From: Hydrogenovibrio sp.
GTDB taxonomy: Bacteria > Pseudomonadota > Gammaproteobacteria > Thiomicrospirales > Thiomicrospiraceae
Reading direction: 5' to 3' (one strand)
DNA length: 64,000 nucleotides
NCBI GenBank assembly: GCA_049975065.1
Contig: JBNGDN010000001.1
Below, piece after piece: positions 1 through 64,000 of the stretch. The translations under genes and the position numbers were made by a program. Numbering within the stretch: position 1 is the first letter of the stretch; each line of letters starts with the position of its first letter. The notes beneath the pieces were generated by a model that saw nothing but the letters and a program-made list of their open reading frames with translations, made no database searches and was not told the DNA's origin.

Positions 1-2
1 AC

Positions 3-638
3 GGTACAGATTACGATTCGGTGCGACTGACCATGGGCTGGAGCTACGATACCAAAAACGCTTTTTATTTTCCGACGCGCGGTCAACGTACCAGTTTGAG
101 TGGTGAAGTGGCGATTCCGACCAACTCAACGATTTCGTTCTACAAGTTGTATGCGAATGAAACCTTTTATGTGCCAATTACCGATATTTTTACGTTCCGC
201 CTAAAAGGGGATCTGGCGTATGCCGGTGGAATGGACGGTTCCCCAGTGCCGTTTTTTGAAAATTTTTATGCCGGTGGTATTGGAACGGTGCGCGGGTATG
301 AGCCGAATTCACTTGGGCCGCGCTATAACCAGGCAACGGATGGTTCCGATGACCCGACCGGTGCGCCCATTCGAATCATCACCAACGCCGAGCTCATTTT
401 CCCGATGCCGTTTATTGAGGATTCCACTAACCTGCGTTTGAGTGTGTTTGCCGATGCCGGCAATGTGTTTACCGATTGGGAAGCGGTGGATTTGCCGGAA
501 TTTCGCTCATCCCTCGGCATGGGGGTGTCTTGGATAACCCCAGTCGGACCTTTGGCCTTCAGCTTCGCGAAGGCGTTAAACGCTTCCAAAGACGACAAAA
601 CTCAAGTGTTTCAGTTTAACCTAGGGATGCCGATGTAA
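3..638 (+). CDS. bamA: Outer-membrane protein assembly factor BamA, C-terminal part (5' end upstream of window)
   Basis: Frame is open to the window edge. The C-terminus is beta-barrel-like (ends FQFNLGMPM). It lies directly upstream of skp-lpxD-fabZ-lpxA-lpxB-rnhB, the canonical bamA context. Confidence 0.85.
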   Translation, partial: GTDYDSVRLTMGWSYDTKNAFYFPTRGQRTSLSGEVAIPTNSTISFYKLYANETFYVPITDIFTFRLKGDLAYAGGMDGSPVPFFENFYAGGIGTVRGYEPNSLGPRYNQATDGSDDPTGAPIRIITNAELIFPMPFIEDSTNLRLSVFADAGNVFTDWEAVDLPEFRSSLGMGVSWITPVGPLAFSFAKALNASKDDKTQVFQFNLGMPM

Positions 639-733
639 AGGCGATGTCTGGGGTATTTGGCGTAAATAGGATTAAAAACCCGAATTAAATCGGATACAAT
701 ATTTCAAATAGTTTGTGTGGTAAGGAATTTTAT

Positions 734-1267
734 ATGCGGAACTGGTTCGCGATCATTGTCGGAAGTCTGTGCATTTTGTTATCGAGTCAGGTTCTGGCCG
801 AATCGGCCAAGCTGGGTGTGGTGAATGTCGCCTTGTTGTTAGAAAAAGCCCCCCAAGCACAAGCTGCGGGTAAAAATCTTGAAAAAGAGTTTGGGCCTCA
901 GCAGTCGGAGTTGAAGCAACTGGCCAAACAGCTGGAGCAAAAGCAGCAGGCGTTCCAAAAAAATCAATTGGTGATGTCGGATACCCAAAAGCTCACGGCG
1001 GAGCGTGAAATCAGCATGATGTCACGTGATATTCAGCGTAAACGCAATGATATTCAGGAACTGGTTAATATTCGACGCAACGAAGAACTGGCTTCCTTGC
1101 AAAATCTTGTGAATAAAGCCATTCGTGAAATCGGTAAGCAGGAAAAATATGACTTGATTTTATACGAAGGCATTGCCTACACCAATGACCGGTTGGATAT
1201 TACCCAAACGGTTCTAGAATACTTGCAAAAAGAATTCCAGAAAAAGCGAAAAAATTTCAACCAGTAA
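734..1267 (+). CDS. skp: Periplasmic chaperone Skp (OmpH family)
   Basis: Signal peptide (MRNWFAIIVGSLCILLSSQVLA) followed by a Lys/Gln/Glu-rich coiled-coil. Position is between bamA and lpxD. ATG at 734 is preceded by AAGGA; the track ORF starts at 713. Confidence 0.8.
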   Translation: MRNWFAIIVGSLCILLSSQVLAESAKLGVVNVALLLEKAPQAQAAGKNLEKEFGPQQSELKQLAKQLEQKQQAFQKNQLVMSDTQKLTAEREISMMSRDIQRKRNDIQELVNIRRNEELASLQNLVNKAIREIGKQEKYDLILYEGIAYTNDRLDITQTVLEYLQKEFQKKRKNFNQ

Positions 1268-1284
1268 TTTTTCAGAGCAGTCGA

Positions 1285-2328
1285 TTGAAACTTCAAGCTA
1301 TTTTAGAACATCTGGGAGCCAAGGGGCTTCAGGTTGAGTTTCTGGGAGATTCCAGCGTTCCGATTGTACAGGTTTCGAGCCTGACTGAAGCGGGTTCCCA
1401 GCACATCAGTTTTTTCTCTGACCGTAAACGACAGGCTGAACTTGCTGACTGTCAAGCCGGTGCGGTGATTCTGAAACCGGAAGACGCCGAGCTCACCCAA
1501 ACCAATCGACTTTTGGTCGATAATCCTTACTATGCCTATGCCTTGACGGCGCAGTTTTTAAACCGATTGCACTATACCCCCGCTGTTCATGAAACCGCCG
1601 TTATTGATCCTTCCGTTCAGTTGGGTGATGGCATCTATGTCGGAGCTCAGGCTGTTATTGGTGGTGATGTCAAAGTGGGTAAGGATTGTTACATCGGTGC
1701 CGGCTCGGTCATCGAAGAAGGCGTTGAAATCGGTGACGGTGCTTATATTGCCCCGAATGTGACTTTGATGAAAAACACCCTGCTCGGCCGAGAAGTTCGC
1801 TTGGAGTCAGGTTGCGTTATTGGCGGTGAAGGATTTGGGTTTGCGAACCATGAGGGCGAGTGGCACCATATTCCTCAGATAGGTCGTGTTGTGGTGGGTG
1901 ATCGTGTTTATGTCGGCAATAACACCACGATTAATCGCGGCACAATCGGGGATACGGTGATTGAATCCAATTGTATTATTGATTGTCTGGTGCAGATTGG
2001 GCATAACGTGCGGGTGGGTTACGGAACCGTTGTGGTCAGTCAGGTCGGGATTGCAGGCAGTACTCAGATAGGGCAGTATTGCGTTTTAGCGGGTCAGACC
2101 GGGGTGGCTGGGCATATTGAAATCGCGGATCATTGTCATTTTGCGGCGAAATCCGGCATCACTGGTCACGTCAAGGAAGCTGGACATTATTCTGGCTTTC
2201 CGGTCGTGCCAAGCGCTGACTGGCAAAAAACCACCGTGCGCATTAAAAGTTTGAATAAGATGGCTCAAAAGGTCAAGCAGATAGAAAAGCAGTTAGAAGA
2301 AATAAAATCACAATTGGAAAATAATTAA
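1285..2328 (+). CDS. lpxD: UDP-3-O-acylglucosamine N-acyltransferase
   Basis: 347 aa with left-handed beta-helix hexapeptide repeats. Lies in skp-lpxD-fabZ-lpxA order. TTG start. Confidence 0.93.
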
Positions 2329-2329
2329 G

Positions 2330-2770
2330 ATGCAAATTGATATTAAAGAAATTTTTGAGTATCTGCCACACAGGTATCCTTTTTTGCTCGTCGATCGCGT
2401 AACCGAATTCCATGCCGGGGAGTCGCTAAAAGCTTATAAAAATGTCACCTATAATGAACCGCAGTTTACAGGGCATTTTCCGGATAACCCTATTATGCCA
2501 GGCGTGATGATTATTGAAGCCATGGCACAGTGTACCGGGGTTCTGGCGTTTAAAACGCAAGAGGTGAAGCCGGATGGTACGTCGATGTATTATTTGGCGG
2601 CGGTGGATAATTGCCGCTTCCGCAAGCCAGCGGTTCCTGGTGATCGCTTGGACTTTGAAGTGAAAGCGCTCAATAATAAAAAGGGTATCTGGAAATTTGA
2701 ATGCACCACCAGTGTGGATGGCAAATTAATTGCCTCATGCGATATGATGTGTGCGGAACGCAGCGTTTAA
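2330..2770 (+). CDS. fabZ: 3-hydroxyacyl-ACP dehydratase FabZ
   Basis: 146 aa with the hot-dog fold signature ...[13 protein letters not shown]...GHFP..PIMPGV. Confidence 0.95.
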
Positions 2771-2791
2771 TGACTAACTGAAGGAAATTGC

Positions 2792-3562
2792 GTGATACAT
2801 TCAACCGCCATAATAGATCCTCAGGCTCAGATCGATGCGGATGTTGAAATAGGTGCTTATTCGATTATCGAAGGGGCGGTGACGATTGGCTCCGGCTGTG
2901 TGGTCGGGCCGCATGTGGTGATTTCTGGCCCGACGACCATTGGTCGCAACAATCGGTTTTTTCAGTTTGGCTCCATCGGTGCCGAGCCGCAGGATAAAAA
3001 GTATGCCGGCGAGCCGACCACCCTCGTAATTGGCGATAACAATACGTTTAGAGAAAATGTCACCTTAAATCGTGGCACGGTTCAGGATCGCGGCGAGACG
3101 CGAATTGGCAACGATAATTGGATCATGGCGGGGGTGCACATTGCCCACGATTGTGTGGTCGGAAACCACGTTATTTTTGCCAATGCTTCGGCGCTGGCCG
3201 GTCATGTGGTGGTGAACGATTGGGCGATTTTAGGCGGTTATACTCTTGTCCACCAGTTCTGTAATATTGGCGCACATTCTTTCTGCGGTATGGGCAGTGT
3301 CATCAATCAGGATGTGCCGGATTTTGTCACTGTATCAGGCAATCTGGCCGGCCCGCGCGGATTGAATCTGGAAGGTTTGAAACGCCGTGGATTTGATCGT
3401 GACCAAATTAATCTTGTCAAGAAGGCGTATCGTGCCTTGTACCGCACAGGGTATCGTTTGGAAGAAGCCATTCACGAAATTGATGCCATAAACGATGAGC
3501 GCGATACGCTGGGTCATCTTCTTGCGTTTTTAAAACAATCTTCCCGTGGCATTGTCCGTTAA
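2792..3562 (+). CDS. lpxA: Acyl-ACP--UDP-N-acetylglucosamine O-acyltransferase
   Basis: 256 aa with hexapeptide repeats. N-terminus MIHSTAIIDPQAQI is typical of LpxA. Synteny supports the call. Confidence 0.95.
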   Translation: MIHSTAIIDPQAQIDADVEIGAYSIIEGAVTIGSGCVVGPHVVISGPTTIGRNNRFFQFGSIGAEPQDKKYAGEPTTLVIGDNNTFRENVTLNRGTVQDRGETRIGNDNWIMAGVHIAHDCVVGNHVIFANASALAGHVVVNDWAILGGYTLVHQFCNIGAHSFCGMGSVINQDVPDFVTVSGNLAGPRGLNLEGLKRRGFDRDQINLVKKAYRALYRTGYRLEEAIHEIDAINDERDTLGHLLAFLKQSSRGIVR

Positions 3563-4760
3563 TGCTCAAGAGGCCTCACAGCGAGGCCAACCTCCCTCAC
3601 CTGTTTTTGCACTGGTCGCCGGTGAAGCCTCTGGTGACACGCTTGGCGCTGAGCTGATAATCTCTTTGAAACAGCGGTTTCCGCAGGCTTGTTTTGTGGG
3701 GATTGGTGGGCCTAAAATGCTGGCTGAAGGCATGGAAAGCTGGTATCCGATGGAGCGGTTGTCGGTAATGGGGTTTTTTGAAGTCCTTAAAGTTTTACCA
3801 GGCCTGGTCAAATTGCGTCATCGGCTGATTCAAGGGTTGCGGGCGTTACAGCCGGATGTGTTTATTGGTATTGATGCGCCGGATTTTAACTTTCGTGTCG
3901 AGGCTGAACTCAAAGCAGCTGGGGTGCCGACGGTTCATTATGTCGGCCCTTCGGTTTGGGCCTGGCGCGAAAAACGGTTGCTCAAAATCAAACACTGTGT
4001 GGACGGCGTGTTGGTGCTCTTTCCGTTTGAGTTACCCTTTTATGAGAAATATGGCATTCCAGCTCGTTTTGTCGGTCATCCTTTAGCCAATCAGGTGCCT
4101 GAGGTGCCCAATGCTGAACGGGCGAGAAGGGCGCTTGGGGTGCCGTTGGATGTTCCAGTGACGGGGCTTCTGCCCGGTTCGCGTCGCAGTGAAATTGATT
4201 CCATGATCGATGTTTATGTCCAGGCAGCGGCGTTTCTCGCCGACGTCTATCCAAGTATGTGGTTTTTGGTGCCGTGTGTGAACGCCGCCGCAAAACAACG
4301 TGTGGCGCAGTCATTTTCCCAGTATGGTCGCGACTTGAACGTTCTTTTGTTGGATCAGCAGGCTCAGCGGGTGATGGAGGCCGCGGATCAACTGATTGTG
4401 ACGTCCGGCACCGCCACTTTGGAAGCCGCCTTGATGAAGCGCCCCATGGTTCTGGCGATTAAGTTGCACCCCATCACCCACTGGATTATGCGTCGTCTAG
4501 CGACAACTCAGTGGGTTGGCTTGCCGAATGTGCTGGCGCAAAAATCCATTGTGCCGGAATACATTCAACAGGCGGCAACCCCTAAGCAAATTGCGTTAGG
4601 CCTGGGGAAACTCATTTCCGACCCTGCTTTGCGCCAAGCGCAACTGACCGAATTTGACGCTCAATATCACTTGCTCAAGCAAGCGGCTTCTGAGCGCGCG
4701 GCGGAGGCGGTAGTGGAGTGGAGTGGATTGAATGAGTGGGTGTATGACCAAACTACCTGA
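3546..4760 (+). CDS. lpxB: Lipid-A-disaccharide synthase
   Basis: Contains the LVAGEASGD motif near the N-terminus. Overlaps the lpxA stop. GTG start is assumed. Confidence 0.92.
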
Positions 4761-5376
4761 GCAATTAACCTTGTTTGAATTGGCTTCGTGCAAAACTTCC
4801 GGCTATGTTGTTGGGGTCGATGAAGTGGGGCGGGGGCCTTTGGTCGGGGATGTGGTTGCGGCGGCGGTCATTTTGCCGGAGTCGTGCGAGCTGAACCTGA
4901 AAGATTCTAAAAAATTAACGCCATCGCAACGCACAAGGCTGGCGGATGCCATTCAAGCGCAGGCGCTGGCATTTTGCATTGCCAGTGCGACACCGGAGGA
5001 AATTGATCGGCTGAATATTTTGCAGGCGACCCTCGTGGCGATGCAGCGTGCGGTCAGCGGCTTGCATTTGCCGATTGCACAGGTGTTGGTCGACGGTAAC
5101 CATTGTCCATCGCTCGAATACCCTTGTGAAGCGATTGTAAAAGGGGATGGCAAGGTTCCTCAGATCAGTGCGGCCTCAATTCTGGCGAAGGTGCATCGTG
5201 ACCGACAGATGCTGGCGTTGCATGAGCGTTACCCGGATTATGGCTTTCAGCAGCACAAAGGGTACCCGACTCGACAGCACCTGGAAAAGATCGCCCAATT
5301 GGGTGTGATTCCTGGATACCGCCACTCTTTTAAACCGGTTCAAAAGGTTTTGAAGGCCTGGTCTGCACGAGCTTGA
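4732..5376 (+). CDS. rnhB: Ribonuclease HII
   Basis: Motif [21 protein letters not shown]; last gene of the lpx cluster as in E. coli. Confidence 0.93.
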
Positions 5377-5460
5377 GTCGGTTTTGGATGCGCGTGCCTT
5401 TCCGATGAAAGGGTGATCGTCCAGGGGCTTCCTTGAGCCATTTTTCTTGAACCATTTTTC

Positions 5461-5492
5461 CGGTTGCCCCAAATTGGTGAAACATTCGGGTT
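5461..5492 (+). repeat. Solo right-arm-like remnant of the 169-bp repeat family
   Basis: cggttgccccaaattggtgaaacattcgggtt resembles the right terminal arm tcggtgcaaatttgtgaaatattcgggtt of the elements at 15694 and 41664. No left arm was found nearby. Confidence 0.4.
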
Positions 5493-5693
5493 GAGAAAAG
5501 GGTTCAATTGCTATAAAGTTTGGGAGTGAATGGGGGATGCTGTTTGGGTTTGCCGTTTGGATTTACCCTTTAGGCGCGGCCATCGTAGCGATGCGTTTCC
5601 CGAGTCACGCTGTTACTTGAGTGAAAAACGGATTTTTTTATTATTCTGAGACTGCCTGTGTGCAAAAGTCTCCTTGAAACATTGGGATAGGCC

Positions 5694-6671
5694 ATGACAA
5701 CAACACTGGAACAGGTCGAAAAAACGGCACAGCTGAGCAAAAATAATCAAATGAGTTTGATGATTTTTCAGGTTCAATTTCCACGTGAAGATTACACGCC
5801 ACCCTATTACGGCATGAATGTATTTAAAGTCCGAGAAGTCCTAGAGGGTCGCGCTTATGATTTGTCGGAGATGCCGGATACCAATCCGTTGATTGAGGGC
5901 ATGATTGAGTTGCGCGGTGTCTATTTACCCGTCATTGATTTGCCCAAGTGGATGGGGTTTGAAATGACGGATGAGGAGCGTGAAAAGTCGATTATTATCG
6001 TTTCCGATTTCAGTCACAATTTCATTGGAATGCGTGTGGCGCACATTCACGGTGTGGAAGAAAAGGACTGGGCGGACATTAAGCCAGCCAGCAACTACAA
6101 TGTGGATGTGAACACCAATCAAGTCGTGAATCATACCTACTTGGATGGCACCGACACCCTGTGTTTTATTCTGGATATTGAGAAACTGCTGATCGAAGCC
6201 ATGCCGACCATGGCTGAAAAAATCTTCTCCTCCGCCAAAGATGTCGGTTCTCAAACCTACGATTTTTGCGACAAAGTGGCTCAGGGGGAAATCTTGTTTG
6301 CGGAAGACAGCAAGTCGATTCAGAAGTACATGGGCATGGTGTTTGATCAGTTGGGCTTAAAGCATCGTGGCTTTGATAACGGTCGCCTGTTGTTGGATCA
6401 TGTGGCCAGCTTGGAGGATTTAAGCGGTGTGTCCATTATTTTTACCGATCTGGAAATGCCGATGGCCTCCGGGCATACGGTCATTAAGGAGTTGCGCAGT
6501 CAGTTAAAAAGTCGAAACATACCGATTGTGGTGCATACCTCCATGACCAGTGATAATAACAGTCGAGAAGTGCTGGAGATGGGCGCGGACTTTTTTGTCG
6601 GTAAAGTGGACACTGGCTTGATCGTGGACACCATTAAAAAGGTGGAAGCGAAATACTACACTGCCCCGTAA
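5694..6671 (+). CDS. cheV: Chemotaxis protein CheV (CheW-like domain fused to receiver domain)
   Basis: N-terminal CheW-like domain (...FQVQF...YGMNVFKVREV...) and C-terminal REC domain (ILFAEDS...IIFTDLEMPMASG...). Confidence 0.85.
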   Translation: MTTTLEQVEKTAQLSKNNQMSLMIFQVQFPREDYTPPYYGMNVFKVREVLEGRAYDLSEMPDTNPLIEGMIELRGVYLPVIDLPKWMGFEMTDEEREKSIIIVSDFSHNFIGMRVAHIHGVEEKDWADIKPASNYNVDVNTNQVVNHTYLDGTDTLCFILDIEKLLIEAMPTMAEKIFSSAKDVGSQTYDFCDKVAQGEILFAEDSKSIQKYMGMVFDQLGLKHRGFDNGRLLLDHVASLEDLSGVSIIFTDLEMPMASGHTVIKELRSQLKSRNIPIVVHTSMTSDNNSREVLEMGADFFVGKVDTGLIVDTIKKVEAKYYTAP

Positions 6672-6769
6672 AACGCCAGAAGCCCAAGCGGCAACGAAGT
6701 GCGTCAATGAAGTTGTTTTTCTTGAAGGGCATGAAGGGTTTAGGCGATTCGGAATTGACAAGCGGACAC

Positions 6770-6799
6770 AAAAAAAGGCACTGATCAGGTGCCTTTTTT
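6770..6799. terminator. Bidirectional rho-independent terminator between cheV and rpmJ
   Basis: aaaaaaggcac-tgatcag-gtgcctttttt: a GC stem flanked by an A-run and a T-run, so it is functional on either strand. Lies between convergent genes. Confidence 0.75.
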
Positions 6800-6819
6800 A
6801 ATGGAATCTCTCAGTGAGA

Positions 6820-6945
6820 TTAACGCTGACGTGCTTTGAATCTTGGGTTGGTTTTGTTGATTACATAAACCTTACCGCGACGTCTAACGATTTGGCAGTC
6901 TTTGTGACGTGCCTTAGCTGATTTTAGAGAAGATAAAATTTTCAT
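6820..6945 (-). CDS. rpmJ: 50S ribosomal protein L36, cysteine-poor (type B / YkgO-like) form
   Basis: My own translation of an ORF absent from the track (41 aa): [41 protein letters not shown]. It matches the YkgO-type L36 pattern (..RH.DCQIV.R.G..YVI.K.NPRFKA.Q). Confidence 0.9.
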
Positions 6946-7120
6946 TTTAGATATCCAGTTGTGTTAATTGGTTTGACTCTTTGGTACCCGCGTATCGAGT
7001 GCAGCCGAGTGAAACCGAGTTTCAAATTTGAAAGGACGTATTCTACGCATTAACGAATGCTCTGTCTAGTTTTTTGTTAAAATGCTTTCTTTTTCGTGAT
7101 AGGTTCCGGGCAGGGTTGAG

Positions 7121-9040
7121 GTGTCATTAAAATCCCAAATTGAAGCATATCTTGGTGCCGATGGCGTGATTGCCCAAGCGGTTGATGGCTATCAAATGCG
7201 GCAGGCGCAGATGGATATGGCGGAAACGATTGCCGATATCATCGAATCTGAAGGCTGTTTGCTGGCCGAGGCGGGTACGGGGACTGGTAAAACGTTTTCC
7301 TACCTGGTGCCGGCATTGTTGTCGGGTCAGAAAGTCATTGTGTCCACCGCCACCAAAACCCTTCAAGACCAGCTGTTGCGTAAAGACATTCCATTATTGA
7401 TGGACTTATGCCGTGTCGCCGGCACCGTGAAGGTGTTGAAAGGGCGGGAAAATTATCTTTGCCCGCAACGGCTTGAAATAGCGGAAACGGCTGAACAAAA
7501 CACTCAGTCGGTGTGGCAGAAGTTGAATCGGATTCATGACTGGCAACTCAAAACCCGATCGGGCGATAAAGCCGAATTAACGAATCTGGATGATAATGAC
7601 CCTCTCTGGTCTAAAGTCTGTGCTCGCCTGGAATTTTGTCAGGCAAATGATTGCATGGGGGGAGAGACCGATTGCTTTTATCCCAAAGTCAAACAGCAGG
7701 CTTTGGATGCACAGGTGTTGATTGTGAATCACCATCTGTTTTGTGCTGACTTGGCTTTGCGGGAGCAGGGGTTTGGTGAAGTCTTGCCGGAAGCTGATAT
7801 TTATATATTTGACGAAGCGCATCAGTTGCCGGACATAGCCGCACAGTTTTTAGGCTTTTCCATTAGTCGCTATCAGCTGGATGAGCTGGTGCGTGATTTG
7901 AAGTTGGCTTATCAGAAAGAAGCCCCTGAAGTGGTTGAGCTGGCCGATCAAACAAAAGCTTTAGAGCAGAAGATTACCCAGTTCCACGAGTCGCTCGGCA
8001 AGTGGGAAAAGCGCTGGACTTGGCAAGTCTTTGAGGACGCCAAGGCGCCAGTGAAAATGCTGGAGCAGTTGCGCAATCAGCTCGGCGTGTTAATCGATAC
8101 GCTCAAGCCGCTGACGGATAAAGGAAAGCTGTTGTCGGCCTTGTCTAAACGCAGTCAGGCGTTTGAAAAGCAGCTTCAGAGCTGGCTAACGGCCTCATCG
8201 GATAATCAGGTGCGCTGGGCAGAATCATCGCAGGCACGATTTAAATTGAACTTAACCCCCTTGAGTGTGGCGGCACCGTTCAGTCGGCAGCGAGAGGCTT
8301 TGGGCGGCGCTTGGATATTTACCTCGGCAACGCTCAGCGTGAATCATCGGTTTGACTATTTTGCCCATCGATTGGGATTGGATGACGCCGAAACGCGTCA
8401 ATGGGAGAGCCCGTTCGATTATGCGCGTCAAGCCGTGATTTATCATCCGCTGGGGTTGCCAGATCCAAAAGACCCAGATTACATCAAAATATGCCTGCGA
8501 GCGGCTTGGCCATTATTGCAGGAAAGTCGTGGGTGCGCTTTTTTGCTGTTCACCAGTCACCGAGCCTTGCAGGAAGCGAGAACCATTCTGGCCGAGCACT
8601 GGGATGGCACTTTGTTGGTTCAGGGGGATGGCCCCAAGAACACGTTGCTGCAACGCTTTAAAGACAATGATAGAGCCTTGTTACTCGGGACGAGCAGTTT
8701 TTGGGAAGGGGTGGATGTCAAAGGTGAAGCGTTGAAACTGGTGTTGATCGATCGCATTCCGTTTATTCCGCCGGATGATCCGGTGGTGCAGGCGCGTGAA
8801 GCGGCGCTCAAACAAAAAGGGTTAAGCGCTTTCTTTCATTTTCAAATCCCAGAAGCGACGATTGCTTTGAAGCAGGGAATTGGGCGCTTGATTCGCGATA
8901 CGTCCGATTATGGTGTGCTGATGTTGTGTGACCCACGGTTGACACAGAAATCCTATGGGGCGATTATCACCAACAGTTTTCCGAATTTTAACTGGGTCTT
9001 TTCCGTGGAAGAGGCCAAACAAAAACTGAGAGAGACCTGA
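7121..9040 (+). CDS. yoaA: DinG-family ATP-dependent DNA helicase (YoaA-like)
   Basis: Walker A AGTGTGKT, DEAH box (FDEAHQL), four-Cys Fe-S cluster region (CPQ...C..C....C). 639 aa, similar to E. coli YoaA (636 aa). Adjacent to tsaB (yeaZ) as in E. coli. Confidence 0.8.
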   Translation: MSLKSQIEAYLGADGVIAQAVDGYQMRQAQMDMAETIADIIESEGCLLAEAGTGTGKTFSYLVPALLSGQKVIVSTATKTLQDQLLRKDIPLLMDLCRVAGTVKVLKGRENYLCPQRLEIAETAEQNTQSVWQKLNRIHDWQLKTRSGDKAELTNLDDNDPLWSKVCARLEFCQANDCMGGETDCFYPKVKQQALDAQVLIVNHHLFCADLALREQGFGEVLPEADIYIFDEAHQLPDIAAQFLGFSISRYQLDELVRDLKLAYQKEAPEVVELADQTKALEQKITQFHESLGKWEKRWTWQVFEDAKAPVKMLEQLRNQLGVLIDTLKPLTDKGKLLSALSKRSQAFEKQLQSWLTASSDNQVRWAESSQARFKLNLTPLSVAAPFSRQREALGGAWIFTSATLSVNHRFDYFAHRLGLDDAETRQWESPFDYARQAVIYHPLGLPDPKDPDYIKICLRAAWPLLQESRGCAFLLFTSHRALQEARTILAEHWDGTLLVQGDGPKNTLLQRFKDNDRALLLGTSSFWEGVDVKGEALKLVLIDRIPFIPPDDPVVQAREAALKQKGLSAFFHFQIPEATIALKQGIGRLIRDTSDYGVLMLCDPRLTQKSYGAIITNSFPNFNWVFSVEEAKQKLRET

Positions 9041-9044
9041 ACGC

Positions 9045-9755
9045 ATGACGGCCACCGCCAGTATTCTCGCGATTGAAACTTCTACCCAGGCCTGCTCAGC
9101 CTGTCTGATCCATCATGGCACGTCTTATTTAGAGTATGAGTTAGCGCCGCAGAAGCATGCGGATCGTATTTTAACCATGGTTGAAAAGGTGCTTCATCAG
9201 GCCGATGCCAGGCCTGGTGATATCCAGCTTCTGGCTTTTGGGGAGGGGCCGGGGGCGTTTACTGGCGTGCGAATTGCGACCGGCGTGATTCAAGGGTTGG
9301 CCTTTGGTTGGGATAAGCCAGTACTGGGCGTTTCAACCTTGGAAGCACTGGCTTGGCAAGGGTATCAAGCAACAGGTGCCTTGGATTGGCTGGCGTTTCT
9401 GGATGCGCGTATGCAGGAAATGTATTTACAGGCGTGTCGCATTGAGTCGGGACGCCTGGTTTCGCAAGCGCCGCAATTGATGTCTGCCGCGCAAGCGCAC
9501 CAGTGGATCGAAACCCAGACCGGTACGCCCAGTGGGGTGGGTGATATAGCGGTGGAGTTTCCAGTGACAGCGGCCAGGTTTTCAGCCTGGTACTCGGCGC
9601 GACCTTCTGCGCAGGCGATCGCGGAGGTCGCGCAACAGCGCTTATCCCAAGCGCATTCGGTGGATGATGTTTTGCCAATGCCGCTTTATTTGCGCAATCA
9701 GGTGGCGGAGAAACCTAAGCCTAAACCACCTTCCGCGTATAGCCGGAAAATTTAA
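9045..9755 (+). CDS. tsaB: tRNA t6A biosynthesis protein TsaB (YeaZ)
   Basis: N-terminus ILAIETSTQACSACL and GEGPGAFTGVRIA motif. Confidence 0.9.
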   Translation: MTATASILAIETSTQACSACLIHHGTSYLEYELAPQKHADRILTMVEKVLHQADARPGDIQLLAFGEGPGAFTGVRIATGVIQGLAFGWDKPVLGVSTLEALAWQGYQATGALDWLAFLDARMQEMYLQACRIESGRLVSQAPQLMSAAQAHQWIETQTGTPSGVGDIAVEFPVTAARFSAWYSARPSAQAIAEVAQQRLSQAHSVDDVLPMPLYLRNQVAEKPKPKPPSAYSRKI

Positions 9756-9914
9756 TGTCGGTTCTTCGGTTTTTCGACTCATCACCTTGCGCCAAGAACG
9801 GTCAAAAGCTTGGTTTCTTAACGGATCCCTTTGGGCGAATGGTAGAATGGCCTCTTGGTGGGGGCGATACGTTTGAAGAGATACGTTTGATGAGATACCT
9901 TTGGTGAGAAAAGT

Positions 9915-10781
9915 ATGGAGAAGGAAGTGAAAAAGCAATTGTCTGTCTGGTTGGGTCTGCTATGGCTTCTGTCCACTACTTGGGCAGTAGCCGATACGGT
10001 GTCGTCAAAGTTTAAAGTGGGCGAAACCATTCTGGTTGGGTTTCCGGCGAATAACATCAAGGGAGACGCATACATTATCGGTATTATTCGTAAAGTCACC
10101 CCAGAGGGCGATTATCAGATTTCGGTTCGCGACTTTGTCGAGGGGCATGATTATGGTTTGTCCTGTGTGCCGATTGCGGTAAACGAGAGGGGGCAAGAAA
10201 CGGGGCAGTCGGGCTGGGAAATCTGGGACAATACCAAACAGTTGACCAGTGAAGGCTTGGAGTATATTGTGCCACGCGATAAGGTGATGAAGCTGGACAA
10301 AGGTAAGCTGAATTTTATTGATCGGTACAATGTTTACATTACCTACTCACGCTGGAAGTCGAATGTGCCGGTGATGTCGATCGATCGGCTTGATAGCGCA
10401 GAAGCCGAAGCGGCTTATGCGGGGATTGAAGGGATTATTCCGGCGCTGGAAATCGCCAAGCTGGATCGTGCCAGTTATTACGACCCTGAAAACGGTCGCC
10501 CCTATTGGCCGCACGAGTCGGTGCCGCATCTCAATGTCTTGCTGGCGCAAGTGAGTGATTTGCTGAAGGAAGACCCAACGTTGAACCAACTTTGGCGGGC
10601 TCAGTCGCGGGATTGGCCAGCGATTGAATCCAATATGCGAACCTACTTTTTAGTCGATGCCATGGATAAAGTGGTTCGCGATGCTGAAGCCATTCTGTAC
10701 GAAGAGGACGTGAAAAAAGCCGATCCCGAAGCGCTGAAAACCTTAAAGGCTCAATTGAAGCACCTCGGGATGGCGGATTAG
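9915..10781 (+). CDS. Hypothetical exported protein
   Basis: 288-aa ORF with a plausible signal peptide (LSVWLGLLWLLSTTWAVA). I recognise no family. Confidence 0.55.
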   Translation: MEKEVKKQLSVWLGLLWLLSTTWAVADTVSSKFKVGETILVGFPANNIKGDAYIIGIIRKVTPEGDYQISVRDFVEGHDYGLSCVPIAVNERGQETGQSGWEIWDNTKQLTSEGLEYIVPRDKVMKLDKGKLNFIDRYNVYITYSRWKSNVPVMSIDRLDSAEAEAAYAGIEGIIPALEIAKLDRASYYDPENGRPYWPHESVPHLNVLLAQVSDLLKEDPTLNQLWRAQSRDWPAIESNMRTYFLVDAMDKVVRDAEAILYEEDVKKADPEALKTLKAQLKHLGMAD

Positions 10782-10841
10782 TGGGTTTGAATGATTTGTG
10801 GTTGTTCTGCGATGGCAGCAGTGGGATTGAGTGCGTTTGCG

Positions 10842-11132
10842 TTATTTTGGGAACTTGTAGTAGGTGACGTTTAAATAATCCACCACCTGTTCGCGCTCAT
10901 CGTCAAACCAGCCAACATTCAAATTGCTGTCACAATAAGCCACGGCTTTTTGCAGATCGGCATAGTTTTTTGGACTCATTTTAACCAGTGTTTCTTTGTT
11001 GTAGCCCAGCTCGGCATGGCATTTCATGCAGTTGGCGTCATCGTGTAGCGTTTTGCCAGGATGGGCTTCGGCGTGCGCCATGATCGGGGTTAGGAGCAAG
11101 CCGGTCATTAAAAATGCTTGAGCGTGTTTCAT
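10842..11132 (-). CDS. Small monohaem c-type cytochrome
   Basis: Signal peptide plus a single CMKCH haem-binding motif. ATG at 11132 is preceded by GGAGG; the track ORF extends to 11162. Confidence 0.75.
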   Translation of the reverse strand: MKHAQAFLMTGLLLTPIMAHAEAHPGKTLHDDANCMKCHAELGYNKETLVKMSPKNYADLQKAVAYCDSNLNVGWFDDEREQVVDYLNVTYYKFPK

Positions 11133-11440
11133 AAGATAGAGCCTCCAAAGTGAAATATTCAAGATTCGTCCGACAATAATACGATTTCATTGTACTGATA
11201 AACGGCTGGGCTTCTTATTAATGTTTTTACCCGCACACTAAATAAAATTTATCATTATAAAATTGATCATGGTTGCTTTGAAGACTGGTTGCTTTGAAGA
11301 TTTAGTTCTTGGCTACCAATGATCTAACCCGAGATAAGTCACAAAATGCCCAGGTCTGGCAATTTTTCAAGCCGCAAGGCTGCCGGGATGGCTCTGGCTC
11401 CGTGAGGGGTTGAGGAAGTCATGATTCACGAGGAAACTGT

Positions 11441-13189
11441 ATGGTTGAAAAAACGTTTATTAAAGGCAAGGATGCCTGTCTGGAAGAGTCGATTTTGCGA
11501 ATGCAGTCGCTGTTGCAGGCCGCGGGGTTTGATATTGAAGAGGTGTCTTGGTTGAATCCGGTGCCAAATGTGTATTCGGTTCACCTACGCGACCGCAACT
11601 GCCCGACATTGTTTACCAATGGCAAGGGTGCCAGTCGCAAAGCCACTCTGGCCAGCGCTCTGGGAGAGTTTTTCGAACGTTTGGAGACCAACTATTTTTT
11701 CTCCGACTTTTACCTTGAACCGTCAGAGGATGACGCGGATAAAGCGCCGGACTGGCTCTACTTTCCAGATGAAAAAACCATTGCTTTAGAGGATTTTAAA
11801 TCGCTTTTAACGCCGTCGCTCTGGGCGATTTATGAGGCCGATGGGGATTTGAGCGGTGACGACTTTTTGAGTTTAAACGATTCGGTTGAGCGCATTCGCT
11901 GTTTGCCGCTTCGTCAGGCACGTTCGGGTGAAATCGTCTATTTTCCGATGAATCTGTTGAGTAATCTTTATGCGAGTAATGGGTTAAGTGCGGGCAATAC
12001 ACCGCAGGAGGCCTTGGTGCAAGGCTTGTCCGAGGTGTTTGAACGCTGGGTGAAGCAGCGTATTCTGACCGAGAACCTGTGTTTGCCGGAGGTGCCGGAG
12101 GCGTTGATTCAACAGTTTCCAACGGTGGTGGCGGCTCGAACGGCACTGCAGGCGGAAGGCCTGGCAGTGTCGATTCGCGATGCTTCCCTTGGCGGGGCTT
12201 ATCCGGTGATGAATGTGACTCTGCTGGATCGAAAAAGCGGACGTTGTTTTGCCTCTTTCGGTGCTCATCCGATGTTTGAAGTGGCGCTGGAGCGCACCTT
12301 GACCGAGTCGTTGCAGGGACGTCGTCTGGAGCAGTTGGACGGTTTTCAGACACCGGTGTTTGATGCGGAACGGGTGGCAGAGGATGAAAATATTGAAAAT
12401 CATTTTATTGATTCCAGCGGGTTGATTCATGCACGCTTTATCAGTCGGCAATACGATTTTGAATTTGTGCATTGGGATTTTGAGGGCGACACAAGCGCTC
12501 AGCTGGAAAACCTGTTGCAGCGCTTTGACCGTGAGGGGCGCGATGTTTTTTATGCCGAATATAATCACTTTGGCGTGCCAGCCTGCCGAATCCTGGTGCC
12601 CGGGGTGTCAGAGGTGTTTCCGAGACATGAGTTGCTGGAAGATAATCAGAATCGCGGACGGGCCTTGCGTGAACAATTGGCCGCGTTAATGGTGTCTAAG
12701 GCGCCGAATCGCTTTGAGGCGGCTTATGACGCCATCGAAGCGATGGGGTTTTCGGAGCACCAGGGAGTGGCGAATTTAATTGGCTTGCGGCCAGACCCGG
12801 GGTCTTATTGGCAAAAGCTGAAGATGATTGAATTGCAGATGTGGCTGGCGCTGGCCAGTGGAGACTATGAGACAGCGTTGGATGCGTTGCAGACCAGTTT
12901 GTATTTTGTGGATGACCCGGAATGGCACCGGTTGTATATTGCCTTGGAATTTGGGTTGGAGGTTCTGCTGCAGAGTGATTTGGAAACCTATCCCGTTTCC
13001 GTTCAGGCGGATTTGTTTGGCGAGGCCTTGACCGAGCGGGTGTGGCGTTGTATTCGTGGAGAAGAACTGTTTGGCGGTTTGCCGATGGGGGCGGCCGCTT
13101 TTCAGGAAAGTCGCAGTCATCGGGGGTTGTTACAGGTCTATCGCCGAGTTCAGGCGGTCAAAGCAAAAGCTTGGGGAGCGGTGGGCTAA
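11441..13189 (+). CDS. ycaO: YcaO-family protein (E. coli YcaO orthologue type)
   Basis: 582 aa, collinear with my recollection of E. coli YcaO (FIPGKDA..., WLNPVPNV.SVH.RD, TNGKGA..KAALASALGE.FERL, SAGNT..EA.VQGLSEVFER). Confidence 0.9.
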   Translation: MVEKTFIKGKDACLEESILRMQSLLQAAGFDIEEVSWLNPVPNVYSVHLRDRNCPTLFTNGKGASRKATLASALGEFFERLETNYFFSDFYLEPSEDDADKAPDWLYFPDEKTIALEDFKSLLTPSLWAIYEADGDLSGDDFLSLNDSVERIRCLPLRQARSGEIVYFPMNLLSNLYASNGLSAGNTPQEALVQGLSEVFERWVKQRILTENLCLPEVPEALIQQFPTVVAARTALQAEGLAVSIRDASLGGAYPVMNVTLLDRKSGRCFASFGAHPMFEVALERTLTESLQGRRLEQLDGFQTPVFDAERVAEDENIENHFIDSSGLIHARFISRQYDFEFVHWDFEGDTSAQLENLLQRFDREGRDVFYAEYNHFGVPACRILVPGVSEVFPRHELLEDNQNRGRALREQLAALMVSKAPNRFEAAYDAIEAMGFSEHQGVANLIGLRPDPGSYWQKLKMIELQMWLALASGDYETALDALQTSLYFVDDPEWHRLYIALEFGLEVLLQSDLETYPVSVQADLFGEALTERVWRCIRGEELFGGLPMGAAAFQESRSHRGLLQVYRRVQAVKAKAWGAVG

Positions 13190-13290
13190 TTTGTTAGAAT
13201 AGCACCCCATTATTTGTTGGAAGTATTGTTGGATGATTTTCCGGTGGCGACTTCGGTTGGCCCTGACACAGAAAAGACGATAGGACACTT

Positions 13291-14247
13291 ATGAAATTAG
13301 ATTTTTTAGAGTTTGAACAACCGATTGCGGAGCTGGAAGCCAAAATTGACGAATTGCGTCATTTGGACGGGCAGGACATGGATTTGCTAAAAGAAGTGTC
13401 CGCTCTGGAAGAAAAAAGCCGCAATCTGACTCAGTCCATTTTCAGTCGGCTGTCGGATGTGCAGGTCGCCCAAGTGGCGCGCCACCCGCAGCGCCCTTAT
13501 TTATTGGATTATCTCAGCCAAATGTTCACCGATTTTACTGAAATGCACGGCGATCGTGCGTTTGCCGATGATGCGGCGATAGTGGGCGGTTTGGCGCGTA
13601 TCGATGGGTATCCAGTGATGGTGATTGGACAGGAAAAAGGCCGAGACACCAAAGAAAAAATTCGCCGCAATTTTGGTATGCCGCGCCCGGAAGGGTATCG
13701 CAAAGCGCTGCGTTTAATGAAAACCGCCGAGCGTTTCAATCTGCCGATTTTGACCTTTATTGATACGCCGGGAGCTTACCCAGGAATTAATGCTGAGGAA
13801 CGCGGTCAGTCCGAAGCCATTGCCCGCAATCTCATTGAGATGGCGGAGTTGAAGGTGCCGGTGATTTGCACGGTGATCGGTGAAGGCGGTTCTGGCGGTG
13901 CTCTGGCGATCGGTGTGGGGGATGTCACTTTAATGATGCAATACAGTACTTATTCGGTGATTTCGCCGGAAGGCTGTGCCTCCATTTTATGGAAAGATGC
14001 CGCCAATGCGGCGGATGCCGCCACTGCGCTGGGCATTACCGCGCCCAGACTGAAAGAGTTGGGTCTGGTGGATGTGATTGTGTCCGAGCCATTGGGCGGC
14101 GCGCACCGAGACCCGAAGGCGGCGGCCGCCTCTTTGAAACAGGCGCTGCTGGAACAGTTGGACGCCTTAAAGATAGAGCCTGTAGAAACCTTGCTGGAAA
14201 ATCGTTATCAGCGCTATATGCACTATGGCAATTTTGATGTGGCTTGA
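13291..14247 (+). CDS. accA: Acetyl-CoA carboxylase carboxyltransferase subunit alpha
   Basis: [23 protein letters not shown]... and ...[11 protein letters not shown]...[10 protein letters not shown] signature. Confidence 0.96.
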
Positions 14248-14282
14248 GGCCGGGGCGTATCTGACTGGGGTTTTGAACGAGG

Positions 14283-15590
14283 TTGAAAATGTCGCAATCA
14301 AAGGTCGAATCCGCCGTTTCGGCCTGGCTGGCGCAATATCCGCCGCCCAACCGCTTTTTGGTAGCGTTTAGTGGTGGTATGGATTCTGTGGTATTGTTGG
14401 ACGCCTTATCTAGGGTATTGCCGCCCAATCGGCTCCGAGCGGTTTACATTCATCATGGGTTGCAACCCGAGGCGAGCGATTGGCAGGATTTTACCGCGGA
14501 CTTCTGTCGTACGCGCGGCATTGAGTATCAGTCGGTGGCGGTGCAGGTGGCGACCGCCAAGCGTCAAGGCCTGGAAGCTTTGGCGCGTGCAGCACGCTAT
14601 CAAGCCTTGTATGAATGCCTTGATGCCCAGACCATTTTATTGACGGCGCACCATCTGCGAGATCAGGCGGAAACCTTTCTGCTCAATGCGTTGCGCGGTT
14701 GCGGCCTCTCTGGGTTAGCGGCCATGCCATCCGAAAAAACCGTGCGTTTCCAAGGGCGAGTGCACCTGCATGCTCGTCCACTTCTTGATGTGCCTTATTC
14801 GGCCTTGCAATTTTATGCGCACCAGCACCGTCTGACTTGGGTGGCGGATCCCTCCAATTCCGATCCGAGCTTTCGGCGGAATTTCATCCGCCATCGCGTG
14901 TGGCCACACATTGACCAGGCCTGGCCAAAAGCCGAAAAGACGTTAGGGCAAACCATTGAGCATCTGTCCGAATCCGTCTGTTTGTTGGATGCCTTGGCCA
15001 AGCAAGACCTGGATGGAGCAGTGATGAATGCCTATCAATTAAGCTTGGAAGGGGTTTCCCGTTTGGGCGCTTTGCGGGTTAAAAATGCGTTGCGCTATTG
15101 GGCGCGTGAAGTGGCGCTGAATGTCCGCTTAAACGAGACGGTTTACGCTTGGGTATTACAGTGCTTGCAGCATTCAAACCCTGAATCGCATCCGCGTTTA
15201 AAGCAGGCGGGCATGGAGTATCGTTGGCATCGAAATCAACTGTATGCTTTTTCAGAGGCCATGTTGCGCGTAATTGCCGATGCGGATTATCGTGTGGTTG
15301 GGGCGGACTTTCAGGCACAAAATTATTATTTTTCGCATAGGCTTTACCAAGGTACAGAAAGTGACCAGGCCTGGTTAAACGCCAGATTATCGTCCGATGG
15401 GGCTTGGGTGCGCGCGATGAAACCAGAAGATGTGCAGCGCCTCGGTTTGAAGTCGCGTCTGAAAAAATGGTTTCAGCGTCAAGGGGTGCCGCCTTGGGAT
15501 CGTCGTCGCTGGCCGCTGTTGGAAAAAGATGGCGAAATCATCGCCGTTTTGGGCGGTGTTGAAGCGGATCTGTCGCATCGAACGGAATGA
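14283..15590 (+). CDS. tilS: tRNA(Ile)-lysidine synthase
   Basis: PP-loop motif VAFSGGMDS; accA-tilS synteny. Start is uncertain (TTG 14283 or ATG 14289). Confidence 0.9.
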   Translation: MKMSQSKVESAVSAWLAQYPPPNRFLVAFSGGMDSVVLLDALSRVLPPNRLRAVYIHHGLQPEASDWQDFTADFCRTRGIEYQSVAVQVATAKRQGLEALARAARYQALYECLDAQTILLTAHHLRDQAETFLLNALRGCGLSGLAAMPSEKTVRFQGRVHLHARPLLDVPYSALQFYAHQHRLTWVADPSNSDPSFRRNFIRHRVWPHIDQAWPKAEKTLGQTIEHLSESVCLLDALAKQDLDGAVMNAYQLSLEGVSRLGALRVKNALRYWAREVALNVRLNETVYAWVLQCLQHSNPESHPRLKQAGMEYRWHRNQLYAFSEAMLRVIADADYRVVGADFQAQNYYFSHRLYQGTESDQAWLNARLSSDGAWVRAMKPEDVQRLGLKSRLKKWFQRQGVPPWDRRRWPLLEKDGEIIAVLGGVEADLSHRTE

Positions 15591-15693
15591 ATGATTGCCC
15601 AAAAAACGGGGTTACGGTATAATTTGATTCCATTCTGATTATCCAATTCCGGTAGGTACTAGCCAGTTTCAAAGGCATTTTTTAATGATGTCT

Positions 15694-15862
15694 TTAACCC
15701 GAATGTTTTATGGATTTGTGCCGAAATTGCGCAGAACCTTGTTTTCACAAGGAAATTTTCGAAGAAGTGTCGTATTCATGATTACGGCCGACTGAGAAAA
15801 TATTTCTTGTAGAATCAAGGAGCAAGCAAGGTCGGTGCAAATTTGTGAAATATTCGGGTTAA
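15694..15862 (+). mobile_element. 169-bp MITE-like / structured-RNA repeat, intact copy 1
   Basis: 157/169 identical, without indels, to 41664-41832. TTAA at both ends. The 31-nt terminal arms pair continuously (24 Watson-Crick + 7 G-U in + sense). Internal hairpins at 15737-15752 and 15769-15788. No ORF. Confidence 0.85.
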
Positions 15863-15892
15863 CTGAATAATGCTGAATTAAGTCCAAGCTAA

Positions 15893-17527
<1,635 letters not shown>

Positions 17528-17569
17528 AGATCTTGGTTGTAACGCTCTCTTTTATGAAAAGGCATTGAA

Positions 17570-18403
17570 ATGAATTTATGCGGTTTTAAAGTTGGAATCG
17601 ATCAACCGTTATTTTTGATTGCGGGTCCGTGTGTGATCGAATCGGAACAGTTGGCACTGGATACAGCCGAGCAGCTGAAAGTTTTGACCGACACCTTGGG
17701 CATTCCGTTTATTTTTAAATCGTCTTACGATAAGGCGAATCGTTCGTCCACCAAAAGCTTTCGCGGCTTAGGGATTGAAGAAGGCTTGCGTATTTTGCAG
17801 AAAGTGAAAGACGAGATCGGCGTGCCGGTTTTGACGGATGTGCATGAAGACACGCCATTGGATGAAGTGGCGTCGGTAGTGGATGTGATGCAAACGCCAG
17901 CCTTCTTAGTGCGTCAAACCAACTTTATTCAAAACGTCTGCCGCCAAGGCCTGCCGGTCAATATCAAAAAAGGTCAGTTTCAGGCGCCTTGGGATATGGA
18001 TCAGGTGGTATTGAAAGCGAGAGAAGTCGGGAACGATCAAATTATGGTCTGTGATCGCGGTACGTCCTTTGGTTACAACACCTTGATTTCCGATATGCGC
18101 GGCCTGGCGTCCATGCGTCAAACCGGCTGTCCGGTGGTGTTTGATGCGACGCACTCCGTGCAGCAGCCGGGTGGGCAAGGCACCACTTCCGGCGGGCAGC
18201 GTGAAATGGTTCCGGTGTTGGCGCGTGCTGCCGTAGCAGCCGGTGTCTCCGGTGTTTTTATGGAAACCCATCCGAATCCGGAAAAAGCCTTGTCAGACGG
18301 CCCGAATATGTGGCCACTGGGGAATTTGAAGCCCTTACTGGAAACCCTGAAGTCCATTGACGATGCGGTCAAGGAAAAAGGCTTTATTGAAAACCTGTCC
18401 TAG
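17570..18403 (+). CDS. kdsA: 3-deoxy-8-phosphooctulonate (KDO-8-P) synthase
   Basis: 277 aa, [12 protein letters not shown] motif; pyrG-kdsA-eno order. Confidence 0.95.
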
Positions 18404-18455
18404 CCCGAAAAGTTCATAAATCACGCCCCTTTTCGCTTTTATGAATTTCCGGGCT
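18402..18455 (+). repeat. Long imperfect hairpin overlapping the kdsA stop; its arms resemble the 169-bp element termini (miniature relative?)
   Basis: agcccgaaaagttcataaa ... ttttatgaatttccgggct pair as 6 bp + mismatch + 3 bp + bulge + 8 bp. Left arm versus element arm: aacccgaatatttcatgaa. Confidence 0.5.
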
Positions 18456-18540
18456 AAAACCGGCTTCAAAAGCCGATAAACCGAATTTGTCATCCGGCTG
18501 CCATAATCTGTTTTTAGAATGCAACGGATGAAACCAATAA

Positions 18541-19851
<1,311 letters not shown>

Positions 19852-19863
19852 TCCGGGTTAATC

Positions 19864-20265
19864 TTGAAAATCATCTACATTGCGTTCGCAATTGTTATTT
19901 TGATTCTACAGGTTCGCCTCTTGTCATCGGACGGTGGCGTGGGCGAACTGATGTCTTTGCAAAACAAGCTGGATGCGTTTCAGGCGAAAATTGATGCTTT
20001 GGAACATCAAAATTTTTTGCTTCGCAAGGAAGTCAAAGATTTGCAATCCAATACCCAAGCCATTGAAACCATTGCCCGTCAGAAACTGGGCATGATCGGT
20101 GAAAATGAGGTCTTTATTAAAGTGGTTGAACTGCCTAAGGTTCCGGCCGCAACGGAACCCTCAATCACATCGGTGCCTTCTCCTGAAAACCCTATTGAAA
20201 ATCAAGCTTCAGACAAAGATTCTGAGCCATCCTCCGACACCTCACTGAGCAAATCGTCTGACTAG
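19864..20265 (+). CDS. ftsB: Cell division protein FtsB
   Basis: N-terminal TM helix plus coiled-coil; follows eno as in many Gammaproteobacteria. Ser/Pro-rich tail. TTG start. Confidence 0.8.
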   Translation: MKIIYIAFAIVILILQVRLLSSDGGVGELMSLQNKLDAFQAKIDALEHQNFLLRKEVKDLQSNTQAIETIARQKLGMIGENEVFIKVVELPKVPAATEPSITSVPSPENPIENQASDKDSEPSSDTSLSKSSD

Positions 20266-20316
20266 AATGCAATCGCTCTGATTAACCGCTCTGATTAAAC
20301 GCTTTGTTCACTCGGG

Positions 20317-20904
20317 CTATTTGTCGGTGCCGCTTGTCGTACCTTGTTTTTTTAAAAATACGTACACGGCGCCAGTGCCACCGTGCTTGGGTTGCGCGCT
20401 GCAAAAGGCCAGAACTTGAGGCCATTGTGGTAAACGACAATTGACTAGATTTTTTAAAACCGGTTGCTTCGATTCGGAGTTGTAGCCCTTGCCGTGCACA
20501 ATGATAAGGTATCGCGCTTTGTGGGCAATGGCTTCCTGAAGAAACCGAGCAAGTGCTTTGTCCGCCTGAGCTTCGGTCAAGCCATGCAGGTCGAGTTCAA
20601 ACGCGGTTGAAAAGTCGCCTTTTTTTAACCGTTTAAAATCCTGTGCCGAACAGTCTGGTTGTCGGTATTCGAGCGTTTCAAACGCAGAAACGCTCTGGGT
20701 AGAGTTTTCCCAGGCCTGGTGTTTCATTGAAAATGAGGTCTGATTGTCGAGATGATGACTGGGGTGATGCGACGTTTTGGTGCGCTTGCGTGGGCGGAGG
20801 TGTCCTGCCGCATTGGGTGAGTAAGCTTTGGACGTTTTGAGTTTTTGTACGTCCTTTACGGCTTGTTCAAACAGGGATTTATCTGCATCTGAAATGGACG
20901 ACAT
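20317..20904 (-). CDS. smrB: Smr-domain endonuclease (SmrB/YfcN-like)
   Basis: C-terminal Smr domain (LDLHGLT..A...L..F......R.L.IVHGKG...) with an N-terminal basic region, like E. coli SmrB. Confidence 0.7.
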   Translation of the reverse strand: MSSISDADKSLFEQAVKDVQKLKTSKAYSPNAAGHLRPRKRTKTSHHPSHHLDNQTSFSMKHQAWENSTQSVSAFETLEYRQPDCSAQDFKRLKKGDFSTAFELDLHGLTEAQADKALARFLQEAIAHKARYLIIVHGKGYNSESKQPVLKNLVNCRLPQWPQVLAFCSAQPKHGGTGAVYVFLKKQGTTSGTDK

Positions 20905-21030
20905 AGGCTATAATGACAGGCTTTAAAAACGTTATTTTAGCGCAGAAAGTCTTTGTTATGAAGAATTCGCGCTTCCCGTCAGTCGTGTTCAACCGAATGG
21001 ACGGCAAGCCCTTTAAACGAACCAAGCGTT

Positions 21031-21110
21031 CAACAGGACCTTATAAAAAAATTCAGAACCTCATAATAATATTCAGGACTTCATAATAATATTCAGGATC
21101 TTATGAAAAT
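21031..21110 (+). repeat. Four phased 20-bp tandem direct repeats running into the surE start codon
   Basis: caacaggaccttataaaaaa / attcagaacctcataataat / attcaggacttcataataat / attcaggatcttatgaaaat. The last unit contains the surE ATG (21103). Confidence 0.8.
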
Positions 21111-21858
21111 ACTACTCTCCAATGACGACGGTTATGATGCGCCAGGCATTCAAGCCTTGTGGAATTGTATGCAAACCCTCAATGTGCATTCTGAGCTTCG
21201 GCTGATTGCGCCGGATCGGAATCGCAGCGCCGCCAGTAATTCTTTAACACTGATGGAGCCTTTGCGGATTAAATCGCATGGCGAGTCGATCTACAGTGTG
21301 AATGGCACCCCTACGGATTGTGTCCATTTAGGCATCAATGGCGCTTTGGATTTTCAGCCCGATATGGTGCTTTCGGGCATCAATGCGGGTGCGAATATGG
21401 GGGATGACGTTCTCTATTCGGGGACAGTGGCGGCGGCGACGGAAGGGCGGTTTCTTGGTAAACCCTCCATTGCGGTTTCCTTGTGCGGTGAAACCCATTT
21501 TGAAACGGCCACGCATGTTATCAGCCATCTATTTAAAGCGTATCAGACGCTGCCGTTGGATCGCACGACCATTTTAAACATCAATGTCCCCGATATTCCA
21601 ATCGAGGCCTTAAAGGGCATTCGGATCACTCGTTTAGGCAAGCGACATTGTTCCGAAAGGGTCGTTTGCACACAAGACCCGCGTGGTAAACCCATTTACT
21701 GGGTCGGTCCAGCTGGCGAAGCGGAGGATGCGGCTGAGGGCACCGATTTTCATGCGGTTGAACAAGGGTATGCTTCCATAACGCCTTTGAAAATTGATTT
21801 AACGCATTATGAAATGCAAGCCCTGTTAAACGGGTGTTTTGACGGGTGCGTGACCTGA
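21103..21858 (+). CDS. surE: 5'/3'-nucleotidase SurE
   Basis: [16 protein letters not shown]... signature; surE-pcm-nlpD synteny. Confidence 0.95.
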
Positions 21859-21933
21859 TGGACAGGGGCTGAAATGGCTAGGCTGGCAGAAGCGGTCATC
21901 TATCCGAATGAGGCGTTTCAAGCCGAGCAAGGT

Positions 21934-22575
21934 ATGGGAATGACATCGCAGCGTACCCGTAACCGGCTGATAGAGCGCCTTTGGCAAAACGGGGTCAAGG
22001 ATGAGGCGGTGCTGAATGCCATGCGGGTCACGCCGCGCCATGTCTTTATAGACGAAGCCCTAGCTTCACGCGCTTATGAGGATACGGCGTTGCCGATCGG
22101 ATTCGGTCAAACCATTTCGCAACCCTGGGTGGTGGCTCAAATGACGGCTTGGTTACGGGCGGGTCAAGCGGTGAAGCGCGTACTGGAAGTGGGGACGGGT
22201 TCCGGTTACCAAGCGGCGATTCTGGGATTATTGGTGGATGAGGTTTATACGGTTGAGCGTATTGAACCTTTGATGTTGCGTGCGCGTAGGGTGCTGCAGC
22301 ATTTACAATTGAAAAATGTCGAAGTTGCCTTGTCCGATGGGCATTGGGGCTGGCCTGAAAAAGCCCCCTTCGATGCCATTCTGTGCGCGGCATCACCGCA
22401 GACTGTGCCAGAGGCGCTTTTGGCACAATTGGTGGATGGCGGTCGTCTGGTGATGCCGGTGGGGGGCGCTCGACAGCGTTTGTGCGGTTTCGTCAAAACC
22501 GGTGAAAAGGTGACCGAAACCGACTTGGGTGAGGTTTTGTTTGTGCCCATGCTGACGGGGCTGGAATCCGATTAG
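21934..22575 (+). CDS. pcm: Protein-L-isoaspartate O-methyltransferase
   Basis: ...PIGFGQTISQPWVVA...VLEVGTGSGYQAA... Start chosen at MGMTSQR by alignment to E. coli Pcm; the track ORF starts at 21874. Confidence 0.92.
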   Translation: MGMTSQRTRNRLIERLWQNGVKDEAVLNAMRVTPRHVFIDEALASRAYEDTALPIGFGQTISQPWVVAQMTAWLRAGQAVKRVLEVGTGSGYQAAILGLLVDEVYTVERIEPLMLRARRVLQHLQLKNVEVALSDGHWGWPEKAPFDAILCAASPQTVPEALLAQLVDGGRLVMPVGGARQRLCGFVKTGEKVTETDLGEVLFVPMLTGLESD

Positions 22576-22605
22576 GTCTGGTGCGGCTGTTACGATGAGA
22601 AAATA

Positions 22606-23184
22606 ATGAAGTTCTTCAGTTATTTGTACGATAAAACCCTGCGGTGGTCTCGACACCCTAAAGCGCCTTGGTACTTGGGGGGGATGAGTTTTGCAGAGGC
22701 CTCTTTTTTTCCGATACCGCCGGATGTGATGTTGATGCCAATGAGTCTGGCGCAGCCGCAACGGGCTTATTATTTTGCCTGGTTGACGACAATCACTTCT
22801 TTGCTGGGCGGGCTTTTCGGATATGCCATTGGGTATTGGATGCTGGAGGCGGTCTGGCCGTTGATTGAAGCGGCGCATTATGTGGAAAAATACCACGCCA
22901 TCGAAGGGTTCTTTGCGGAGTATGGTTTTTGGATTGTGTTTTTGGCTGGGTTCAGCCCGATTCCTTATAAACTCTTTACGATCAGTGCCGGAGCCAGTAA
23001 TATGGCCTTACTGCCTTTTATCTTGGCTTCTTTTGTCGGGCGTGGTGCGCGCTTTTTTCTGGTGGCGGCCTTGATGAAATGGGGTGGGGAGCGTTATGAA
23101 TCTAAAATTCGGCAATACATCGACTGGATAGGGTACGGTTTTATTGTGCTGGTAATGCTGTATATTTTAATTAAGCAGATATAG
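22606..23184 (+). CDS. yqaA: YqaA-family (DedA/SNARE-associated type) inner-membrane protein
   Basis: 192 aa with multiple TM helices; motif ...FAEASFFPIPPDV... Confidence 0.75.
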   Translation: MKFFSYLYDKTLRWSRHPKAPWYLGGMSFAEASFFPIPPDVMLMPMSLAQPQRAYYFAWLTTITSLLGGLFGYAIGYWMLEAVWPLIEAAHYVEKYHAIEGFFAEYGFWIVFLAGFSPIPYKLFTISAGASNMALLPFILASFVGRGARFFLVAALMKWGGERYESKIRQYIDWIGYGFIVLVMLYILIKQI

Positions 23185-23186
23185 TC

Positions 23187-23302
23187 TAGCCCGAAAATTT
23201 ACCTTTGGTTCTTCGTTTCTGAAAACCCTCGTATTCACGATTGCGACGGACTGAATCACGCTTATCATGGAATCAAGGCGTCAGTAAGGCCAGTGAAAAT
23301 GT
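23187..23302 (+). repeat. Degenerate copy of the 169-bp element
   Basis: tagcccgaaaattt start, then cgtattcacgattgcgacggactga (versus cgtattcatgattacggccgactga), exact gaatcaagg, and ccagtgaaaatgt (versus tcggtgcaaatttgt). The right terminus has decayed. Confidence 0.55.
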
Positions 23303-23351
23303 ACGAATTGAAGATGTGAAGGTCACTATGTGGGATAGGTTGGTTTAGAAG

Positions 23352-24098
23352 ATGAAACGTTTTATACCCCTACTGATTTGCTCCTGGCTGGTTTTCGGCT
23401 TGTTCGGGTGTTCCACCAGTAATCATTATAAAGGTCAGGGTGATCCGTCCGCCTCCAAGGCTTCGCGGAGTGCTGAAAGAGGGGATTGTGGTGCCCTTTA
23501 TGTTGTTAAGTGGGGGGACACTTTGAGCGAAATCGCCGTTCGTTGCGGCGTTACGATGGCGGCTTTGGCCGAAGCGAATCATTTGGATCCACCCTATCGG
23601 ATTTATGTTCGTCAGGAGCTGGTAATGCCACAGGTGGGGCGAGCGTTTTCCGCTGACCGCTCGTCCAAGGTGCGCCCAAAAGCGCAAGCGAACGCCTCGG
23701 TTGCGCCCTCCAGGGTATCGTTTGCTTGGCCTGTCAAGCAAGCGTCCCCTTATCGTTTTGTGCGTGACAGTCGCGGGTTAAATAGTCTGGTGATTGATGG
23801 CACCGTTGGGGAAGGCGTGCATGCCATGGCGAACGGTGAAGTGGTTTATGCCGGGGATGGGATTCGTCAGTATGGCAATATGGTGGTGATTCGTCACGAT
23901 AATGGTTATTTGACGGTCTATGCACACAACGACAGCTTGCAAGTTAAAGAAGGTCAGCGGGTTAAAAAAGGCCAGTTGATTGCCACCTTAGGGCAAACGG
24001 GCACAGCCAAAAAACCGGAGTTGTTTGTGGAGGCGCGTTACCGTGGCAAAAAAGTGGACATCAAGCCACTGTTGAAGCTCACTCAGGCTTCGCCATAA
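23352..24098 (+). CDS. nlpD: LysM-domain M23 murein hydrolase activator (NlpD-like lipoprotein)
   Basis: Lipobox (LFGC), LysM (YVVKWGDTLSEIA...), C-terminal M23 domain (...VVIRHDNGYLTVYAHN...). Confidence 0.88.
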   Translation: MKRFIPLLICSWLVFGLFGCSTSNHYKGQGDPSASKASRSAERGDCGALYVVKWGDTLSEIAVRCGVTMAALAEANHLDPPYRIYVRQELVMPQVGRAFSADRSSKVRPKAQANASVAPSRVSFAWPVKQASPYRFVRDSRGLNSLVIDGTVGEGVHAMANGEVVYAGDGIRQYGNMVVIRHDNGYLTVYAHNDSLQVKEGQRVKKGQLIATLGQTGTAKKPELFVEARYRGKKVDIKPLLKLTQASP

Positions 24099-24459
24099 TG
24101 AGGCCGAGAACAATATTGCGATCTTCGGTGGTGAGGACATTGTAGGTTCGGCAAGCCGCGGCGTTGTCCATGACTTCAAGGCCAATGCCGTTTTGAGCGC
24201 AAAAACGAAACAGACTGGGGTCGGGAAAAATCTGCCGTTCACCGGTGCCGAGGATGATCACATCGGGTTTTAATGCAAACAGCGCTTTTAAATGGTTTTC
24301 GTCGAGTGCGTCCAGGCTGGGACAGTTCCAGTCGCTGTTCAGTTCATGCTGGCTCAAAAAGCAACTGCTGTCGATTTCAAATTCATTGATTTTGACCAGG
24401 CCTGGGCGATATTGTTTAACCGTCAAGATATTGGAATCTCGGTGTTCTGTGAATTTCAA
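24079..24459 (-). CDS. Mth938-like (DUF498) domain protein
   Basis: 126 aa with pattern ...PDVIILGTGERQIFP...GIGLEVMDNAAACRTYN.L..E.R.V. Its 3' end overlaps nlpD by 20 nt (convergent). Confidence 0.7.
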   Translation of the reverse strand: MKFTEHRDSNILTVKQYRPGLVKINEFEIDSSCFLSQHELNSDWNCPSLDALDENHLKALFALKPDVIILGTGERQIFPDPSLFRFCAQNGIGLEVMDNAAACRTYNVLTTEDRNIVLGLIMAKPE

Positions 24460-24494
24460 TTTCGACCTCCATTCTGTTGTCGTGGGTGTATCCG

Positions 24495-24595
24495 TTCGAA
24501 TCCGAAGTGCTAACCTGAAGGGTTCACAAGCTTGCTACTGAGCTTGCTGGCTTCTTGATTCCAATCGCCTGCAAATTTATCAATTTTCCGAACTG
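24495..24595 (+). repeat. Probable internally deleted, decayed copy of the 169-bp element
   Basis: Collinear blocks match the intact copies: ccgaa.tgc..aacct, ttcacaag, actgag, ttcttg, and tgcaaatttatcaattttccgaac (versus tgcaaatttgtgaaatattcgggtt). By eye about 60-65% identity with a roughly 50-bp internal gap. Confidence 0.4.
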
Positions 24596-24967
24596 AATTA
24601 TACCTAAGATACCGTCTGTGTTCGCAGTGGTTTTCATCTGTGGGAGAGCGGGGGGATACGGTCAATATTTCAATTGACGAAAGGAATTGTTTCTGTATCA
24701 TTAGTAGATTAAATCTCATTATACTTTCTGCCGAAAGCGTCGCTATTGCGCGGATTTTTTGTCTGCGTTGCTCTGAAGTCTCGAGGTTTCAAAACCGTCT
24801 GTCCTGTCTGGAAATCTTCCGAATCGCGGTGGTTTGAGGTGGTTTCGTTGGTTTTTCGGGCGCGCAGCCAGTCGGCTTGAATCCGGCAGACTGCTGGATT
24901 CGTTGCTGAAATAAACCGAAAGCGAGCGCGCATTTGGCAGAACCAATTTTAAAGGTTAAACACTCAA

Positions 24968-26164
24968 GTGACTGGCGACTTTCAAAGAATCAAACGACTT
25001 CCTCCCTATGTGTTCAATATCGTCGGCGACCTAAAAGCGCAAGCGCGACGGCGCGGTGAAGACATTATTGACTTTGGCATGGGGAACCCCGATCAGGATA
25101 CCCCGCAGCACATTGTCGATAAGCTTGTGGAAGTGGTTCAGCGTGAAGGCACCCATCGTTATTCTGTCTCGCAAGGCATTCCGCGGTTGCGCAAAGCCAT
25201 TTGCAATTGGTATAAAACCAAATTCGACGTGGATCTGGATATGGATACCGAAGCGGTGGTGACGATTGGTTCCAAAGAAGGCTTGGCGCACCTGGCGTTG
25301 GCCACAGTCGATAAAGGGGATACGGTGCTGGTGCCGAATCCGGCTTATCCCATTCATCCTTATGGATTTGTGATTGCCGGAGCCGATATTCGCCATGTGC
25401 GCATGACACCGGATGTGGGTTTTTTCGAGGAATTGGAAAAGGCCATAAAGGAATCCTGGCCGACGCCGAAAATGCTGGTGTTGAACTTTCCTGGGAATCC
25501 GACCACGCAAACCGTGGAATTGGAATTTTTTGAAAAAGTCGTGGCCATCGCGAAAGAGCACGATATTTGGGTGATTCATGATTTGGCGTATGCCGATATT
25601 GTGTTTGACGGCTACCAATCACCCTCGATTCTGCAGGTGGAGGGGGCGAAAGACATTGCCGTGGAATTTTACACCCTGTCGAAAAGTTACAATATGCCTG
25701 GCTGGCGTGTCGGCTTTATGGTTGGAAATCCAGACCTGGTGAATGCGTTGAAACGCATGAAATCCTATCTGGACTATGGCACTTTTACCCCCATTCAGGT
25801 GGCAGCGATTGCGGCATTGGAAGGACCGCAGGAGTGTGTTCAGGAAATTTGTGATATGTATCGTGTTCGGCGGGATGTGCTGTGTCAGGGATTGAACAGC
25901 ATCGGCTGGGAAGTCGAGCCGCCGAAGGCGACCATGTTTGTCTGGGCACCGATTCCCCCCGCCTATCGAGAAATGGGGTCTTTGGAGTTTTCGAAAAAAC
26001 TGCTAACCGACGCTAAGGTAGCGGTTTCTCCTGGGATTGGTTTTGGTGACTATGGCGACGATCATGTCCGTTTTGGTTTGATTGAAAATGAACATCGCAC
26101 TCGTCAGGCGATTCGCGGCATTCGGGATATGTTCCGCAAAGATGGGTTGATCAACGTTAAATAA
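24968..26164 (+). CDS. alaC: Class I/II aminotransferase (AlaC/YfdZ-like alanine transaminase)
   Basis: [38 protein letters not shown] closely parallels the E. coli AlaC N-terminus; PLP lysine context [14 protein letters not shown] start. Confidence 0.85.
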
Positions 26165-26177
26165 ATTTGGAGTCAGT

Positions 26178-27497
26178 GTGAAGCAAGTTAAGTTAGGTTT
26201 GTTAGGTTTGGGTACCGTCGGTGGTGGCACCGCTCAGATTCTTCAGGAGTCGTTGCCGGAAATTGAGCGTCGTTTGGGCGGAGATGTAACGCTCCGCATC
26301 ATTCATGTCGCAGTACGGGAGCTGAACCGGACAAGACCGCTTGAAATTGACGGTGCCGTGATGACCGATCAGCCGATGGATGTGGTGAATAATCCGGATG
26401 TGGACATCGTTGTGGAATTGATGGGCGGCACAAGCCTGGCGAAAACGTGCATTGAAACGGCGATTGAAAAGGGTAAATCGATTGTCACTGCGAACAAAGC
26501 CCTGATTGCCGAGCATGGTAATGCGCTGTTTCAAAAAGCCCAAGAACAAGGCGTGTCCATTGCTTATGAGGCGGCCGTGGCAGGGGGGATTCCCATTATC
26601 AAAGCCTTGCGCGAAGGCCTGGCCGCCAACCGCATTGACTGGGTAGCGGGGATCATTAACGGTACCGGTAACTACATCCTGACAGAAATGAAAACACCGG
26701 ATGCGGACTTTGCAAAAGTGCTGAAAACCGCCCAAGAGTTGGGTTACGCCGAAGCCGATCCGACCTTTGATGTGGAAGGCATTGACGCGGCACACAAACT
26801 CACGATTCTGGCATCCATTGCGTTTGGCATTGAATTGCAGTTTGAACGGGTTTACACCGAAGGCATCAGCCAAATCACAGCGGAAGATATTCGCTTTGCC
26901 GAGCAGTTGGGGTATGAAATTAAGCATCTGGGAATTGCCAGTCGAGCGGAAGACGGCTTTTCGTTGCGCGTCCACCCGACATTGGTGCCAAAATCGGTAT
27001 TATTGGCGCAGGTCAACGGCGTCATGAATGCGGTGATGGTGCACGGCAACCATGTTGGACCGACACTCTATTACGGGCCGGGTGCCGGTGCCGGGCCAAC
27101 CGCCAGTGCGGTGGTGGCGGACATCATTGATCTGGTCCGTGCCGCGCATCAACCGGTCGCGGATCGTGTGCCCCCCTTAGGCTTCGGGTTGCATCAGCTG
27201 ACCTCAGCCCCCGTCTTGCCGATTGAGGCGATTGACTCGGCCTATTACCTTCGGTGTTTTGCAAAGGATAACGCCGGTGTGTTGGCGCAGTTGAGCGCCA
27301 CCCTGGCGGAGCATCACATCAATATTGAGTTGCTGCATCAAGAGCCATCCTCTCAGAATCCGGAGGATGCCACGGTGGTGATTATCACCAACCAAGTGAA
27401 AGAATCTGAAATGAATCGCGCGCTTAAAAAGCTGGAAGCTATGCCTGCAATTGATGGCGAAATCATGCGCATTCGAGTCGGTGCGCTCGACGCTTGA
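26178..27497 (+). CDS. hom: Homoserine dehydrogenase
   Basis: N-terminal GLLGLGTVGGG Rossmann motif and a C-terminal ACT domain. 439 aa. GTG start. Confidence 0.95.
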   Translation: MKQVKLGLLGLGTVGGGTAQILQESLPEIERRLGGDVTLRIIHVAVRELNRTRPLEIDGAVMTDQPMDVVNNPDVDIVVELMGGTSLAKTCIETAIEKGKSIVTANKALIAEHGNALFQKAQEQGVSIAYEAAVAGGIPIIKALREGLAANRIDWVAGIINGTGNYILTEMKTPDADFAKVLKTAQELGYAEADPTFDVEGIDAAHKLTILASIAFGIELQFERVYTEGISQITAEDIRFAEQLGYEIKHLGIASRAEDGFSLRVHPTLVPKSVLLAQVNGVMNAVMVHGNHVGPTLYYGPGAGAGPTASAVVADIIDLVRAAHQPVADRVPPLGFGLHQLTSAPVLPIEAIDSAYYLRCFAKDNAGVLAQLSATLAEHHINIELLHQEPSSQNPEDATVVIITNQVKESEMNRALKKLEAMPAIDGEIMRIRVGALDA

Positions 27498-27533
27498 GCG
27501 GATTTAACCCAACATTTTCGCTAGGTCACACGC

Positions 27534-28586
27534 ATGTCTAAGTCCTCTTTGGCGCTCACTCTGTGGGTGCCCAATCTGCTGACGGAAGCCGTTTGCAGTG
27601 CCCTCCGGGAAGCGGCTCCTTCCGAGTTGTCTGCGAAAGCCTTTCCGGCGCTGACCACTTTGATGTCGCGTGCCGATGTATTTTCGGTCAAGTCGCAGTC
27701 GATTTACGACACAGGCGCCTATCTGTTTCATCAGACGGTTTCGCAGCCGCCAGCGGCAACCATGGCCTTGGCACAGTTAGCAGACTTCGAGGTGGCCGAT
27801 TTTTGGTTGAGAGCCGAACTCTGCCAGATGATTCCGGATCGCGACTCCTTGGTGCTGATTCCAGCGGCGGATTTAGGGGTTTCTGAGGCCGAAGCGGAGG
27901 CTTTGCGGTTGGCCTTTAACGAATACTTTGCATTGGATGGCGTTCGGCTGGAAGCCGGTGGGCGAACGGATTGGTATTTGCGCTTGCCGCAAACGGTGGA
28001 TGTGCATACCTTTCCCTTGCCAGAGGTCGCTTATCGCCACGTTCAATCCTGTTATCCGAGTGGGCATGCGGCACCCTATTGGCGGCAATTGATGAATGAA
28101 GCGCAAATGCTGTTCTTCAGTCATCCGGTCAATGAAGCGCGGCGAGAAGCCGGCCGTCCGGAAATCAACAGCCTCTGGTTTTGGGGCGAGGGAGCTTTGG
28201 ATCTAAAGGGGGCGGTGCGCCGACCAAATGCCAATGTGTGTTCGGATGATCTTTACTTTCAAGGGTTGGCAAAGCTCACCCAAGCAGGCTGTCAGCCAGA
28301 ACCGATAAACTACCAGGCCTGGTCGGAATCGGCTTTGGCGATGGCTCAACCTCTGTCGCATCATTTGATTCACCTTGACCGAGCCGCACCGCGGGACGGC
28401 ACGCTTTCGGATTGGCTTTCGCAGTTGCACAGGCTTGAAGCCGATTGGTTTGCGCCCTTGTTGGCGGCCTTGCGGCAAGGGGCGCTGCACTCGTTATTCA
28501 TTGACGTGGGGCGGCCTCAGCGTTATCACTTAAAGCCGACGCACCTTCGCCGCTTCTGGCGACGTCGCAAATCGATTGTGCTTTGA
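27534..28586 (+). CDS. Conserved-looking hypothetical protein embedded between hom and thrC
   Basis: 350-aa ORF, 36 nt after the hom stop. Its composition resembles the neighbouring genes. I recognise no family. Confidence 0.6.
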   Translation: MSKSSLALTLWVPNLLTEAVCSALREAAPSELSAKAFPALTTLMSRADVFSVKSQSIYDTGAYLFHQTVSQPPAATMALAQLADFEVADFWLRAELCQMIPDRDSLVLIPAADLGVSEAEAEALRLAFNEYFALDGVRLEAGGRTDWYLRLPQTVDVHTFPLPEVAYRHVQSCYPSGHAAPYWRQLMNEAQMLFFSHPVNEARREAGRPEINSLWFWGEGALDLKGAVRRPNANVCSDDLYFQGLAKLTQAGCQPEPINYQAWSESALAMAQPLSHHLIHLDRAAPRDGTLSDWLSQLHRLEADWFAPLLAALRQGALHSLFIDVGRPQRYHLKPTHLRRFWRRRKSIVL

Positions 28587-28733
28587 TACGCGATGCTGGT
28601 CAGCCTGACGGATGGGGATTTTTGGGTGAAACTTTTGTATAATTTAAACCCGAACGTTTACTCTGTTTTAGGCCGTCCGACGGCCAAATTCTGACAACAC
28701 GACTTATACGACTTATACGAAACTGGAACCCTT

Positions 28734-30209
28734 ATGCAATTTATCGAAACCCGTGGTAATGACGGTCACAGACCAACCTCAATTCGTTTCTCGCAAGCCA
28801 TTTTAAGCCCTATGTCGTCTTTTGGTGGCATTTATTCGCCGGAAAGTCTGACGCATTTTGATTTGGATTTTCTGCAATCGCATTTGGATTCCGACTACAA
28901 AGCGTTGGCCAAAGCCATTCTGGACTTGTTTGAAGTGGACATTGATGGCCAAGTGATTGATGAGGCGTTGTCGTTATACGATGCCTTTGATGACCCAACC
29001 AATCCGGTGCCGGTGGTCAAGGTGTACGACGATCTCTACGTCAGCGAACTGTATCACGGGCCGACCCGCGCCTTTAAGGATATGGCGTTACAACCTTTCG
29101 GCAAGGTGCTGTCATCCGTGGCGCAGGCCAATAATGAGCAATATCTGATACTGGCGGCCACCAGCGGCGATACCGGGCCGGCGGCACTGGAGACCTTTAA
29201 AAACCGTGATAAGGTTCAGGTGGTTTGCCTCTACCCGGACGGCGGTACTTCCGATGTGCAGCGGCTGCAAATGGTCACGGAAGAGGCACCGAATTTAAAA
29301 GTCATTGGCATTCGCGGTGATTTTGATGATGCGCAGACGGCGTTGAAAACGCTGTTGGTATCCGAATCGTTTCGGGCGACATTGCAAACCAAGCACATTT
29401 CGTTGTCCGCCGCCAACTCAGTGAATTTCGGCCGCATTATTTTTCAGACCATTTACCACATTCACAGTTATTTGGAACTGGTTCGCCAAGGTGCCATTGC
29501 ACTGGGCGATCGTGTGTATCTGAACGTGCCGAGCGGTAATTTCGGTAATGCGTTGGGCGGCTATTATGCGCTGAAAATGGGGTTGCCGGTCGAGCAGATC
29601 CACATTGCCTCCAACCAAAATAATGTATTGACCCGTTTTATTCAGACAGGTGAATACGATCTGCGCGACGCCGGTGTGATTCCCACGACCTCACCGGCGA
29701 TGGATATATTGAAATCGTCCAATATCGAACGAATTCTGTTTGATTTGTTCGGTGCGCAGCGAACCAAAGAGCTGATGCAGCAGTTGGATGAGCACAAATT
29801 CTATCAGCTAGCGGACGATGAGCTGAAAGCGGTTCAGGCGATTTTTGCCGCCGATTACTGCACCGATCAGGAAGGAAAGGATTACATTCGGGCGGCGTTT
29901 GATGAAGGCTATTTAATGTGTCCACACACCGCCACCTGTTTTAAGGTTTACGATACCTGTCGTGCAGACAAATCACTCAAAACCATCGCTTATTCCACTG
30001 CGGAATGGACAAAGTTTTCGCCGGTGATTGCGGATGCCTTGACCGGTCAGAAATTTGAACATGACAAGGAGGCCTTAGAGATGATTTCGCAAAAAGCGCG
30101 CGTTGCGATTCCATCGCAGATATCCGATCTGTTCGATAAAGACATTGCTCAAAAAGCGGTGATCGATAAAACCGACATACAGCAAACCATTCTGGCGTTT
30201 TTAGCGTAA
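28734..30209 (+). CDS. thrC: Threonine synthase (long form)
   Basis: PLP-lysine context HGPTRAFKDMALQ; 491 aa; follows hom. Confidence 0.92.
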   Translation: MQFIETRGNDGHRPTSIRFSQAILSPMSSFGGIYSPESLTHFDLDFLQSHLDSDYKALAKAILDLFEVDIDGQVIDEALSLYDAFDDPTNPVPVVKVYDDLYVSELYHGPTRAFKDMALQPFGKVLSSVAQANNEQYLILAATSGDTGPAALETFKNRDKVQVVCLYPDGGTSDVQRLQMVTEEAPNLKVIGIRGDFDDAQTALKTLLVSESFRATLQTKHISLSAANSVNFGRIIFQTIYHIHSYLELVRQGAIALGDRVYLNVPSGNFGNALGGYYALKMGLPVEQIHIASNQNNVLTRFIQTGEYDLRDAGVIPTTSPAMDILKSSNIERILFDLFGAQRTKELMQQLDEHKFYQLADDELKAVQAIFAADYCTDQEGKDYIRAAFDEGYLMCPHTATCFKVYDTCRADKSLKTIAYSTAEWTKFSPVIADALTGQKFEHDKEALEMISQKARVAIPSQISDLFDKDIAQKAVIDKTDIQQTILAFLA

Positions 30210-30234
30210 ACGCAAAAGCGGCGATTGCACTTTT

Positions 30235-32118
30235 TCAGCCGGGCTGCAAGGTGACGATTTTCAGTTGCAGTCGGGTTCGCCCATGAAAGGTGTTCAGGTC
30301 TGGTTGATAGACACACAGCACTTTTTGCGGCGGCTGAAATGGATCGGGCGTGTCGGCAGACGATTTGGCGTGAAAGTAAATCCCTGAGAAGACGGCACCA
30401 CTTTCGCCCTGTAATTTCACCGCTAAATGGGTTTGAGTTTGCCCAACGCAACGGGATTCGATCAAGGTAAACGTCCCTTGAAAAATCGGTTTCGGCCATT
30501 CACGACCGTAGGGTTCCAGTTGGCTCAGTTCCTGGATCAGAGCCGGTGTCAACTGAGCGTCGGTTAGGGTGCCATCTGTGTCAAGGGTGGGGATGGGGGC
30601 TTGCCCCTTGAGTTGGCAACGAATCGCCTCTTCAAACAGTTCCGAAAACACCGCGTATTTTTCAATGGCAATCATGCAGCCGGCCGCGCCTTTGTGCCCC
30701 CCCATGGATTCAAACAGTCCTGAGTGTTGTTCGGCCATCCATTGAAAGGCTTCGCGCAGGTCGATGTCGGGCACAATACCGCGTCCGCTGCCGGCCAAAT
30801 AGCCATCCTGTAAATCGGTCATGGCAATGGTCGGCAGTCCGAAAGCGTCACCGATTCGGGAGGCGATAATGCCTTGAATCCCAGCGTTGCCTTGCATTTG
30901 GATGCACAGGGTGAATTTGGCCTCGTGATAGAGTTGTTCTGCCTGTTGTCGCGCCTGGGCAAGCATGATTTCCTGTTGCTGACGGCGTTCCAGATTATCC
31001 TCATCCAGTTGTTTTAGGTGACGGCTGGCTTCCGCCAGAGAGGTGGCATTGAGAAATTTGAATGCGGTGGTGACATCGCTTACTCGGCTGGCGGCATTGA
31101 TGCGGGTGGCTACTTGGAATCCAAGGTATTCCGCATTGAAGGCCTGTCCTTGATTGTCGTGCATTTGGCGTAAGGCTTGCCAAGCCGGTTGATTCAAACC
31201 GTTGATGTCCGCTAGGCCGGAAAGCACCACGGCACGATTATTCAAACTTTTCAGGCTGACACTGTCGGCCACCGTGCCCAAGGCAACATTGGAGGTTAAG
31301 CTTTTCAGACTGGGGCTGTCTTTTGGGATGCGCCCACGGCGAATCAGTTCCTGCCGAACTTGAGTCATCACCAGAAAAATCACAAAACATCCTGCCACTG
31401 TCTGGTCGTATTGACAGCCAGGCTGTTGTGGGTTGACGGTGCAGATGGCGCTTGCCGGTGTGCCTTCTAATGGAATTTGGTGATGGTCGGTCACGCAAAC
31501 CGGAATGCCTTGGTTGGCGAGGCGCTGAATCCGTGCTTCGTCACTGGAACCCTGATCGGCTGAGATCACGAGATCGATCGGCGCTTCAATGGCGAGAATG
31601 CGATCCACCACCTCATCGGTAATGCCATAGCCTTCACGTCTTTCGCTGATAACGTGCTCCAAACGATGCGCCGGCACGCCAAAATAATCAATGAGCGCGT
31701 GGCTGGCGACCCAGGCCGAGGTCACGCCGTCTGTATCGTAGTCGGTGGCCAGAACGATTTGGCCGTTGGATTCAACCGCGTCCGCAATCAGCCTAGCGGC
31801 TGTGTCGGCGTTTTTCAGTTCCTTGGGGTGCTGAAGGTATTGCAGTTTGGGGAAAACGAGTTTGCGCACTTCGTCCGCCAGAATACCGGGTGGCAGATCG
31901 CTGGGTTGCAATCGCTGCCCGACCAGTTTGGCTTGCAGCGGCGTTAAACCGATGGCGAGCGCCGCCTCGAAAATTTCTCGGTTGGGCTGCCGTTCGGTAA
32001 TGCGCGGCGTTTTTGGCGTTGGGTTGGGTCGATGTATCTTTGCGTCGCTGGGGTGAGAATCGGTGGATTTAAAAGTATCAGACATAAGGAAGATTTTAGC
32101 ATGATTCTGTATTTGCAT
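30235..32118 (-). CDS. recJ: Single-stranded-DNA-specific exonuclease RecJ
   Basis: DHH motifs (ATDYDTDGVTS, VTDHH) and a DHHA1 region (GGHKGAAG). Start is uncertain (32118 or the ATG at 32085). Confidence 0.9.
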   Translation of the reverse strand: MQIQNHAKIFLMSDTFKSTDSHPSDAKIHRPNPTPKTPRITERQPNREIFEAALAIGLTPLQAKLVGQRLQPSDLPPGILADEVRKLVFPKLQYLQHPKELKNADTAARLIADAVESNGQIVLATDYDTDGVTSAWVASHALIDYFGVPAHRLEHVISERREGYGITDEVVDRILAIEAPIDLVISADQGSSDEARIQRLANQGIPVCVTDHHQIPLEGTPASAICTVNPQQPGCQYDQTVAGCFVIFLVMTQVRQELIRRGRIPKDSPSLKSLTSNVALGTVADSVSLKSLNNRAVVLSGLADINGLNQPAWQALRQMHDNQGQAFNAEYLGFQVATRINAASRVSDVTTAFKFLNATSLAEASRHLKQLDEDNLERRQQQEIMLAQARQQAEQLYHEAKFTLCIQMQGNAGIQGIIASRIGDAFGLPTIAMTDLQDGYLAGSGRGIVPDIDLREAFQWMAEQHSGLFESMGGHKGAAGCMIAIEKYAVFSELFEEAIRCQLKGQAPIPTLDTDGTLTDAQLTPALIQELSQLEPYGREWPKPIFQGTFTLIESRCVGQTQTHLAVKLQGESGAVFSGIYFHAKSSADTPDPFQPPQKVLCVYQPDLNTFHGRTRLQLKIVTLQPG

Positions 32119-32703
32119 GGTTTTTTAAGCACGGGAAACAGCTATAAAGCACAATGGATACGCCAAGCGTTTGCGTCATTGAATAAGCCAGGCCTGGCGG
32201 TATTGACACCCACCTATCCGATGGTTTCGCCGCAGGCTTCAATGGCGGCCATTGAGCGGTGTGTGTTGGAGGCGGGGCTGCAGAATCACCAGGCCTGGTG
32301 TGTTTTCGGTTCCTCCATGGGCGGATTTTACGGTCGCTATATCGCCCAGCGTTATGGTGTCGGTGTGTGTATGATTAACCCGGCCTTGCAGCCTGAGCCG
32401 ATACTGCGCCCACACCTTGGAGAGCATCGGCATCCGAGTAGCGGTGAGGTGATAACGCTCAATGAATCTTATCTGCAGAATTTGCACGCTTATCAATCCG
32501 ATGTGGACCCACAACAGATGGCCTTAGTGTTACTGGATAAGGGCGATGAGGTGATTCCGTATGAATCGGCTTTTGAGGCTTACAATCCACTGGGACAGGT
32601 GCGGCTGTTTGAGGGCGGTGATCATGCGTTTCAGCATCTCGACCAGGCCTGGCCGGATATGGTGCGGTTTGTGGAACAGACGGTGGGGGTGTCTTTATCT
32701 TAG
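32101..32703 (+). CDS. yqiA: YqiA-family alpha/beta esterase
   Basis: MILYLHGF..., GSSMGG nucleophile elbow, GGDHAF near the C-terminus; collinear with E. coli YqiA. AAGGAAG lies upstream of ATG 32101; the track ORF starts at 32032. Confidence 0.78.
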   Translation: MILYLHGFLSTGNSYKAQWIRQAFASLNKPGLAVLTPTYPMVSPQASMAAIERCVLEAGLQNHQAWCVFGSSMGGFYGRYIAQRYGVGVCMINPALQPEPILRPHLGEHRHPSSGEVITLNESYLQNLHAYQSDVDPQQMALVLLDKGDEVIPYESAFEAYNPLGQVRLFEGGDHAFQHLDQAWPDMVRFVEQTVGVSLS

Positions 32704-32726
32704 GCTGGGTGGCGGCACTGTTCGGA

Positions 32727-32948
32727 TTAGGCCATAATGTCAATAAGGGTGCCAATCATATCGTCTGCGGTTTTCAAGGCTTTGGCCGAGCTTTCCACCT
32801 GAGTTTCGGTTTGTTTCATGCTGACCAGCGGTTCGGCTTTATTGGGATTGTTCATGTTCGCCAATTTCTGGCTGTCCTGATCCAACTGGTTAAAGCCGCT
32901 CTGAATGCCTTGATAGGCATAGGCTCCGGCGGTGGTTGAAATGTCCAT
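32727..32948 (-). CDS. Small YjfB-like (putative motility) protein
   Basis: 73 aa. MDIS... N-terminus, Gln/Ser-rich middle and ...GTLIDIMA C-terminus resemble the YjfB motility family. The similarity is weak and judged from memory. Confidence 0.45.
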   Translation of the reverse strand: MDISTTAGAYAYQGIQSGFNQLDQDSQKLANMNNPNKAEPLVSMKQTETQVESSAKALKTADDMIGTLIDIMA

Positions 32949-33092
32949 GCTGATCTCCTAAAACTCGAAATGCAATCGAAAAGGCTCAAATTATAAGCGG
33001 TAAACGAGGCATTCGATCTGGCCTCTCGTTCCGCCAAAGGGTTTGAAAATTGCTTAGAAACCGCGAATTCATAACTTTAGTTTACGCGCTTT

Positions 33093-33683
33093 TTATTTTT
33101 CTGCAACCAAATAGGGGTCACGATTCACTGTGTAACGGACAAAAACGTTGCCGTAAAGTTCGCTGCCTTGGCGATCCACTTCGACGGTCATTTGATCGCT
33201 TTTCCAAATGTAAGCGGTGTAATCCGGCGAGCCGCCCCAGCCTTTGCGCACAACTTGGGTGGGTTGGCCGATTTGTGAGACGATGGTCTGGGCGACTTCG
33301 CGTGTGGTGATGCGGCTTAAGCGGTTTTCGAAAGCAATGGATTCGGGACGGTACAAGCGGTACACGGAGGTTAATCGCCCAGTGCCATCATAGCGGAATT
33401 CAACGTAATAACTGTCCTTCATGCGTGACCAGGGGAAAAATTTGTCAATATTTCGTTGCGCATAAGTGGCTCTGGCTTCATGAAATCCACCCAGTTGACG
33501 CAGATGTTTGCGGATGTCCTTGGCCTTGAGATCGACCAAGCTGAGACCAAACAAAGTGATCTCATCGACAGTCTTGGGTGTTTCGGGCGTGTCTTCCGCT
33601 GTCCAGCTCGCTCCGGTAAACACGAGCAGCGCTGTGAACGTCCAGTATTTAAAAAAAGAAAGCAAAGATGGCAAAGAAGGCAT
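33093..33683 (-). CDS. Hypothetical exported protein
   Basis: 196-aa ORF with a hydrophobic N-terminal signal-like segment. No family recognised. Confidence 0.55.
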   Translation of the reverse strand: MPSLPSLLSFFKYWTFTALLVFTGASWTAEDTPETPKTVDEITLFGLSLVDLKAKDIRKHLRQLGGFHEARATYAQRNIDKFFPWSRMKDSYYVEFRYDGTGRLTSVYRLYRPESIAFENRLSRITTREVAQTIVSQIGQPTQVVRKGWGGSPDYTAYIWKSDQMTVEVDRQGSELYGNVFVRYTVNRDPYLVAEK

Positions 33684-33726
33684 AATCTCGTCACTCGATT
33701 CTGGTTTGGAAAAGCGGTTTGCATAA

Positions 33727-35460
33727 TCACTGTAACGGCCGCATCAGCCAATTCTTAATCTGTGTTTCGTCCAAGGGAGCACCCGGGACGTGAAACAGTG
33801 TATGCTTGTCCGCCTCGGGTTGTTCGAATGTTTTGATTTGTTGTCGCATCACCGTTTCATCGGCATCGGATGGGCTGCGATTTTCACGTTGACGCTGGCG
33901 TAAGTTGGCTTCAATCTGCGCATAGTGATCATCGGGGCAAAGGCAGAATTGATAGGCTTGGGCAGGGGTTCGTTCCGCGAGATTGAGAAACGGTTGGCGA
34001 TGTTCGGCTTTAAGAAAGGTGGCATCGACAATGACATTGAAGCCCTCTTGTAATAGGATTTGCGCGTGGTCGTAGAGGGTTTGGTAAGTGCGGCGACTCA
34101 TTTCCGGGGCGTAGAGGCGGGCTTTTTCGGCTGGGGGAACTCGGTGTGTTGGTGCAATGCCATAAAGGCGTTTACGCTCTATGTCAGAGTTGAGAATAAT
34201 CGCATCGATGGCGTCCAAAAGTTGCCAAGCGTAATAGGACTTTCCTGAGCCAGACAGACCAATCATCAGAATCAGCTTGGGCTCGGATACGGCGTAGGCG
34301 TCATTTTCGGCCTGGCGAATGAAGTCCAGTGCCTTGGCTTGCAAACTTTCGGCTTCCGGGGTGTTTTGCGGCAGCTGGTGGTAGCGAAGCGCGGTGATTT
34401 TGGCGCGTACCATGGCGCGATAGACTTGGTAAAATGCCAGGTATTTTACGCCGTCGTAATCGCCGGTCAGGCTCAGATAATAGCTTAACAGCTTACGCTT
34501 TAATCGGGTTTGCTGGCGGTTTTCCAAGTCAATCATTAGAAAGGCGAGATCGTTCATAACATCGATCCAGCGAAATTGTTCGTTGAATTCAATGCCATCA
34601 AACAGGGTGGGCTCGTCGTTTAATAAGGTAATGTTATCCAGATGCATGTCACCGTGGCAGGCCCGGATAAAACCGCCTTTTTTACGCTGTAATAGACCGT
34701 TAAACAGCGATTTCTGCGTGAACAGCGTCCAGTCGGCTAGCTGCTTCAGGCGATAGTGCCATTCCGGGTGCGAAAAGGTTTTCATCAGCGGGGGAAAGTT
34801 TTCCAGCATTGGGTGAATCACATCGTCTGGGTGACCGTAGGCAACACTGTCGGTAGCCGGTTCTGCGCGTTGATGAAAGTCGGCAATGCGGCTGGCGAGC
34901 TGTTGAATTTGAGCATCGTCAAGTGTGTGGTCGATCAGATAGCGGCCAAGCACCTGATTGGGATCGAATTGACGCATTTTAATGAGGTATTCAACCGCCT
35001 CGCCATGTGGCTGAAACTGCAGGTGATTTTGATCGTTCAGGTAAAGCGGGCAAATTCCCAGATACAGTTGCGGAGCCGTGCGCTGATTGAGTTGTATTTC
35101 CAGTTGGCAATAGGTGTGACGTGCGGCGAGAGTGGCGAAATCCAAAAAACCGAAATCCACCGGTTTTTTGAGTTTATAAGCAAATTCACCGGTTAAGAAC
35201 ACCACGGAAATGTGGGTTTCAATGGTGGTGATGACTTCCGTCGGATGCGGGTAGCAATCTGCGCTGGAGAGTTCGTCGATCAGAAAAGTCAGGTTCACGA
35301 ATTCAGAAGCCTGTTCAGAGGGTGGTAAAAGGGTTTTGAATGGGGCGTTCGGAGCATTTTGGCCGTTGAATTGCCTTGGGTGTAAACGAACCGCCCCCAA
35401 GTGAGGGCGCGGTTGCGTGTGTTTTTCGAACGTTTTGGCGTTTGTTTGTTGTAACGCCAA
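33727..35460 (-). CDS. Fusion protein: aminoglycoside-phosphotransferase-like kinase domain + P-loop (AAA_33-type) kinase domain
   Basis: HGDMHLDNI catalytic loop and D..F (IDVMNDLAF) in the first two thirds; GLSGSGKS Walker A in the C-terminal third. TTG start 6 nt after the dksA stop. Confidence 0.72.
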   Translation of the reverse strand: MALQQTNAKTFEKHTQPRPHLGAVRLHPRQFNGQNAPNAPFKTLLPPSEQASEFVNLTFLIDELSSADCYPHPTEVITTIETHISVVFLTGEFAYKLKKPVDFGFLDFATLAARHTYCQLEIQLNQRTAPQLYLGICPLYLNDQNHLQFQPHGEAVEYLIKMRQFDPNQVLGRYLIDHTLDDAQIQQLASRIADFHQRAEPATDSVAYGHPDDVIHPMLENFPPLMKTFSHPEWHYRLKQLADWTLFTQKSLFNGLLQRKKGGFIRACHGDMHLDNITLLNDEPTLFDGIEFNEQFRWIDVMNDLAFLMIDLENRQQTRLKRKLLSYYLSLTGDYDGVKYLAFYQVYRAMVRAKITALRYHQLPQNTPEAESLQAKALDFIRQAENDAYAVSEPKLILMIGLSGSGKSYYAWQLLDAIDAIILNSDIERKRLYGIAPTHRVPPAEKARLYAPEMSRRTYQTLYDHAQILLQEGFNVIVDATFLKAEHRQPFLNLAERTPAQAYQFCLCPDDHYAQIEANLRQRQRENRSPSDADETVMRQQIKTFEQPEADKHTLFHVPGAPLDETQIKNWLMRPLQ

Positions 35461-35466
35461 AGAGGA

Positions 35467-35898
35467 TTAGGCGATCCCCTGTTTCTCGCGCATTTCTTGT
35501 TTGGTTTTCATTTCCACCGTTAAGGTGGCTGTAGGACGCGCTTCCATTCGGGCCAAACCAATGGGGTCACCGCTCATTTTGCAATAACCGTACTCACCGT
35601 TTTCAATGTCTTTCAGCGATTTATCAATTTTGGCAATCAGTTTACGCTCTCGGTCGCGCGTTCTTAATTCCAAGGCGAATTCTTCTTCCTGTGATGCGCG
35701 GTCGTTTGGATCGGCGGGGGTTGATGAATCCGAGCGAAGATGATTTACGGTGTTGCTGGCTTCCCAAATCAACTGTTTTTTCCAGGCCAAGAGCTTGTTT
35801 TTGAAATGTGTCAGCATTTCCGGACTCATGTATTCTTCATCGGGCTTCGGTTCATACTGTGGGTAGTTTTCGATAAAATCATGTGAAAGTTCCATCAC
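35467..35898 (-). CDS. dksA: RNA polymerase-binding transcription factor DksA, cysteine-poor (zinc-independent type)
   Basis: Collinear with E. coli DksA (DP.DRA.QEEEF.LELR.RDRERKLI.KI...). The C4 finger positions read C-K-M-S ... T-V-E-M instead of C-x-x-C ... C-x-x-C. Confidence 0.9.
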   Translation of the reverse strand: MMELSHDFIENYPQYEPKPDEEYMSPEMLTHFKNKLLAWKKQLIWEASNTVNHLRSDSSTPADPNDRASQEEEFALELRTRDRERKLIAKIDKSLKDIENGEYGYCKMSGDPIGLARMEARPTATLTVEMKTKQEMREKQGIA

Positions 35899-36217
35899 TT
35901 TCCCTTTTTTATTATTGTGTTAGACCGAGTTCGGCATTCAATGTTTGCTCTAAGCGGAAGCTGCCAAGGGTCTATTCTGAATAAAAAATCTTAACGCTCG
36001 TCCCAGACGTGTGAAAAGATCCGGCAAAAATCTAACTGCGTTTTATACCAAGTTTTCCAAACACAGACAACCTATTTTACCAGCCAAGTCGAATGGATTC
36101 TTGAGTAAATGCTCGCACGAATTGAGGAAAAAGGCCGTTAAACCCTGTAAGAAAGTTGCAAAATTCGTCAGATGCGCTTTAATAATGCGAGTTTTTAACG
36201 AATAAGGAATAGCGAAA

Positions 36218-36985
36218 ATGGCAGAATTACAGGCGTTGTTATTTGATGTGGACGGCACTTTGGCGGATACCGAGCGAGACGGTCATCGGGTGGCGTTTAA
36301 TATGGCCTTTGAGCAGGCTGGCCTTGATTGGCACTGGAATGAAGCACTTTATGGTGAATTGTTGGCCGTCACAGGCGGCAAAGAACGCATTCGCTATTTC
36401 TTGGAAAAGTTTCACACCGACTTTGAAAAACCGGACAATTTCGATGACTTTGTAAAAGGATTGCACCAGGCAAAAACCGATTTCTACACCCAGTTATTAT
36501 CGGAAGGAAAAATTCCCTTGCGTACCGGGGTTGAGCGTTTGATTCAGGAGGCGCGCGATGCTGGGTTGCGCCTAGCGGTGGTGACCACCACCACGCCGGC
36601 TAATGTCACTGCGTTGCTGACGCACACATTGGGGGAAGACTCGGAATCTTGGTTTGAAGTCATTGCCGCCGGCGATATTGTCCCCGCCAAGAAACCGGCA
36701 CCGGATATTTACCACTGGGCGTTAGAGCAGATGTCGCTGGCACCGGAAGAGGCGATTGCGTTTGAGGATTCGCTCAATGGCATTCTGTCTTCGTCAGCGG
36801 CTCAGGTGCCGACCATTGTGACCATTAATGATTACACCAAAGACGATGATTTTTCCAAGGCGGATCTGGTGCTGGATCACATGGGCGAACCGGATCAACC
36901 GTTTCAAGTGCTGTCCGGTGATGCTTTCGGTCATCAGCACTTGAATCTGGAATTGGTTCGAGCCTTGTCCAAATCGGGCAGATAA
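36218..36985 (+). CDS. cbbY: HAD-superfamily phosphatase, CbbY-like
   Basis: LLFDVDGTLADTERDGHRVAFN.AF...GLDW.W....Y.ELL..TGGKERI matches the CbbY N-terminal pattern. Confidence 0.75.
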   Translation: MAELQALLFDVDGTLADTERDGHRVAFNMAFEQAGLDWHWNEALYGELLAVTGGKERIRYFLEKFHTDFEKPDNFDDFVKGLHQAKTDFYTQLLSEGKIPLRTGVERLIQEARDAGLRLAVVTTTTPANVTALLTHTLGEDSESWFEVIAAGDIVPAKKPAPDIYHWALEQMSLAPEEAIAFEDSLNGILSSSAAQVPTIVTINDYTKDDDFSKADLVLDHMGEPDQPFQVLSGDAFGHQHLNLELVRALSKSGR

Positions 36986-37042
36986 TACCAGTCGCTAACC
37001 AGTCGCTTAGCAGTCATTGTGGCCAACGGTCGGTTAGAGTCT

Positions 37043-38440
37043 TTAGGCTTTTGCCCCAAGTAAGCGGGTGACGCCAAAGGCGGCGTCGGCGTGATTTACG
37101 TTGACCATTTCGCCGGGCAACGCTTGCGCCCGCAAAGCCATCCAGGCAGTGTTCTGTGTGCCACCCCCAGTGGTGAACAGCCGTTTCAGTCTGGGTGCGC
37201 CCAGCGTTTCAAAGCGTTGATACCCCAAGGCTTCAATGGCCACCAATCCTTCCAGCAGTCCCTGTAAAAATTGTTCATCCGAATCGGGTCTTGGCGTCAC
37301 GCGCGGAGCCAGCGTCGGGTCGTTGATAGGAAATCGCTCGCCGTTCGACAGCAGCGGATAGTAGTCTAAACCGCTCGGTTGCTGAATATTGAGCTGGGCG
37401 ATCAGCTGTTTCAGCGTTTTCAGATCAAAGTATTTCAATAGGACGGCACCACCGGCATTCGATGCGCCGCCAACCAACCAGCGGTCTTGCAGGCGATGGC
37501 TGTAAAGACCGTATTCCGGCGCAAAAATGGGTTGGTCGGATAACAGTTTCAGTGCCAGAGTGGACCCAAGCGACGTGACGGCGTCTCCGATTCGATGAGC
37601 GCCGGTGGCTAAAAACGCCGCTAGACTGTCGGTGGTGCCGCTGACAATTTGCATGCTCGGGTCGAAGCCGAATCGTTTGGCCAAGTCGGGGGAGATTGAG
37701 CCAATGGGCGTGCCGGGGGACACGACTTTCGGCAAGCAGAGCTGTGTCAGCTCGCCAATCCAGTTTGGCCAGGCCTGGTGAATCGGGTCGTATCCCAGTT
37801 TCAAGGCGTTATTTTCATCTGTGGGGACAGGGTGCCCCGTGAGATAGCGGTTCACCCAGTCAATTTGGTGGAAAATATGTGCTTCTTCCCGTTGCGTGAC
37901 CGTGAGTTGATGGGCTTCCAACCACATGACTTTCGCCAGCGTGCTGGAGGCACCGTGTGCCGCGCTCTGCTTGGGTGCGATGCGGGCGATGCGCGAGGCT
38001 TGCGGCTGCGCTCTTCGGTCGTCGTACATCCGTGCTGATGTCCAGGCTTCCCCTTGCTGGCTGCCCAGCAGAACGGTGGAGGAGGTGGCATCCAGTATGC
38101 AATGGGTGATGCGGTTTAAAGGGGTTTTCTGTGCCAGAGAGGCGAGCAGGCGATTGAGTGTCTCAATCCATAATTCGGGACTTTGTTCACTGCAAGCGTC
38201 CTGTCTGTCGGGAAATGGCATGGATTCGGTGGCGGTTGCGAGGGTCTCGTCAAAGGCACGGCTGTTGGCCGGAATAACCAGCGCACGCATTCCCGATGTG
38301 CCAATGTCGATTCCCAGCCAATGTTCGCTGTTTGCCGTGTTTTGTGAGTGTAAGGTGTTGGGTTGTGTCATCATAAAATTGCCGTATTGGCGCTGCGTCA
38401 GTCGGGTGGCCGGTTGGTTCAAAAAACAGACTCGGCTCAT
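37043..38440 (-). CDS. FGGY-family carbohydrate kinase
   Basis: LGIDIGTSGMRA N-terminal phosphate-1 motif and C-terminal ...TTGGGTQNTAWM... motif. Start is uncertain (38440, or the ATGATG at 38374). Confidence 0.8.
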   Translation of the reverse strand: MSRVCFLNQPATRLTQRQYGNFMMTQPNTLHSQNTANSEHWLGIDIGTSGMRALVIPANSRAFDETLATATESMPFPDRQDACSEQSPELWIETLNRLLASLAQKTPLNRITHCILDATSSTVLLGSQQGEAWTSARMYDDRRAQPQASRIARIAPKQSAAHGASSTLAKVMWLEAHQLTVTQREEAHIFHQIDWVNRYLTGHPVPTDENNALKLGYDPIHQAWPNWIGELTQLCLPKVVSPGTPIGSISPDLAKRFGFDPSMQIVSGTTDSLAAFLATGAHRIGDAVTSLGSTLALKLLSDQPIFAPEYGLYSHRLQDRWLVGGASNAGGAVLLKYFDLKTLKQLIAQLNIQQPSGLDYYPLLSNGERFPINDPTLAPRVTPRPDSDEQFLQGLLEGLVAIEALGYQRFETLGAPRLKRLFTTGGGTQNTAWMALRAQALPGEMVNVNHADAAFGVTRLLGAKA

Positions 38441-38644
38441 TATAGCAAACCGTTCGATAATGGCGTCAGTGTGCTTTTATTTAAAGTGGAATTAAAGTAA
38501 AATTCTGACTACTTTTGAAGGTTTCCCAGCCGTGCCGTTGACAGGCGGTATTCGGCGGGCGTCAGCCAACGATCTCAGATGCTGTCCAGGCGATCCGATT
38601 CTATCAACGCAAGACATTGCAATAACGTGTAAGGAAAGTGCTCA

Positions 38645-41832
<3,188 letters not shown>

Positions 41833-41861
41833 AAAGCGTTTCAATATCTGATAAGGAAATA

Positions 41862-42410
41862 ATGATGGTCAGACCGCGTAATGTGAATCGAACCAAAGCT
41901 AAGAAAGAAATTCCAGACTGGGAACAGGAAGAATTTGAAAGCCGCACCGACATTAAAAAAGCGGCTCAAGCGGTTACGGAAATGGGTGAGCAATTGGCGG
42001 AGTTATCCGAAACGGCGCTGAAAAAAATGGCCTTGCCGGAAGAGCTGCTGAATGCGCTGCTGTTAATGAAAGAAATGAAAAATGGGCCAGCGATTAAGCG
42101 GCAGAAGCTGTTTATCGGCAAGTTATTGCGCAAGAATGAGCCGCTGATCGTTGAGATCAAAGCACGATTGTTTGCAATGGAGCAGCAAGCCAAGCAGCAA
42201 AATGCCCATTTTCATCGTCTGGAAAAATGGCGCGATCGTCTGGTGACCGAAGGCGATGAGGCGCTGAATGAATTTGTGGCGGAATACACTCAGGCTGATC
42301 GCAGTCAGTTACGGCAGTGGATTCGTAATGCTCAGAAAGAAGCGGAACAAAACAAGCCGCCTAAAGCCTCCCGAGCGATTTTTCAATATTTAAAAGGTCT
42401 GGAGTGGTAG
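41862..42410 (+). CDS. yjgA: Ribosome-associated protein YjgA (DarP, DUF615)
   Basis: C-terminal ...NKPPKASRAIFQYLKGL... parallels E. coli YjgA (...NKPPKSARQIFQYLREL...). The ATG at 41862/41865 follows AAGGAAA. The track ORF start (41805) lies inside the repeat. Confidence 0.85.
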   Translation: MMVRPRNVNRTKAKKEIPDWEQEEFESRTDIKKAAQAVTEMGEQLAELSETALKKMALPEELLNALLLMKEMKNGPAIKRQKLFIGKLLRKNEPLIVEIKARLFAMEQQAKQQNAHFHRLEKWRDRLVTEGDEALNEFVAEYTQADRSQLRQWIRNAQKEAEQNKPPKASRAIFQYLKGLEW

Positions 42411-42433
42411 TACCATTTGGGCGCTCATTTTCG

Positions 42434-42443
42434 CCAGGCCTGG
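42434..42443. repeat. Intergenic copy of the iterated palindrome CCAGGCCTGG
   Basis: Exact 10-mer (12-bp palindrome gCCAGGCCTGGc) in the 40-bp yjgA/DUF3817 spacer. Confidence 0.95.
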
Positions 42444-42450
42444 CCAAATG

Positions 42451-42744
42451 TCAGCGGTGTCCCAGTTTGCGCAGGATGGTGGCTTGGTAAATAAAGGTTC
42501 CGAAGGGGATTAGAGCCGCCAGAAACCCTCTGAAAGCCTGCATTTCCGTAAGCCATCCTTTCAGCGCGTAGGCGGCTAGCAACGCGCTGAACGTCATAAA
42601 TAAAATGCCGTGCAATAGTCCGATGATCGAAACGGCATGCGGATACCCGAAAGCGTATTTCAGCGGCATGGCGATGAATATGAGCGCCACCAGCGTGGTG
42701 CCTTCCAATATCGCCAACCCTTTCAAATAAGCATACCGTTGCAT
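42451..42744 (-). CDS. DUF3817-type small integral membrane protein
   Basis: 97 aa, three TM helices, pattern ...LEGTTLVALIFIAMPLKY... Confidence 0.65.
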   Translation of the reverse strand: MQRYAYLKGLAILEGTTLVALIFIAMPLKYAFGYPHAVSIIGLLHGILFMTFSALLAAYALKGWLTEMQAFRGFLAALIPFGTFIYQATILRKLGHR

Positions 42745-42769
42745 GGATATTCAGCCAGTCCTTTCCATT

Positions 42770-43681
42770 TCAAAACATTCGGTTCAATAGCAGTCGAAAG
42801 GACTCCCGTGACACACGGTGCCCGAATTCAAATAAAACCAAACCTAAAATCACCAGGCCTGCCCCTGTCCAGATGGTGGCATTGAGCGGTTCCTGATTTA
42901 GGAAATGCCCCAGCAACAGGGCGATGATCGGGGTGATTAAGGTAATCAGTCCCAGTCGCACCGCATCCAGATGCCGCAGCACATAGTAGTAGAGAATAAA
43001 CCCGATCAGCGAGCCGAATACGCCGAGGTAGACAATGGCGCTCAGGGCACGATTTGGCAAGGCGGGTAACTCGATTAAAAATTGCGGATGCAGCAGCAGA
43101 TACACCAGGCTGGAAATCCAGACGGCTCCGGCGACAATGTGCGTGTTGGGCAGACCGTGATTGAGTTTTTTCACCAGTACGGTGCTGAGCGAATGAAACG
43201 TCACCGACAGTAGGGCGAAGCCCAGTCCGGTGAGCAGGGTTTTTCCGGCAGCAGTTTGCCAGCTCAAGTTGGGTGCCAGTACCACCATGAGGCCGATAAA
43301 ACCGACCAGTAACCCCAGGTATTTGCTGAGGGTTAAGGCCATGTTGTGCAAAATAAAATAAGCGAAGAGCCCGGTGACCATCGGCGTTAAACCGAATAAA
43401 AGCGAGACCCATCCGGAAGGCATGGTTTGGGCGGCATAGTACATGGGCGTCATGCCGCCGAGCATGCCGAGACTGGCGGCAAGATAGATGAGTAGATCCT
43501 GTTTTTTCAGTGAAAACCGCTGACGTGTCCAGAAAAGTAAAATGGGAATAATCAGCAGGGCACTGATGAAAATGCGACCGGCCACCCCCACGAGCCAGTC
43601 CTGCTGGCCGCTCCATTGAATGGCTAAAGGGGTGGTAGACCAGATCAGTATCACAGCCAGATAAGCAAGCAATAGTGGCAT
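42770..43681 (-). CDS. EamA/DMT-family transporter
   Basis: 303 aa, about ten TM helices, two EamA-like halves. Confidence 0.8.
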   Translation of the reverse strand: MPLLLAYLAVILIWSTTPLAIQWSGQQDWLVGVAGRIFISALLIIPILLFWTRQRFSLKKQDLLIYLAASLGMLGGMTPMYYAAQTMPSGWVSLLFGLTPMVTGLFAYFILHNMALTLSKYLGLLVGFIGLMVVLAPNLSWQTAAGKTLLTGLGFALLSVTFHSLSTVLVKKLNHGLPNTHIVAGAVWISSLVYLLLHPQFLIELPALPNRALSAIVYLGVFGSLIGFILYYYVLRHLDAVRLGLITLITPIIALLLGHFLNQEPLNATIWTGAGLVILGLVLFEFGHRVSRESFRLLLNRMF

Positions 43682-43705
43682 GGTGTTGTCAGCCTAGCCG
43701 TGGTG

Positions 43706-44215
43706 TCAAACGTTTAATTCAAACACGCCTTTCTGGTGGTTTTTAGACACTTGATTGGCTTGGAAAAGTTCACCGTTCATGGCGATATACACTCCGGCAT
43801 CGGCCAGTTGTGCCGCCATTATTGCGGTGCCCAGATTAAACATCGCATCCGAGTGACCCAGGCGGTAAGGACGCATGGCTCCGGTTAAAACGATGGTTTT
43901 GTTGTTCAGTATTAGGGTGTCGGACAGCATTCGAGCGGTTTCAACCATGGTGTCGGTGCCGTGGCTGATAACGATGCTGTCGGTGTCGGCCTGTTCGCAA
44001 AGTTCGGCAATGCATTGTCGGTCAAAGTCGGTCATGTCGAGGCTGTCTTTCAGCATGGGAATATGGGTCTGAATACTGAGGGTGGTATTGGCCTGTTGCA
44101 GCATTTCCGGTAAGTGTGTTTCGCAGAACATCAGTTCGCCGGTAGTGGTTTGATAATCTTTATCCAGGGTGCCGCCGGTAACGATCAGCGTAATTTTGGG
44201 ATCCGGTGGGTTCAT
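43706..44215 (-). CDS. Single-domain asparaginase homologue (N-terminal catalytic domain only)
   Basis: 169 aa. TGGTLDK nucleophile motif and SHGTDTM motif of the L-asparaginase N-domain. The roughly 150-aa C-domain of canonical enzymes is missing. Confidence 0.7.
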   Translation of the reverse strand: MNPPDPKITLIVTGGTLDKDYQTTTGELMFCETHLPEMLQQANTTLSIQTHIPMLKDSLDMTDFDRQCIAELCEQADTDSIVISHGTDTMVETARMLSDTLILNNKTIVLTGAMRPYRLGHSDAMFNLGTAIMAAQLADAGVYIAMNGELFQANQVSKNHQKGVFELNV

Positions 44216-44235
44216 AGCGAAAAGCCTTCGTTGCT

Positions 44236-44700
44236 TCAGTTAGGTTGGCGGAGAATACCGGTGACAATGCCGAGAATTTCAATGTTTTCATTGGTGATGA
44301 TAATGGGTTCCATCTCGGCATTCGCCGGTTGCAGGCGAATGCCGGTTTTTTCAATGTAGAATTTTTTCATGGTGACTTCTTCATTGTTGATGCGCACCAC
44401 CACCGACTCGCCGTTTTCTGCGGTAGAACGGCGTTCGATAATGACGATGTCGCCGTCTTCGATGTTTTCGTCAATCATGGAATTGCCTTTCACCCGCAAG
44501 GCAAAGGTCTCCTTGCGCACCATGGATTGCGGAACGGAAACCGTATCGTAATCCATTTCCATTTGAATCGGTTGCCCGGCGGATGTCCAACCCAGCAGGG
44601 GGACTTGCACAAAATCCACGTCCATCAGTTCCACGGGATCGGCAGTGGCCAGCAGGTTTTTTTGCTGACGTTTGGGAATCAGATATGCGACATTTGACAT
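44236..44700 (-). CDS. S24 peptidase, UmuD / LexA-C-terminal-domain-like, with no DNA-binding domain
   Basis: 154 aa. Ala-Gly cleavage context (PLLGWTSAGQP versus LexA LLGRVAAGEP), Ser in KGNSM, Lys in TMKKF. Only about 30 aa precede the cleavage loop. Confidence 0.75.
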   Translation of the reverse strand: MSNVAYLIPKRQQKNLLATADPVELMDVDFVQVPLLGWTSAGQPIQMEMDYDTVSVPQSMVRKETFALRVKGNSMIDENIEDGDIVIIERRSTAENGESVVVRINNEEVTMKKFYIEKTGIRLQPANAEMEPIIITNENIEILGIVTGILRQPN

Positions 44701-44751
44701 AGGCGTTTCTCAAAAAAGAAGTTCTGGGCTATCTTAGCGCGATGTTCATGG

Positions 44752-45051
44752 TTATGGAAGCACCTTTTTAAAGGGTTTGACCTCAACTTTTTCGTAAACG
44801 CCGGCCGCCAGATAAGGGTCGGCATTTGCCCAGGCCTGGGCGTTTTCCAAAGAGTCGAACTCGGCGACGATGAGGCTGCCGCTGAACCCGGCTTCGCCTG
44901 GGTCGTTGGAATCCACGGCGGGGTTGGGGCCGGCCAAAATCAGACGACCAGCCTCTGACAGTGCTTTTAAGCGAGCGATGTGTTCTGGGCGTGCCTGCGC
45001 ACGTAATGGCAAACTGTTTTCGACGTCGTAGGCGAATATGGAATACAACAT
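44752..45051 (-). CDS. yciI: YciI-family protein
   Basis: 99 aa with pattern ...RP.H......L...G.L.LAGP...; lies 2 nt downstream of yciB. Confidence 0.8.
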
Positions 45052-45053
45052 GA

Positions 45054-45752
45054 TTATTTCTCGTCTTTTTTTGGGGTGGGTGGGTTGTTAGAGCTTGTAT
45101 TTGCCGACGTTTGCGCGGTGTCGGTGGTCTGCCCACTGGACACTGAATCGAGTTCCGCACTGGCCAAGGTATCCAGGGTGGTGTCCATTACGCGTTGTTC
45201 GGTTTCGTCAAACGTCTCTTCATCCTTGGTTTTAATGTAACGGCTGATGTATAAGCCTTGAATAATGATGAACAGAAGGGTCAGCCCCATCAGGCCGAAC
45301 AGTTTGAAGTTGACCCAAGTATCGGTGTCAAACTGGTAAGCGACGTAGATATTCGCGACCCCAGAAAAGATAAAAAAGGCGACCCACATATAGCTCAGAT
45401 TCACCCAGACGCGATCCGGCAGGGTAATGGCTTGATCCATCATTCGGCGGATAATCGGTTTCTGGCCGATATAGTGACTGCCTAAAAAGACCAGTGCAAA
45501 GCCCCAGTTGACGACGGTGGGCTTCCACTTAATAAAGTCTTCATCCTGAAAAATCAGCGTGGCTCCGCCCAAAATGACGATCAGCGCCAAGGTAATAAGG
45601 TGCATTTTTTCAACGCGCTTGTCTTTGGCGTAAACATAGGCCACTTGGGCAATCGAGGCGACTATGGCCACCGCCGTGGCGACATAGATATCGTACATTT
45701 TGAAGGCGATGAAGAATAGAATGACGGGAAATAAATCGAATAATAGTTTCAT
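45054..45752 (-). CDS. yciB: Intracellular septation protein YciB (IspZ) with Ser/Thr/Pro-rich C-terminal extension
   Basis: [18 protein letters not shown]... N-terminus and five TM helices. About 50 extra C-terminal residues compared with E. coli YciB (about 180 aa). Confidence 0.85.
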
Positions 45753-45913
45753 TTAGAATACTTTGGGCTGTGTTTGATAAAATGGATCAGCGTTGTCTGT
45801 CTGACTTCGGTTAAGACGCTGTGCGGACGACACTCATTTTATATGGGATGTGCGCGTAAGGAAACCCATATCATACGAATTACTGTTTTAACCCAAATGT
45901 TTCAGGATATTGA

Positions 45914-46780
45914 ATGAGAGCCGATTTTCACTGCCACACCACCGCATCCGACGGTGCTTTGACACCACAGGCTCTGGTTGAGCGTGCTTTGGAAAAAGGG
46001 GTGACTGCCTTGGCGATCACCGATCACGATACCACTGCCGGTTATGAAGCGGTTCGCGACTATGCGGAAAAAAGGGGGTTGGATTTGATTCCCGCCTCGG
46101 AAATTTCCTGTCAGTGGCAGGGTCATACCATTCATGTGGTCGGATTGAATGTGGATGTGGATAATCCGCAATTGCAGTCGGGATTAAAGTGGAACCGCAT
46201 TTTGCGCTGGACGCGTGCCTTTGAAATGGATGTGAAATTTCAGAAACGCCGTTACGAGAGTGTTTTGAAATGGATATTGCCGGAGATTGGTGAAGGCATG
46301 ATTGGTCGTAATCATTTTGCGAAGGCCTTAATGGCGCAGGGCGTCACCAAAGATCATCAGCAGGCGTTTGACTGGTTTCTTAAGAAGGGCAAGCCGATGT
46401 ATGCTTCAGTGGCGTGGCCGGAGTTGAGTGAAGTGGTGCGCTGGATTCGTGAGGCTGACGGTGTGGCGGTGATTGCGCATCCGCATATTTACAAAATGGG
46501 GTCTAATAAGCTGAACCGAATGATTGAAGCCTTTAAGGAGGCTGGAGGGCAAGCGATTGAAGTGGTGAACCAGCCGCGCGTTTGTTCTGAGCAGATCGGC
46601 ATGGCGCAACGTGCGCAGCGTTACGGACTCTATGCGTCATTGGGGTCGGACTTTCATCGCCCAGAGCAGGTCTGGCGGGATTTGGGGTGGTTGGCACCGA
46701 TGCCGAAAAATTGTCGGCCGGTTTGGGAGTTGTTTCGTTCGGGAAGCTTGGCGTCCGGATTGAATTCGCCGATATCCTAG
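45914..46780 (+). CDS. yciV: PHP-domain phosphoesterase (TrpH/YciV, RNase AM type)
   Basis: DFHCHTTASDG...ALAITDHDT PHP motifs; followed by yciO and rluB as in E. coli. Confidence 0.85.
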   Translation: MRADFHCHTTASDGALTPQALVERALEKGVTALAITDHDTTAGYEAVRDYAEKRGLDLIPASEISCQWQGHTIHVVGLNVDVDNPQLQSGLKWNRILRWTRAFEMDVKFQKRRYESVLKWILPEIGEGMIGRNHFAKALMAQGVTKDHQQAFDWFLKKGKPMYASVAWPELSEVVRWIREADGVAVIAHPHIYKMGSNKLNRMIEAFKEAGGQAIEVVNQPRVCSEQIGMAQRAQRYGLYASLGSDFHRPEQVWRDLGWLAPMPKNCRPVWELFRSGSLASGLNSPIS

Positions 46781-46850
46781 GATATTTTGCGGGCATTTAC
46801 AGTATAATTTGCCCGCTTACCCACTGACCGTACCTTATCTGGAATTCATT

Positions 46851-47474
46851 GTGCGAAGAGAATGTCAATACCTATCGGTGCATCCCGATAACCCCCAAGA
46901 TCGAATTTTAAAGCAGGCGGTGGATATTTTGAACGCTGGCGGGGTTATTGCCTACCCGACGGAATCGGGTTACGCCTTGGGCTGTCTGCTGGATAACAAA
47001 GAAGGTGCCGACCGTATTCGAGCGATTCGGCGTTTGGATGATAAACATTATTTTACCCTCGTTTGCCCGGATTTAAGCCAGTTATCCGCGTATGCCAAGG
47101 TGGGCAATGTGCAGTTTCGTTATCTCAAGTCGCATTTGCCTGGGCCTTATACCTTTATTTTGCCGGCCAGCCGGGAGGTGCCGCGTCGCTTGCAAACGCC
47201 GAAACGCAAATACATCGGCTTGCGAGTGACACCCAATACCGTCACCAATGCGCTTTTGTCTTATTTTGATAAACCGTTGATTTCAGTGTCGTTGATTTTG
47301 CCCGGTGAAGAGTTGCCGATGACCGATGGCTGGAGCATTCAGGAAACGCTCGGGCACGCTTTGGATGCGGTGTTGGACGGCGGTTTTTGTGGTTTTGAGC
47401 CGACAACGGTGATTGATTTTACCGAGGATGTGCCCGTCTTGATTCGTCAGGGGCAGGGTGTATTTAATGATTGA
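46851..47474 (+). CDS. yciO: YciO (Sua5/YrdC/YciO family) protein
   Basis: ...VHPDNPQDRILKQAVDILNAGGVIAYPTESGYALGC... parallels the E. coli YciO N-terminus. GTG 46851 chosen by alignment; the track ORF starts at TTG 46809. Confidence 0.85.
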   Translation: MRRECQYLSVHPDNPQDRILKQAVDILNAGGVIAYPTESGYALGCLLDNKEGADRIRAIRRLDDKHYFTLVCPDLSQLSAYAKVGNVQFRYLKSHLPGPYTFILPASREVPRRLQTPKRKYIGLRVTPNTVTNALLSYFDKPLISVSLILPGEELPMTDGWSIQETLGHALDAVLDGGFCGFEPTTVIDFTEDVPVLIRQGQGVFND

Positions 47475-47497
47475 CCGAATATGAATGAGAGGATTTC

Positions 47498-48163
47498 ATG
47501 ATTGAACTATCCATTATGCAAAAAATTGCCATCTGGACGATTCCAGTGTTATTGGCAATCACCTTGCACGAAGCCGCACACGGTTGGGTGGCGTCCAAGT
47601 TGGGCGATAAAACCGCCGAAATGTTGGGGCGAGTGACGTTAAACCCCTTAAAGCACATTGATTTGGTCGGCACCATTATTGTGCCGATCGCGTTGCTGGT
47701 GTTGGGGGGATTTGTGTTCGGCTGGGCAAAAGCCGTGCCGGTGAATACCCGCAATTTTAAGAACCCTGCGCGGGATATGGCTTGGGTCGCGGTCGCGGGG
47801 CCCATGTCGAATTTGTTGATGGCCATTGGCTGGGCGGTGGTGGCTAAAATTGGGTATGACCTGTCAGCGGGAGCTGGCTCTGTCGATAATATTGGTCAGT
47901 TCCTGGCCTATTCAGGCATGGCTGGGGTCGCGATTAATTTGGTACTGCTGGTTTTAAATATGATTCCGATTCCGCCGCTGGATGGCAGTCGTGTTGTATC
48001 CGCCTTTTTGCCGAATGGCTTGGCTTACACTTATAATCGACTGGAGCCTTATGGCTTATTTATTTTATTGGGCATGATGTTTTTGGGTGTCTTGGGGCCG
48101 ATTATTTCCGGGCCTTATCAAGCTCTGCAAGGGTATTTGCTGCAACTGGTGGGGTTACATTAG
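47498..48163 (+). CDS. Site-2 protease family (peptidase M50) membrane metalloprotease
   Basis: HEAAHG zinc motif in the first TM region; polytopic. Confidence 0.8.
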   Translation: MIELSIMQKIAIWTIPVLLAITLHEAAHGWVASKLGDKTAEMLGRVTLNPLKHIDLVGTIIVPIALLVLGGFVFGWAKAVPVNTRNFKNPARDMAWVAVAGPMSNLLMAIGWAVVAKIGYDLSAGAGSVDNIGQFLAYSGMAGVAINLVLLVLNMIPIPPLDGSRVVSAFLPNGLAYTYNRLEPYGLFILLGMMFLGVLGPIISGPYQALQGYLLQLVGLH

Positions 48164-49210
48164 ATGACGTTTTACAAACAGGAACAGTCGCCTTCGTCGC
48201 CGAAGCGCAAACAGGATGCGCGTCAAGCGCCTGTTAAATCATCTGCTAAATCATCGGCTAAAACGTCCCGCTCGGGAACGCTCGGGGAGCGATTGCAGAA
48301 AATTTTAGCGCGCGGAGGCTTTGGTTCGCGTCGCGAAGTTGAAAAGCTGATTGAAGCAGGCCTGGTGAAAGTGAATGGTAAAGTCGCCGTGCTCGGCGAT
48401 CGCGCCCGAGAAACCGACACGATCCAGGTGCGCGATCAGCCAGTGCGCGAAACCCGACTGGCGGTGCAGCCGACTCAGGTCATTCTGTATAACAAGCCCG
48501 AAGGGCAGGTGTGTAGTCGCAAGGATGAAAAAGGGCGTGACACCATTTACAGTCATTTACCGCGTATCATCAACAGTCGCTGGGTCAGTGTGGGACGTTT
48601 GGATCTGAACACTTCCGGTTTGTTGGTGCTGACCAATAATGGCGAGCTGGCCAATCGGATGATGCACCCATCCTATGAAATGGAGCGTGAGTATTCGGTG
48701 CGGGTGTTTGGTGAGGTGTCCGACGAGATTTTGACGCGTCTTAAAAAAGGGGTCAAGCTGGAAGACGGCTGGGCGAAATTTGATCGCATCGATAAAATTC
48801 CCCAGCAAGAAGAGGATGCCATTAACCAGTGGTATCGGGTGGTGATCAAAGAGGGGCGCAACCGTGAAGTGCGTCGCATCTGGGAATCGCAAGGCGTGCA
48901 GGTCAGTCGTCTGGTGCGCACCCGTTATGGCGCCTTTGATTTGCCGCGAAATTTACGCCGTGGTAAATCAGAAGCCTTGACCTGGAAGCAAATCAATCAG
49001 TTGCTCAAATCGGTTGGTTTGCCGGAAGAACCCAGGCCGGATTTGCGCGAGCGCCTCGGCACGCCCGCAAAAGCGAAACCGGCGATTGAGCGCACCACCG
49101 GTCGTGGTGTCTATCGCCGCAAAGGTGAAAATCATCGTGAAGAAACGCTCAAAGAAGCGGCCAGTCCATATAAAGGTAAAAGCACCAGGCCTGGCAAAAC
49201 ACGTCGATAA
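48164..49210 (+). CDS. rluB: 23S rRNA pseudouridine synthase RluB
   Basis: S4 domain (RLQKILARGGFGSRREVEKLI..G.V.VNG), catalytic GRLD.NTSGLL motif, Lys/Arg-rich termini. Confidence 0.9.
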   Translation: MTFYKQEQSPSSPKRKQDARQAPVKSSAKSSAKTSRSGTLGERLQKILARGGFGSRREVEKLIEAGLVKVNGKVAVLGDRARETDTIQVRDQPVRETRLAVQPTQVILYNKPEGQVCSRKDEKGRDTIYSHLPRIINSRWVSVGRLDLNTSGLLVLTNNGELANRMMHPSYEMEREYSVRVFGEVSDEILTRLKKGVKLEDGWAKFDRIDKIPQQEEDAINQWYRVVIKEGRNREVRRIWESQGVQVSRLVRTRYGAFDLPRNLRRGKSEALTWKQINQLLKSVGLPEEPRPDLRERLGTPAKAKPAIERTTGRGVYRRKGENHREETLKEAASPYKGKSTRPGKTRR

Positions 49211-49259
49211 TGTGGGGCACCCGAAAGGGTTAAGTTAAACCTGTCTGTGGAGTTCGCAA

Positions 49260-49964
49260 GTGCATAAGAGTTTAGTGACCAATCTCATCAGCGTGCTGAT
49301 TTTGCTGGTTGGGTTTGTGACGGCCAACGATTGGCTGTTGATGGTGGGGCTGTTTGCTTTGTCGGGTGCGCTGACCAATTGGCTGGCGCTGCACATGCTG
49401 TTTGAAAAAGTACCCGGCCTGGTGGGTTCTGGAGTGGTTCCGGCACGCTTTGAAGATTTTAAAAACGCGATTCGTGATTTGATGATGCAGCAGTTTTTTA
49501 CCCAGGAAAACATTGATCGCTTTATCCGTCAGTCGGCCAAGCCAAGTCTGCATTTAGCCCCGGTGATTGAGAAGGTTGATTTAACGCTGGCCTATGACCG
49601 CTTGGTGGATGTGATTATGGCGTCCAGTTTTGGCAGTATGCTGGGGATGTTTGGTGGTAAAGAAGCGCTCACGCCGCTGAAAGAACCGTTTGTCACCCAT
49701 ATGAAATCGGCGCTGATTGAAATCACCGAGCGGGAATCGTTTGCGCAACTGTTACAGCAGCAGGTGGATCAGCCGGATGTGATGGCGGAAATCCGTCAGC
49801 AAATCGAAACCATTATCGAAGCGCGTCTGGCGGAGTTGACCCCAAAAATGGTCAAGGACATGGTGCAACAGATGATTCACCAACATTTGGGCTGGTTGGT
49901 GGTCTGGGGAGGCGTTTTCGGCGGCCTGATCGGGTTGGTCGCGCAGGGTTTAATGCAGGTTTAA
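49260..49964 (+). CDS. DUF445-family membrane protein
   Basis: 234 aa. N-terminal TM pair and ...TNWLALHMLFEKVPG... motif. GTG start. Confidence 0.6.
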   Translation: MHKSLVTNLISVLILLVGFVTANDWLLMVGLFALSGALTNWLALHMLFEKVPGLVGSGVVPARFEDFKNAIRDLMMQQFFTQENIDRFIRQSAKPSLHLAPVIEKVDLTLAYDRLVDVIMASSFGSMLGMFGGKEALTPLKEPFVTHMKSALIEITERESFAQLLQQQVDQPDVMAEIRQQIETIIEARLAELTPKMVKDMVQQMIHQHLGWLVVWGGVFGGLIGLVAQGLMQV

Positions 49965-50001
49965 CCGGCGGCTCCTTCAGGAAATGCGCTTGTTCGGGAC
50001 G

Positions 50002-50024
50002 AAAAAAACCCCGCATGCGCGGGG
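50002..50024 (-). terminator. Rho-independent terminator of the 50089-50787 gene
   Basis: On the - strand: ccccgc-gcat-gcgggg followed by ttttttt. Confidence 0.7.
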
Positions 50025-50088
50025 CAGGATATTTCGCATAACCGGTTGATTAAAACGCTTTACGCTTTGTCGGTTCGATTAAAGTATT

Positions 50089-50787
50089 CTAAACCACTTC
50101 AAACTCGTCCTGACGGGTCGGTGCTTTGTTGTTGGCTGAAGCTTCAGCTTCAGATTCTAAAGACGGAAGCCCTAAAGTTTCACGTCGAAAGTTTTCCATC
50201 CCTTTGGTCACGAGATCCGTGGTGGCGAGAAAATTATCTTTAATTGGACCTTCGAAGATTTTCAGTTCCTGCAAAATGGTTTGCGCTTCGTCAAAGCCTT
50301 TTTGCAAGCCGCCGCCGACAACGTCCATGAATTTATCCATCAAGGCTTCGCCTTCCAGACCTGGGTGGGATTTTTTAAACCCTTCCAGAAAGCCGGTGGC
50401 ACCCGATAGAATACGGTCGGCGGTGTTTTCCGGTGTCCAGTATTCCATGCCACCCTGTTTTTCCAGGTTTTCCATGCTGATGGCGTTTTCGCCTAGGTCT
50501 GGTGCCAAAATTTCATTGAGGTTGGTGATGGTGGACTGAAACGTCATTTTCAACGAGTCACTCATGGCCTGATTGGAGTCGCCGAATAAATGGGCGATCA
50601 AACTGGCTTGGTTTTGACTTTGGATGCTGGGATTGTTAATGGCGTTCGCACCTTTGGCAGCCTCGGAACCATTGGTTTTTTCGGTTTCGGCTTTTTGCGA
50701 CACTTGCTGGGAAATGTAGGCTTCACTCTGCATACTGGTATGCTTTTGATAGGCAATCATTCCGCTGGGTACAGATGAAATGGTCAT
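50089..50787 (-). CDS. Hypothetical protein (possibly DUF5610-like)
   Basis: The ATG at 50787 is preceded by AAGGAG. Acidic, Ser/Gln-rich N-terminal half. Family assignment is from memory only. Confidence 0.5.
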   Translation of the reverse strand: MTISSVPSGMIAYQKHTSMQSEAYISQQVSQKAETEKTNGSEAAKGANAINNPSIQSQNQASLIAHLFGDSNQAMSDSLKMTFQSTITNLNEILAPDLGENAISMENLEKQGGMEYWTPENTADRILSGATGFLEGFKKSHPGLEGEALMDKFMDVVGGGLQKGFDEAQTILQELKIFEGPIKDNFLATTDLVTKGMENFRRETLGLPSLESEAEASANNKAPTRQDEFEVV

Positions 50788-51140
50788 GGCATTGTTCTCC
50801 TTTTTGCTGGCGGGTTGGAGAAAACGGGGTTTGGTAAAGCCTTTCGTTCCGTTTGGCAACGAGATTTTGATGGTCTTTATCAAACGTTTAAAACGGTGAT
50901 ATTATTTTCGTCAAATTATGTATCTTTTAGTATTATCTTACGCCGATTTAATTTGAATGCAAAGCCTTTTCTCCATAGAAGTTATCGGCCGTTTAGAAAT
51001 AAGTTGAGTGGAAAATGTCAATAATATTCAATCGCCCTTGGTGAGCGATTTCGACCCGAGAAAAGCTGGGGCAAGCTGCTGATTGTGATGTGAAAAAATG
51101 GTATCATTCCGCTTTATTTTTGAATAATGGTTAACGTTTT

Positions 51141-52236
51141 ATGGAACTGAATCCGATTTACAGCAAAATCAAAGATTTTACCGAGCGCACAGACGTGCTT
51201 AGGGGGTATCTTTGACTATGAAACTCGGCAGGAACGCCTCGTTGAGGTTGATCGTGAGCTGGAAGATCCGGCCGTTTGGAGCGACCCAGAACGCGCCCAG
51301 AATTTAGGCAAAGAAAAAGCCCATCTGGATAAGGTGGTTAAAACCATCCAAGATTTGGACGGCAGTCTGGAATCGGCTCAGGAAATTCTGGAAATGGCGG
51401 AAATGGACGCCGATCAGGAAATGGTCGATGAAGTGGTCAGCGAGCTGGCGCGCCTAGAACAGGCGTTGGATACGTTGGAATTCCAACGTATGTTTTCCGG
51501 CGAGCTGGATGCCAATAATTGTTATCTGGAAATTCAAGCAGGGTCGGGTGGCACCGAAGCGCAGGACTGGGCTAATATGCTGCTGCGGATGTATTTACGC
51601 TGGGCGGAAAGCCGTGGGTTTAAAGCCGAATTAATGGAAGTGTCTGCCGGGGATGTGGCCGGCATCAAAGGCGCTACCGTGCATGTGCAAGGCGATTATG
51701 CCTTTGGCTGGTTGCGCACCGAAACCGGTGTGCACCGTCTGGTACGCAAGTCACCCTTCGATTCCGGCAACCGTCGTCACACCTCGTTTGCCTCCGTCTT
51801 TATCTCGCCGGAAATCGACGACAGTTTTGAGATTGAAATTAACCCGGCCGATTTACGAATCGACGTTTACCGCGCCAGTGGAGCCGGTGGTCAGCACGTT
51901 AACCGAACCGAGTCGGCGGTGCGGATAACCCACTTGCCGACCAATACGGTGACGCAATGTCAGAACGGGCGCTCGCAGCACCAGAACAAGGCCGAAGCCA
52001 TGAAGCAGTTGCGCGCCAAGCTTTACGAGTTGGAAATGCTGAGCCGTAACGCCGAGAAGCAGGAGTTGGAAGACAGCAAATCCGACATCGGTTGGGGCAG
52101 TCAGATTCGCTCTTACGTGCTGGACTCGGGCCGCATCAAGGATTTACGCACCAATGTCGAAACTGGTAATACCACGGCGGTGTTGGACGGTGATCTGGAT
52201 CAGTTCATCATTCCAAACCTGAAAGCGGGCGTCTGA
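51141..52236 (+). CDS. prfB: Peptide chain release factor 2, expressed through a programmed +1 frameshift
   Basis: ORF0 (ATG 51141, 24 codons) ends CTT TGA C. After skipping T51213 the +1 frame continues into the track ORF ending at 52236 and carries the SPF and GGQ motifs. Confidence 0.95.
51201..51216 (+). promoter_or_regulatory. RF2 autoregulatory +1 frameshift site (internal SD + CTT TGA C)
   Basis: agggggtatctttgac is the same as the E. coli prfB recoding cassette AGGGGGTATCTTTGAC. Confidence 0.95.
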
Positions 52237-52267
52237 CGATAGACGACTACGTTGTTCGGCAAAATAA

Positions 52268-52277
52268 CCAGGCCTGG
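52268..52277. repeat. Intergenic copy of the iterated palindrome CCAGGCCTGG
   Basis: Exact 10-mer in the prfB-lysS spacer. Its 24-nt context aaaataaccaggcctggtgaaaac is 22/24 identical to the context at 53943-53966. Confidence 0.95.
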
Positions 52278-52342
52278 TGAAAACCCGACGGCATTGGCAA
52301 CACAGAATTGAAACACTTTAAGCGATTTGAATAGGAAACAAC

Positions 52343-53869
52343 ATGGCAAACTCAGAAACACCCGGCACGACTGAAACCCCAGCCGTGGATGAAAACAAAA
52401 TCATTGCGGAAAGACGCGCCAAGCTCGCCGCTTTAAGAGAGGAAGGGCACTCCTACCCGAACACCTTCCGTCGTAACGACGTCTCCAGTGACTTGCACGA
52501 GCAATACGATGCCTTAAGCAAGGAAGAATTGGCGGAAATGCCGAAAGTGCGTGTGAAGGTGGCCGGGCGTATGTTGCTGCGTCGCATTATGGGGAAAGCC
52601 AGTTTTGCCACCTTACAGGATACGCATGGTCGTATTCAGATTTACGTGACACGCGATGAGTTGCCGGAAGGCTTTTACAACACTCAGTTCAAAAAGTGGG
52701 ATCTGGGTGATATCGTTGGTGCGGAAGGCTATTTGTTCAAAACCAATACCGGTGAATTGTCGGTACACGTTGAGCATATAGAGCTGATTACTAAGTCGCT
52801 GCGCCCCTTGCCGGATAAGTTCCACGGGTTGCAAGATCAGGAAATTAAATACCGCCAGCGCTACATTGATCTGATTGTTAACGAAGAAAGCCGCGAAACC
52901 TTTAAGCTGCGTTCTAAAATCGTTCAGCATGTGCGTCAATTCCTGATTGAAAAAGGCTTTATGGAAGTGGAAACCCCGATGATGCATGTCATTCCCGGTG
53001 GCGCCACCGCCAAGCCGTTCAATACCCACCACAATGCGCTGGACATGCCATTGTATCTGCGGATTGCACCGGAGTTGTATTTGAAACGGCTGGTGGTCGG
53101 CGGTTTCGAGAAGGTATTTGAAATTAACCGCAGCTTCCGCAACGAAGGCTTATCGACTCGACATAACCCGGAATTCACCATGGTGGAATTCTATGCCGCT
53201 TACACCGATTACCATCAGTTGATGGATTACACCGAAGCGTTGCTGAAAGAGTTGGCGGAAATGACCGTCGGCTCCACGCAGGTGCCGTATCAAGGGCAAA
53301 CCTTCGATTTTGGCAAGCCGTTTGCGCGCCTGACGATGAAAGACGCCATTTTGCAATACAATCCGAACATTGCCGCTGAACAATTGGACGATTTGGAATC
53401 GGCGCGCGCCATTGCCAAATCGTTGCATCTGGATTTGGACGAAAGTTGCGGTTTGGGCAAAGTGATGACTGAAATTTTTGAGGAAACGGTCGAAGAAAAG
53501 TTGATGGACCCAACGTTCATTACCGAATACCCGGCGGAAGTGTCGCCTTTGGCGCGTCGCAACGACAATAATCCGTTTATCACCGATCGTTTCGAGTTGT
53601 TTATCGGCGGCCGAGAGTTGGCGAATGGCTTTAACGAGCTAAACGATGCCGAAGATCAGGCCGAGCGCTTTAAAGCGCAGGTGGAAGCGAAAGACGCCGG
53701 TGACGATGAAGCCATGCATTACGATGAAGATTACATCACCGCTCTGGAGCATGGTATGCCGCCGACGGCGGGTGAAGGGATCGGTATTGACCGTTTGGTG
53801 ATGCTGTTTACCGATAAACCGTCGATTCGGGATGTGTTGTTATTCCCGCATATGCGCCCGGCGGATTAA
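52343..53869 (+). CDS. lysS: Lysine--tRNA ligase (class II)
   Basis: 508 aa with class II motifs (...FRNEG.S.RHNPEFT..E.Y...); prfB-lysS synteny. Confidence 0.97.
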
Positions 53870-53894
53870 GCTCTCAACCCGTCAAAAACGATAC

Positions 53895-53928
53895 AAAAAG
53901 TCGCTGTTCTCAGCGACTTTTTGGTTTT
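53895..53928 (+). terminator. Rho-independent terminator of lysS
   Basis: aaaaagtcgctg-ttct-cagcgacttttt followed by ggtttt. Confidence 0.8.
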
Positions 53929-53949
53929 GAGCCAGCGTTGTGAAAATCA

Positions 53950-53959
53950 CCAGGCCTGG
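53950..53959. repeat. Intergenic copy of the iterated palindrome CCAGGCCTGG
   Basis: Exact 10-mer inside the 14-bp palindrome caCCAGGCCTGGtg, between the lysS terminator and the ygfZ stop. Confidence 0.95.
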
Positions 53960-53971
53960 TGGAAACGCTGG

Positions 53972-55036
53972 TCAGTCATCGGTTAAGTCATAGGGCAGCG
54001 GTTCAATATGGGCTGGGTCGCCGTTTTCGGTTTTCAGTTGCCCTTGGGCCTTTTCCAGTGGTTTTAACGTGGTGACGGCCAAGCAAACCACCCCTTCGAA
54101 TACATCGTGTGCGGCCAGGATAGTTGTGAATTTATAAGATTTGTCAGCCTCGTCGGTCAGGATGAAGGTCTCACCGGGTGCCATCGGGGTTGACTGGTTC
54201 AAGTGAAGTCGGAGCATACGCTTGGTGGCTTTGCCCCGGTAGTGCATACGGGCAATGACTTCCTGGCCGGGGAAGCAGCCTTTTTTAAAATTGATGGCGT
54301 CCAGCTTGTCGAGATTCAAAAATTGAGCGATGAATTCATTGCTGGTGTCCGCATTGACGCTGGGCTGGCCGCTGACAATTTGCAAAAGCCGCCAGTCGAG
54401 GTTGTTGGTGGCTTCCCCATTGGCTTTAAGCTGTGTCCACAGGGCTTTCATGGCCTCAAGCGGTCCGAAAAAGCTGTAGGTGTGGTAAGGTCCTGAACGT
54501 TTGACCGCGATCACATCGGTCAGCCCTTCCATTTCTAAGGACTTGGTTTCAAACAGTGCTTTGATTTTGGTGGTGACCAAGCGTTGAATGTCCACATCGG
54601 CGAAATCTCCGCCGTAACCAATGTGAACCCAGTCACTTGAGAGGTTTTCAAGGGTGACTTTCGCGTTCATTTTGTACAATGTTAAGCGTTTGAGAAGCGA
54701 TTCGGTCAGGCTGCCATCAAAATTTAAATAATAGGCGTCTTCGTGTTTGAATACCAGCAGCACGGCAAGTACCTTGCCTTGCGGTTCGCAGTAAGCACTC
54801 ATTTGTGCACGGGTTTCCGTGACTGAGCTTAAATCGTTGGTCAGTTGGCCTTGTAAGAATGAAAAAGCCTCTTCTCCAGAGACCTTAATCAGTGCTTGCG
54901 TGGCGAGGGTGGTAAAAACCGGCCCGTTTTTCACCATGTATCGCTCAATGTCTGCCAAGCCAAAAGTGGTGATGTCATCCTGCTCGTTCCACTGGGCACC
55001 CTGAGAAGAAAGAAACGCTTTCCATTCTGAATTCAT
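53972..55036 (-). CDS. ygfZ: Folate-binding tRNA-modification protein YgfZ
   Basis: Aminomethyltransferase-like fold with the signature KKGCFPGQE (KGC-[YF]-x-GQE). Confidence 0.85.
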   Translation of the reverse strand: MNSEWKAFLSSQGAQWNEQDDITTFGLADIERYMVKNGPVFTTLATQALIKVSGEEAFSFLQGQLTNDLSSVTETRAQMSAYCEPQGKVLAVLLVFKHEDAYYLNFDGSLTESLLKRLTLYKMNAKVTLENLSSDWVHIGYGGDFADVDIQRLVTTKIKALFETKSLEMEGLTDVIAVKRSGPYHTYSFFGPLEAMKALWTQLKANGEATNNLDWRLLQIVSGQPSVNADTSNEFIAQFLNLDKLDAINFKKGCFPGQEVIARMHYRGKATKRMLRLHLNQSTPMAPGETFILTDEADKSYKFTTILAAHDVFEGVVCLAVTTLKPLEKAQGQLKTENGDPAHIEPLPYDLTDD

Positions 55037-55344
55037 TTATGTGTCCTTCTGCATTATTTTTAAAGGTTTATTATACCTTGAAGCCTGTGCTGTGTCCCAA
55101 GCGTTATGGGCGATTAACGAGTAGACCGCCGAGCTTTGCTTCGTGAGTTTTTTTTAAACAGATTCTGTACTGTGTATAATAAGTTTTCATCACCTGTTGG
55201 ATTAAAATGATTGACGCGTGTGGTGTTTAGGTTCTTGGTTTTTCACCGAGTTCTTTTTTGAAGCCATTTTGGGTCAGTTTTGAGAAGGTGTGGTTAGCCC
55301 GAAGAGATGGTTACAGCCTGTTTTGTCGATTGGAGGAGTCACTT

Positions 55345-55896
55345 GTGGCCGAAGCGTTCAAAGAATTTTTGACATTTAAGTTGGGTAAGGAAGAGTTTGC
55401 GATAGCGATTGATCGTGTTCAGGAAATTCGTGGTTGGAAAGCGCCCAGTCCTTTACCGAATGTGCCTGCTTATGTAAAAGGGGTAATTGATATTCGCGGA
55501 ACCATTGTGCCGATTCTGGATTTGCGTCAACGGTTTCACATTCCCGCCGAATTCAAGGCCACGACGGTTGTAATAGTGGTGAATATTATGACCAGTCAAG
55601 GAGAGCGCATAGTTGGGCTGGTCGTGGATGCTGTTTCAGATGTCAATCACTTTGATGTGAACGCTTTGCAGCCACCGCCGGATATTTCCAACTCGATTGA
55701 CTCGCAATATATGCAAGGTCTGACAACGGTGCATGACCAGAAAGATCAGGTAAAAGAGACCGAGGATCGCATGAATCGAAGTAAAACAACCAAGGGGCAG
55801 ATGGTGATTGTGATTGACATTGATAAGCTGGCCTCGGAGGGGCTGATTGAGCAAATCGTCAATTCCGATGAGGCGGTGCCATTGCGAAATGGATAA
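55345..55896 (+). CDS. cheW: Chemotaxis coupling protein CheW
   Basis: ...FLTFKLGKEEFAI....V.EIRGW......PN.P.YVKGVIDIRG.IVPI.DLR... GTG 55345 lies 6 nt after GGAGGAG; the track ORF starts at 55258. Confidence 0.8.
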   Translation: MAEAFKEFLTFKLGKEEFAIAIDRVQEIRGWKAPSPLPNVPAYVKGVIDIRGTIVPILDLRQRFHIPAEFKATTVVIVVNIMTSQGERIVGLVVDAVSDVNHFDVNALQPPPDISNSIDSQYMQGLTTVHDQKDQVKETEDRMNRSKTTKGQMVIVIDIDKLASEGLIEQIVNSDEAVPLRNG

Positions 55897-56016
55897 GGCT
55901 CAAGAAGGCTTTATTCACAGTGACACTACACTAGAATCAGTACCTCCAGAGAGCATTTTTTTGTTTCGTCTGAGCGCAATTCTCGCAATGCTCATAATGA
56001 TTAGGGTCAGAGATTT

Positions 56017-57633
56017 TTAATTTTTTTTGCGCATTTGACTGTGGGGTTTCGGCTTCAGTTGGGTGGGGCGACTGCGTTTTTTGGTGTAAGGGTAGTCAAG
56101 GTTGTAGTTTAGCCCACGGCTTTCTTTACGCTTGAGGGCGCTTTGAATCATCAGTTCGGCCACCTGTCCTAGGTTGCGTAATTCGAGCAGATCAGCATTC
56201 AATTTATGCTGATAGTAATAATCATAGATTTCCTGTTTCAGCACTTTGATGCGTCTCAAAGCGCGTTTCAGGCGCTTGTCGGTGCGGACGATTCCGACGT
56301 AATCCCACATCAGTCGGCGTACTTCATCCCAGTCGTGACTGATCAGCACCTTTTCTTTGGGCGGCGTGACGCGAGTGTCATCCCAGTCCCGCACGTGACG
56401 ATCGGGCTGAAAGGTCGGTTGCATTTTTTGCTTGATATCTTGATAAGCCGTTTCCGCAAACACCAAGCCTTCGACCAGAGAATTGCTGGCGAGCCGGTTG
56501 GCACCGTGCAAACCGGTGTAGGCGGTTTCGCCGATGGCGTATAAATGTTTGATGTCGGTTTGCCCCTGAAGATCGGTGGTAACGCCCCCGCAGGTGTAGT
56601 GCGCAGCGGGCACCACTGGAATCGGCACTTGTGTAATGTCGATGCCGACGTTTAAGCAGCGTTGATAAATAGTGGGAAAGTGTTCGAGGATAAACGATTT
56701 GGGTTTGTGTGAGATGTCGAGAAAAACGCAATCGATCCCGTGCTTTTTCATTTCTTGGTCAATGGCTCTGGCGACGATGTCACGGGGCGCAAGCTCTTTG
56801 CGGTCGTCGTAAAGGTGCATAAAGGTGTCGCCATTGGGGAGTTTTAAAAGGCCGCCTTCGCCGCGGACGGCTTCGGATATTAGAAAGGAACGGTCTTGTG
56901 GATGATACAAGCAGGTCGGGTGGAATTGATTAAATTCCATATTGGTGACAGAGCAGCCGGCTCGCCAAGCCATGGCAATGCCGTCACCGGTTGAGGTGTC
57001 CGGATTGCTGGTGTAGAGGTAGGTTTTGCTGGCTCCCCCTGTGGCGAGAACGGTAAACTGGGCTAGGTGCGTTTTCACGTCCCCGCTGTCGGGTTCCAAA
57101 ATGTAGGCGCCGATGCAACGGCTACGATCTTGATTGAGGATCAGATCCACCGTCATGTGGTTCGGCAGTAAGGTGATGTTTGGGTTGGATTGAACTGCTT
57201 CCAGCAAAGTTTTAGTCACTGTTTTGCCGGTATGATCTGCGGCGTGAATCACTCGCCGATGACTGTGGCCGCCTTCTTGCGTCAAGTGGTAGTCATCGGA
57301 GGTTTTTTGTTTGCTGAAAGCGACGCCGAGCTCAATGAGTTCGTAAATGGCTTGCGCGCCTTTTTCAGCCACCATTTTGACGGTTTCAATTTGACACAAA
57401 CCGGCACCCGCCTCCATGGTGTCTTGGATGTGGGATTCAATCGAATCAAACGGGTCTAAAACCGCGGCAATCCCCCCTTGGGCGTAAGCTGAACTGCCTT
57501 CGTTTAAGGATGACTTGGCCACGAGGGTAATGGAATAATGGCGTGCCAGTTTAAGTGCAATGGATAGACCGGCAATCCCACTGCCAATGACGAGTGCGTG
57601 GGTGGTCGTTGGGTGAGTTTCGGTGTTTTTCAT
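56017..57633 (-). CDS. nadB: L-aspartate oxidase
   Basis: FAD dinucleotide motif VIGSGIAGLS close to the chosen start (MKNTETH...). 538 aa. The track ORF extends to 57738. Confidence 0.93.
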   Translation of the reverse strand: MKNTETHPTTTHALVIGSGIAGLSIALKLARHYSITLVAKSSLNEGSSAYAQGGIAAVLDPFDSIESHIQDTMEAGAGLCQIETVKMVAEKGAQAIYELIELGVAFSKQKTSDDYHLTQEGGHSHRRVIHAADHTGKTVTKTLLEAVQSNPNITLLPNHMTVDLILNQDRSRCIGAYILEPDSGDVKTHLAQFTVLATGGASKTYLYTSNPDTSTGDGIAMAWRAGCSVTNMEFNQFHPTCLYHPQDRSFLISEAVRGEGGLLKLPNGDTFMHLYDDRKELAPRDIVARAIDQEMKKHGIDCVFLDISHKPKSFILEHFPTIYQRCLNVGIDITQVPIPVVPAAHYTCGGVTTDLQGQTDIKHLYAIGETAYTGLHGANRLASNSLVEGLVFAETAYQDIKQKMQPTFQPDRHVRDWDDTRVTPPKEKVLISHDWDEVRRLMWDYVGIVRTDKRLKRALRRIKVLKQEIYDYYYQHKLNADLLELRNLGQVAELMIQSALKRKESRGLNYNLDYPYTKKRSRPTQLKPKPHSQMRKKN

Positions 57634-57779
57634 GTATTTGTGACTACGCCTTTTGCCGATTTGCCGAAAGAGGTCATGAGGCTCGCCTTGCCATTGGAAG
57701 GGGCAGGCCGATTTCAACACCTCTTGAAAATAAATCAAATGGTACCATAACTGTTAAACAATCATGGAGTCGATAGAGA

Positions 57780-58388
57780 ATGAGCAATTCATCCGGTAGC
57801 AGACGTCCTACAGCGCAAGCGCGGAAGACGGCCTCTCAAACCCGTTTAGGAGCCTTGCAGAGTCGAAACGCCCCGAGCGAACTTGAAGCGACTTCGCGGA
57901 TGACGGCGAACGGGCTGGTCGAATCCGTCGATGGTGATTGGGCAGAGGTGTTAACGCAGCGTCAGACGGGCTGCAGCGGTTGCGGTTCCCAAAAAGGGTG
58001 CGGTACAGCGTCTTTGGCCAAGCTGTTTGTCCCTCGGCAGCCCGGTCGGCTTCGGGTGCGCAATGCCATTAGCGCCAGGCCTGGCGATACGGTTCGCCTG
58101 TCAATGGATGAGTCACAATTCATCCAACATTCTCTGATGGCCTATGGGATACCATTATTAGGACTCTTTGTAGGCGGGTTGTGTGTTAGCTGGATGACCC
58201 AGGCCTGGGAAGAAACGGCTGTTTCGGAATGGATGACGGTTCTGGGGGGGCTGTTCGGAATGATTGTCGGTTGGCTTGGGGTGCGTAGGTTTTATCATCC
58301 TGAGCCACCGTTAATGGAGGCTGTGATTACGGTGTCAGAGGTGGAGCAATCCTTGGGTCGCACGTCGGATCAGTCAAGCATAAGCTGA
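57780..58388 (+). CDS. rseC: RseC/MucC-family protein (sigma-E regulatory / SoxR-reducing system component)
   Basis: Cys-rich segment CSGCGSQKGCG, then two TM helices, as in RseC. The start may instead be ATG 57900 (MTANGLVESV...). Confidence 0.7.
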   Translation: MSNSSGSRRPTAQARKTASQTRLGALQSRNAPSELEATSRMTANGLVESVDGDWAEVLTQRQTGCSGCGSQKGCGTASLAKLFVPRQPGRLRVRNAISARPGDTVRLSMDESQFIQHSLMAYGIPLLGLFVGGLCVSWMTQAWEETAVSEWMTVLGGLFGMIVGWLGVRRFYHPEPPLMEAVITVSEVEQSLGRTSDQSSIS

Positions 58389-58424
58389 AGCCGTTAGACG
58401 GTTAAAAAAGCGTTAGGAGTTGGA

Positions 58425-59852
58425 ATGAAGACAGTAATGAAATCGTTTTATGCCTACAGTGTGATGGCTGTAGTGTTGTTGTTGGCGTTTGGTGGTGTCA
58501 AAGCGGCGACGGTAACCTTGCCGGACTTTTCGGAGCTGGCGGCGGAAAACAGCGATGTGGTGGTGAACATCAGTACGACTCGAAAAGTCGAAGTTGGTTC
58601 CATGCCTCAGTTTCGTGGCATGCCTGAAGAAATGTTGCGTTACTTTTTTGGGATTCCCGGCCAAGGGCCGCACGGCCAGCCACCGGCGCCTAGAAAAGAA
58701 GCCAATTCGTTGGGCTCTGGTTTTATTATTTCCCAGGATGGCTACATCATCACCAATAACCATGTGGTGGCAGAAGCCGATGATATCGTGGTTAAACTCA
58801 GCAACCGTCAAGAACTGAAGGCCAAGCTGATCGGTGCGGATGAACGCTCCGATATTGCATTGCTTAAAATCGACGCCAAGGGTCTAAAAACCGCTAAAAT
58901 CGGCACCTCTCAAAACTTAAAAGTCGGCCAATGGGTGTTAGCAATCGGCGAGCCGTTTGGGTTGGATTACACTGTCACGCACGGCATTGTCAGTGCTTTG
59001 GGGCGCTCGCTTCCAGATGACACCTATGTGCCGTTTATTCAAACGGATGTGCCGATTAATCCGGGTAATTCCGGTGGCCCCTTGCTGAATATGGACGGTG
59101 AGGTTGTTGGCGTCAATGCGCAAATATTCAGCAAAAGCGGTGGTTCCATGGGGCTGTCCTTTTCAATTCCAATCGATATTGCGATGGACGTGGCAAAGCA
59201 GTTAAGAGAAAAAGGCTTTGTTGAGCGCGGCTTTCTCGGTGTCGGTGTTCAAGAAGTTTCCGGTGATTTGGCGCGTTCATTTGATATGAAGCGACCCATG
59301 GGGGCGTTGGTCACATCCACGGAAAAAGGCTCGGCGGCGGATGAAGCGGGTATTGAACCTGGGGATATTATTTTAGAGTTTGGGGGCAAAACCATCCAAA
59401 AATCATCGGACTTGCCACCGGTTGTTGGCACGTCACCGGTTGGCAAGCCGGTTCAGGTGAAAGTGCTGCGCAATGGTCGTTTTAAAACCGTTACCGTTCG
59501 CCTGAAACCGCTCGATTCACAAGCCGACGCGGCGTCGACTGGTTCGAAAGATGCGCCTCAGAAAGGGTATGAAAATACGTCCTTGGGAGTGCAAGTGGAG
59601 CCGATCCAGCAAAAGGTATTGGAGCGTTTAAATATTCCATTCGGGGTGGCGGTGACAGAAGTTAAAAATAACAGCGCCGCTCAAAAAGCGGGCATTATGG
59701 CGGGTGATATTTTGATTACCATTAACTTCAAGCCGATAAAATCGCCAAAGGATTTAAATGAAGTGATTCGTTCGGCACCGAAAGGACGTTCTTTACCGGC
59801 GCGGATTATTCGCGGTAATCGTTCAATCTTCGTTCCGTTGGTATTGTCTTAA
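58425..59852 (+). CDS. degP: Periplasmic serine endoprotease DegP/DegQ/MucD family (protease + two PDZ domains)
   Basis: Signal peptide, catalytic GNSGGPL motif, two PDZ-like repeats. 475 aa. Confidence 0.92.
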   Translation: MKTVMKSFYAYSVMAVVLLLAFGGVKAATVTLPDFSELAAENSDVVVNISTTRKVEVGSMPQFRGMPEEMLRYFFGIPGQGPHGQPPAPRKEANSLGSGFIISQDGYIITNNHVVAEADDIVVKLSNRQELKAKLIGADERSDIALLKIDAKGLKTAKIGTSQNLKVGQWVLAIGEPFGLDYTVTHGIVSALGRSLPDDTYVPFIQTDVPINPGNSGGPLLNMDGEVVGVNAQIFSKSGGSMGLSFSIPIDIAMDVAKQLREKGFVERGFLGVGVQEVSGDLARSFDMKRPMGALVTSTEKGSAADEAGIEPGDIILEFGGKTIQKSSDLPPVVGTSPVGKPVQVKVLRNGRFKTVTVRLKPLDSQADAASTGSKDAPQKGYENTSLGVQVEPIQQKVLERLNIPFGVAVTEVKNNSAAQKAGIMAGDILITINFKPIKSPKDLNEVIRSAPKGRSLPARIIRGNRSIFVPLVLS

Positions 59853-59993
59853 ACAGACTCTTTTACAGAATGCGACATTTGATGGGCTTCACGTCAATCG
59901 AAGTCGCAGGGTGAATATAAAGTGAGATTTCCAATCAATTAGCGTAAAATACGCGGTTTAATTGGTTATCAAACGGTTAAGCCTCGATGCTTG

Positions 59994-60038
59994 AAAAGGG
60001 TGGCTAGCGTTCGCAACTAGACACCCTTTTTGCGTTTT
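59994..60038 (+). terminator. Probable rho-independent terminator downstream of degP
   Basis: aaaagggtg ... caccctttt stem around an inner ctag/ctag pairing, followed by tgcgtttt. Confidence 0.55.
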
Positions 60039-60169
60039 AGTGATCCGACAGTGCCCGCAGTGAGATCAGCGGCGTGTCGCCATTCGGACGGGTTAGATGC
60101 GTTTATCGGGGTCAGAGCACGTTTACAAAGCCGTTTTGAATCTTTCAAATCGTTTATTTTGAGGCCTAG

Positions 60170-61975
60170 ATGTCTAAGCAGCTTGCACACATTCGTAATT
60201 TCTCCATCATTGCACACATTGACCACGGAAAGTCCACCATTGCCGATCGTTTTATTCAGTTGTGCGGCGGTCTGACGGAACGGGAGATGGCCAGTCAGGT
60301 ACTGGATTCAATGGACTTGGAGCGCGAACGTGGGATTACCATCAAGGCACAGAGTGTGACGTTGAATTATGAAGCGGACGATGGTCAACGGTATCAACTG
60401 AATTTTATCGATACGCCTGGGCATGTGGATTTCTCTTACGAAGTGTCCCGCTCCCTAGCGGCTTGCGAAGGCGCTTTGTTGGTCGTTGATGCGTCGCAAG
60501 GGGTGGAGGCTCAGACCGTGGCCAACTGTTACACCGCCATCGAGCAGGGTCTGGAGGTCTTGCCGGTCTTGAACAAGATTGATTTACCGGCAGCGGATCC
60601 GGATCGGGTGGTGGATGAAATTGAAGAGATTATCGGCATCGAAGCGCATGACGCGGTTCATGCCAGTGCGAAATCCGGCATTGGCGTAAAAGAAACGCTA
60701 GAAGAAATCGTGCAAAAAATTCCGCCGCCAGTCGGCGACCCGGCCGCGCCGCTCAAGGCGTTGATTATTGACTCTTGGTTTGATAATTACCTTGGCGTGG
60801 TCTCCCTAGTGCGGGTCATTGACGGTAAAATTGGTAAAAAAACAAAGATGCAAATTGTTTCGACTAAGGATGAGTACCTGGTTGATGATGTGGGTATTTT
60901 TACGCCAAAGCGCACTTCGCGGGACTTCTTATCGGCTGGGGAAGTTGGCTATGTGATTGCCGGTATTAAAGACATTGACGGCGCCCCTGTCGGTGACACC
61001 ATAACGACATCGGACTCGGATGCTAAGCCCTTGCCCGGCTTTAAACCGGTTCAACCAAGGGTGTTTGCCGGACTCTTTCCGATCAGTTCCGAAGATTATG
61101 AGGATTTGCGTGAAGCTTTACGAAAGTTACGCCTGAATGATGCCGCTTTGCATTTTGAACCGGAAAGTTCGGATGCGCTCGGCTTCGGTTTTCGTTGCGG
61201 CTTTCTGGGGATGCTGCACATGGAGATTATCCAAGAGCGGCTGGAACGTGAATACAATCTTGACTTGATCACCACGGCTCCCACGGTTGTTTATGAGGTT
61301 TTAACCAAAAAGGGTGAACTTCTCAATATCGATAACCCTTCCAGTCTGCCGGATCAAAGCGTCATCGAAGAAATACGCGAGCCGATTATTCAGGCGAATA
61401 TTCTGGTGCCGAATGATTATGTGGGCGCGGTCATGAAGCTTTGTTTGGAAAAACGAGGCGTCCAAAAGGACATGCAGTATGCCGGAAATCAGGTGTCGAT
61501 TCATTACGAATTGCCGTTGAATGAAGTGGTGTTGGATTTCTTCGATCGTTTGAAATCGACCAGTCGTGGTTATGCCTCAATGGATTATGAATTCAAACGC
61601 TTTCAGGCGGACGATTTGGTGCGTTTGGAATTTTTGATCAATGGCGAAACAGTGGATGCTCTGGCGTTGATTGTGCATCGCTCCACGGCGGTGCAACGAG
61701 GCAAGGTGCTGATCGAAAAGTTACGTCAGATCATCCCGCGGCAAATGTTTGATGTGGCGATTCAGGCCGCCATCGGCGCGAAGGTGATCGGTCGAACGAA
61801 TGTAAAAGCGCTGCGTAAAAACGTGACCGCAAAATGTTACGGCGGCGATGTCTCCCGTAAAAAGAAACTGCTGCAGAAACAGAAAGAAGGCAAAAAACGC
61901 ATGAAGTCGATCGGCAGCGTGGATTTACCGCAAGAAGCGTTTTTAGCGGTGCTGAATACCTCCGATGAAACCTAA
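60170..61975 (+). CDS. lepA: Elongation factor 4 (LepA)
   Basis: [21 protein letters not shown]1 motif, DTPGH. 601 aa; lepA-lepB-rnc-era order. Confidence 0.97.
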
Positions 61976-61988
61976 GAGAATTGTATAA

Positions 61989-62756
61989 ATGAGTTTTGAA
62001 TTAATATTGGTGATTGTCACCGCCATTACCGGTGTGGTTGTGTATGTTGATAAGGTGGTGTGGAAGCCGAAACGTGATCGCTCCGTCACCACTGAAAAAG
62101 AGCCGATATTAGTTGAATACTCGCGTTCTTTATTTCCCGTTTTTTTGATCGTGCTGGTGTTGCGTTCCTTTGTGGCCGAGCCGTTTCGTATTCCATCTGG
62201 TTCCATGTATCCGACCTTGGAAATCGGTGATTTTATTGTCGTCAACAAGTTTTCGTATGGTGTGAAATTGCCAGTGACCCAGACGAAAATCCTGCCCGTC
62301 GGTGAGCCGAAGAGGGGGGATGTGGTGGTGTTTAAATATCCGAAAGACCCGGATGTGGACTACATTAAACGGGTGGTGGGGTTGCCGGGCGACGAAATTG
62401 CCTATTACGGAAAAACCCTGTTTGTGAATGGTCAAGCGGTCAAACAGACATTGCTGGGGGAGTATGAGGGCGTGGCCTCCGGAAAAGTGATGGACGGCGC
62501 GACCTTACTGGAAGAGTTTTTTGGAGAGCATTCGCATGATATTTTGTTAGACCCCGAAAAGCGTGGGCAGGATATGACGACGGTGACGGTGCCGGAAGGG
62601 CATTACTTTATGATGGGGGATAATCGCGATCACAGTAATGACAGCCGTTTTTGGGGGTTTGTTCCTGAGCGCAACCTGAAAGGCAAGGCCTTCGCAATTT
62701 GGATGAATTGGGACGACGGCATTCAGGTTGAACGAATTGGCAAAGGGATTGAGTAA
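61989..62756 (+). CDS. lepB: Signal peptidase I
   Basis: IPSGSM catalytic Ser box, KRV.G.PGD Lys box, GDNRD.S.DSR box. Confidence 0.93.
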   Translation: MSFELILVIVTAITGVVVYVDKVVWKPKRDRSVTTEKEPILVEYSRSLFPVFLIVLVLRSFVAEPFRIPSGSMYPTLEIGDFIVVNKFSYGVKLPVTQTKILPVGEPKRGDVVVFKYPKDPDVDYIKRVVGLPGDEIAYYGKTLFVNGQAVKQTLLGEYEGVASGKVMDGATLLEEFFGEHSHDILLDPEKRGQDMTTVTVPEGHYFMMGDNRDHSNDSRFWGFVPERNLKGKAFAIWMNWDDGIQVERIGKGIE

Positions 62757-62757
62757 C

Positions 62758-63456
62758 ATGTCGGAAGGGGAAAAACGCATCAAGCTTGAGCGCTTGGCGA
62801 AGGCGCTTGGTTACCAATATCAGAACCTGGAGTTGCTTCAGCGTGCTTTAACCCATCGCAGTGTGGGGGCGCGTAACAATGAGCGCATGGAGTTCTTAGG
62901 GGACAGTTTGGTTAACTTTATCATTGCCGATGCGTTGTTTCACCAGTTTCATAAGATTTCCGAGGGGGATTTGAGTCGGATTCGCGCCTATCTGGTGAAG
63001 GGCGAAACCTTAGCGAAAATTGGTAGAGAATATCAATTATCGGATTATTTGATGTTGGGGCCGGGCGAGTTGAAGAGTGGTGGTTATCGGCGCGAATCCA
63101 TTATCGCCGATACGATGGAAGCGATCATTGCGTCCGTCTATGAGGATGGTGGCTTGGAGGCTTGCCGTGCCTTTGTGTTGCGCAGTTACGAGAACCGCTT
63201 GAAGGCACTGGATCCCGCCAAAGTGGGCAAAGACCCGAAAACTCGGTTACAGGAAGTTCTGCAATCCAGTCATCAAGAGTTGCCGGAATACAGTGTTATT
63301 TCGGTGAATGGTCCGGCTCATGCTCAGGATTTTACTGTCTGTTGTTATGTGGCGAAGTTGAATCGAAAGTTTGAGGCAACCGCGACTAATCGGCGTAAGG
63401 CGGAGCAATTGGCGGCTGAAGAGGCTTTGGAAATTCTGGAGAAAAACGATGACTGA
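62758..63456 (+). CDS. rnc: Ribonuclease III
   Basis: RNase III signature NERMEFLGDS plus a C-terminal dsRBD. ATG 62758 lies 1 nt after the lepB stop codon; the track ORF starts at 62728. Confidence 0.93.
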   Translation: MSEGEKRIKLERLAKALGYQYQNLELLQRALTHRSVGARNNERMEFLGDSLVNFIIADALFHQFHKISEGDLSRIRAYLVKGETLAKIGREYQLSDYLMLGPGELKSGGYRRESIIADTMEAIIASVYEDGGLEACRAFVLRSYENRLKALDPAKVGKDPKTRLQEVLQSSHQELPEYSVISVNGPAHAQDFTVCCYVAKLNRKFEATATNRRKAEQLAAEEALEILEKNDD

Positions 63457-64000
63457 TGCGATGGAGCCAAACACTGACTCGGGTAGACCTTCGGCAGAGG
63501 CGGGGTATCAAGCCGGTTTTGTCGCGGTGGTCGGCCGTCCGAATGTTGGCAAGTCCACGATTATGAATGCTTTGATTGGGCAGAAGTTGAGCATAACGTC
63601 GCCGAAACCACAAACAACCCGACACCGTATTCACGGGATTTTAACGACGGACGCGTTTCAGGTTGTGTTTGTGGATACGCCGGGAATGCACCTGGACGGT
63701 CAGAAGTCGATTAATCGATACATGAACCGGGCGGCCAGCAGTGCCTTTGCGGATGTGGATGTGATTTTGTTTGTGGTCGAAGCCGGGCGCTGGAGCCAAG
63801 AGGATCAGGCGGTGGCGGAACGGTGCCGTCTCAGTGAGATTCCGGTGGTGCTGTTGGTGAATAAAGTGGATAAGTTTAAACAAAAAACCGATCTGTTTCC
63901 GTTTTTGCAAAAGGTGGGAGAACAGGCGGATTTTGACGCTTTGATTCCCATATCCGCCTATTCCAAATCCGGCTTTGAGCCGTTGCGGGCGGAGATATTG
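63449..64000 (+). CDS. era: GTPase Era, N-terminal part (3' end beyond window)
   Basis: My own translation: the ATG at 63449 overlaps the rnc stop; GFVAVVGRPNVGKSTIMNALIGQKLSITSPKPQTTRHRI. The frame is open to position 64000. Confidence 0.9.
   Translation, partial: MTDAMEPNTDSGRPSAEAGYQAGFVAVVGRPNVGKSTIMNALIGQKLSITSPKPQTTRHRIHGILTTDAFQVVFVDTPGMHLDGQKSINRYMNRAASSAFADVDVILFVVEAGRWSQEDQAVAERCRLSEIPVVLLVNKVDKFKQKTDLFPFLQKVGEQADFDALIPISAYSKSGFEPLRAEIL

Follow-up and report, generated by a model that had tools for sequence, protein, structure and literature searches.

A highly iterated palindrome in Hydrogenovibrio and related Gammaproteobacteria, tentatively read as a tag for own DNA

Like the word CCAGGCCTGG reported here, HIP1 (GCGATCGC) and the other highly iterated palindromes of cyanobacteria are short perfect palindromes enriched by orders of magnitude, which occur in genes (in all frames) as well as in intergenic DNA, spread by nucleotide substitution, are conserved between genomes above the background rate, contain a nested inner palindrome, and are missing from some lineages. 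The defining feature of HIP1 is its link to orphan methyltransferases (CGATCG and GATC enzymes), and recent work suggests that it marks DNA for uptake or transformation in a methylation-dependent way (bioRxiv 10.1101/2024.09.10.611283; 10.64898/2026.06.24.733823). The uptake sequences of Neisseriaceae (DUS) and Pasteurellaceae (USS) share another set of features with the word: they are 9–12-mers of kilobase-scale density that lie in all frames in genes, reshape the local peptide content, build up in terminators, are spaced at the scale of recombination tracts, and extend family-wide with a constant core and lineage dialects, while USS also has AT-rich flanks around a GC-rich core. Accumulation in terminators has been described for both DUS and USS, the spacing of DUS has been tied to recombination-tract length, and recently acquired DNA is depleted of DUS (PMC2397512); dialects are known for DUS (PMC3630211).

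The word differs from HIP1 in its sequence and its phylum, being found in the Hydrogenovibrio/Thiomicrorhabdus group of the Gammaproteobacteria. It has an 8-bp core with a 10-bp dialect and preferences reaching to ~20 bp, it frequently lies at terminator apexes, and its density is ~1 per 3 kb compared with up to 1 per 0.35–1 kb for HIP1. DUS and USS are roughly 3-fold denser, asymmetric, and present as inverted pairs in terminators, whereas the present word is palindromic and stands singly at the hairpin apex; they are also tied to biased uptake, which for the Hydrogenovibrio group is, like competence, a prediction.

We analyzed a 64-kb stretch of a MAG of Hydrogenovibrio, a sulfur bacterium of vents (hereafter, the window), using comparative sequence data. 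CCAGGCCTGG was present in 20 exact copies (Table 1), compared with an expectation of 0.05–0.2, corresponding to a 100–400-fold enrichment. Dinucleotide-preserving shuffles of the window contained 0.09 copies on average and never more than 2, and Markov models of orders 0–4 predicted 0.05–0.21; orders of at least 6 are circular because the sub-words come from the word itself. It was the top-ranking 10-mer of the window, and the next unrelated 10-mer occurred only six times. Seventeen copies were located in coding sequence (12 unrelated genes, all three frames), and three were intergenic, all just downstream of stop codons. Synonymous-codon shuffling (59 ORFs, 300 shuffles) yielded 1.03 copies on average and at most 4, against the 17 observed. 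The palindrome extended to 12 bp at 13 of the 20 sites and to 14 bp at six. The gaps between copies were more even than random, with a largest gap of 5.8 kb (P=0.001) and a coefficient of variation of 0.63 (P=0.02). The original prediction had correctly given the 20 positions, the large excess over chance, the palindrome extensions, the division between genes and intergenic DNA, and seven of the eight one-mismatch sites (the eighth is at 25730). It had also separated the word from a 169-nt repeat, and neither repeat unit (15694–15862 and 41664–41832) contains a copy. Its reading as a HIP1- or uptake-sequence-type word at the DNA level, outside any longer repeat, is supported by the count, which is far above both the Markov and the codon-shuffled expectation. 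CCAGGCCTGG is an iterated word like HIP1 and DUS; readings as a mobile element, a protein motif, or an artefact are rejected. It is close to certain that the Hydrogenovibrio/Thiomicrorhabdus/Thiosulfativibrio group carries it as a highly iterated palindrome. As had been anticipated, no description of this word in bacteria was found in the literature searched, and it seems new for this family.

Table 1. Exact and one-mismatch copies of CCAGGCCTGG in the window
Copy	Position	Location (strand)	Reading and comparison
CCAGGCCTGG	3798..3807	ORF 3546-4760 (+)	P-G-L; kept in L088
CCAGGCCTGG	9208..9217	ORF 9045-9755 (+)	(A)R-P-G; TCAGACCTGG in L088, other residues in outgroups
CCAGGCCTGG	14915..14924	ORF 14283-15590 (+)	Q-A-W; outgroups xHW or xYW, hence Trp ancestral
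CCAGGCCTGG	15365..15374	ORF 14283-15590 (+)	Q-A-W
CCAGGCCTGG	20710..20719	Smr-domain ORF 20317-20904 (-)	Q-A-W
CCAGGCCTGG	24396..24405	DUF498 ORF 24079-24459 (-)	P-G-L
CCAGGCCTGG	28313..28322	ORF 27534-28586 (+), no Pfam match	Q-A-W
CCAGGCCTGG	32188..32197	UPF0227/YqiA ORF 32032-32703 (+)	P-G-L; window lineage only, four relatives CCAGGCATTG-like
CCAGGCCTGG	32289..32298	YqiA ORF 32032-32703 (+)	Q-A-W; 5/5 genomes of H. thermophilus clade
CCAGGCCTGG	32643..32652	YqiA ORF 32032-32703 (+)	Q-A-W; 5/5 genomes; outgroups PAW, EAW
CCAGGCCTGG	37769..37778	FGGY kinase ORF 37043-38440 (-)	Q-A-W; 5/5 genomes; outgroups QGW, FTW
CCAGGCCTGG	39952..39961	ligA 39625-41667 (+)	P-G-L; 5/5 genomes; outgroups PDQ, HIQ
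CCAGGCCTGG	40128..40137	ligA 39625-41667 (+)	Q-A-W; 4/5 genomes (XS5 = CCAGGCTTGG); outgroups DDW, SGW
CCAGGCCTGG	42434..42443	intergenic, 24 nt past darP stop codon	hairpin apex; octamer at same position in three other lineages, stems covarying
CCAGGCCTGG	44830..44839	YCII ORF 44783-45160 (-)	P-G-L frame; 5/5 genomes
CCAGGCCTGG	49185..49194	3' end of rluB-like ORF 48164-49210 (+)	(T)R-P-G
CCAGGCCTGG	52268..52277	intergenic, 32 nt past prfB stop codon	
CCAGGCCTGG	53950..53959	intergenic, between convergent stops of lysS (53869) and GCV_T-like ORF (53972)	
CCAGGCCTGG	58075..58084	rseC 57780-58388 (+)	(A)R-P-G
CCAGGCCTGG	58199..58208	rseC 57780-58388 (+)	Q-A-W
CCAGGCCTGC	9086..9095		octamer core unbroken
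CCAGGTCTGG	11350..11359		central C to T
CAAGGCCTGG	14565..14574		
CCAGACCTGG	25730..25739		absent from the original list
CCAGGCCTGC	42853..42862	eamA	core unbroken; kept in L081 and L234
GCAGGCCTGG	48356..48365		core unbroken
CCCGGCCTGG	49413..49422	DUF445 ORF	exact word in L081, L150, L151, L152, L083
CCAGACCTGG	50355..50364		

The word was also correctly predicted not to be a protein motif, as it uses three frames and is made by amino-acid-changing substitutions. The tripeptide QAW was observed nine times versus 1.06 expected (8.5-fold), and 17 of the 19 peptide contexts compatible with the word carry CCAGGCCTGG. Outgroups could be compared at nine sites; at all nine, lineages free of the word encode another tripeptide, and the anchoring Trp, Gly, or Leu codon next to the word is ancestral. 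In-gene copies show no indel relative to orthologues. These outgroup comparisons show that copies are built in place by point substitutions, some of which change the amino acid, rather than by transposition. Comparison of orthologous positions, a check suggested by the original prediction, showed that six of seven aligned sites were kept in L081, compared with 11% of all 10-mers (p=1.2e-5), and five sites were common to all five genomes of the H. thermophilus clade at 75–88% DNA identity. Isolate genomes and metagenome assemblies obtained independently show the same sites. Existing copies are retained far better than the surrounding DNA.

The invariant core of the word is the octamer CAGGCCTG, which is constant across genera, while the outer bases depend on the lineage; CCAGGCCTGG is the dialect of the window lineage, and that of T. 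chilensis is GCAGGCCTGY. Enrichment of the octamer extends to H. crunogenus, several Thiomicrorhabdus species, Thiosulfativibrio, and some phage-like contigs, and sister clades have zero copies, resulting in a patchy on/off phylogenetic pattern. Around the core, a weaker palindromic preference extends to ~20 bp (TTTSR-core-YSAAA; GC-rich core and AT-rich flanks), beyond which no sequence is common to the copies. In low-GC relatives, the octamer frequently occupies a terminator-hairpin apex, and some copies lie within 30–34 bp perfect palindromes between convergent genes and look REP-like.

Our preferred reading, to which we assign a probability of roughly 40%, is that the word may serve as a tag for own DNA that is read during DNA exchange. 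The reader would be a symmetric, probably dimeric protein on duplex DNA that is active in DNA exchange or repair; the DNA-uptake or recombination machinery is a candidate, and a methyltransferase-linked system on the nested GGCC or AGGCCT may be an alternative. Word-bearing DNA would be preferentially taken up, recombined, or repaired, so that word-creating substitutions would be fixed and word-destroying ones removed, and this bias would continue up to a stable density near one copy per 3 kb. Such a logic would be that of DUS and USS, and it agrees with the ‘methylation-dependent uptake signal’ hypothesis for HIP1. In favour of the tag reading are the enrichment, the origin of copies by substitution and their conservation, the even spacing, the constant core with its lineage dialects and AT-rich flanks, the outer bias of one-off variants, the base-specific flank preferences in genes, and the terminator-apex position in relatives. 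Chi sites are likewise over-represented ‘self’ words in genes (~1 per 3–5 kb), but Chi is asymmetric, replication-skewed, and enriched only few-fold, whereas the present word is palindromic and >100-fold enriched. Counting against the tag reading, known uptake sequences are asymmetric and CCAGGCCTGG is a perfect palindrome, and no documentation of natural transformation in these genera was found in the literature searched. No receptor, methyltransferase, vsr, or competence genes were found within the 64-kb window. Unlike DUS and USS, the word occurs at host-like density on phage-like contigs (four contigs with matching GC content, each with 2–3 copies), which a repair or replication bias within the cell would predict more simply than an uptake drive.

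The strongest rival, which we nevertheless consider unlikely, is a repair ratchet directed purely by methylation, without any part in DNA uptake, of the kind that Elhai proposed for HIP1. The nested GGCC/AGGCCT would be marked by an orphan methyltransferase, nearby mismatch or short-patch repair would fix palindrome-completing substitutions, and the word would be a by-product saturating at a set density. The methyltransferase-type sites nested in the palindrome, the presence on phage-like contigs, the even, saturated-looking spacing, and the on/off switching between sister clades are all consistent with this ratchet. So is the bias of one-off variants, 16 of 24 of which are changed at the outermost positions, as for HIP1 (PMC4390886). 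CCAGRYCTGG is in excess (3 observed vs 0.31 expected), and, together with the XS5 variant CCAGGCTTGG, represents the C-to-T changes that m5C would be expected to leave. A weak depletion of AGGCCT and GGCC is confined to octamer-negative lineages, but this contrast was not significant with higher-order models (O/E 0.51–0.57; Fisher p=0.11); in word-positive lineages both match expectation outside the word and thus leave no independent methylation footprint, which counts against the tag reading. Also against the ratchet, the window yielded no methyltransferase, and a 4–6 bp methyltransferase site leaves the specificity over 8–20 bp unexplained. Its Dcm/Vsr version draws on the likeness to enterobacterial VSP repair, since two CCWGG sites abut to form the 10-mer and a repair-driven substitution bias is a plausible word-making route. 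VSP bias is, however, mild rather than hundreds-fold, and yields no 8–20 bp specificity. This version is also contradicted by the T. chilensis dialect, which lacks CCWGG, and by the CCWGG count outside the word in the window, which shows no enrichment (86 copies vs ~125 expected from length). Among the three mechanisms originally put forward, Dcm/Vsr is consequently the least likely general driver.

Somewhat less probable still is that the copies are bound by an abundant dimeric protein that is associated with the nucleoid or organises the chromosome, with regular spacing of one per few kb being selected. The ~20-bp palindromic consensus with graded conservation, the significantly even spacing, and the strong conservation of sites would suit such a protein. 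The palindromic organiser sites parS, matS, NBS, and SBS are regional and number tens per genome, whereas the word extrapolates to ~800. Moreover, the best-conserved part is the contiguous central 8 bp, while helix-turn-helix dimer sites typically conserve separated half-sites; entire sister clades are without the word, and no candidate protein is known. The periodicity of HIP1 has been given the same reading (PMC5861425).

A signal at the RNA level, in which a hairpin would govern termination, 3'-end protection, or RNase processing, appears improbable. As the DNA is palindromic, each transcript across a site would carry CCAGGCCUGG, which folds as a hairpin whose loop is GGCC, and the apex position in intrinsic-terminator hairpins with covarying stems in five lineages (H. 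crunogenus, L083, L081, T. hydrogeniphila, and T. chilensis) points in this direction, as does the location of the three intergenic copies. Against it, 17 of the 20 copies are intragenic, and their flank preferences are base-specific without pairing covariation (p=0.34), which fits recognition of DNA sequence better than of an RNA hairpin. These flanks are T-rich on the 5' side and A-rich on the 3' side, a polarity opposite to that of a terminator; no Rfam family matched, and we know of no role of GGCC as a stabilising tetraloop. The loop and three closing pairs are invariant and the remaining stem is free, whereas structural selection predicts the reverse.

Small mobile palindromes of the REP, MITE, or Correia kind and artefacts of composition, codon usage, or assembly have a negligible chance and are refuted for the window copies: despite the REP-like palindromes of low-GC relatives, 85% of these copies are in frame within conserved genes without indels, nothing is common beyond ~20 bp, Markov, dinucleotide, and codon shuffles cannot reach the count, and independent genomes agree. 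REP/BIME, ERIC, and Correia-type repeats are abundant palindromic hairpins at gene 3' ends or between convergent genes, as in the low-GC relatives; they are strictly extragenic with the whole stem in common, whereas here the apex alone is constant and the copies in the window are mostly intragenic.

All 20 exact copies of the 10-bp palindrome CCAGGCCTGG that had been counted by eye in the original prediction were recovered at their coordinates, corresponding to a density of 0.31 copies per kb. The word ranked first among the 10-mers of the window, followed by an unrelated 10-mer with six occurrences. The expected count was 0.05–0.21 under Markov models of order 0–4 (0.05–0.12 when the copies were masked before model estimation) and 0.09 on average in 100 dinucleotide-preserving shuffles, with a maximum of 2. 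Markov models of order 6 or higher reproduced the observed count only because the word contributes its own sub-words to the model. The seven sites noted as differing by one base were all genuine, and an eighth was found (see the table). The proportions of copies extending to longer palindromes were also reproduced (13 of 20 to 12 bp and 6 of 20 to 14 bp), and neither copy of the 169-nt direct repeat, from which the word had been considered separate, contained it.

As had been claimed, 17 copies fell within 12 ORFs, distributed over both strands; the three intergenic ones all lay 24–81 nt 3′ of a stop codon. The genic copies were read in all three frames, namely as P-G-L (5), x-R-P-G (3), and Q-A-W (9). 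Synonymous-codon permutation over the 59 ORFs yielded a mean of 1.03 and a maximum of 4 copies (300 shuffles), as against 17 observed, and the word thus exceeded by far both the Markov and the codon-shuffled expectations against which it was to be checked. A protein motif was ruled out by the three frames and by the amino-acid-changing substitutions described below, and a codon-usage effect by the codon permutation. Seventeen of the 19 peptide contexts able to encode the word carried it, and the tripeptide QAW was 8.5-fold enriched (nine occurrences vs. 1.06 expected from amino-acid composition). At all nine sites for which outgroup sequence existed, the residues in word-free relatives differed from the word-encoded ones: QAW corresponded to EAW or PAW, FTW or QGW, SGW or DDW, and xHW or xYW, PGL to PDQ or HIQ and to FEL, and RPG to xKG or xNG. 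The ancestral residue at these sites was an anchoring Trp, Gly, or Leu; therefore, the word was written into variable protein stretches by amino-acid-changing substitutions. Uptake sequences have been described in the same terms (PMC2817400). In orthologue alignments, word copies differed by in-frame substitutions, without a single indel. The permutation, peptide-context, and QAW results show that it is the DNA sequence rather than the peptide that is retained at word sites.

LigA of the window shared 92% identity with a cluster holding H. thermophilus and Thiomicrospira sp. S5 and XS5, and 79% with the H. crunogenus protein. Between the window and the orthologous 22 kb of an H. thermophilus-clade genome (L081), the aligned DNA was 75.6% identical, and six of the seven aligned word sites were kept, compared with 11% of all 10-mers (binomial p = 1.2 × 10−5); the comparison of orthologous positions proposed earlier thus revealed conservation above background. 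Among five genomes of the H. thermophilus clade, the window included (DNA identity 75–88%), five word sites were kept in all five and two in four of the five, the exceptions being CCAGGCTTGG in XS5 and CCCGGCCTGG in the window, and private sites were found in each genome. Word sites are therefore gained and lost, yet kept far better than their surroundings. An assembly artefact was ruled out, as the same sites recurred in isolate genomes and metagenome assemblies obtained independently. A candidate lpxB site common to the window and Thiomicrorhabdus was rejected, as the similar flank TCAAATTG belonged to a non-orthologous site.

The 8-bp inner core CAGGCCTG (the octamer) was invariant across the lineages sampled from Hydrogenovibrio, Thiomicrorhabdus, and Thiosulfativibrio, while the outer bases varied by lineage, forming dialects. 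Among pooled one-mismatch variants, 16 of 24 fell at positions 1 and 10 of the 10-mer, and GCAGGCCTGG/CCAGGCCTGC occurred 11 times vs. 0.36 expected. Compared with third-order Markov expectations of 0.1–0.9 octamers per locus, six were found in 22 kb of H. crunogenus, where both exact 10-mers lay at terminator apexes, and five in 12 kb of the LigA-73% lineage. A Thiomicrorhabdus subclade with a named MAG held 4–6 octamers per 12–22 kb (dialect TGACCAGGCCTGGTCA), T. hydrogeniphila (36% GC) seven in 22 kb (TTTA[C/A]CAGGCCTGGTAAA), Thiosulfativibrio zosterae four in 22 kb (CAACCAGGCCTGGTTG), and a T. chilensis MAG eight in 22 kb (gGCAGGCCTG[T/C]c; the 10-mer form was absent). The octamer was absent from a sister Thiomicrorhabdus clade (none in 50 kb) whose PyrG is 86–89% identical to that of the positive clade, both clades coming from a metagenome search with YcaO (14 loci). 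It was also absent from the sampled loci of T. xiamenensis, another Thiomicrorhabdus MAG, the LigA-71% lineage, and two Piscirickettsiaceae MAGs, and 79 more distant gammaproteobacterial ligA loci, totalling about 1.3–1.37 Mb, contained the 10-mer once.

Overall, the word is a highly iterated palindrome that was generated in place by substitution, is family-wide with dialects, is lost in some clades, and is maintained by selection or drive. A mobile element was ruled out by the lack of indels and of shared flanks and by the intragenic location of 85% of the copies; REP/MITE-like elements are extragenic and share at least 25 bp, whereas only 8–10 bp of the word are invariant and 17 of its 20 copies are intragenic. 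The features of the word are split between two known classes. One is that of HIP1, the cyanobacterial iterated palindrome, a class also linked to orphan DNA methyltransferases for nested sequences, with the iterated word methylated. Both are short perfect palindromes enriched by orders of magnitude in coding and non-coding DNA, with copies arising by substitution and not by element insertion, sites kept between genomes beyond control oligomers, and a nested inner palindrome flanked by the outermost positions, towards which one-mismatch variants are biased. Both also harbour nested methyltransferase-type sites (here GGCC and AGGCCT) and are missing from some lineages. For HIP1, perfect palindromy, nested methyltransferase-type sites, outer-position variants, conservation beyond background, and word-free lineages have been documented (PMC4390886, PMC5861425). 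However, HIP1 proper is GCGATCGC and is cyanobacterial, whereas the word here differs and belongs to the gammaproteobacterium Hydrogenovibrio.

The DNA uptake sequences of Neisseriaceae and Pasteurellaceae (DUS/USS) are the second class that the word resembles; competent cells favour DNA tagged with them, the dedicated receptor being a ComP-type minor pilin. Like the word, these 9–12-mers have kilobase-scale density, occur in all frames, alter local peptides, and combine a constant core with family-wide lineage dialects; a GC-rich core within AT-rich flanks and kilobase spacing on the scale of recombination tracts are likewise common to both. Dialects, terminator placement, peptide reshaping, recombination-tract-scale spacing, and GC-rich cores with AT-rich flanks have been described for DUS/USS (PMC2397512; PMC3630211; PMC2817400). 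A methylation-dependent boost of transformation has been proposed for HIP1, merging both classes (bioRxiv 10.1101/2024.09.10.611283; 10.64898/2026.06.24.733823). No report of natural competence in Hydrogenovibrio, Thiomicrorhabdus, or Thiosulfativibrio was found in the literature searched. From these sequence comparisons, the reading we favour, with a probability of about 0.4, is that the word serves as a self-DNA tag, which a symmetric protein would recognise on duplex DNA during exchange or repair, and copies of which would be created and retained by biased fixation. More tentatively, and with the odds rather against it, the octamer and its dialects may be a signal, shared across the family, by which the vent sulfur-oxidisers Hydrogenovibrio, Thiomicrorhabdus, and Thiosulfativibrio recognise their own DNA during exchange. 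If true, this would add a third uptake-sequence system of independent origin, the first with a palindromic word, which could equally be regarded as the first case of a HIP-type system beyond the cyanobacteria.

The foremost alternative, although an unlikely one, is a pure methylation-directed repair ratchet. CCAGRYCTGG occurred three times vs. 0.31 expected. In octamer-negative loci (L001, L085, L089–L093, L098, L235, L002, and L003), the observed/expected ratio of AGGCCT was 0.29 with a second-order model and 0.51–0.57 with higher orders (Fisher p = 0.11), and that of GGCC was 0.58–0.66; both depletions were seen only in octamer-negative lineages and were not significant with strict models. 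Such depletion may reflect restriction avoidance. The CCAGRYCTGG excess, the variant in XS5, and the AGGCCT/GGCC contrast between lineages are weak hints that the central GGCC might carry cytosine methylation. The window, which contains housekeeping genes only, harboured no methyltransferase, vsr, or competence gene. As a separate observation, GGGCCC was strongly under-represented in positive and negative loci alike (observed/expected 0.12–0.19 with low-order models), a deficit mostly explained at fourth order in the pooled loci.

Binding sites for a chromosome-organising protein are less probable again. Known sites of this kind (parS, matS, NBS, and SBS) are palindromes of 13–16 bp that are bound by dimers, number in the tens, and are regionally restricted. 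Palindromy and even spacing were both observed for the word: the largest gap among the 20 copies was 5.8 kb (P = 0.001 for so small a maximum under random placement), and the coefficient of variation of the gaps was 0.63 (P = 0.02). Five gaps were shorter than 500 bp, which was not significant, and some genes held pairs of copies. The density of the word, however, extrapolates to about 800 copies per 2.6 Mb, which is atypical of organiser sites.

An RNA hairpin signal appears very improbable for the word as a whole. Flank preferences in the window were symmetric and base-specific (R/Y at −1/+1, S at both −2 and +2, and T- and A-rich stretches at −3 to −5 and +3 to +5, respectively), with a consensus of roughly TTTSRCCAGGCCTGGYSAAA, and sharing among copies ended at about 20 bp. 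Shuffling the right-hand flanks among the genic sites of the window did not lower complementarity (p = 0.34); genic copies therefore prefer specific bases, not pairing as such. No Rfam family matched in the window at the gathering threshold. In the pooled set, the flank covariation test was positive only because of terminators. In low-GC relatives, many copies formed the apex of a perfect hairpin with a T-run behind it, the stems varying in sequence but keeping their pairing, and some lay within 30–34 bp palindromes between convergent genes; perfect palindromes of 26–34 bp centred on the word, such as AAAAAGCTTTTACCAGGCCTGGTAAAAGCTTTTT, are listed in the table. DUS/USS are also often located in terminators, as the word is in relatives, whereas the window has a single hairpin copy, which lacks a T-run. 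The hairpin to which it corresponds, 20–35 nt after the darP stop codon, was present in four lineages, the window included, and a thrC–recJ intergenic terminator carrying the word at the apex was common to H. crunogenus and three H. thermophilus-clade genomes but missing in the window. The weakest candidate, a Dcm/Vsr repair bias raised in the original prediction, entails a general CCWGG excess and CCWGG in every word copy, but CCWGG was not enriched outside the word (86 in 64 kb vs. a length-based expectation of about 125), and GCAGGCCTGY, the dialect of T. chilensis, contains none.

Positions of features in the window and in DNA stretches of relatives (L-numbers; L081, H. thermophilus clade; L232, T. 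hydrogeniphila)
Feature	Stretch	Position	Remark
One-mismatch site	Window	25730	Eighth such site
Hairpin copy	Window	42434	After darP
thrC–recJ spacer	Window	30210–30234	25 bp
thrC–recJ terminator	L081	1045–1072	Word at apex
thrC–recJ terminator	L082	1173–1198	Word at apex
thrC–recJ terminator	L150		Word at apex
thrC–recJ terminator	L151		Word at apex
Copy in terminator	L081	1054	
Copies in terminators	L082		Two copies
Copy in terminator	L083		
Copy in terminator	L232		
Copy in terminator	L233		
Palindrome centred on word	L232	18979–19012	Between convergent genes
Palindrome centred on word	L232	12583–12612	Between convergent genes
Palindrome centred on word	L087	194–219	
169-nt element	Window	15694–15862	
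169-nt element	Window	41664–41832	
Tandem repeat	Window	21034–21111	Overlaps start of ORF at 21103
Region upstream of prfB ORF	Window	51180–51340	Frameshift site; CTTTGA at 51210
prfB ORF	Window	51334–52236	RF2, N-terminus missing

IMG/VR was searched with the 14-mers GACCAGGCCTGGTC and TGACCAGGCCTGGT, which were rare there (49 and 100 DNA stretches, respectively, among the matches listed). Four phage-like contigs (L119, L182, L216, and L225; 41–47% GC), encoding portal, terminase, primase, replication O/P-like, major head, and tail proteins, held 2–3 word copies each in 8–11 kb, often directly 3′ of stop codons. These contigs were sampled by searching for the word itself, a bias that leaves only the extra copies to be counted, and the extra copies greatly exceeded chance. 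Phages of these hosts thus do not avoid the word, which is therefore unlikely to be a restriction target. The scarcity in phage or recently acquired DNA that characterises DUS/USS was not observed, given these word-selected contigs. No relatives of L119 were found in IMG/VR. Phages could be matched to Hydrogenovibrio or Thiomicrorhabdus hosts by means of the word.

To our knowledge, hyper-abundant words are rarely found in genomes, and how they originate is an old puzzle: HIP1 has had no proven function since the 1990s, its writing and reading machinery has not been found in thirty years, and uptake sequences are established in two families only. The word is an independent new case in another phylum, combining HIP1-like and DUS/USS-like features. 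The literature searched, including the H. crunogenus genome papers, yielded no mention of the word in bacterial genomes and nothing relevant on palindromes or methylomes of Hydrogenovibrio or Thiomicrospira. Cultured positives include H. thermophilus-clade isolates such as XS5, H. crunogenus, T. hydrogeniphila, and Thiosulfativibrio zosterae; together with the close positive and negative sister clades, they could therefore make the writing and reading machinery findable by simple phylogenetic profiling. This on/off distribution among near relatives, of which some can be cultured, renders the questions of the reader protein, methylation, and selection or drive directly testable. In practice, the word offers a strong taxonomic marker with which metagenomic contigs of these vent bacteria can be binned.

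Several other features of the window were observed. The two copies of the 169-nt element shared 93% identity and had terminal inverted repeats (TTAACCCGAAT...ATTCGGGTTAA); one lay between tilS and pyrG, and the other overlapped both the ligA end and the beginning of the darP ORF. The element looks like a MITE, and it had no BLAST match in the relatives compared. The truncated prfB ORF was preceded by the classic programmed +1 frameshift site GGGGGTATCTTTGAC. A tandem repeat comprised 3.9 copies of the 20-nt unit CAGGACCTYATAAWAATATT just 5′ of an ORF. The + strand contained 18,217 G and 14,111 C (GC skew of about +0.13) and carried the majority of the genes; therefore, it is probably the leading strand.

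Follow-up and report, generated by a model that had tools for sequence, protein, structure and literature searches.

The repeat found in two intact copies in the window, by which we mean the whole 64-kb stretch of DNA analysed here, is very probably a non-autonomous DNA transposon (MITE). In the window it consists of an element proper of 161 bp, CCCGAA...TTCGGG, which measures 169 bp with both of its 4-bp target-site duplications. It belongs to a family with hundreds of copies beyond the window, and across this family a rod-like fold of the whole element is maintained by compensatory changes on one strand.

Two intact copies and their setting

Window positions 15694-15862 (copy A) and 41664-41832 (copy B) align without gaps and are identical at 158 of 169 positions (93.5%). 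The original prediction had recognized this match correctly, but its count of 157/169 was one too low. Both copies start with TTAACCCGAA and end with TTCGGGTTAA, and the likeness ends precisely with the outer TTAA at either end, beyond which the flanks are unrelated. The two copies comprise the following features:

15694..15697, + strand: left target-site duplication of copy A, TTAA; other family copies have CTAG or TTAG here, directly repeated
15698..15858, + strand: copy A, element proper, 161 bp in the probable pyrG leader, with a conserved promoter-like block upstream of it
15859..15862, + strand: right target-site duplication of copy A, TTAA, as the left duplication
41664..41667, + strand: left target-site duplication of copy B, TTAA; its TAA is the ligA stop, the ligA ORF ending at 41667
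41668..41828, + strand: copy B, element proper, 161 bp
41829..41832, + strand: right target-site duplication of copy B, TTAA, as the left duplication

The 31-nt inverted arms and the lack of an ORF that had been proposed for both copies were borne out. When pairing was counted, the terminal arms formed 24 Watson-Crick pairs plus seven G-T pairs in copy A, and 24 Watson-Crick pairs, six G-T pairs and one mismatch in copy B; no meaningful ORF is present in either copy, with stops across all six frames. The G+C content of the elements is 38-40%, against 50.5% for the window. Pfam matches on syntenic loci gave the identities of the adjoining genes and agreed with the spacers originally named, tilS>pyrG and ligA>yjgA. 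The genes tilS (stop at 15590) and pyrG (start at 15902) enclose copy A, and ligA and darP/yjgA enclose copy B, where the ligA stop TAA (41665-41667) falls within the left TTAA. In relatives without the element, ligA ends at the same codon.

Upstream of copy A, the block at 15595-15690, which reads GGGGTTACGGTATAAT...TTCCATTCTGATTAnCCAATTCCGGT, is near-identical in a relative (contig L127), while the remaining spacer has diverged. This block contains a promoter-like site, TTGCCC-17-TATAAT, and probably represents promoter and leader of pyrG. In that case, the pyrG 5' untranslated region contains copy A and gains from it a hairpin of -79 kcal/mol.

Further copies and remnants in the window

In addition to copies A and B, the following members of the family were found in the window:

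18400..18457, no strand assigned: mini copy, internally deleted; CTAG, a 50-bp hairpin of the two terminal repeats (18404-18453), and CTAA
23186..23312, + strand: decayed full-length copy, from blastn and alignment to copy A, with a deletion of ~26 nt in the 5' arm
24507..24565, - strand: decayed 3' half copy, 79% over 53 nt to copy B positions 117-168 (E = 1e-6)
5470..5494, + strand: right-end remnant CAAATTGGTGAAACATTCGGGTTGA, 21/23 to copy A positions 145-167; weak on its own
19852..19861, + strand: possible right-end remnant TCCGGGTTAA directly after the eno stop (E = 2.5); weak, and possibly due to chance
45888..45910, + strand: possible left-end remnant TTAACCCAAATGTTTCAGGATATTG; weak

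The 64-kb window thus holds two intact copies, one mini copy, two clearly decayed copies and three weaker end remnants, and the mini, decayed, half and remnant copies agree with the earlier statement that the family occupies a notable fraction of its spacers. The mini copy was matched on either strand by the covariance model described below (27 bits, E about 4e-4), and the kdsA stop TAG (18401-18403) lies inside its left duplication. In the decayed copy at 23186-23312, CTAG is present at the left flank and the right end is eroded.

Mini derivatives, in which the two terminal repeats are joined into a hairpin of ~40-50 bp, occur in the window and in Nitrosomonas sp. Nm132 (mini-derivative loci: L040 5533-5578, L040 4931-4967, L034 2878-2938, L045 4700-4755 and L028 1170-1224), and their recurrence in both suggests that the rod commonly ends up internally deleted. 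Upstream of an aminotransferase gene (24566-24967), the window has a long spacer (508 nt, compared with 316 nt in the relative), of which the element fragment accounts for the first 60 nt only.

The statement that the window encodes no transposase also held for the ORFs and genes compared. Ten minus-strand ORFs tested against Pfam were ordinary housekeeping genes with no transposase among them, and the plus-strand genes within the compared stretches are syntenic housekeeping genes.

Empty sites in relatives

The comparison with empty sites that had been proposed as a check of mobility showed four window spacers without the element in a congener. In genome ERZ25042269, whose LigA is 92% identical, the sites in the ligA-darP, tilS-pyrG and kdsA-eno spacers and in the spacer at 23.2 kb are all empty. 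Its ligA-darP spacer is 33 nt long (L117), with the stop codon position unchanged, and its tilS-pyrG spacer 134 nt (L127); the mini copy is absent from the kdsA-eno spacer of L127, as is the decayed 23186-23312 copy from the L127 spacer. The ligA-darP spacer of H. crunogenus (L118) is 70 nt long and also without the element. A strain with a 99% identical TilS (L125 9621-9782, Logan SRR28369931) has the copy A insertion in the corresponding place; its contig ends 58 nt inside the copy, as assemblies do within repeats. Because the family breaks short-read assemblies, copy numbers in drafts and metagenome-assembled genomes are underestimates. The insertions in the window are recent and polymorphic.

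Searches with LigA and TilS placed the window in Hydrogenovibrio/Thiomicrospira, and its PyrG had no exact counterpart among recorded proteins. Against one and the same relative genome, LigA (39625-41667) is 92% identical and TilS only 55% (14283-15590), the two genes being 26 kb apart. This very uneven divergence may be due to rapid evolution of TilS or to a boundary of recombination.

The target-site duplication and its flanks

The terminal TTAA had been suggested to include a target-site duplication, and our analysis made this more precise: the bounding TTAA is the whole duplication, of 4 bp, and the target is not strictly TTAA but YTAR. The family HMM was run across the fetched loci without a flank constraint, which yielded additional copies. 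The flanks were CTAG/CTAG in six copies (five from Nm132 and one from a Gallionellaceae genome) and TTAG/TTAG in three. Save for scattered single-base variants, the interior of the CTAG- and TTAG-flanked copies is that of the Nm132 consensus, and beyond the flanking tetranucleotide the sequence is random. TTAG...TTAG is a direct and not an inverted repeat, indicating that the tetranucleotide lies outside the terminal repeat. Since both flanks switch together while the element is essentially constant, the mobile unit is CCCGAA...TTCGGG and the target YTAR. A duplication of TA only, of the IS630 or IS711 type, was rejected, as it would need the terminal bases of the element to vary with the outer flank bases.

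Every YTAR holds TAA or TAG, so that stop codons are natural targets that are restored by the duplication. In the window, the stop codons of ligA (TAA, 41665-41667) and kdsA (TAG, 18401-18403) are inside element flanks, and that of eno (TAA, 19849-19851) abuts the possible remnant at 19852-19861.

The two flanks of a copy are not always identical. Metagenomes were scanned with the pattern TTAG-CCCGAA...TTCGGG-YTAR, which biases the sample. After a left TTAG, the right flank in these pattern-biased metagenomes was TTAG 47 times, CTAG 34 times, CTAA 25 times and TTAA 14 times; for the window's own family in the same biased scan the counts were 21, 13, 1 and 1, respectively. With copies of the window's family placed in + orientation, the pair (CTAG,CTAA) was seen 12 times at 11 distinct loci and the mirror class once. 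L191 295-463 and L207 3078-3246 represent one insertion locus in two metagenomic strains, with flanks (CTAA,CTAA) in one strain and (CTAG,CTAA) in the other; the inner-left base differs between them. Three copies have one extra base, at the left end only. For one other family, reading of the sequences showed no effect of orientation on the mixed flank pairs. Mixed YTAR pairs would be predicted by carry-over of donor-flank bases, and not by plain fill-in duplication.

A repeat of ~173 bp with the ends YTAR-CCCGAA...TTCGGG-YTAR, which does not fold into a rod (about -40 kcal/mol), was seen at loci L130, L134, L137, L141, L160, L170, L187, L218, L220, L241 and L242. This repeat could be another non-autonomous derivative that relies on these ends.

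Distribution of the family

One representative genome per species was scanned for TTAACCCGAA-N(135-165)-TTCGGGTTAA, and at least 116 stretches holding at least 125 elements were retrieved. The largest cluster consists of at least 66 of these elements, which group with the window copies, can be aligned end to end and come from Gamma- and Betaproteobacteria. Identity to copy A across this cluster is 65-86%, being 86% in Hydrogenovibrio halophilus, about 80% in Chromatiaceae, 79% in Ectothiorhodospiraceae, and 65-72% in Thioalkalivibrio, Nitrosomonas, Gallionellaceae and Methylotenera. Among the loci examined, Nitrosomonas sp. Nm132 has at least 55 copies with a mean pairwise identity of 95.5%. 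Together with the further copies in the window and in other genomes, this answers the concern, raised with the original prediction, that the two intact copies might be the only ones.

Other clusters, with the same ends and rod shape and a length of 156-185 nt, occur in Flavobacteriia and other Bacteroidota, Verrucomicrobiota, Chthoniobacter, Nitrospirota and Elusimicrobiota. These clusters from other phyla also have an internal CCCGAAnnnTTCAT followed by CGU-N-A-Y-GA in the 5' arm, and a covariance model trained on 23 non-redundant members from Proteobacteria recognizes them. The terminal repeats are conserved family-wide over ~23 bp, with the consensus CCCGAAnnTTTCATrAATT. Members can be recognized by the signature YTAR + CCCGAAnnTTTCAT... 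rod of ~160-185 bp ...ATGAAAnnTTCGGG + YTAR. Copies of the family take up spacers and interrupt assemblies, and their insertion sites include exact stop codon positions and the leaders of essential genes, probably that of pyrG among them.

Searches for catalogued relatives and a transposase

A match to an already catalogued RNA family, which had been named as a possible outcome, was not obtained: Rfam 15 gave no match at the gathering score for the window and 16 loci from eight phyla, and none at E<=10 for copy A. No similarity to the element was found in PLSDB plasmids and GenBank phages, and blastn against 5,426 complete E. coli genomes (word size 11, E<=0.01) likewise returned nothing. IMG/VR viral contigs contained no full element and six chance-like matches to the terminal repeat. 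In the open-access literature, searched by sequence and by keyword, no description of the element was found and the terminal sequences were not printed. As far as the compared libraries show, the family is new.

No element that combines these ends with a transposase gene was found in ~1.7 Mb of DNA flanking ~250 copies. In all loci, paired ends more than 200 bp apart proved to be merely pairs of separate copies. Two candidate autonomous intervals were rejected on reading their sequences, one because it encodes a DinB-like polymerase and the other because it has no obvious transposase; an ORF adjoining copies in L045 was also discarded, as it resembles a membrane glycosyl/phosphosugar transferase. 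The proteins that recur next to copies belong to housekeeping families such as ABC ATPases and histidine kinases, with no transposase, RAYT or TnpA near the copies. No autonomous partner was found in the flanking DNA, plasmids, phages or E. coli, and mobilization of the element in trans is putative.

The fold is maintained on one strand

Over its full length the element is an imperfect palindrome, and it folds into one rod of ~56 base pairs. As + strand RNA, copies A and B fold with -78.9 and -79.1 kcal/mol, respectively, and none of 200 shuffles equalled the 169-nt element (z = -11). The - strand RNA folds are weaker (-45.0 kcal/mol for copy A and -50.0 kcal/mol for copy B) because 8-10 of the + strand pairs are G-U. 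With DNA parameters, the gap between the strands is smaller (-34.9 vs -26.3 kcal/mol). The covariance model likewise scored copy A with 158.5 bits on the + strand vs 55.8 on the - strand, and copy B with 157.6 vs 59.9 bits.

In the alignment of the 23 sequences, double compensatory changes were found at 25 of the 56 predicted pairs. Paired cells made up 94.4% of this alignment, compared with 85.7% when shuffled and 33-47% when the partners were slid, and by any measure none of 500 shuffles matched the observed covariation value. On the + strand, the whole family has 283 G-U cells vs 20 A-C cells, and the relation is reversed on the other strand. Lineage consensuses, each from at least two copies per lineage, were used to strip shared ancestry and private mutations; they retained 25 G-U vs 2 A-C, with the G-U at 23 different pair columns. 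The same excess was found in Bacteroidota (50 vs 5) and Chthoniobacter (17 vs 3), for which a sequence motif, and not the fold, served to assign the strand, and in Verrucomicrobiae (21 vs 5), for which the model did so. These data show that the fold is maintained by compensatory changes, on one strand.

A different picture emerged within the 55 Nm132 copies, where rare transitions at paired positions changed Watson-Crick pairs to G-U 18 times vs 19 times to A-C. Lineages thus fix G-U while resident variants are symmetric, suggesting that the constraint acts on the transposing lineage and not on each inserted copy. Judging from these counts, the fold appears to be needed for propagation via a single-stranded form (RNA or ssDNA of one strand), and not for a host function at each locus. 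Relative to flanking genes, orientation is unbiased (opp/opp 19, same/same 10), and neighbouring copies on one contig occur in both orientations.

Conserved unpaired motifs are CGCAGGA, GAAGGAG and CCGACUGAG, and the asymmetric internal loop CGU-N-A-Y-GA is conserved across phyla. Several readings of such motifs were rejected. A small ORF behind GAAGGAG is a frame of 5-6 codons in copy A and Nm132 that lacks a start codon in copy B and Thioalkalivibrio. The partner strand does not fit a hammerhead or a C/D-box K-turn reading of GUGAUGA, and the window's subfamily has CYGAAAU, CUGAUAU or CUGAGGU in place of this motif. An integron attC site was discarded, since the GTTRRRY motif is not conserved and CTAG-flanked copies are without it. 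A sense-strand RNA role in host mRNAs was likewise rejected, as orientation relative to the neighbours is unbiased.

Explanation of the element and its rivals

The MITE-type architecture that had been predicted is supported by more than two copies, empty sites and duplications. Of the features generically listed for bacterial MITEs (PMC3184786), the element has the following: it is shorter than 300 bp and non-coding, has terminal inverted repeats and flanking direct repeats, and is present in multiple copies at sites that are filled in some genomes and empty in others. In a mechanism of this kind, the terminal repeats would likely be the binding sites of a putative transposase supplied in trans. 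The enzyme would cut YTAR (TTAA, CTAG, TTAG/CTAA) with a 4-nt stagger, and repair would duplicate the tetranucleotide on both sides. Insertions into YTAR would often hit stop codons, to be regenerated by the duplication, as is the case for ligA and kdsA. At some step of the life cycle, one strand would presumably pass through a single-stranded form, either RNA or ssDNA. Several observations speak against the MITE explanation: no autonomous partner was found in the sequences searched, the flanks are not always identical, a strand-specific fold is unexpected for classical double-strand cut-and-paste, and the first base does not fit IS5. Selection on the structure of one strand, combined with neutral decay of resident copies, offers a handle on why bacterial MITEs are often full-length palindromes.

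What goes beyond an ordinary MITE is the cross-phylum reach, the strand-specific structure tied to propagation, and the missing transposase. That ends, size and shape are retained between Proteobacteria, Bacteroidota, Verrucomicrobiota and Elusimicrobiota points to a widespread putative transposase with YTAR specificity. A bolder explanation, which we hold only tentatively and consider rather doubtful, is a mobile class spanning phyla that propagates via a strand-specific folded ssDNA or RNA and a YTAR-cutting enzyme that carries over donor-flank bases at one end in a piggyBac-like manner. If true, it would join the fixation of G-U but not A-C in lineages whose resident copies drift neutrally, the loop shared between Proteobacteria and Bacteroidota, the orientation-specific mixed flanks and the polymorphism at the L191/L207 locus.

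It is very improbable that the family consists of structured non-coding RNA genes, in which the rod as a + strand transcript would be the product, used by the host as a regulatory, protein-binding or processing signal. Such a gene would account for the strong covariation across genera, for the large strand asymmetry at the RNA level (-79 vs -45 kcal/mol, against only -34.9 vs -26.3 with DNA parameters), for the conserved unpaired motifs and the cross-phylum loop, and for the place of copy A in the predicted pyrG leader, where it would necessarily be transcribed in the + sense. However, copies show no orientation bias relative to flanking genes, and resident copies accept structure-breaking and structure-keeping transitions equally. 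They also decay to remnants within one lineage, and their sites are empty in the congener. Both the duplications at the flanks and the dozens of nearly identical copies in a genome point to transposition, and Rfam has no match.

Movement of the hairpin as ssDNA by an HUH (Y1) enzyme, in REPIN/RAYT or IS200/IS605 style and with the flanks as cleavage or target sites, is likewise very improbable. This explanation would suit a strand-specific hairpin that tolerates G-T, flanks that are always YTAR but not always identical, the orientation-specific class of flanks with occasional extra bases at one end, and the failure to find a DDE transposase. Yet within one genome near-same interiors occur with TTAA/TTAA, CTAG/CTAG and TTAG/TTAG, a co-change that HUH transposition does not give. 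Moreover, the 23-bp terminal repeats extend to the outermost bases of the element, whereas IS200/IS605 hairpins are subterminal. Neighbouring copies in both orientations argue against a replication-strand bias, and neither RAYT nor TnpA genes were seen near the copies. Finally, a segmental duplication or a chance palindrome outside any mobile family, which the mere two intact copies in the 64-kb window might suggest, has next to no probability given that the likeness stops at TTAA on both sides, hundreds of copies exist elsewhere, sites are empty in relatives, and the fold has z = -11.

Comparison with known systems

The element had been likened to Correia- or ERIC-type repeats. The architecture is indeed alike, but the element belongs to neither family. 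Correia elements duplicate TA and are known only from Neisseria, whereas the present element has a 4-bp YTAR duplication, its family extends across classes and its superfamily across phyla, and its termini have no obvious resemblance to the Correia sequence. Shared with Correia/NEMIS, a Neisseria MITE of about 104-157 bp with terminal inverted repeats of ~25 bp, are the small size, the non-coding and multi-copy nature, the whole-length hairpin, the lack of a cognate transposase in the host, and the intergenic location with co-transcription with adjacent genes (in part after PMC3184786). With ERIC/IRU (about 127 bp), the element has in common an imperfect palindrome, conservation across genera above that of neutral spacer, the status of an orphan MITE and the potential for an RNA hairpin, while length, termini and target differ. 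Since E. coli genomes carry ERIC copies and the 5,426 searched gave no match, the element is not ERIC.

Like REPINs and BIMEs, which are RAYT-moved REP doublets, the element is hairpin-forming, intergenic and multi-copy and has no internal transposase. REPINs make no target-site duplication, have REP units of ~20-40 nt with a conserved GTAG, and depend on one RAYT gene per genome; none of these traits (the absence of a duplication, the REP units and the tie to a RAYT) was seen in the present element.

IS701 also makes 4-bp duplications, and its terminal consensus is different from that of the present element (PMC2266710). The IS5 family is similar in its YTAR target with a 4-bp duplication; YTAR is reported as a target of IS5 and IS711. 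No IS5-like transposase bounded by the present ends was found in the loci searched. IS5 makes a 4-bp duplication, and the ends of its family begin with G, whereas the present element begins with CCCGAA.

piggyBac and IS1380 prefer TTAA as a target, make a 4-bp duplication and have CCC...GGG ends; piggyBac is eukaryotic. The present element resembles them in its CCC...GGG ends and its preference for TTAA, a likeness that serves as a lead only. It differs in that CTAG and TTAG are used too (YTAR), and no transposase of either family was seen. The mixed flanks are what would be expected from a piggyBac-like 5' overhang carried over from the donor, if the target rule were relaxed.

Follow-up and report, generated by a model that had tools for sequence, protein, structure and literature searches.

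A TTAA-inserting IS982-type MITE of Hydrogenovibrio and other proteobacteria keeps a fold on one strand, whichever way it lies relative to host genes

A 169-nt repeat found upstream of pyrG and again upstream of yjgA in Hydrogenovibrio sp. is a non-autonomous, TTAA-inserting MITE of the IS982 type, and its relatives in other proteobacteria conserve its fold on one particular strand. The stretch of DNA that holds both copies, 64,000 nucleotides long and hereafter called the window, had been the subject of an original prediction according to which the element is selected as a + sense RNA structure with a role in the processing, stability or uncoupling of host mRNAs. The structural part of this prediction stands, the one-strand fold being conserved throughout the family; a role in host mRNAs is not supported as the reason for its conservation. 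Strand-specific structural conservation is real, and the fold is probably selected for the propagation of the element and not for host mRNA processing.

Both copies lie on the + strand of the window and are 93% identical. They are bounded by terminal inverted repeats, TTAACCCGAAT... and ...ATTCGGGTTAA, with 31 nt of pairing, and the element is small and devoid of a transposase, with no internal ORF of 80 aa or more. Altogether, the window contains two intact copies and five fragments or mini forms, listed here with the context of copy 1:

5470..5492, + strand: solo terminal repeat CAAATTGGTGAAACATTCGGGTT
15595..15623, + strand: promoter-like site TTGCCC-17-TATAAT (10/12 matches) located 5' of copy 1; context, not part of the element
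15694..15862, + strand: MITE copy 1, full length (169 nt), in the tilS/pyrG spacer and within the pyrG leader; covariance model R1, 140.9 bits (+) and 55.8 bits (-)
15694-15697 and 15859-15862: terminal TTAA, the duplicated target of copy 1
18400..18457, no strand assigned: 58-nt mini-hairpin with MITE-like arms TAGCCCGAAAAGTTCATAAA...TTTATGAATTTCCGGGCTA, starting at the kdsA stop codon; R1, 28 bits, E 1.4e-4
23229..23300, + strand: decayed MITE fragment (central hairpin and part of the 3' arm); blastn, 71% over 73 nt, E 7e-4
24511..24563, - strand: decayed right half of the MITE; blastn, 78-79% over 51-53 nt, E 1e-6 to 2e-5
41664..41832, + strand: MITE copy 2, full length (169 nt), inserted at a TTAA holding the ligA stop codon
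45888..45907, + strand: solo terminal repeat TTAACCCAAATGTTTCAGGA

All copies had been described as co-oriented with the flanking transcription units, which fails inside the window itself given the decayed right half on the - strand. Neither a conserved internal ORF nor a Shine-Dalgarno sequence is present in the element across the sub-families compared, and a function as intrinsic terminator was ruled out since no T-run lies 3' of the stem. Rfam 15 gave no match in the window at the gathering score, and the best match at a relaxed threshold was a plant miRNA model (20 bits vs 139.7 required). We found no annotated feature for the element. Literature searches on the terminal 10-mer returned primers only, and those on MITEs in the host genera nothing specific. 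This MITE lineage, common to sulfur- and ammonia-oxidising proteobacteria, has apparently not been described so far.

The element had been set apart from selfish DNA. It is instead a mobile MITE, as seen from an empty site, from an insertion into an IS982 transposase gene and from its IS982-type termini. In two related loci (L117 and L118, YjgA 98% identical), the ligA-yjgA spacer is only 33 nt long, has a single TTAA and lacks the MITE: the empty sequence GCGCGC-TTAA-ATAAGCG corresponds to GCGCGC-TTAA[CCCG...CGGG]TTAA-AAAGCG in the window. At this site, the ligA stop codon TAA (41665-41667) is part of the target TTAA of copy 2. The host is related to Hydrogenovibrio and Thiomicrorhabdus; the best named matches of the window YjgA are 72-82% identical, and neither its PyrG nor its YjgA has an exact counterpart on record. 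In Nitrosomonas sp. Nm132, one copy (locus L057) resides inside an IS982 transposase pseudogene, as ..CTGCAC TTAA[..]TTAA TCATTAAT, and deleting the element together with one TTAA restores the reading frame, K-L-H-L-I-I-N. TTAA, or at least its central TA, occurs on both sides of the inserted element.

Copy 1 was also detected beside a 99%-identical tilS in a contig that breaks within the element (L138), originating from the same sample as L117 and L118. Since copy 1 is shared with L138 and copy 2 is absent from L117 and L118, copy 1 is the older insertion and copy 2 a recent polymorphic one. A more distant relative (L140) is without copy 1 and keeps GGGGTTACGGTATAAT, the promoter-like TTGCYC-17-TATAAT, along with the leader 5' of the insertion point, which places copy 1 in sense within the pyrG leader. 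Based on this position 3' of a conserved promoter-like site, copy 1 is very probably transcribed in its folding sense, and local RNA effects on the pyrG leader are plausible.

The termini relate the element to a known transposase family. A 981-bp unit of Acinetobacter (L126, 4001-4981) is made of TTAACCCGAATCGCGGATAAG, a gene coding for a 301-aa transposase and GGATCCAGGTTAA. Its transposase matches PF13612 (3e-44) and the NF033520 'IS982 family' model (3.7e-75, 252.7 bits vs a cut-off of 130). The 11 terminal bases of the window MITE, TTAACCCGAAT, are identical in this IS982 element, and ACCCGAAT is common to the window MITE, the Acinetobacter IS982 and Lactococcus IS982B. Acinetobacter also carries a 165-nt MITE with the same ends as its IS982. 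More broadly, the ends of IS982 elements from Moraxella, Leptospira, Vibrio, Lactococcus (ACCCGAATTGCTAG) and marine contigs read ACC(C/T)GA(A/G) or ACGTGAG, and several members of the family are flanked by TTAA; those of Vibrio and Leptospira with readable flanks apparently generate a 7-bp duplication, not TTAA. Judging from these ends, the derivation of the element from the IS982 family seems clear, an autonomous element combining the same ends with an IS982 transposase being known from the Acinetobacter branch only. A piggyBac/IS1380 parent, suggested by TTAA and CCC...GGG, was dropped on finding an IS982 transposase between the same ends.

A direct parent was also sought closer to the window. 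No IS982 gene was detected in the 64-kb window by tblastn, the proteobacterial hosts sampled yielded no cognate IS982 that shares the extended terminal repeat (TTAACCCGAATRTTTCATRAATT), and none of the IS982 members compared had subterminal sequence matching the window/Nitrosomonas branch. Three IS982 proteins from outside Acinetobacter (P0160, P0166 and P0190) were rejected as parents, their ends being of the ACCTGAG or ACGTGAG type, and the IS982 relic of Nm132 has different ends, TAACGTGAGTTCGAC. The ends expected of a cognate IS982 are TTAACCCGAATRTTTCAT at a spacing of 0.9-1.1 kb. IS982 members with ACCCGAA ends are without the IEHSRHRS motif.

Most of what had been described for the two copies themselves was recovered. 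Counted from the ends inward, the terminal stem of copy 1 has 31 pairs (24 Watson-Crick, 7 G-U, no mismatch), and that of copy 2 has 24 Watson-Crick pairs, 6 G-U pairs and 1 mismatch. Of the six stem pairs at which the copies differ, five remain paired (UA>UG, GU>AU twice, UG>CG, CG>UG). The hairpin at 15769-15788 shows, at its second pair, the claimed series U-G, C-G and U-A. The distance to the next ATG is 39 nt for copy 1 (pyrG, 15902) and 32 nt for copy 2 (yjgA, 41865); the rnc ORF, with its NERMEFLGDS signature, is likewise present in the window (62728-63456). One structural detail had to be abandoned: the local hairpin at 15737-15752, proposed as an invariant unit, is supplanted by long-range pairing both in the minimum free energy (MFE) fold and in the family consensus. 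Indeed, beyond the 31-nt arms, the whole 169 nt fold into one rod on the + strand, with MFE values of -78.9 (copy 1) and -79.1 kcal/mol (copy 2) and z about -11, vs -45.0 and -50.0 kcal/mol for the complement. With DNA parameters the gap between strands is smaller but kept (-34.9 vs -26.3 kcal/mol). In the two copies alone, 7 G-U against 0 A-C pairs give p about 0.016. The five pair-preserving changes out of six are in themselves weak evidence, because three of the five are exchanges between G-U and Watson-Crick pairs and any transition at a G-U pair keeps pairing; it is the family as a whole that makes the case strong.

To collect this family, one genome per species was scanned with the pattern TTAACCCGAA-N140-160-TTCGGGTTAA, which returned at least 116 stretches with at least 127 elements against a chance expectation, by our own arithmetic, of roughly 10-25 matches. 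Among the matches listed, clear homology to the window copies is seen for 85 elements (68-86% identity), whose hosts are Nitrosomonas, Nitrosospira, Gallionellaceae, Methylotenera, Thioalkalivibrio, Ectothiorhodospiraceae, Chromatiaceae and Hydrogenovibrio halophilus, the latter carrying the closest relative among these matches (86%). Nitrosomonas sp. Nm132 stands out, as the parts of its genome that were sampled contain about 50 to over 60 copies. A covariance model built from the homologues (R1) recovered 107 full-length copies in the sampled DNA, scoring about 140-205 bits in sense and 52-87 bits in antisense, and also matched mini-elements of 56-64 nt, including some from Nm132. The length constancy of 160-180 nt was rejected as evidence, as it is imposed by the search pattern. 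Elements from Verrucomicrobiota, Elusimicrobiota, Planctomycetota, Parachlamydiales and Bacteroidota have the ends alone in common with the window element and are again whole-length hairpins; the first 10 nt of the termini are also found on unrelated elements in many phyla.

No partner gene recurs near the copies, the neighbours being ABC transporters, RecG, kinases and similar genes only, and no Y1 or RAYT gene is recurrent. Window and Nitrosomonas copies had no match in plasmid and phage collections, and the end pattern was absent from viral contigs. Pairs of ends 0.3-4 kb apart in the sampled loci turned out to be neighbouring MITEs or host genes.

In all 85 of the 85 relatives from beta- and gamma-proteobacteria among the matches listed, the strand homologous to the window + strand folds better than its complement. 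The RNAalifold consensus has 53 pairs, 25 of which show compensatory double changes. On this consensus, 97.2% of the alignment cells are paired, vs 90.9 +/- 0.2% in shuffles and 35-46% with slid partners; double-change cells number 242 vs 53 in shuffles, and the covariation score is 0.244 vs 0.127 in shuffles and 0.05-0.07 with slid partners. None of 500 shuffles reached any of these measures. Over the 53 pairs, 3881 cells are Watson-Crick, 342 G-U, 27 A-C and 95 other, these being counts of cells and not of events, in sequences that are related and mostly from one genome (Nm132). The excess of G-U over A-C inferred from the window thus extends to the family. Mirrored onto the opposite strand, the same structure would reach about 90% pairing.

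The same polarity appears when sub-families are taken separately. Their consensuses have 9 (window group), 4 (Nitrosomonas), 8 (Ectothiorhodospiraceae) and 3 (Chromatiaceae) G-U pairs, together occupying 17 distinct pair positions, vs a single position for A-C. Aligning elements with their own reverse complement, which is independent of any fold, gave G-U/A-C counts of 10/2, 9/3, 10/1, 9/1, 6/0 and 8/0. Where lineages differ in having A-U or G-C at a given pair, the intermediate state is G-U and almost never A-C, as illustrated by pair 57-116 (GU 56, AU 16, GC 7) and pair 62-110 (GU 60, AU 16). Moreover, the best-conserved of the 'unpaired' bases can be arranged, across the central loop, into two tandem G-A/A-G motifs that flank two Watson-Crick pairs. 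Of 82 sequences, 80 have G69-A103, 79 have A70-G102, 73 have G73-A99 and 78 have A74-G98; on the complement, these positions would be pyrimidine-pyrimidine mismatches.

A role in host mRNAs would have the + sense double-stranded stem cut by RNase III, or have it control stability or uncouple cistrons, by analogy with Correia elements. Several observations are in its favour: the two intact copies of the window share the sense of the genes around them and stop 32-39 nt short of the next start codon, copy 1 sits in the pyrG leader 3' of a conserved promoter-like site, its + strand offers 31 uninterrupted pairs and rnc is present. Correia transcripts are indeed cut by RNase III at their terminal repeats, as reviewed in PMC10969869. 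Copies of the family at large are nevertheless oriented at random. With the sense strand defined by the model, and genes taken crudely as long non-overlapping ORFs in 8-kb fragments, the tandem-gene contexts among the 107 copies comprise 25 co-oriented and 33 opposite cases (p=0.36), so that no orientation bias was seen and the claimed co-orientation with transcription does not hold for the family. Random orientation is half of what the original prediction had named as its refutation; the other half, a lack of G-U excess, did not occur. Nm132 alone (15 co-oriented, 19 opposite), copies with both flanks shorter than 300 nt (16 and 18) and an earlier count by fold energy (25 vs 25) agree. Some copies occupy spacers between convergent or divergent genes, one lies within a transposase gene, and 12 of 24 multi-copy loci have mixed orientations within 8 kb, which gives no sign of a replication-strand rule in these loci either. 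Fold quality is equal in both orientations (median MFE -78.8 kcal/mol co-oriented and -79.3 kcal/mol opposite, p=0.81), and a 98%-identical relative has no insertion at the site of copy 2, hence yjgA and ligA work without the element. Within Nm132, paired columns have accumulated about three times fewer substitutions than unpaired ones (59 in 106 columns vs 120 in 64), and this slower change of the stems, which also speaks for a host role, could reflect some constraint in place. Mutations private to single Nm132 copies lead from Watson-Crick to G-U 13 times and to A-C 7 times, a difference that is not significant. We therefore consider a host-selected role in mRNA processing quite improbable.

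Mutation alone is an unlikely source of the pattern. In a fold-back palindrome, a transition that appears as G-U on one strand must appear as A-C on the opposite one, and hence a strand-biased process (C-to-T and A-to-G deamination of the non-template strand) could produce the G-U excess if it acted in a few master copies or in a parent IS transcribed one way, with arm symmetry maintained via conversion between arms. The fixed transcription direction of a parent IS suits this scenario, and the weak, non-significant G-U excess in inserted copies fits a bias arising before insertion. However, G-U lies between both A-U and G-C states, requiring changes of both types, A-to-G and C-to-T; full double changes are seen at 25 pairs; the tandem G-A pairs, found on the same strand only, are left unexplained by mutation bias; and the polarity is the same in sub-families of different hosts. 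A third possibility, that the arms resemble each other solely as binding sites for the same transposase and that the stem is never single-stranded, appears highly improbable. It would accommodate the outermost 20-25 nt, which form ordinary terminal inverted repeats, the presence of the first 10 nt on unrelated elements from many phyla, and the existence of mini-elements reduced to the arms. Yet palindromy and compensatory change run through the interior, over about 80 pairs vs about 20-35 bp for IS982 repeats, and the conserved interior motifs are unlike between the left and right arms. Besides, a duplex reading cannot favour G-T over A-C, and 342 vs 27 cells were observed.

Compensatory substitutions across sub-families consequently point to selection on a single-stranded form, and the combination of random orientation, equal preservation both ways and no clear selection in place would accordingly set the constraint on propagation. 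The whole element is an imperfect palindrome, and its + strand folds into a rod of about 80 bp comprising Watson-Crick pairs, many G-U/G-T wobbles and the two tandem G-A motifs. According to the explanation we favour, selection for propagation, selection would act on the single-stranded form of this folding strand, and only source copies whose sense strand folds would be amplified. Two routes may be envisaged: either the transposase recognises the element as folded or cruciform single-stranded DNA, or the folded form is an RNA of the element. The two intact window copies, both in sense, are probably transcribed into a long hairpin that RNase III could cut, which would then be a side effect. 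We infer both the level of selection and the nature of the folded molecule, RNA and single-stranded DNA not being separable because G-T also stabilises DNA hairpins (the gap of -34.9 vs -26.3 kcal/mol given above). We know of no DDE transposase that needs a folded single strand, nor of any precedent in the IS982 family for selection at the proposed level.

As a general rule, we raise only tentatively that IS982-type MITEs of beta- and gamma-proteobacteria may, independently of host transcription units, be selected for folding in the single-stranded form of one particular strand, in which G-U/G-T wobbles are accompanied by two invariant tandem G-A motifs. If true, a folded single-stranded DNA intermediate or an element RNA would be obligatory in the life cycle of a MITE depending on a DDE transposase, which is undescribed for this class. 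An explanation of the unusual association of a strand-biased fold with random insertion orientation would bear on the synapsis and movement of very short MITEs. It also calls for caution in the discovery of RNA motifs, as clean RNA-like covariation can belong to a selfish element and not to a host regulatory RNA.

MITEs derived from IS982 are already known, such as MITECca01, which stems from ISCca4 in Cardinium, is about 240 bp long and is lineage-specific (PMC9769881). The window MITE shares with the IS982 family and its MITEs the (TTA)ACC(C/T)GA(A/G) terminal motif, and like these MITEs it is non-coding, dispersed and intergenic, with one copy of its family in another mobile element. Its interior is unrelated to that of MITECca01, and it differs from IS982 MITEs by its whole-length hairpin, its strand-biased fold and its occurrence in several proteobacterial orders.

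The window element also resembles Correia, ERIC and YPAL elements, all hairpin MITEs entering mRNAs, but is not a member of any of these groups. Correia elements (CREE/NEMIS) of Neisseria are alike in their size of about 100-200 bp, in terminal inverted repeats able to pair as RNA and in being often located just 5' of genes and co-transcribed; the stem of the window element is comparable and even longer. There is however no sequence similarity, both its termini and its interior differing from the consensus of the 26-bp Correia repeat, and the parent family and hosts are others, those of the window-element family belonging to Thiotrichales, Nitrosomonadales and Chromatiales and not to Neisseria. 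Cleavage, promoters and an IHF site have been demonstrated for Correia elements. We found no report of a strand-biased G-U excess in Correia elements.

ERIC and YPAL are whole-length imperfect palindromes of 127-170 bp that form RNA hairpins when transcribed and occur in both orientations. They have no sequence relation to the window element, and ERIC is without an assigned transposase family, unlike the IS982-linked window element. When located at gene 3' ends, ERIC alters mRNA decay via RNase E (PMC10969869). REPIN/RAYT and palindromic elements derived from IS200/IS605 are likewise short mobile hairpin repeats and are thought to be handled as folded single strands, a mechanism of the type that would account for a fold on one strand. 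Unlike the window MITE, however, with its TTAA duplication, DDE-type IS982 ends and mixed orientation, they rely on HUH tyrosine transposases, are biased as to strand or replication, and have no terminal inverted repeat that comes with a duplicated target.

In the window itself, copy 1 puts a hairpin of about -79 kcal/mol in the pyrG leader and copy 2 overlaps the ligA stop codon, which makes the two insertions natural test cases for expression. A possible hybrid -35/-10 was also noted at the right end of the window element.

In the 99%-identical population L138 (Logan SRR28369931), the copy of the 169-nt IS982-type hairpin element upstream of pyrG (MITE 1) carries TTAATCCGAAT at about position 3920, where TTAACCCGAAT otherwise stands; the L138 assembly ends within this element. 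The site of copy 2, between ligA and yjgA, is found without insertion in L118, a contig from the same sample as L138 whose YjgA is 98% identical to that of the window. TTGTGA, contributed by the right terminus of copy 1, lies 17 nt upstream of AATAAT in the flank (window 15843-15871); together they form a possible hybrid promoter (9 of 12 positions match) reading outward ahead of pyrG.

Arms resembling those of the MITE also occur as shorter hairpins. 'Arms only' mini-elements of 56-64 nt, comparable to the one detected in the window, are present in Nitrosomonas sp. Nm132:

Window, 18400-18457: 58-nt hairpin with MITE-like arms, beginning at the kdsA stop codon
Nm132 locus L034, 4700-4755: mini-element
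Nm132 locus L023, 2878-2940: mini-element
Nm132 locus L018, 1169-1224: mini-element
Nm132 locus L029, 4911-4967: mini-element

Another Nm132 locus (L057, 341-1073) contains an IS982 transposase pseudogene interrupted by a MITE copy at 721-890, and the terminal sequences of this IS982 are of the TAACGTGAGTTCGACATAAG type, unlike those of the MITE. On Acinetobacter lwoffii plasmid NZ_CP077338.1 (L125, 3001-5560), two IS982-type ends enclose a 2.56-kb segment encoding an alkaline phosphatase D family protein in place of an intact transposase, and this segment may be either an IS that has undergone rearrangement or a passenger unit delimited by the ends. On a metagenome contig (L136, 42-383), the gene for an IS200-like Y1 transposase immediately adjoins an IS982 copy; this juxtaposition of nested mobile elements is probably coincidental.

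Within the 64-kb window there are 20 occurrences of the palindromic 10-mer CCAGGCCTGG, against 0.09 expected, and most of these sites lie within genes. Examples are as follows:

Window, 3798, 14915, 15365, 32643, 39952, 40128 and 58199: CCAGGCCTGG

It was not found in the Nitrosomonas, Thioalkalivibrio and Chromatiaceae loci. Hydrogenovibrio halophilus carries it four times in 8 kb, and it is also present in the relatives L120 and L117. The 10-mer resembles either a highly iterated palindrome specific to the lineage or a word akin to an uptake signal.
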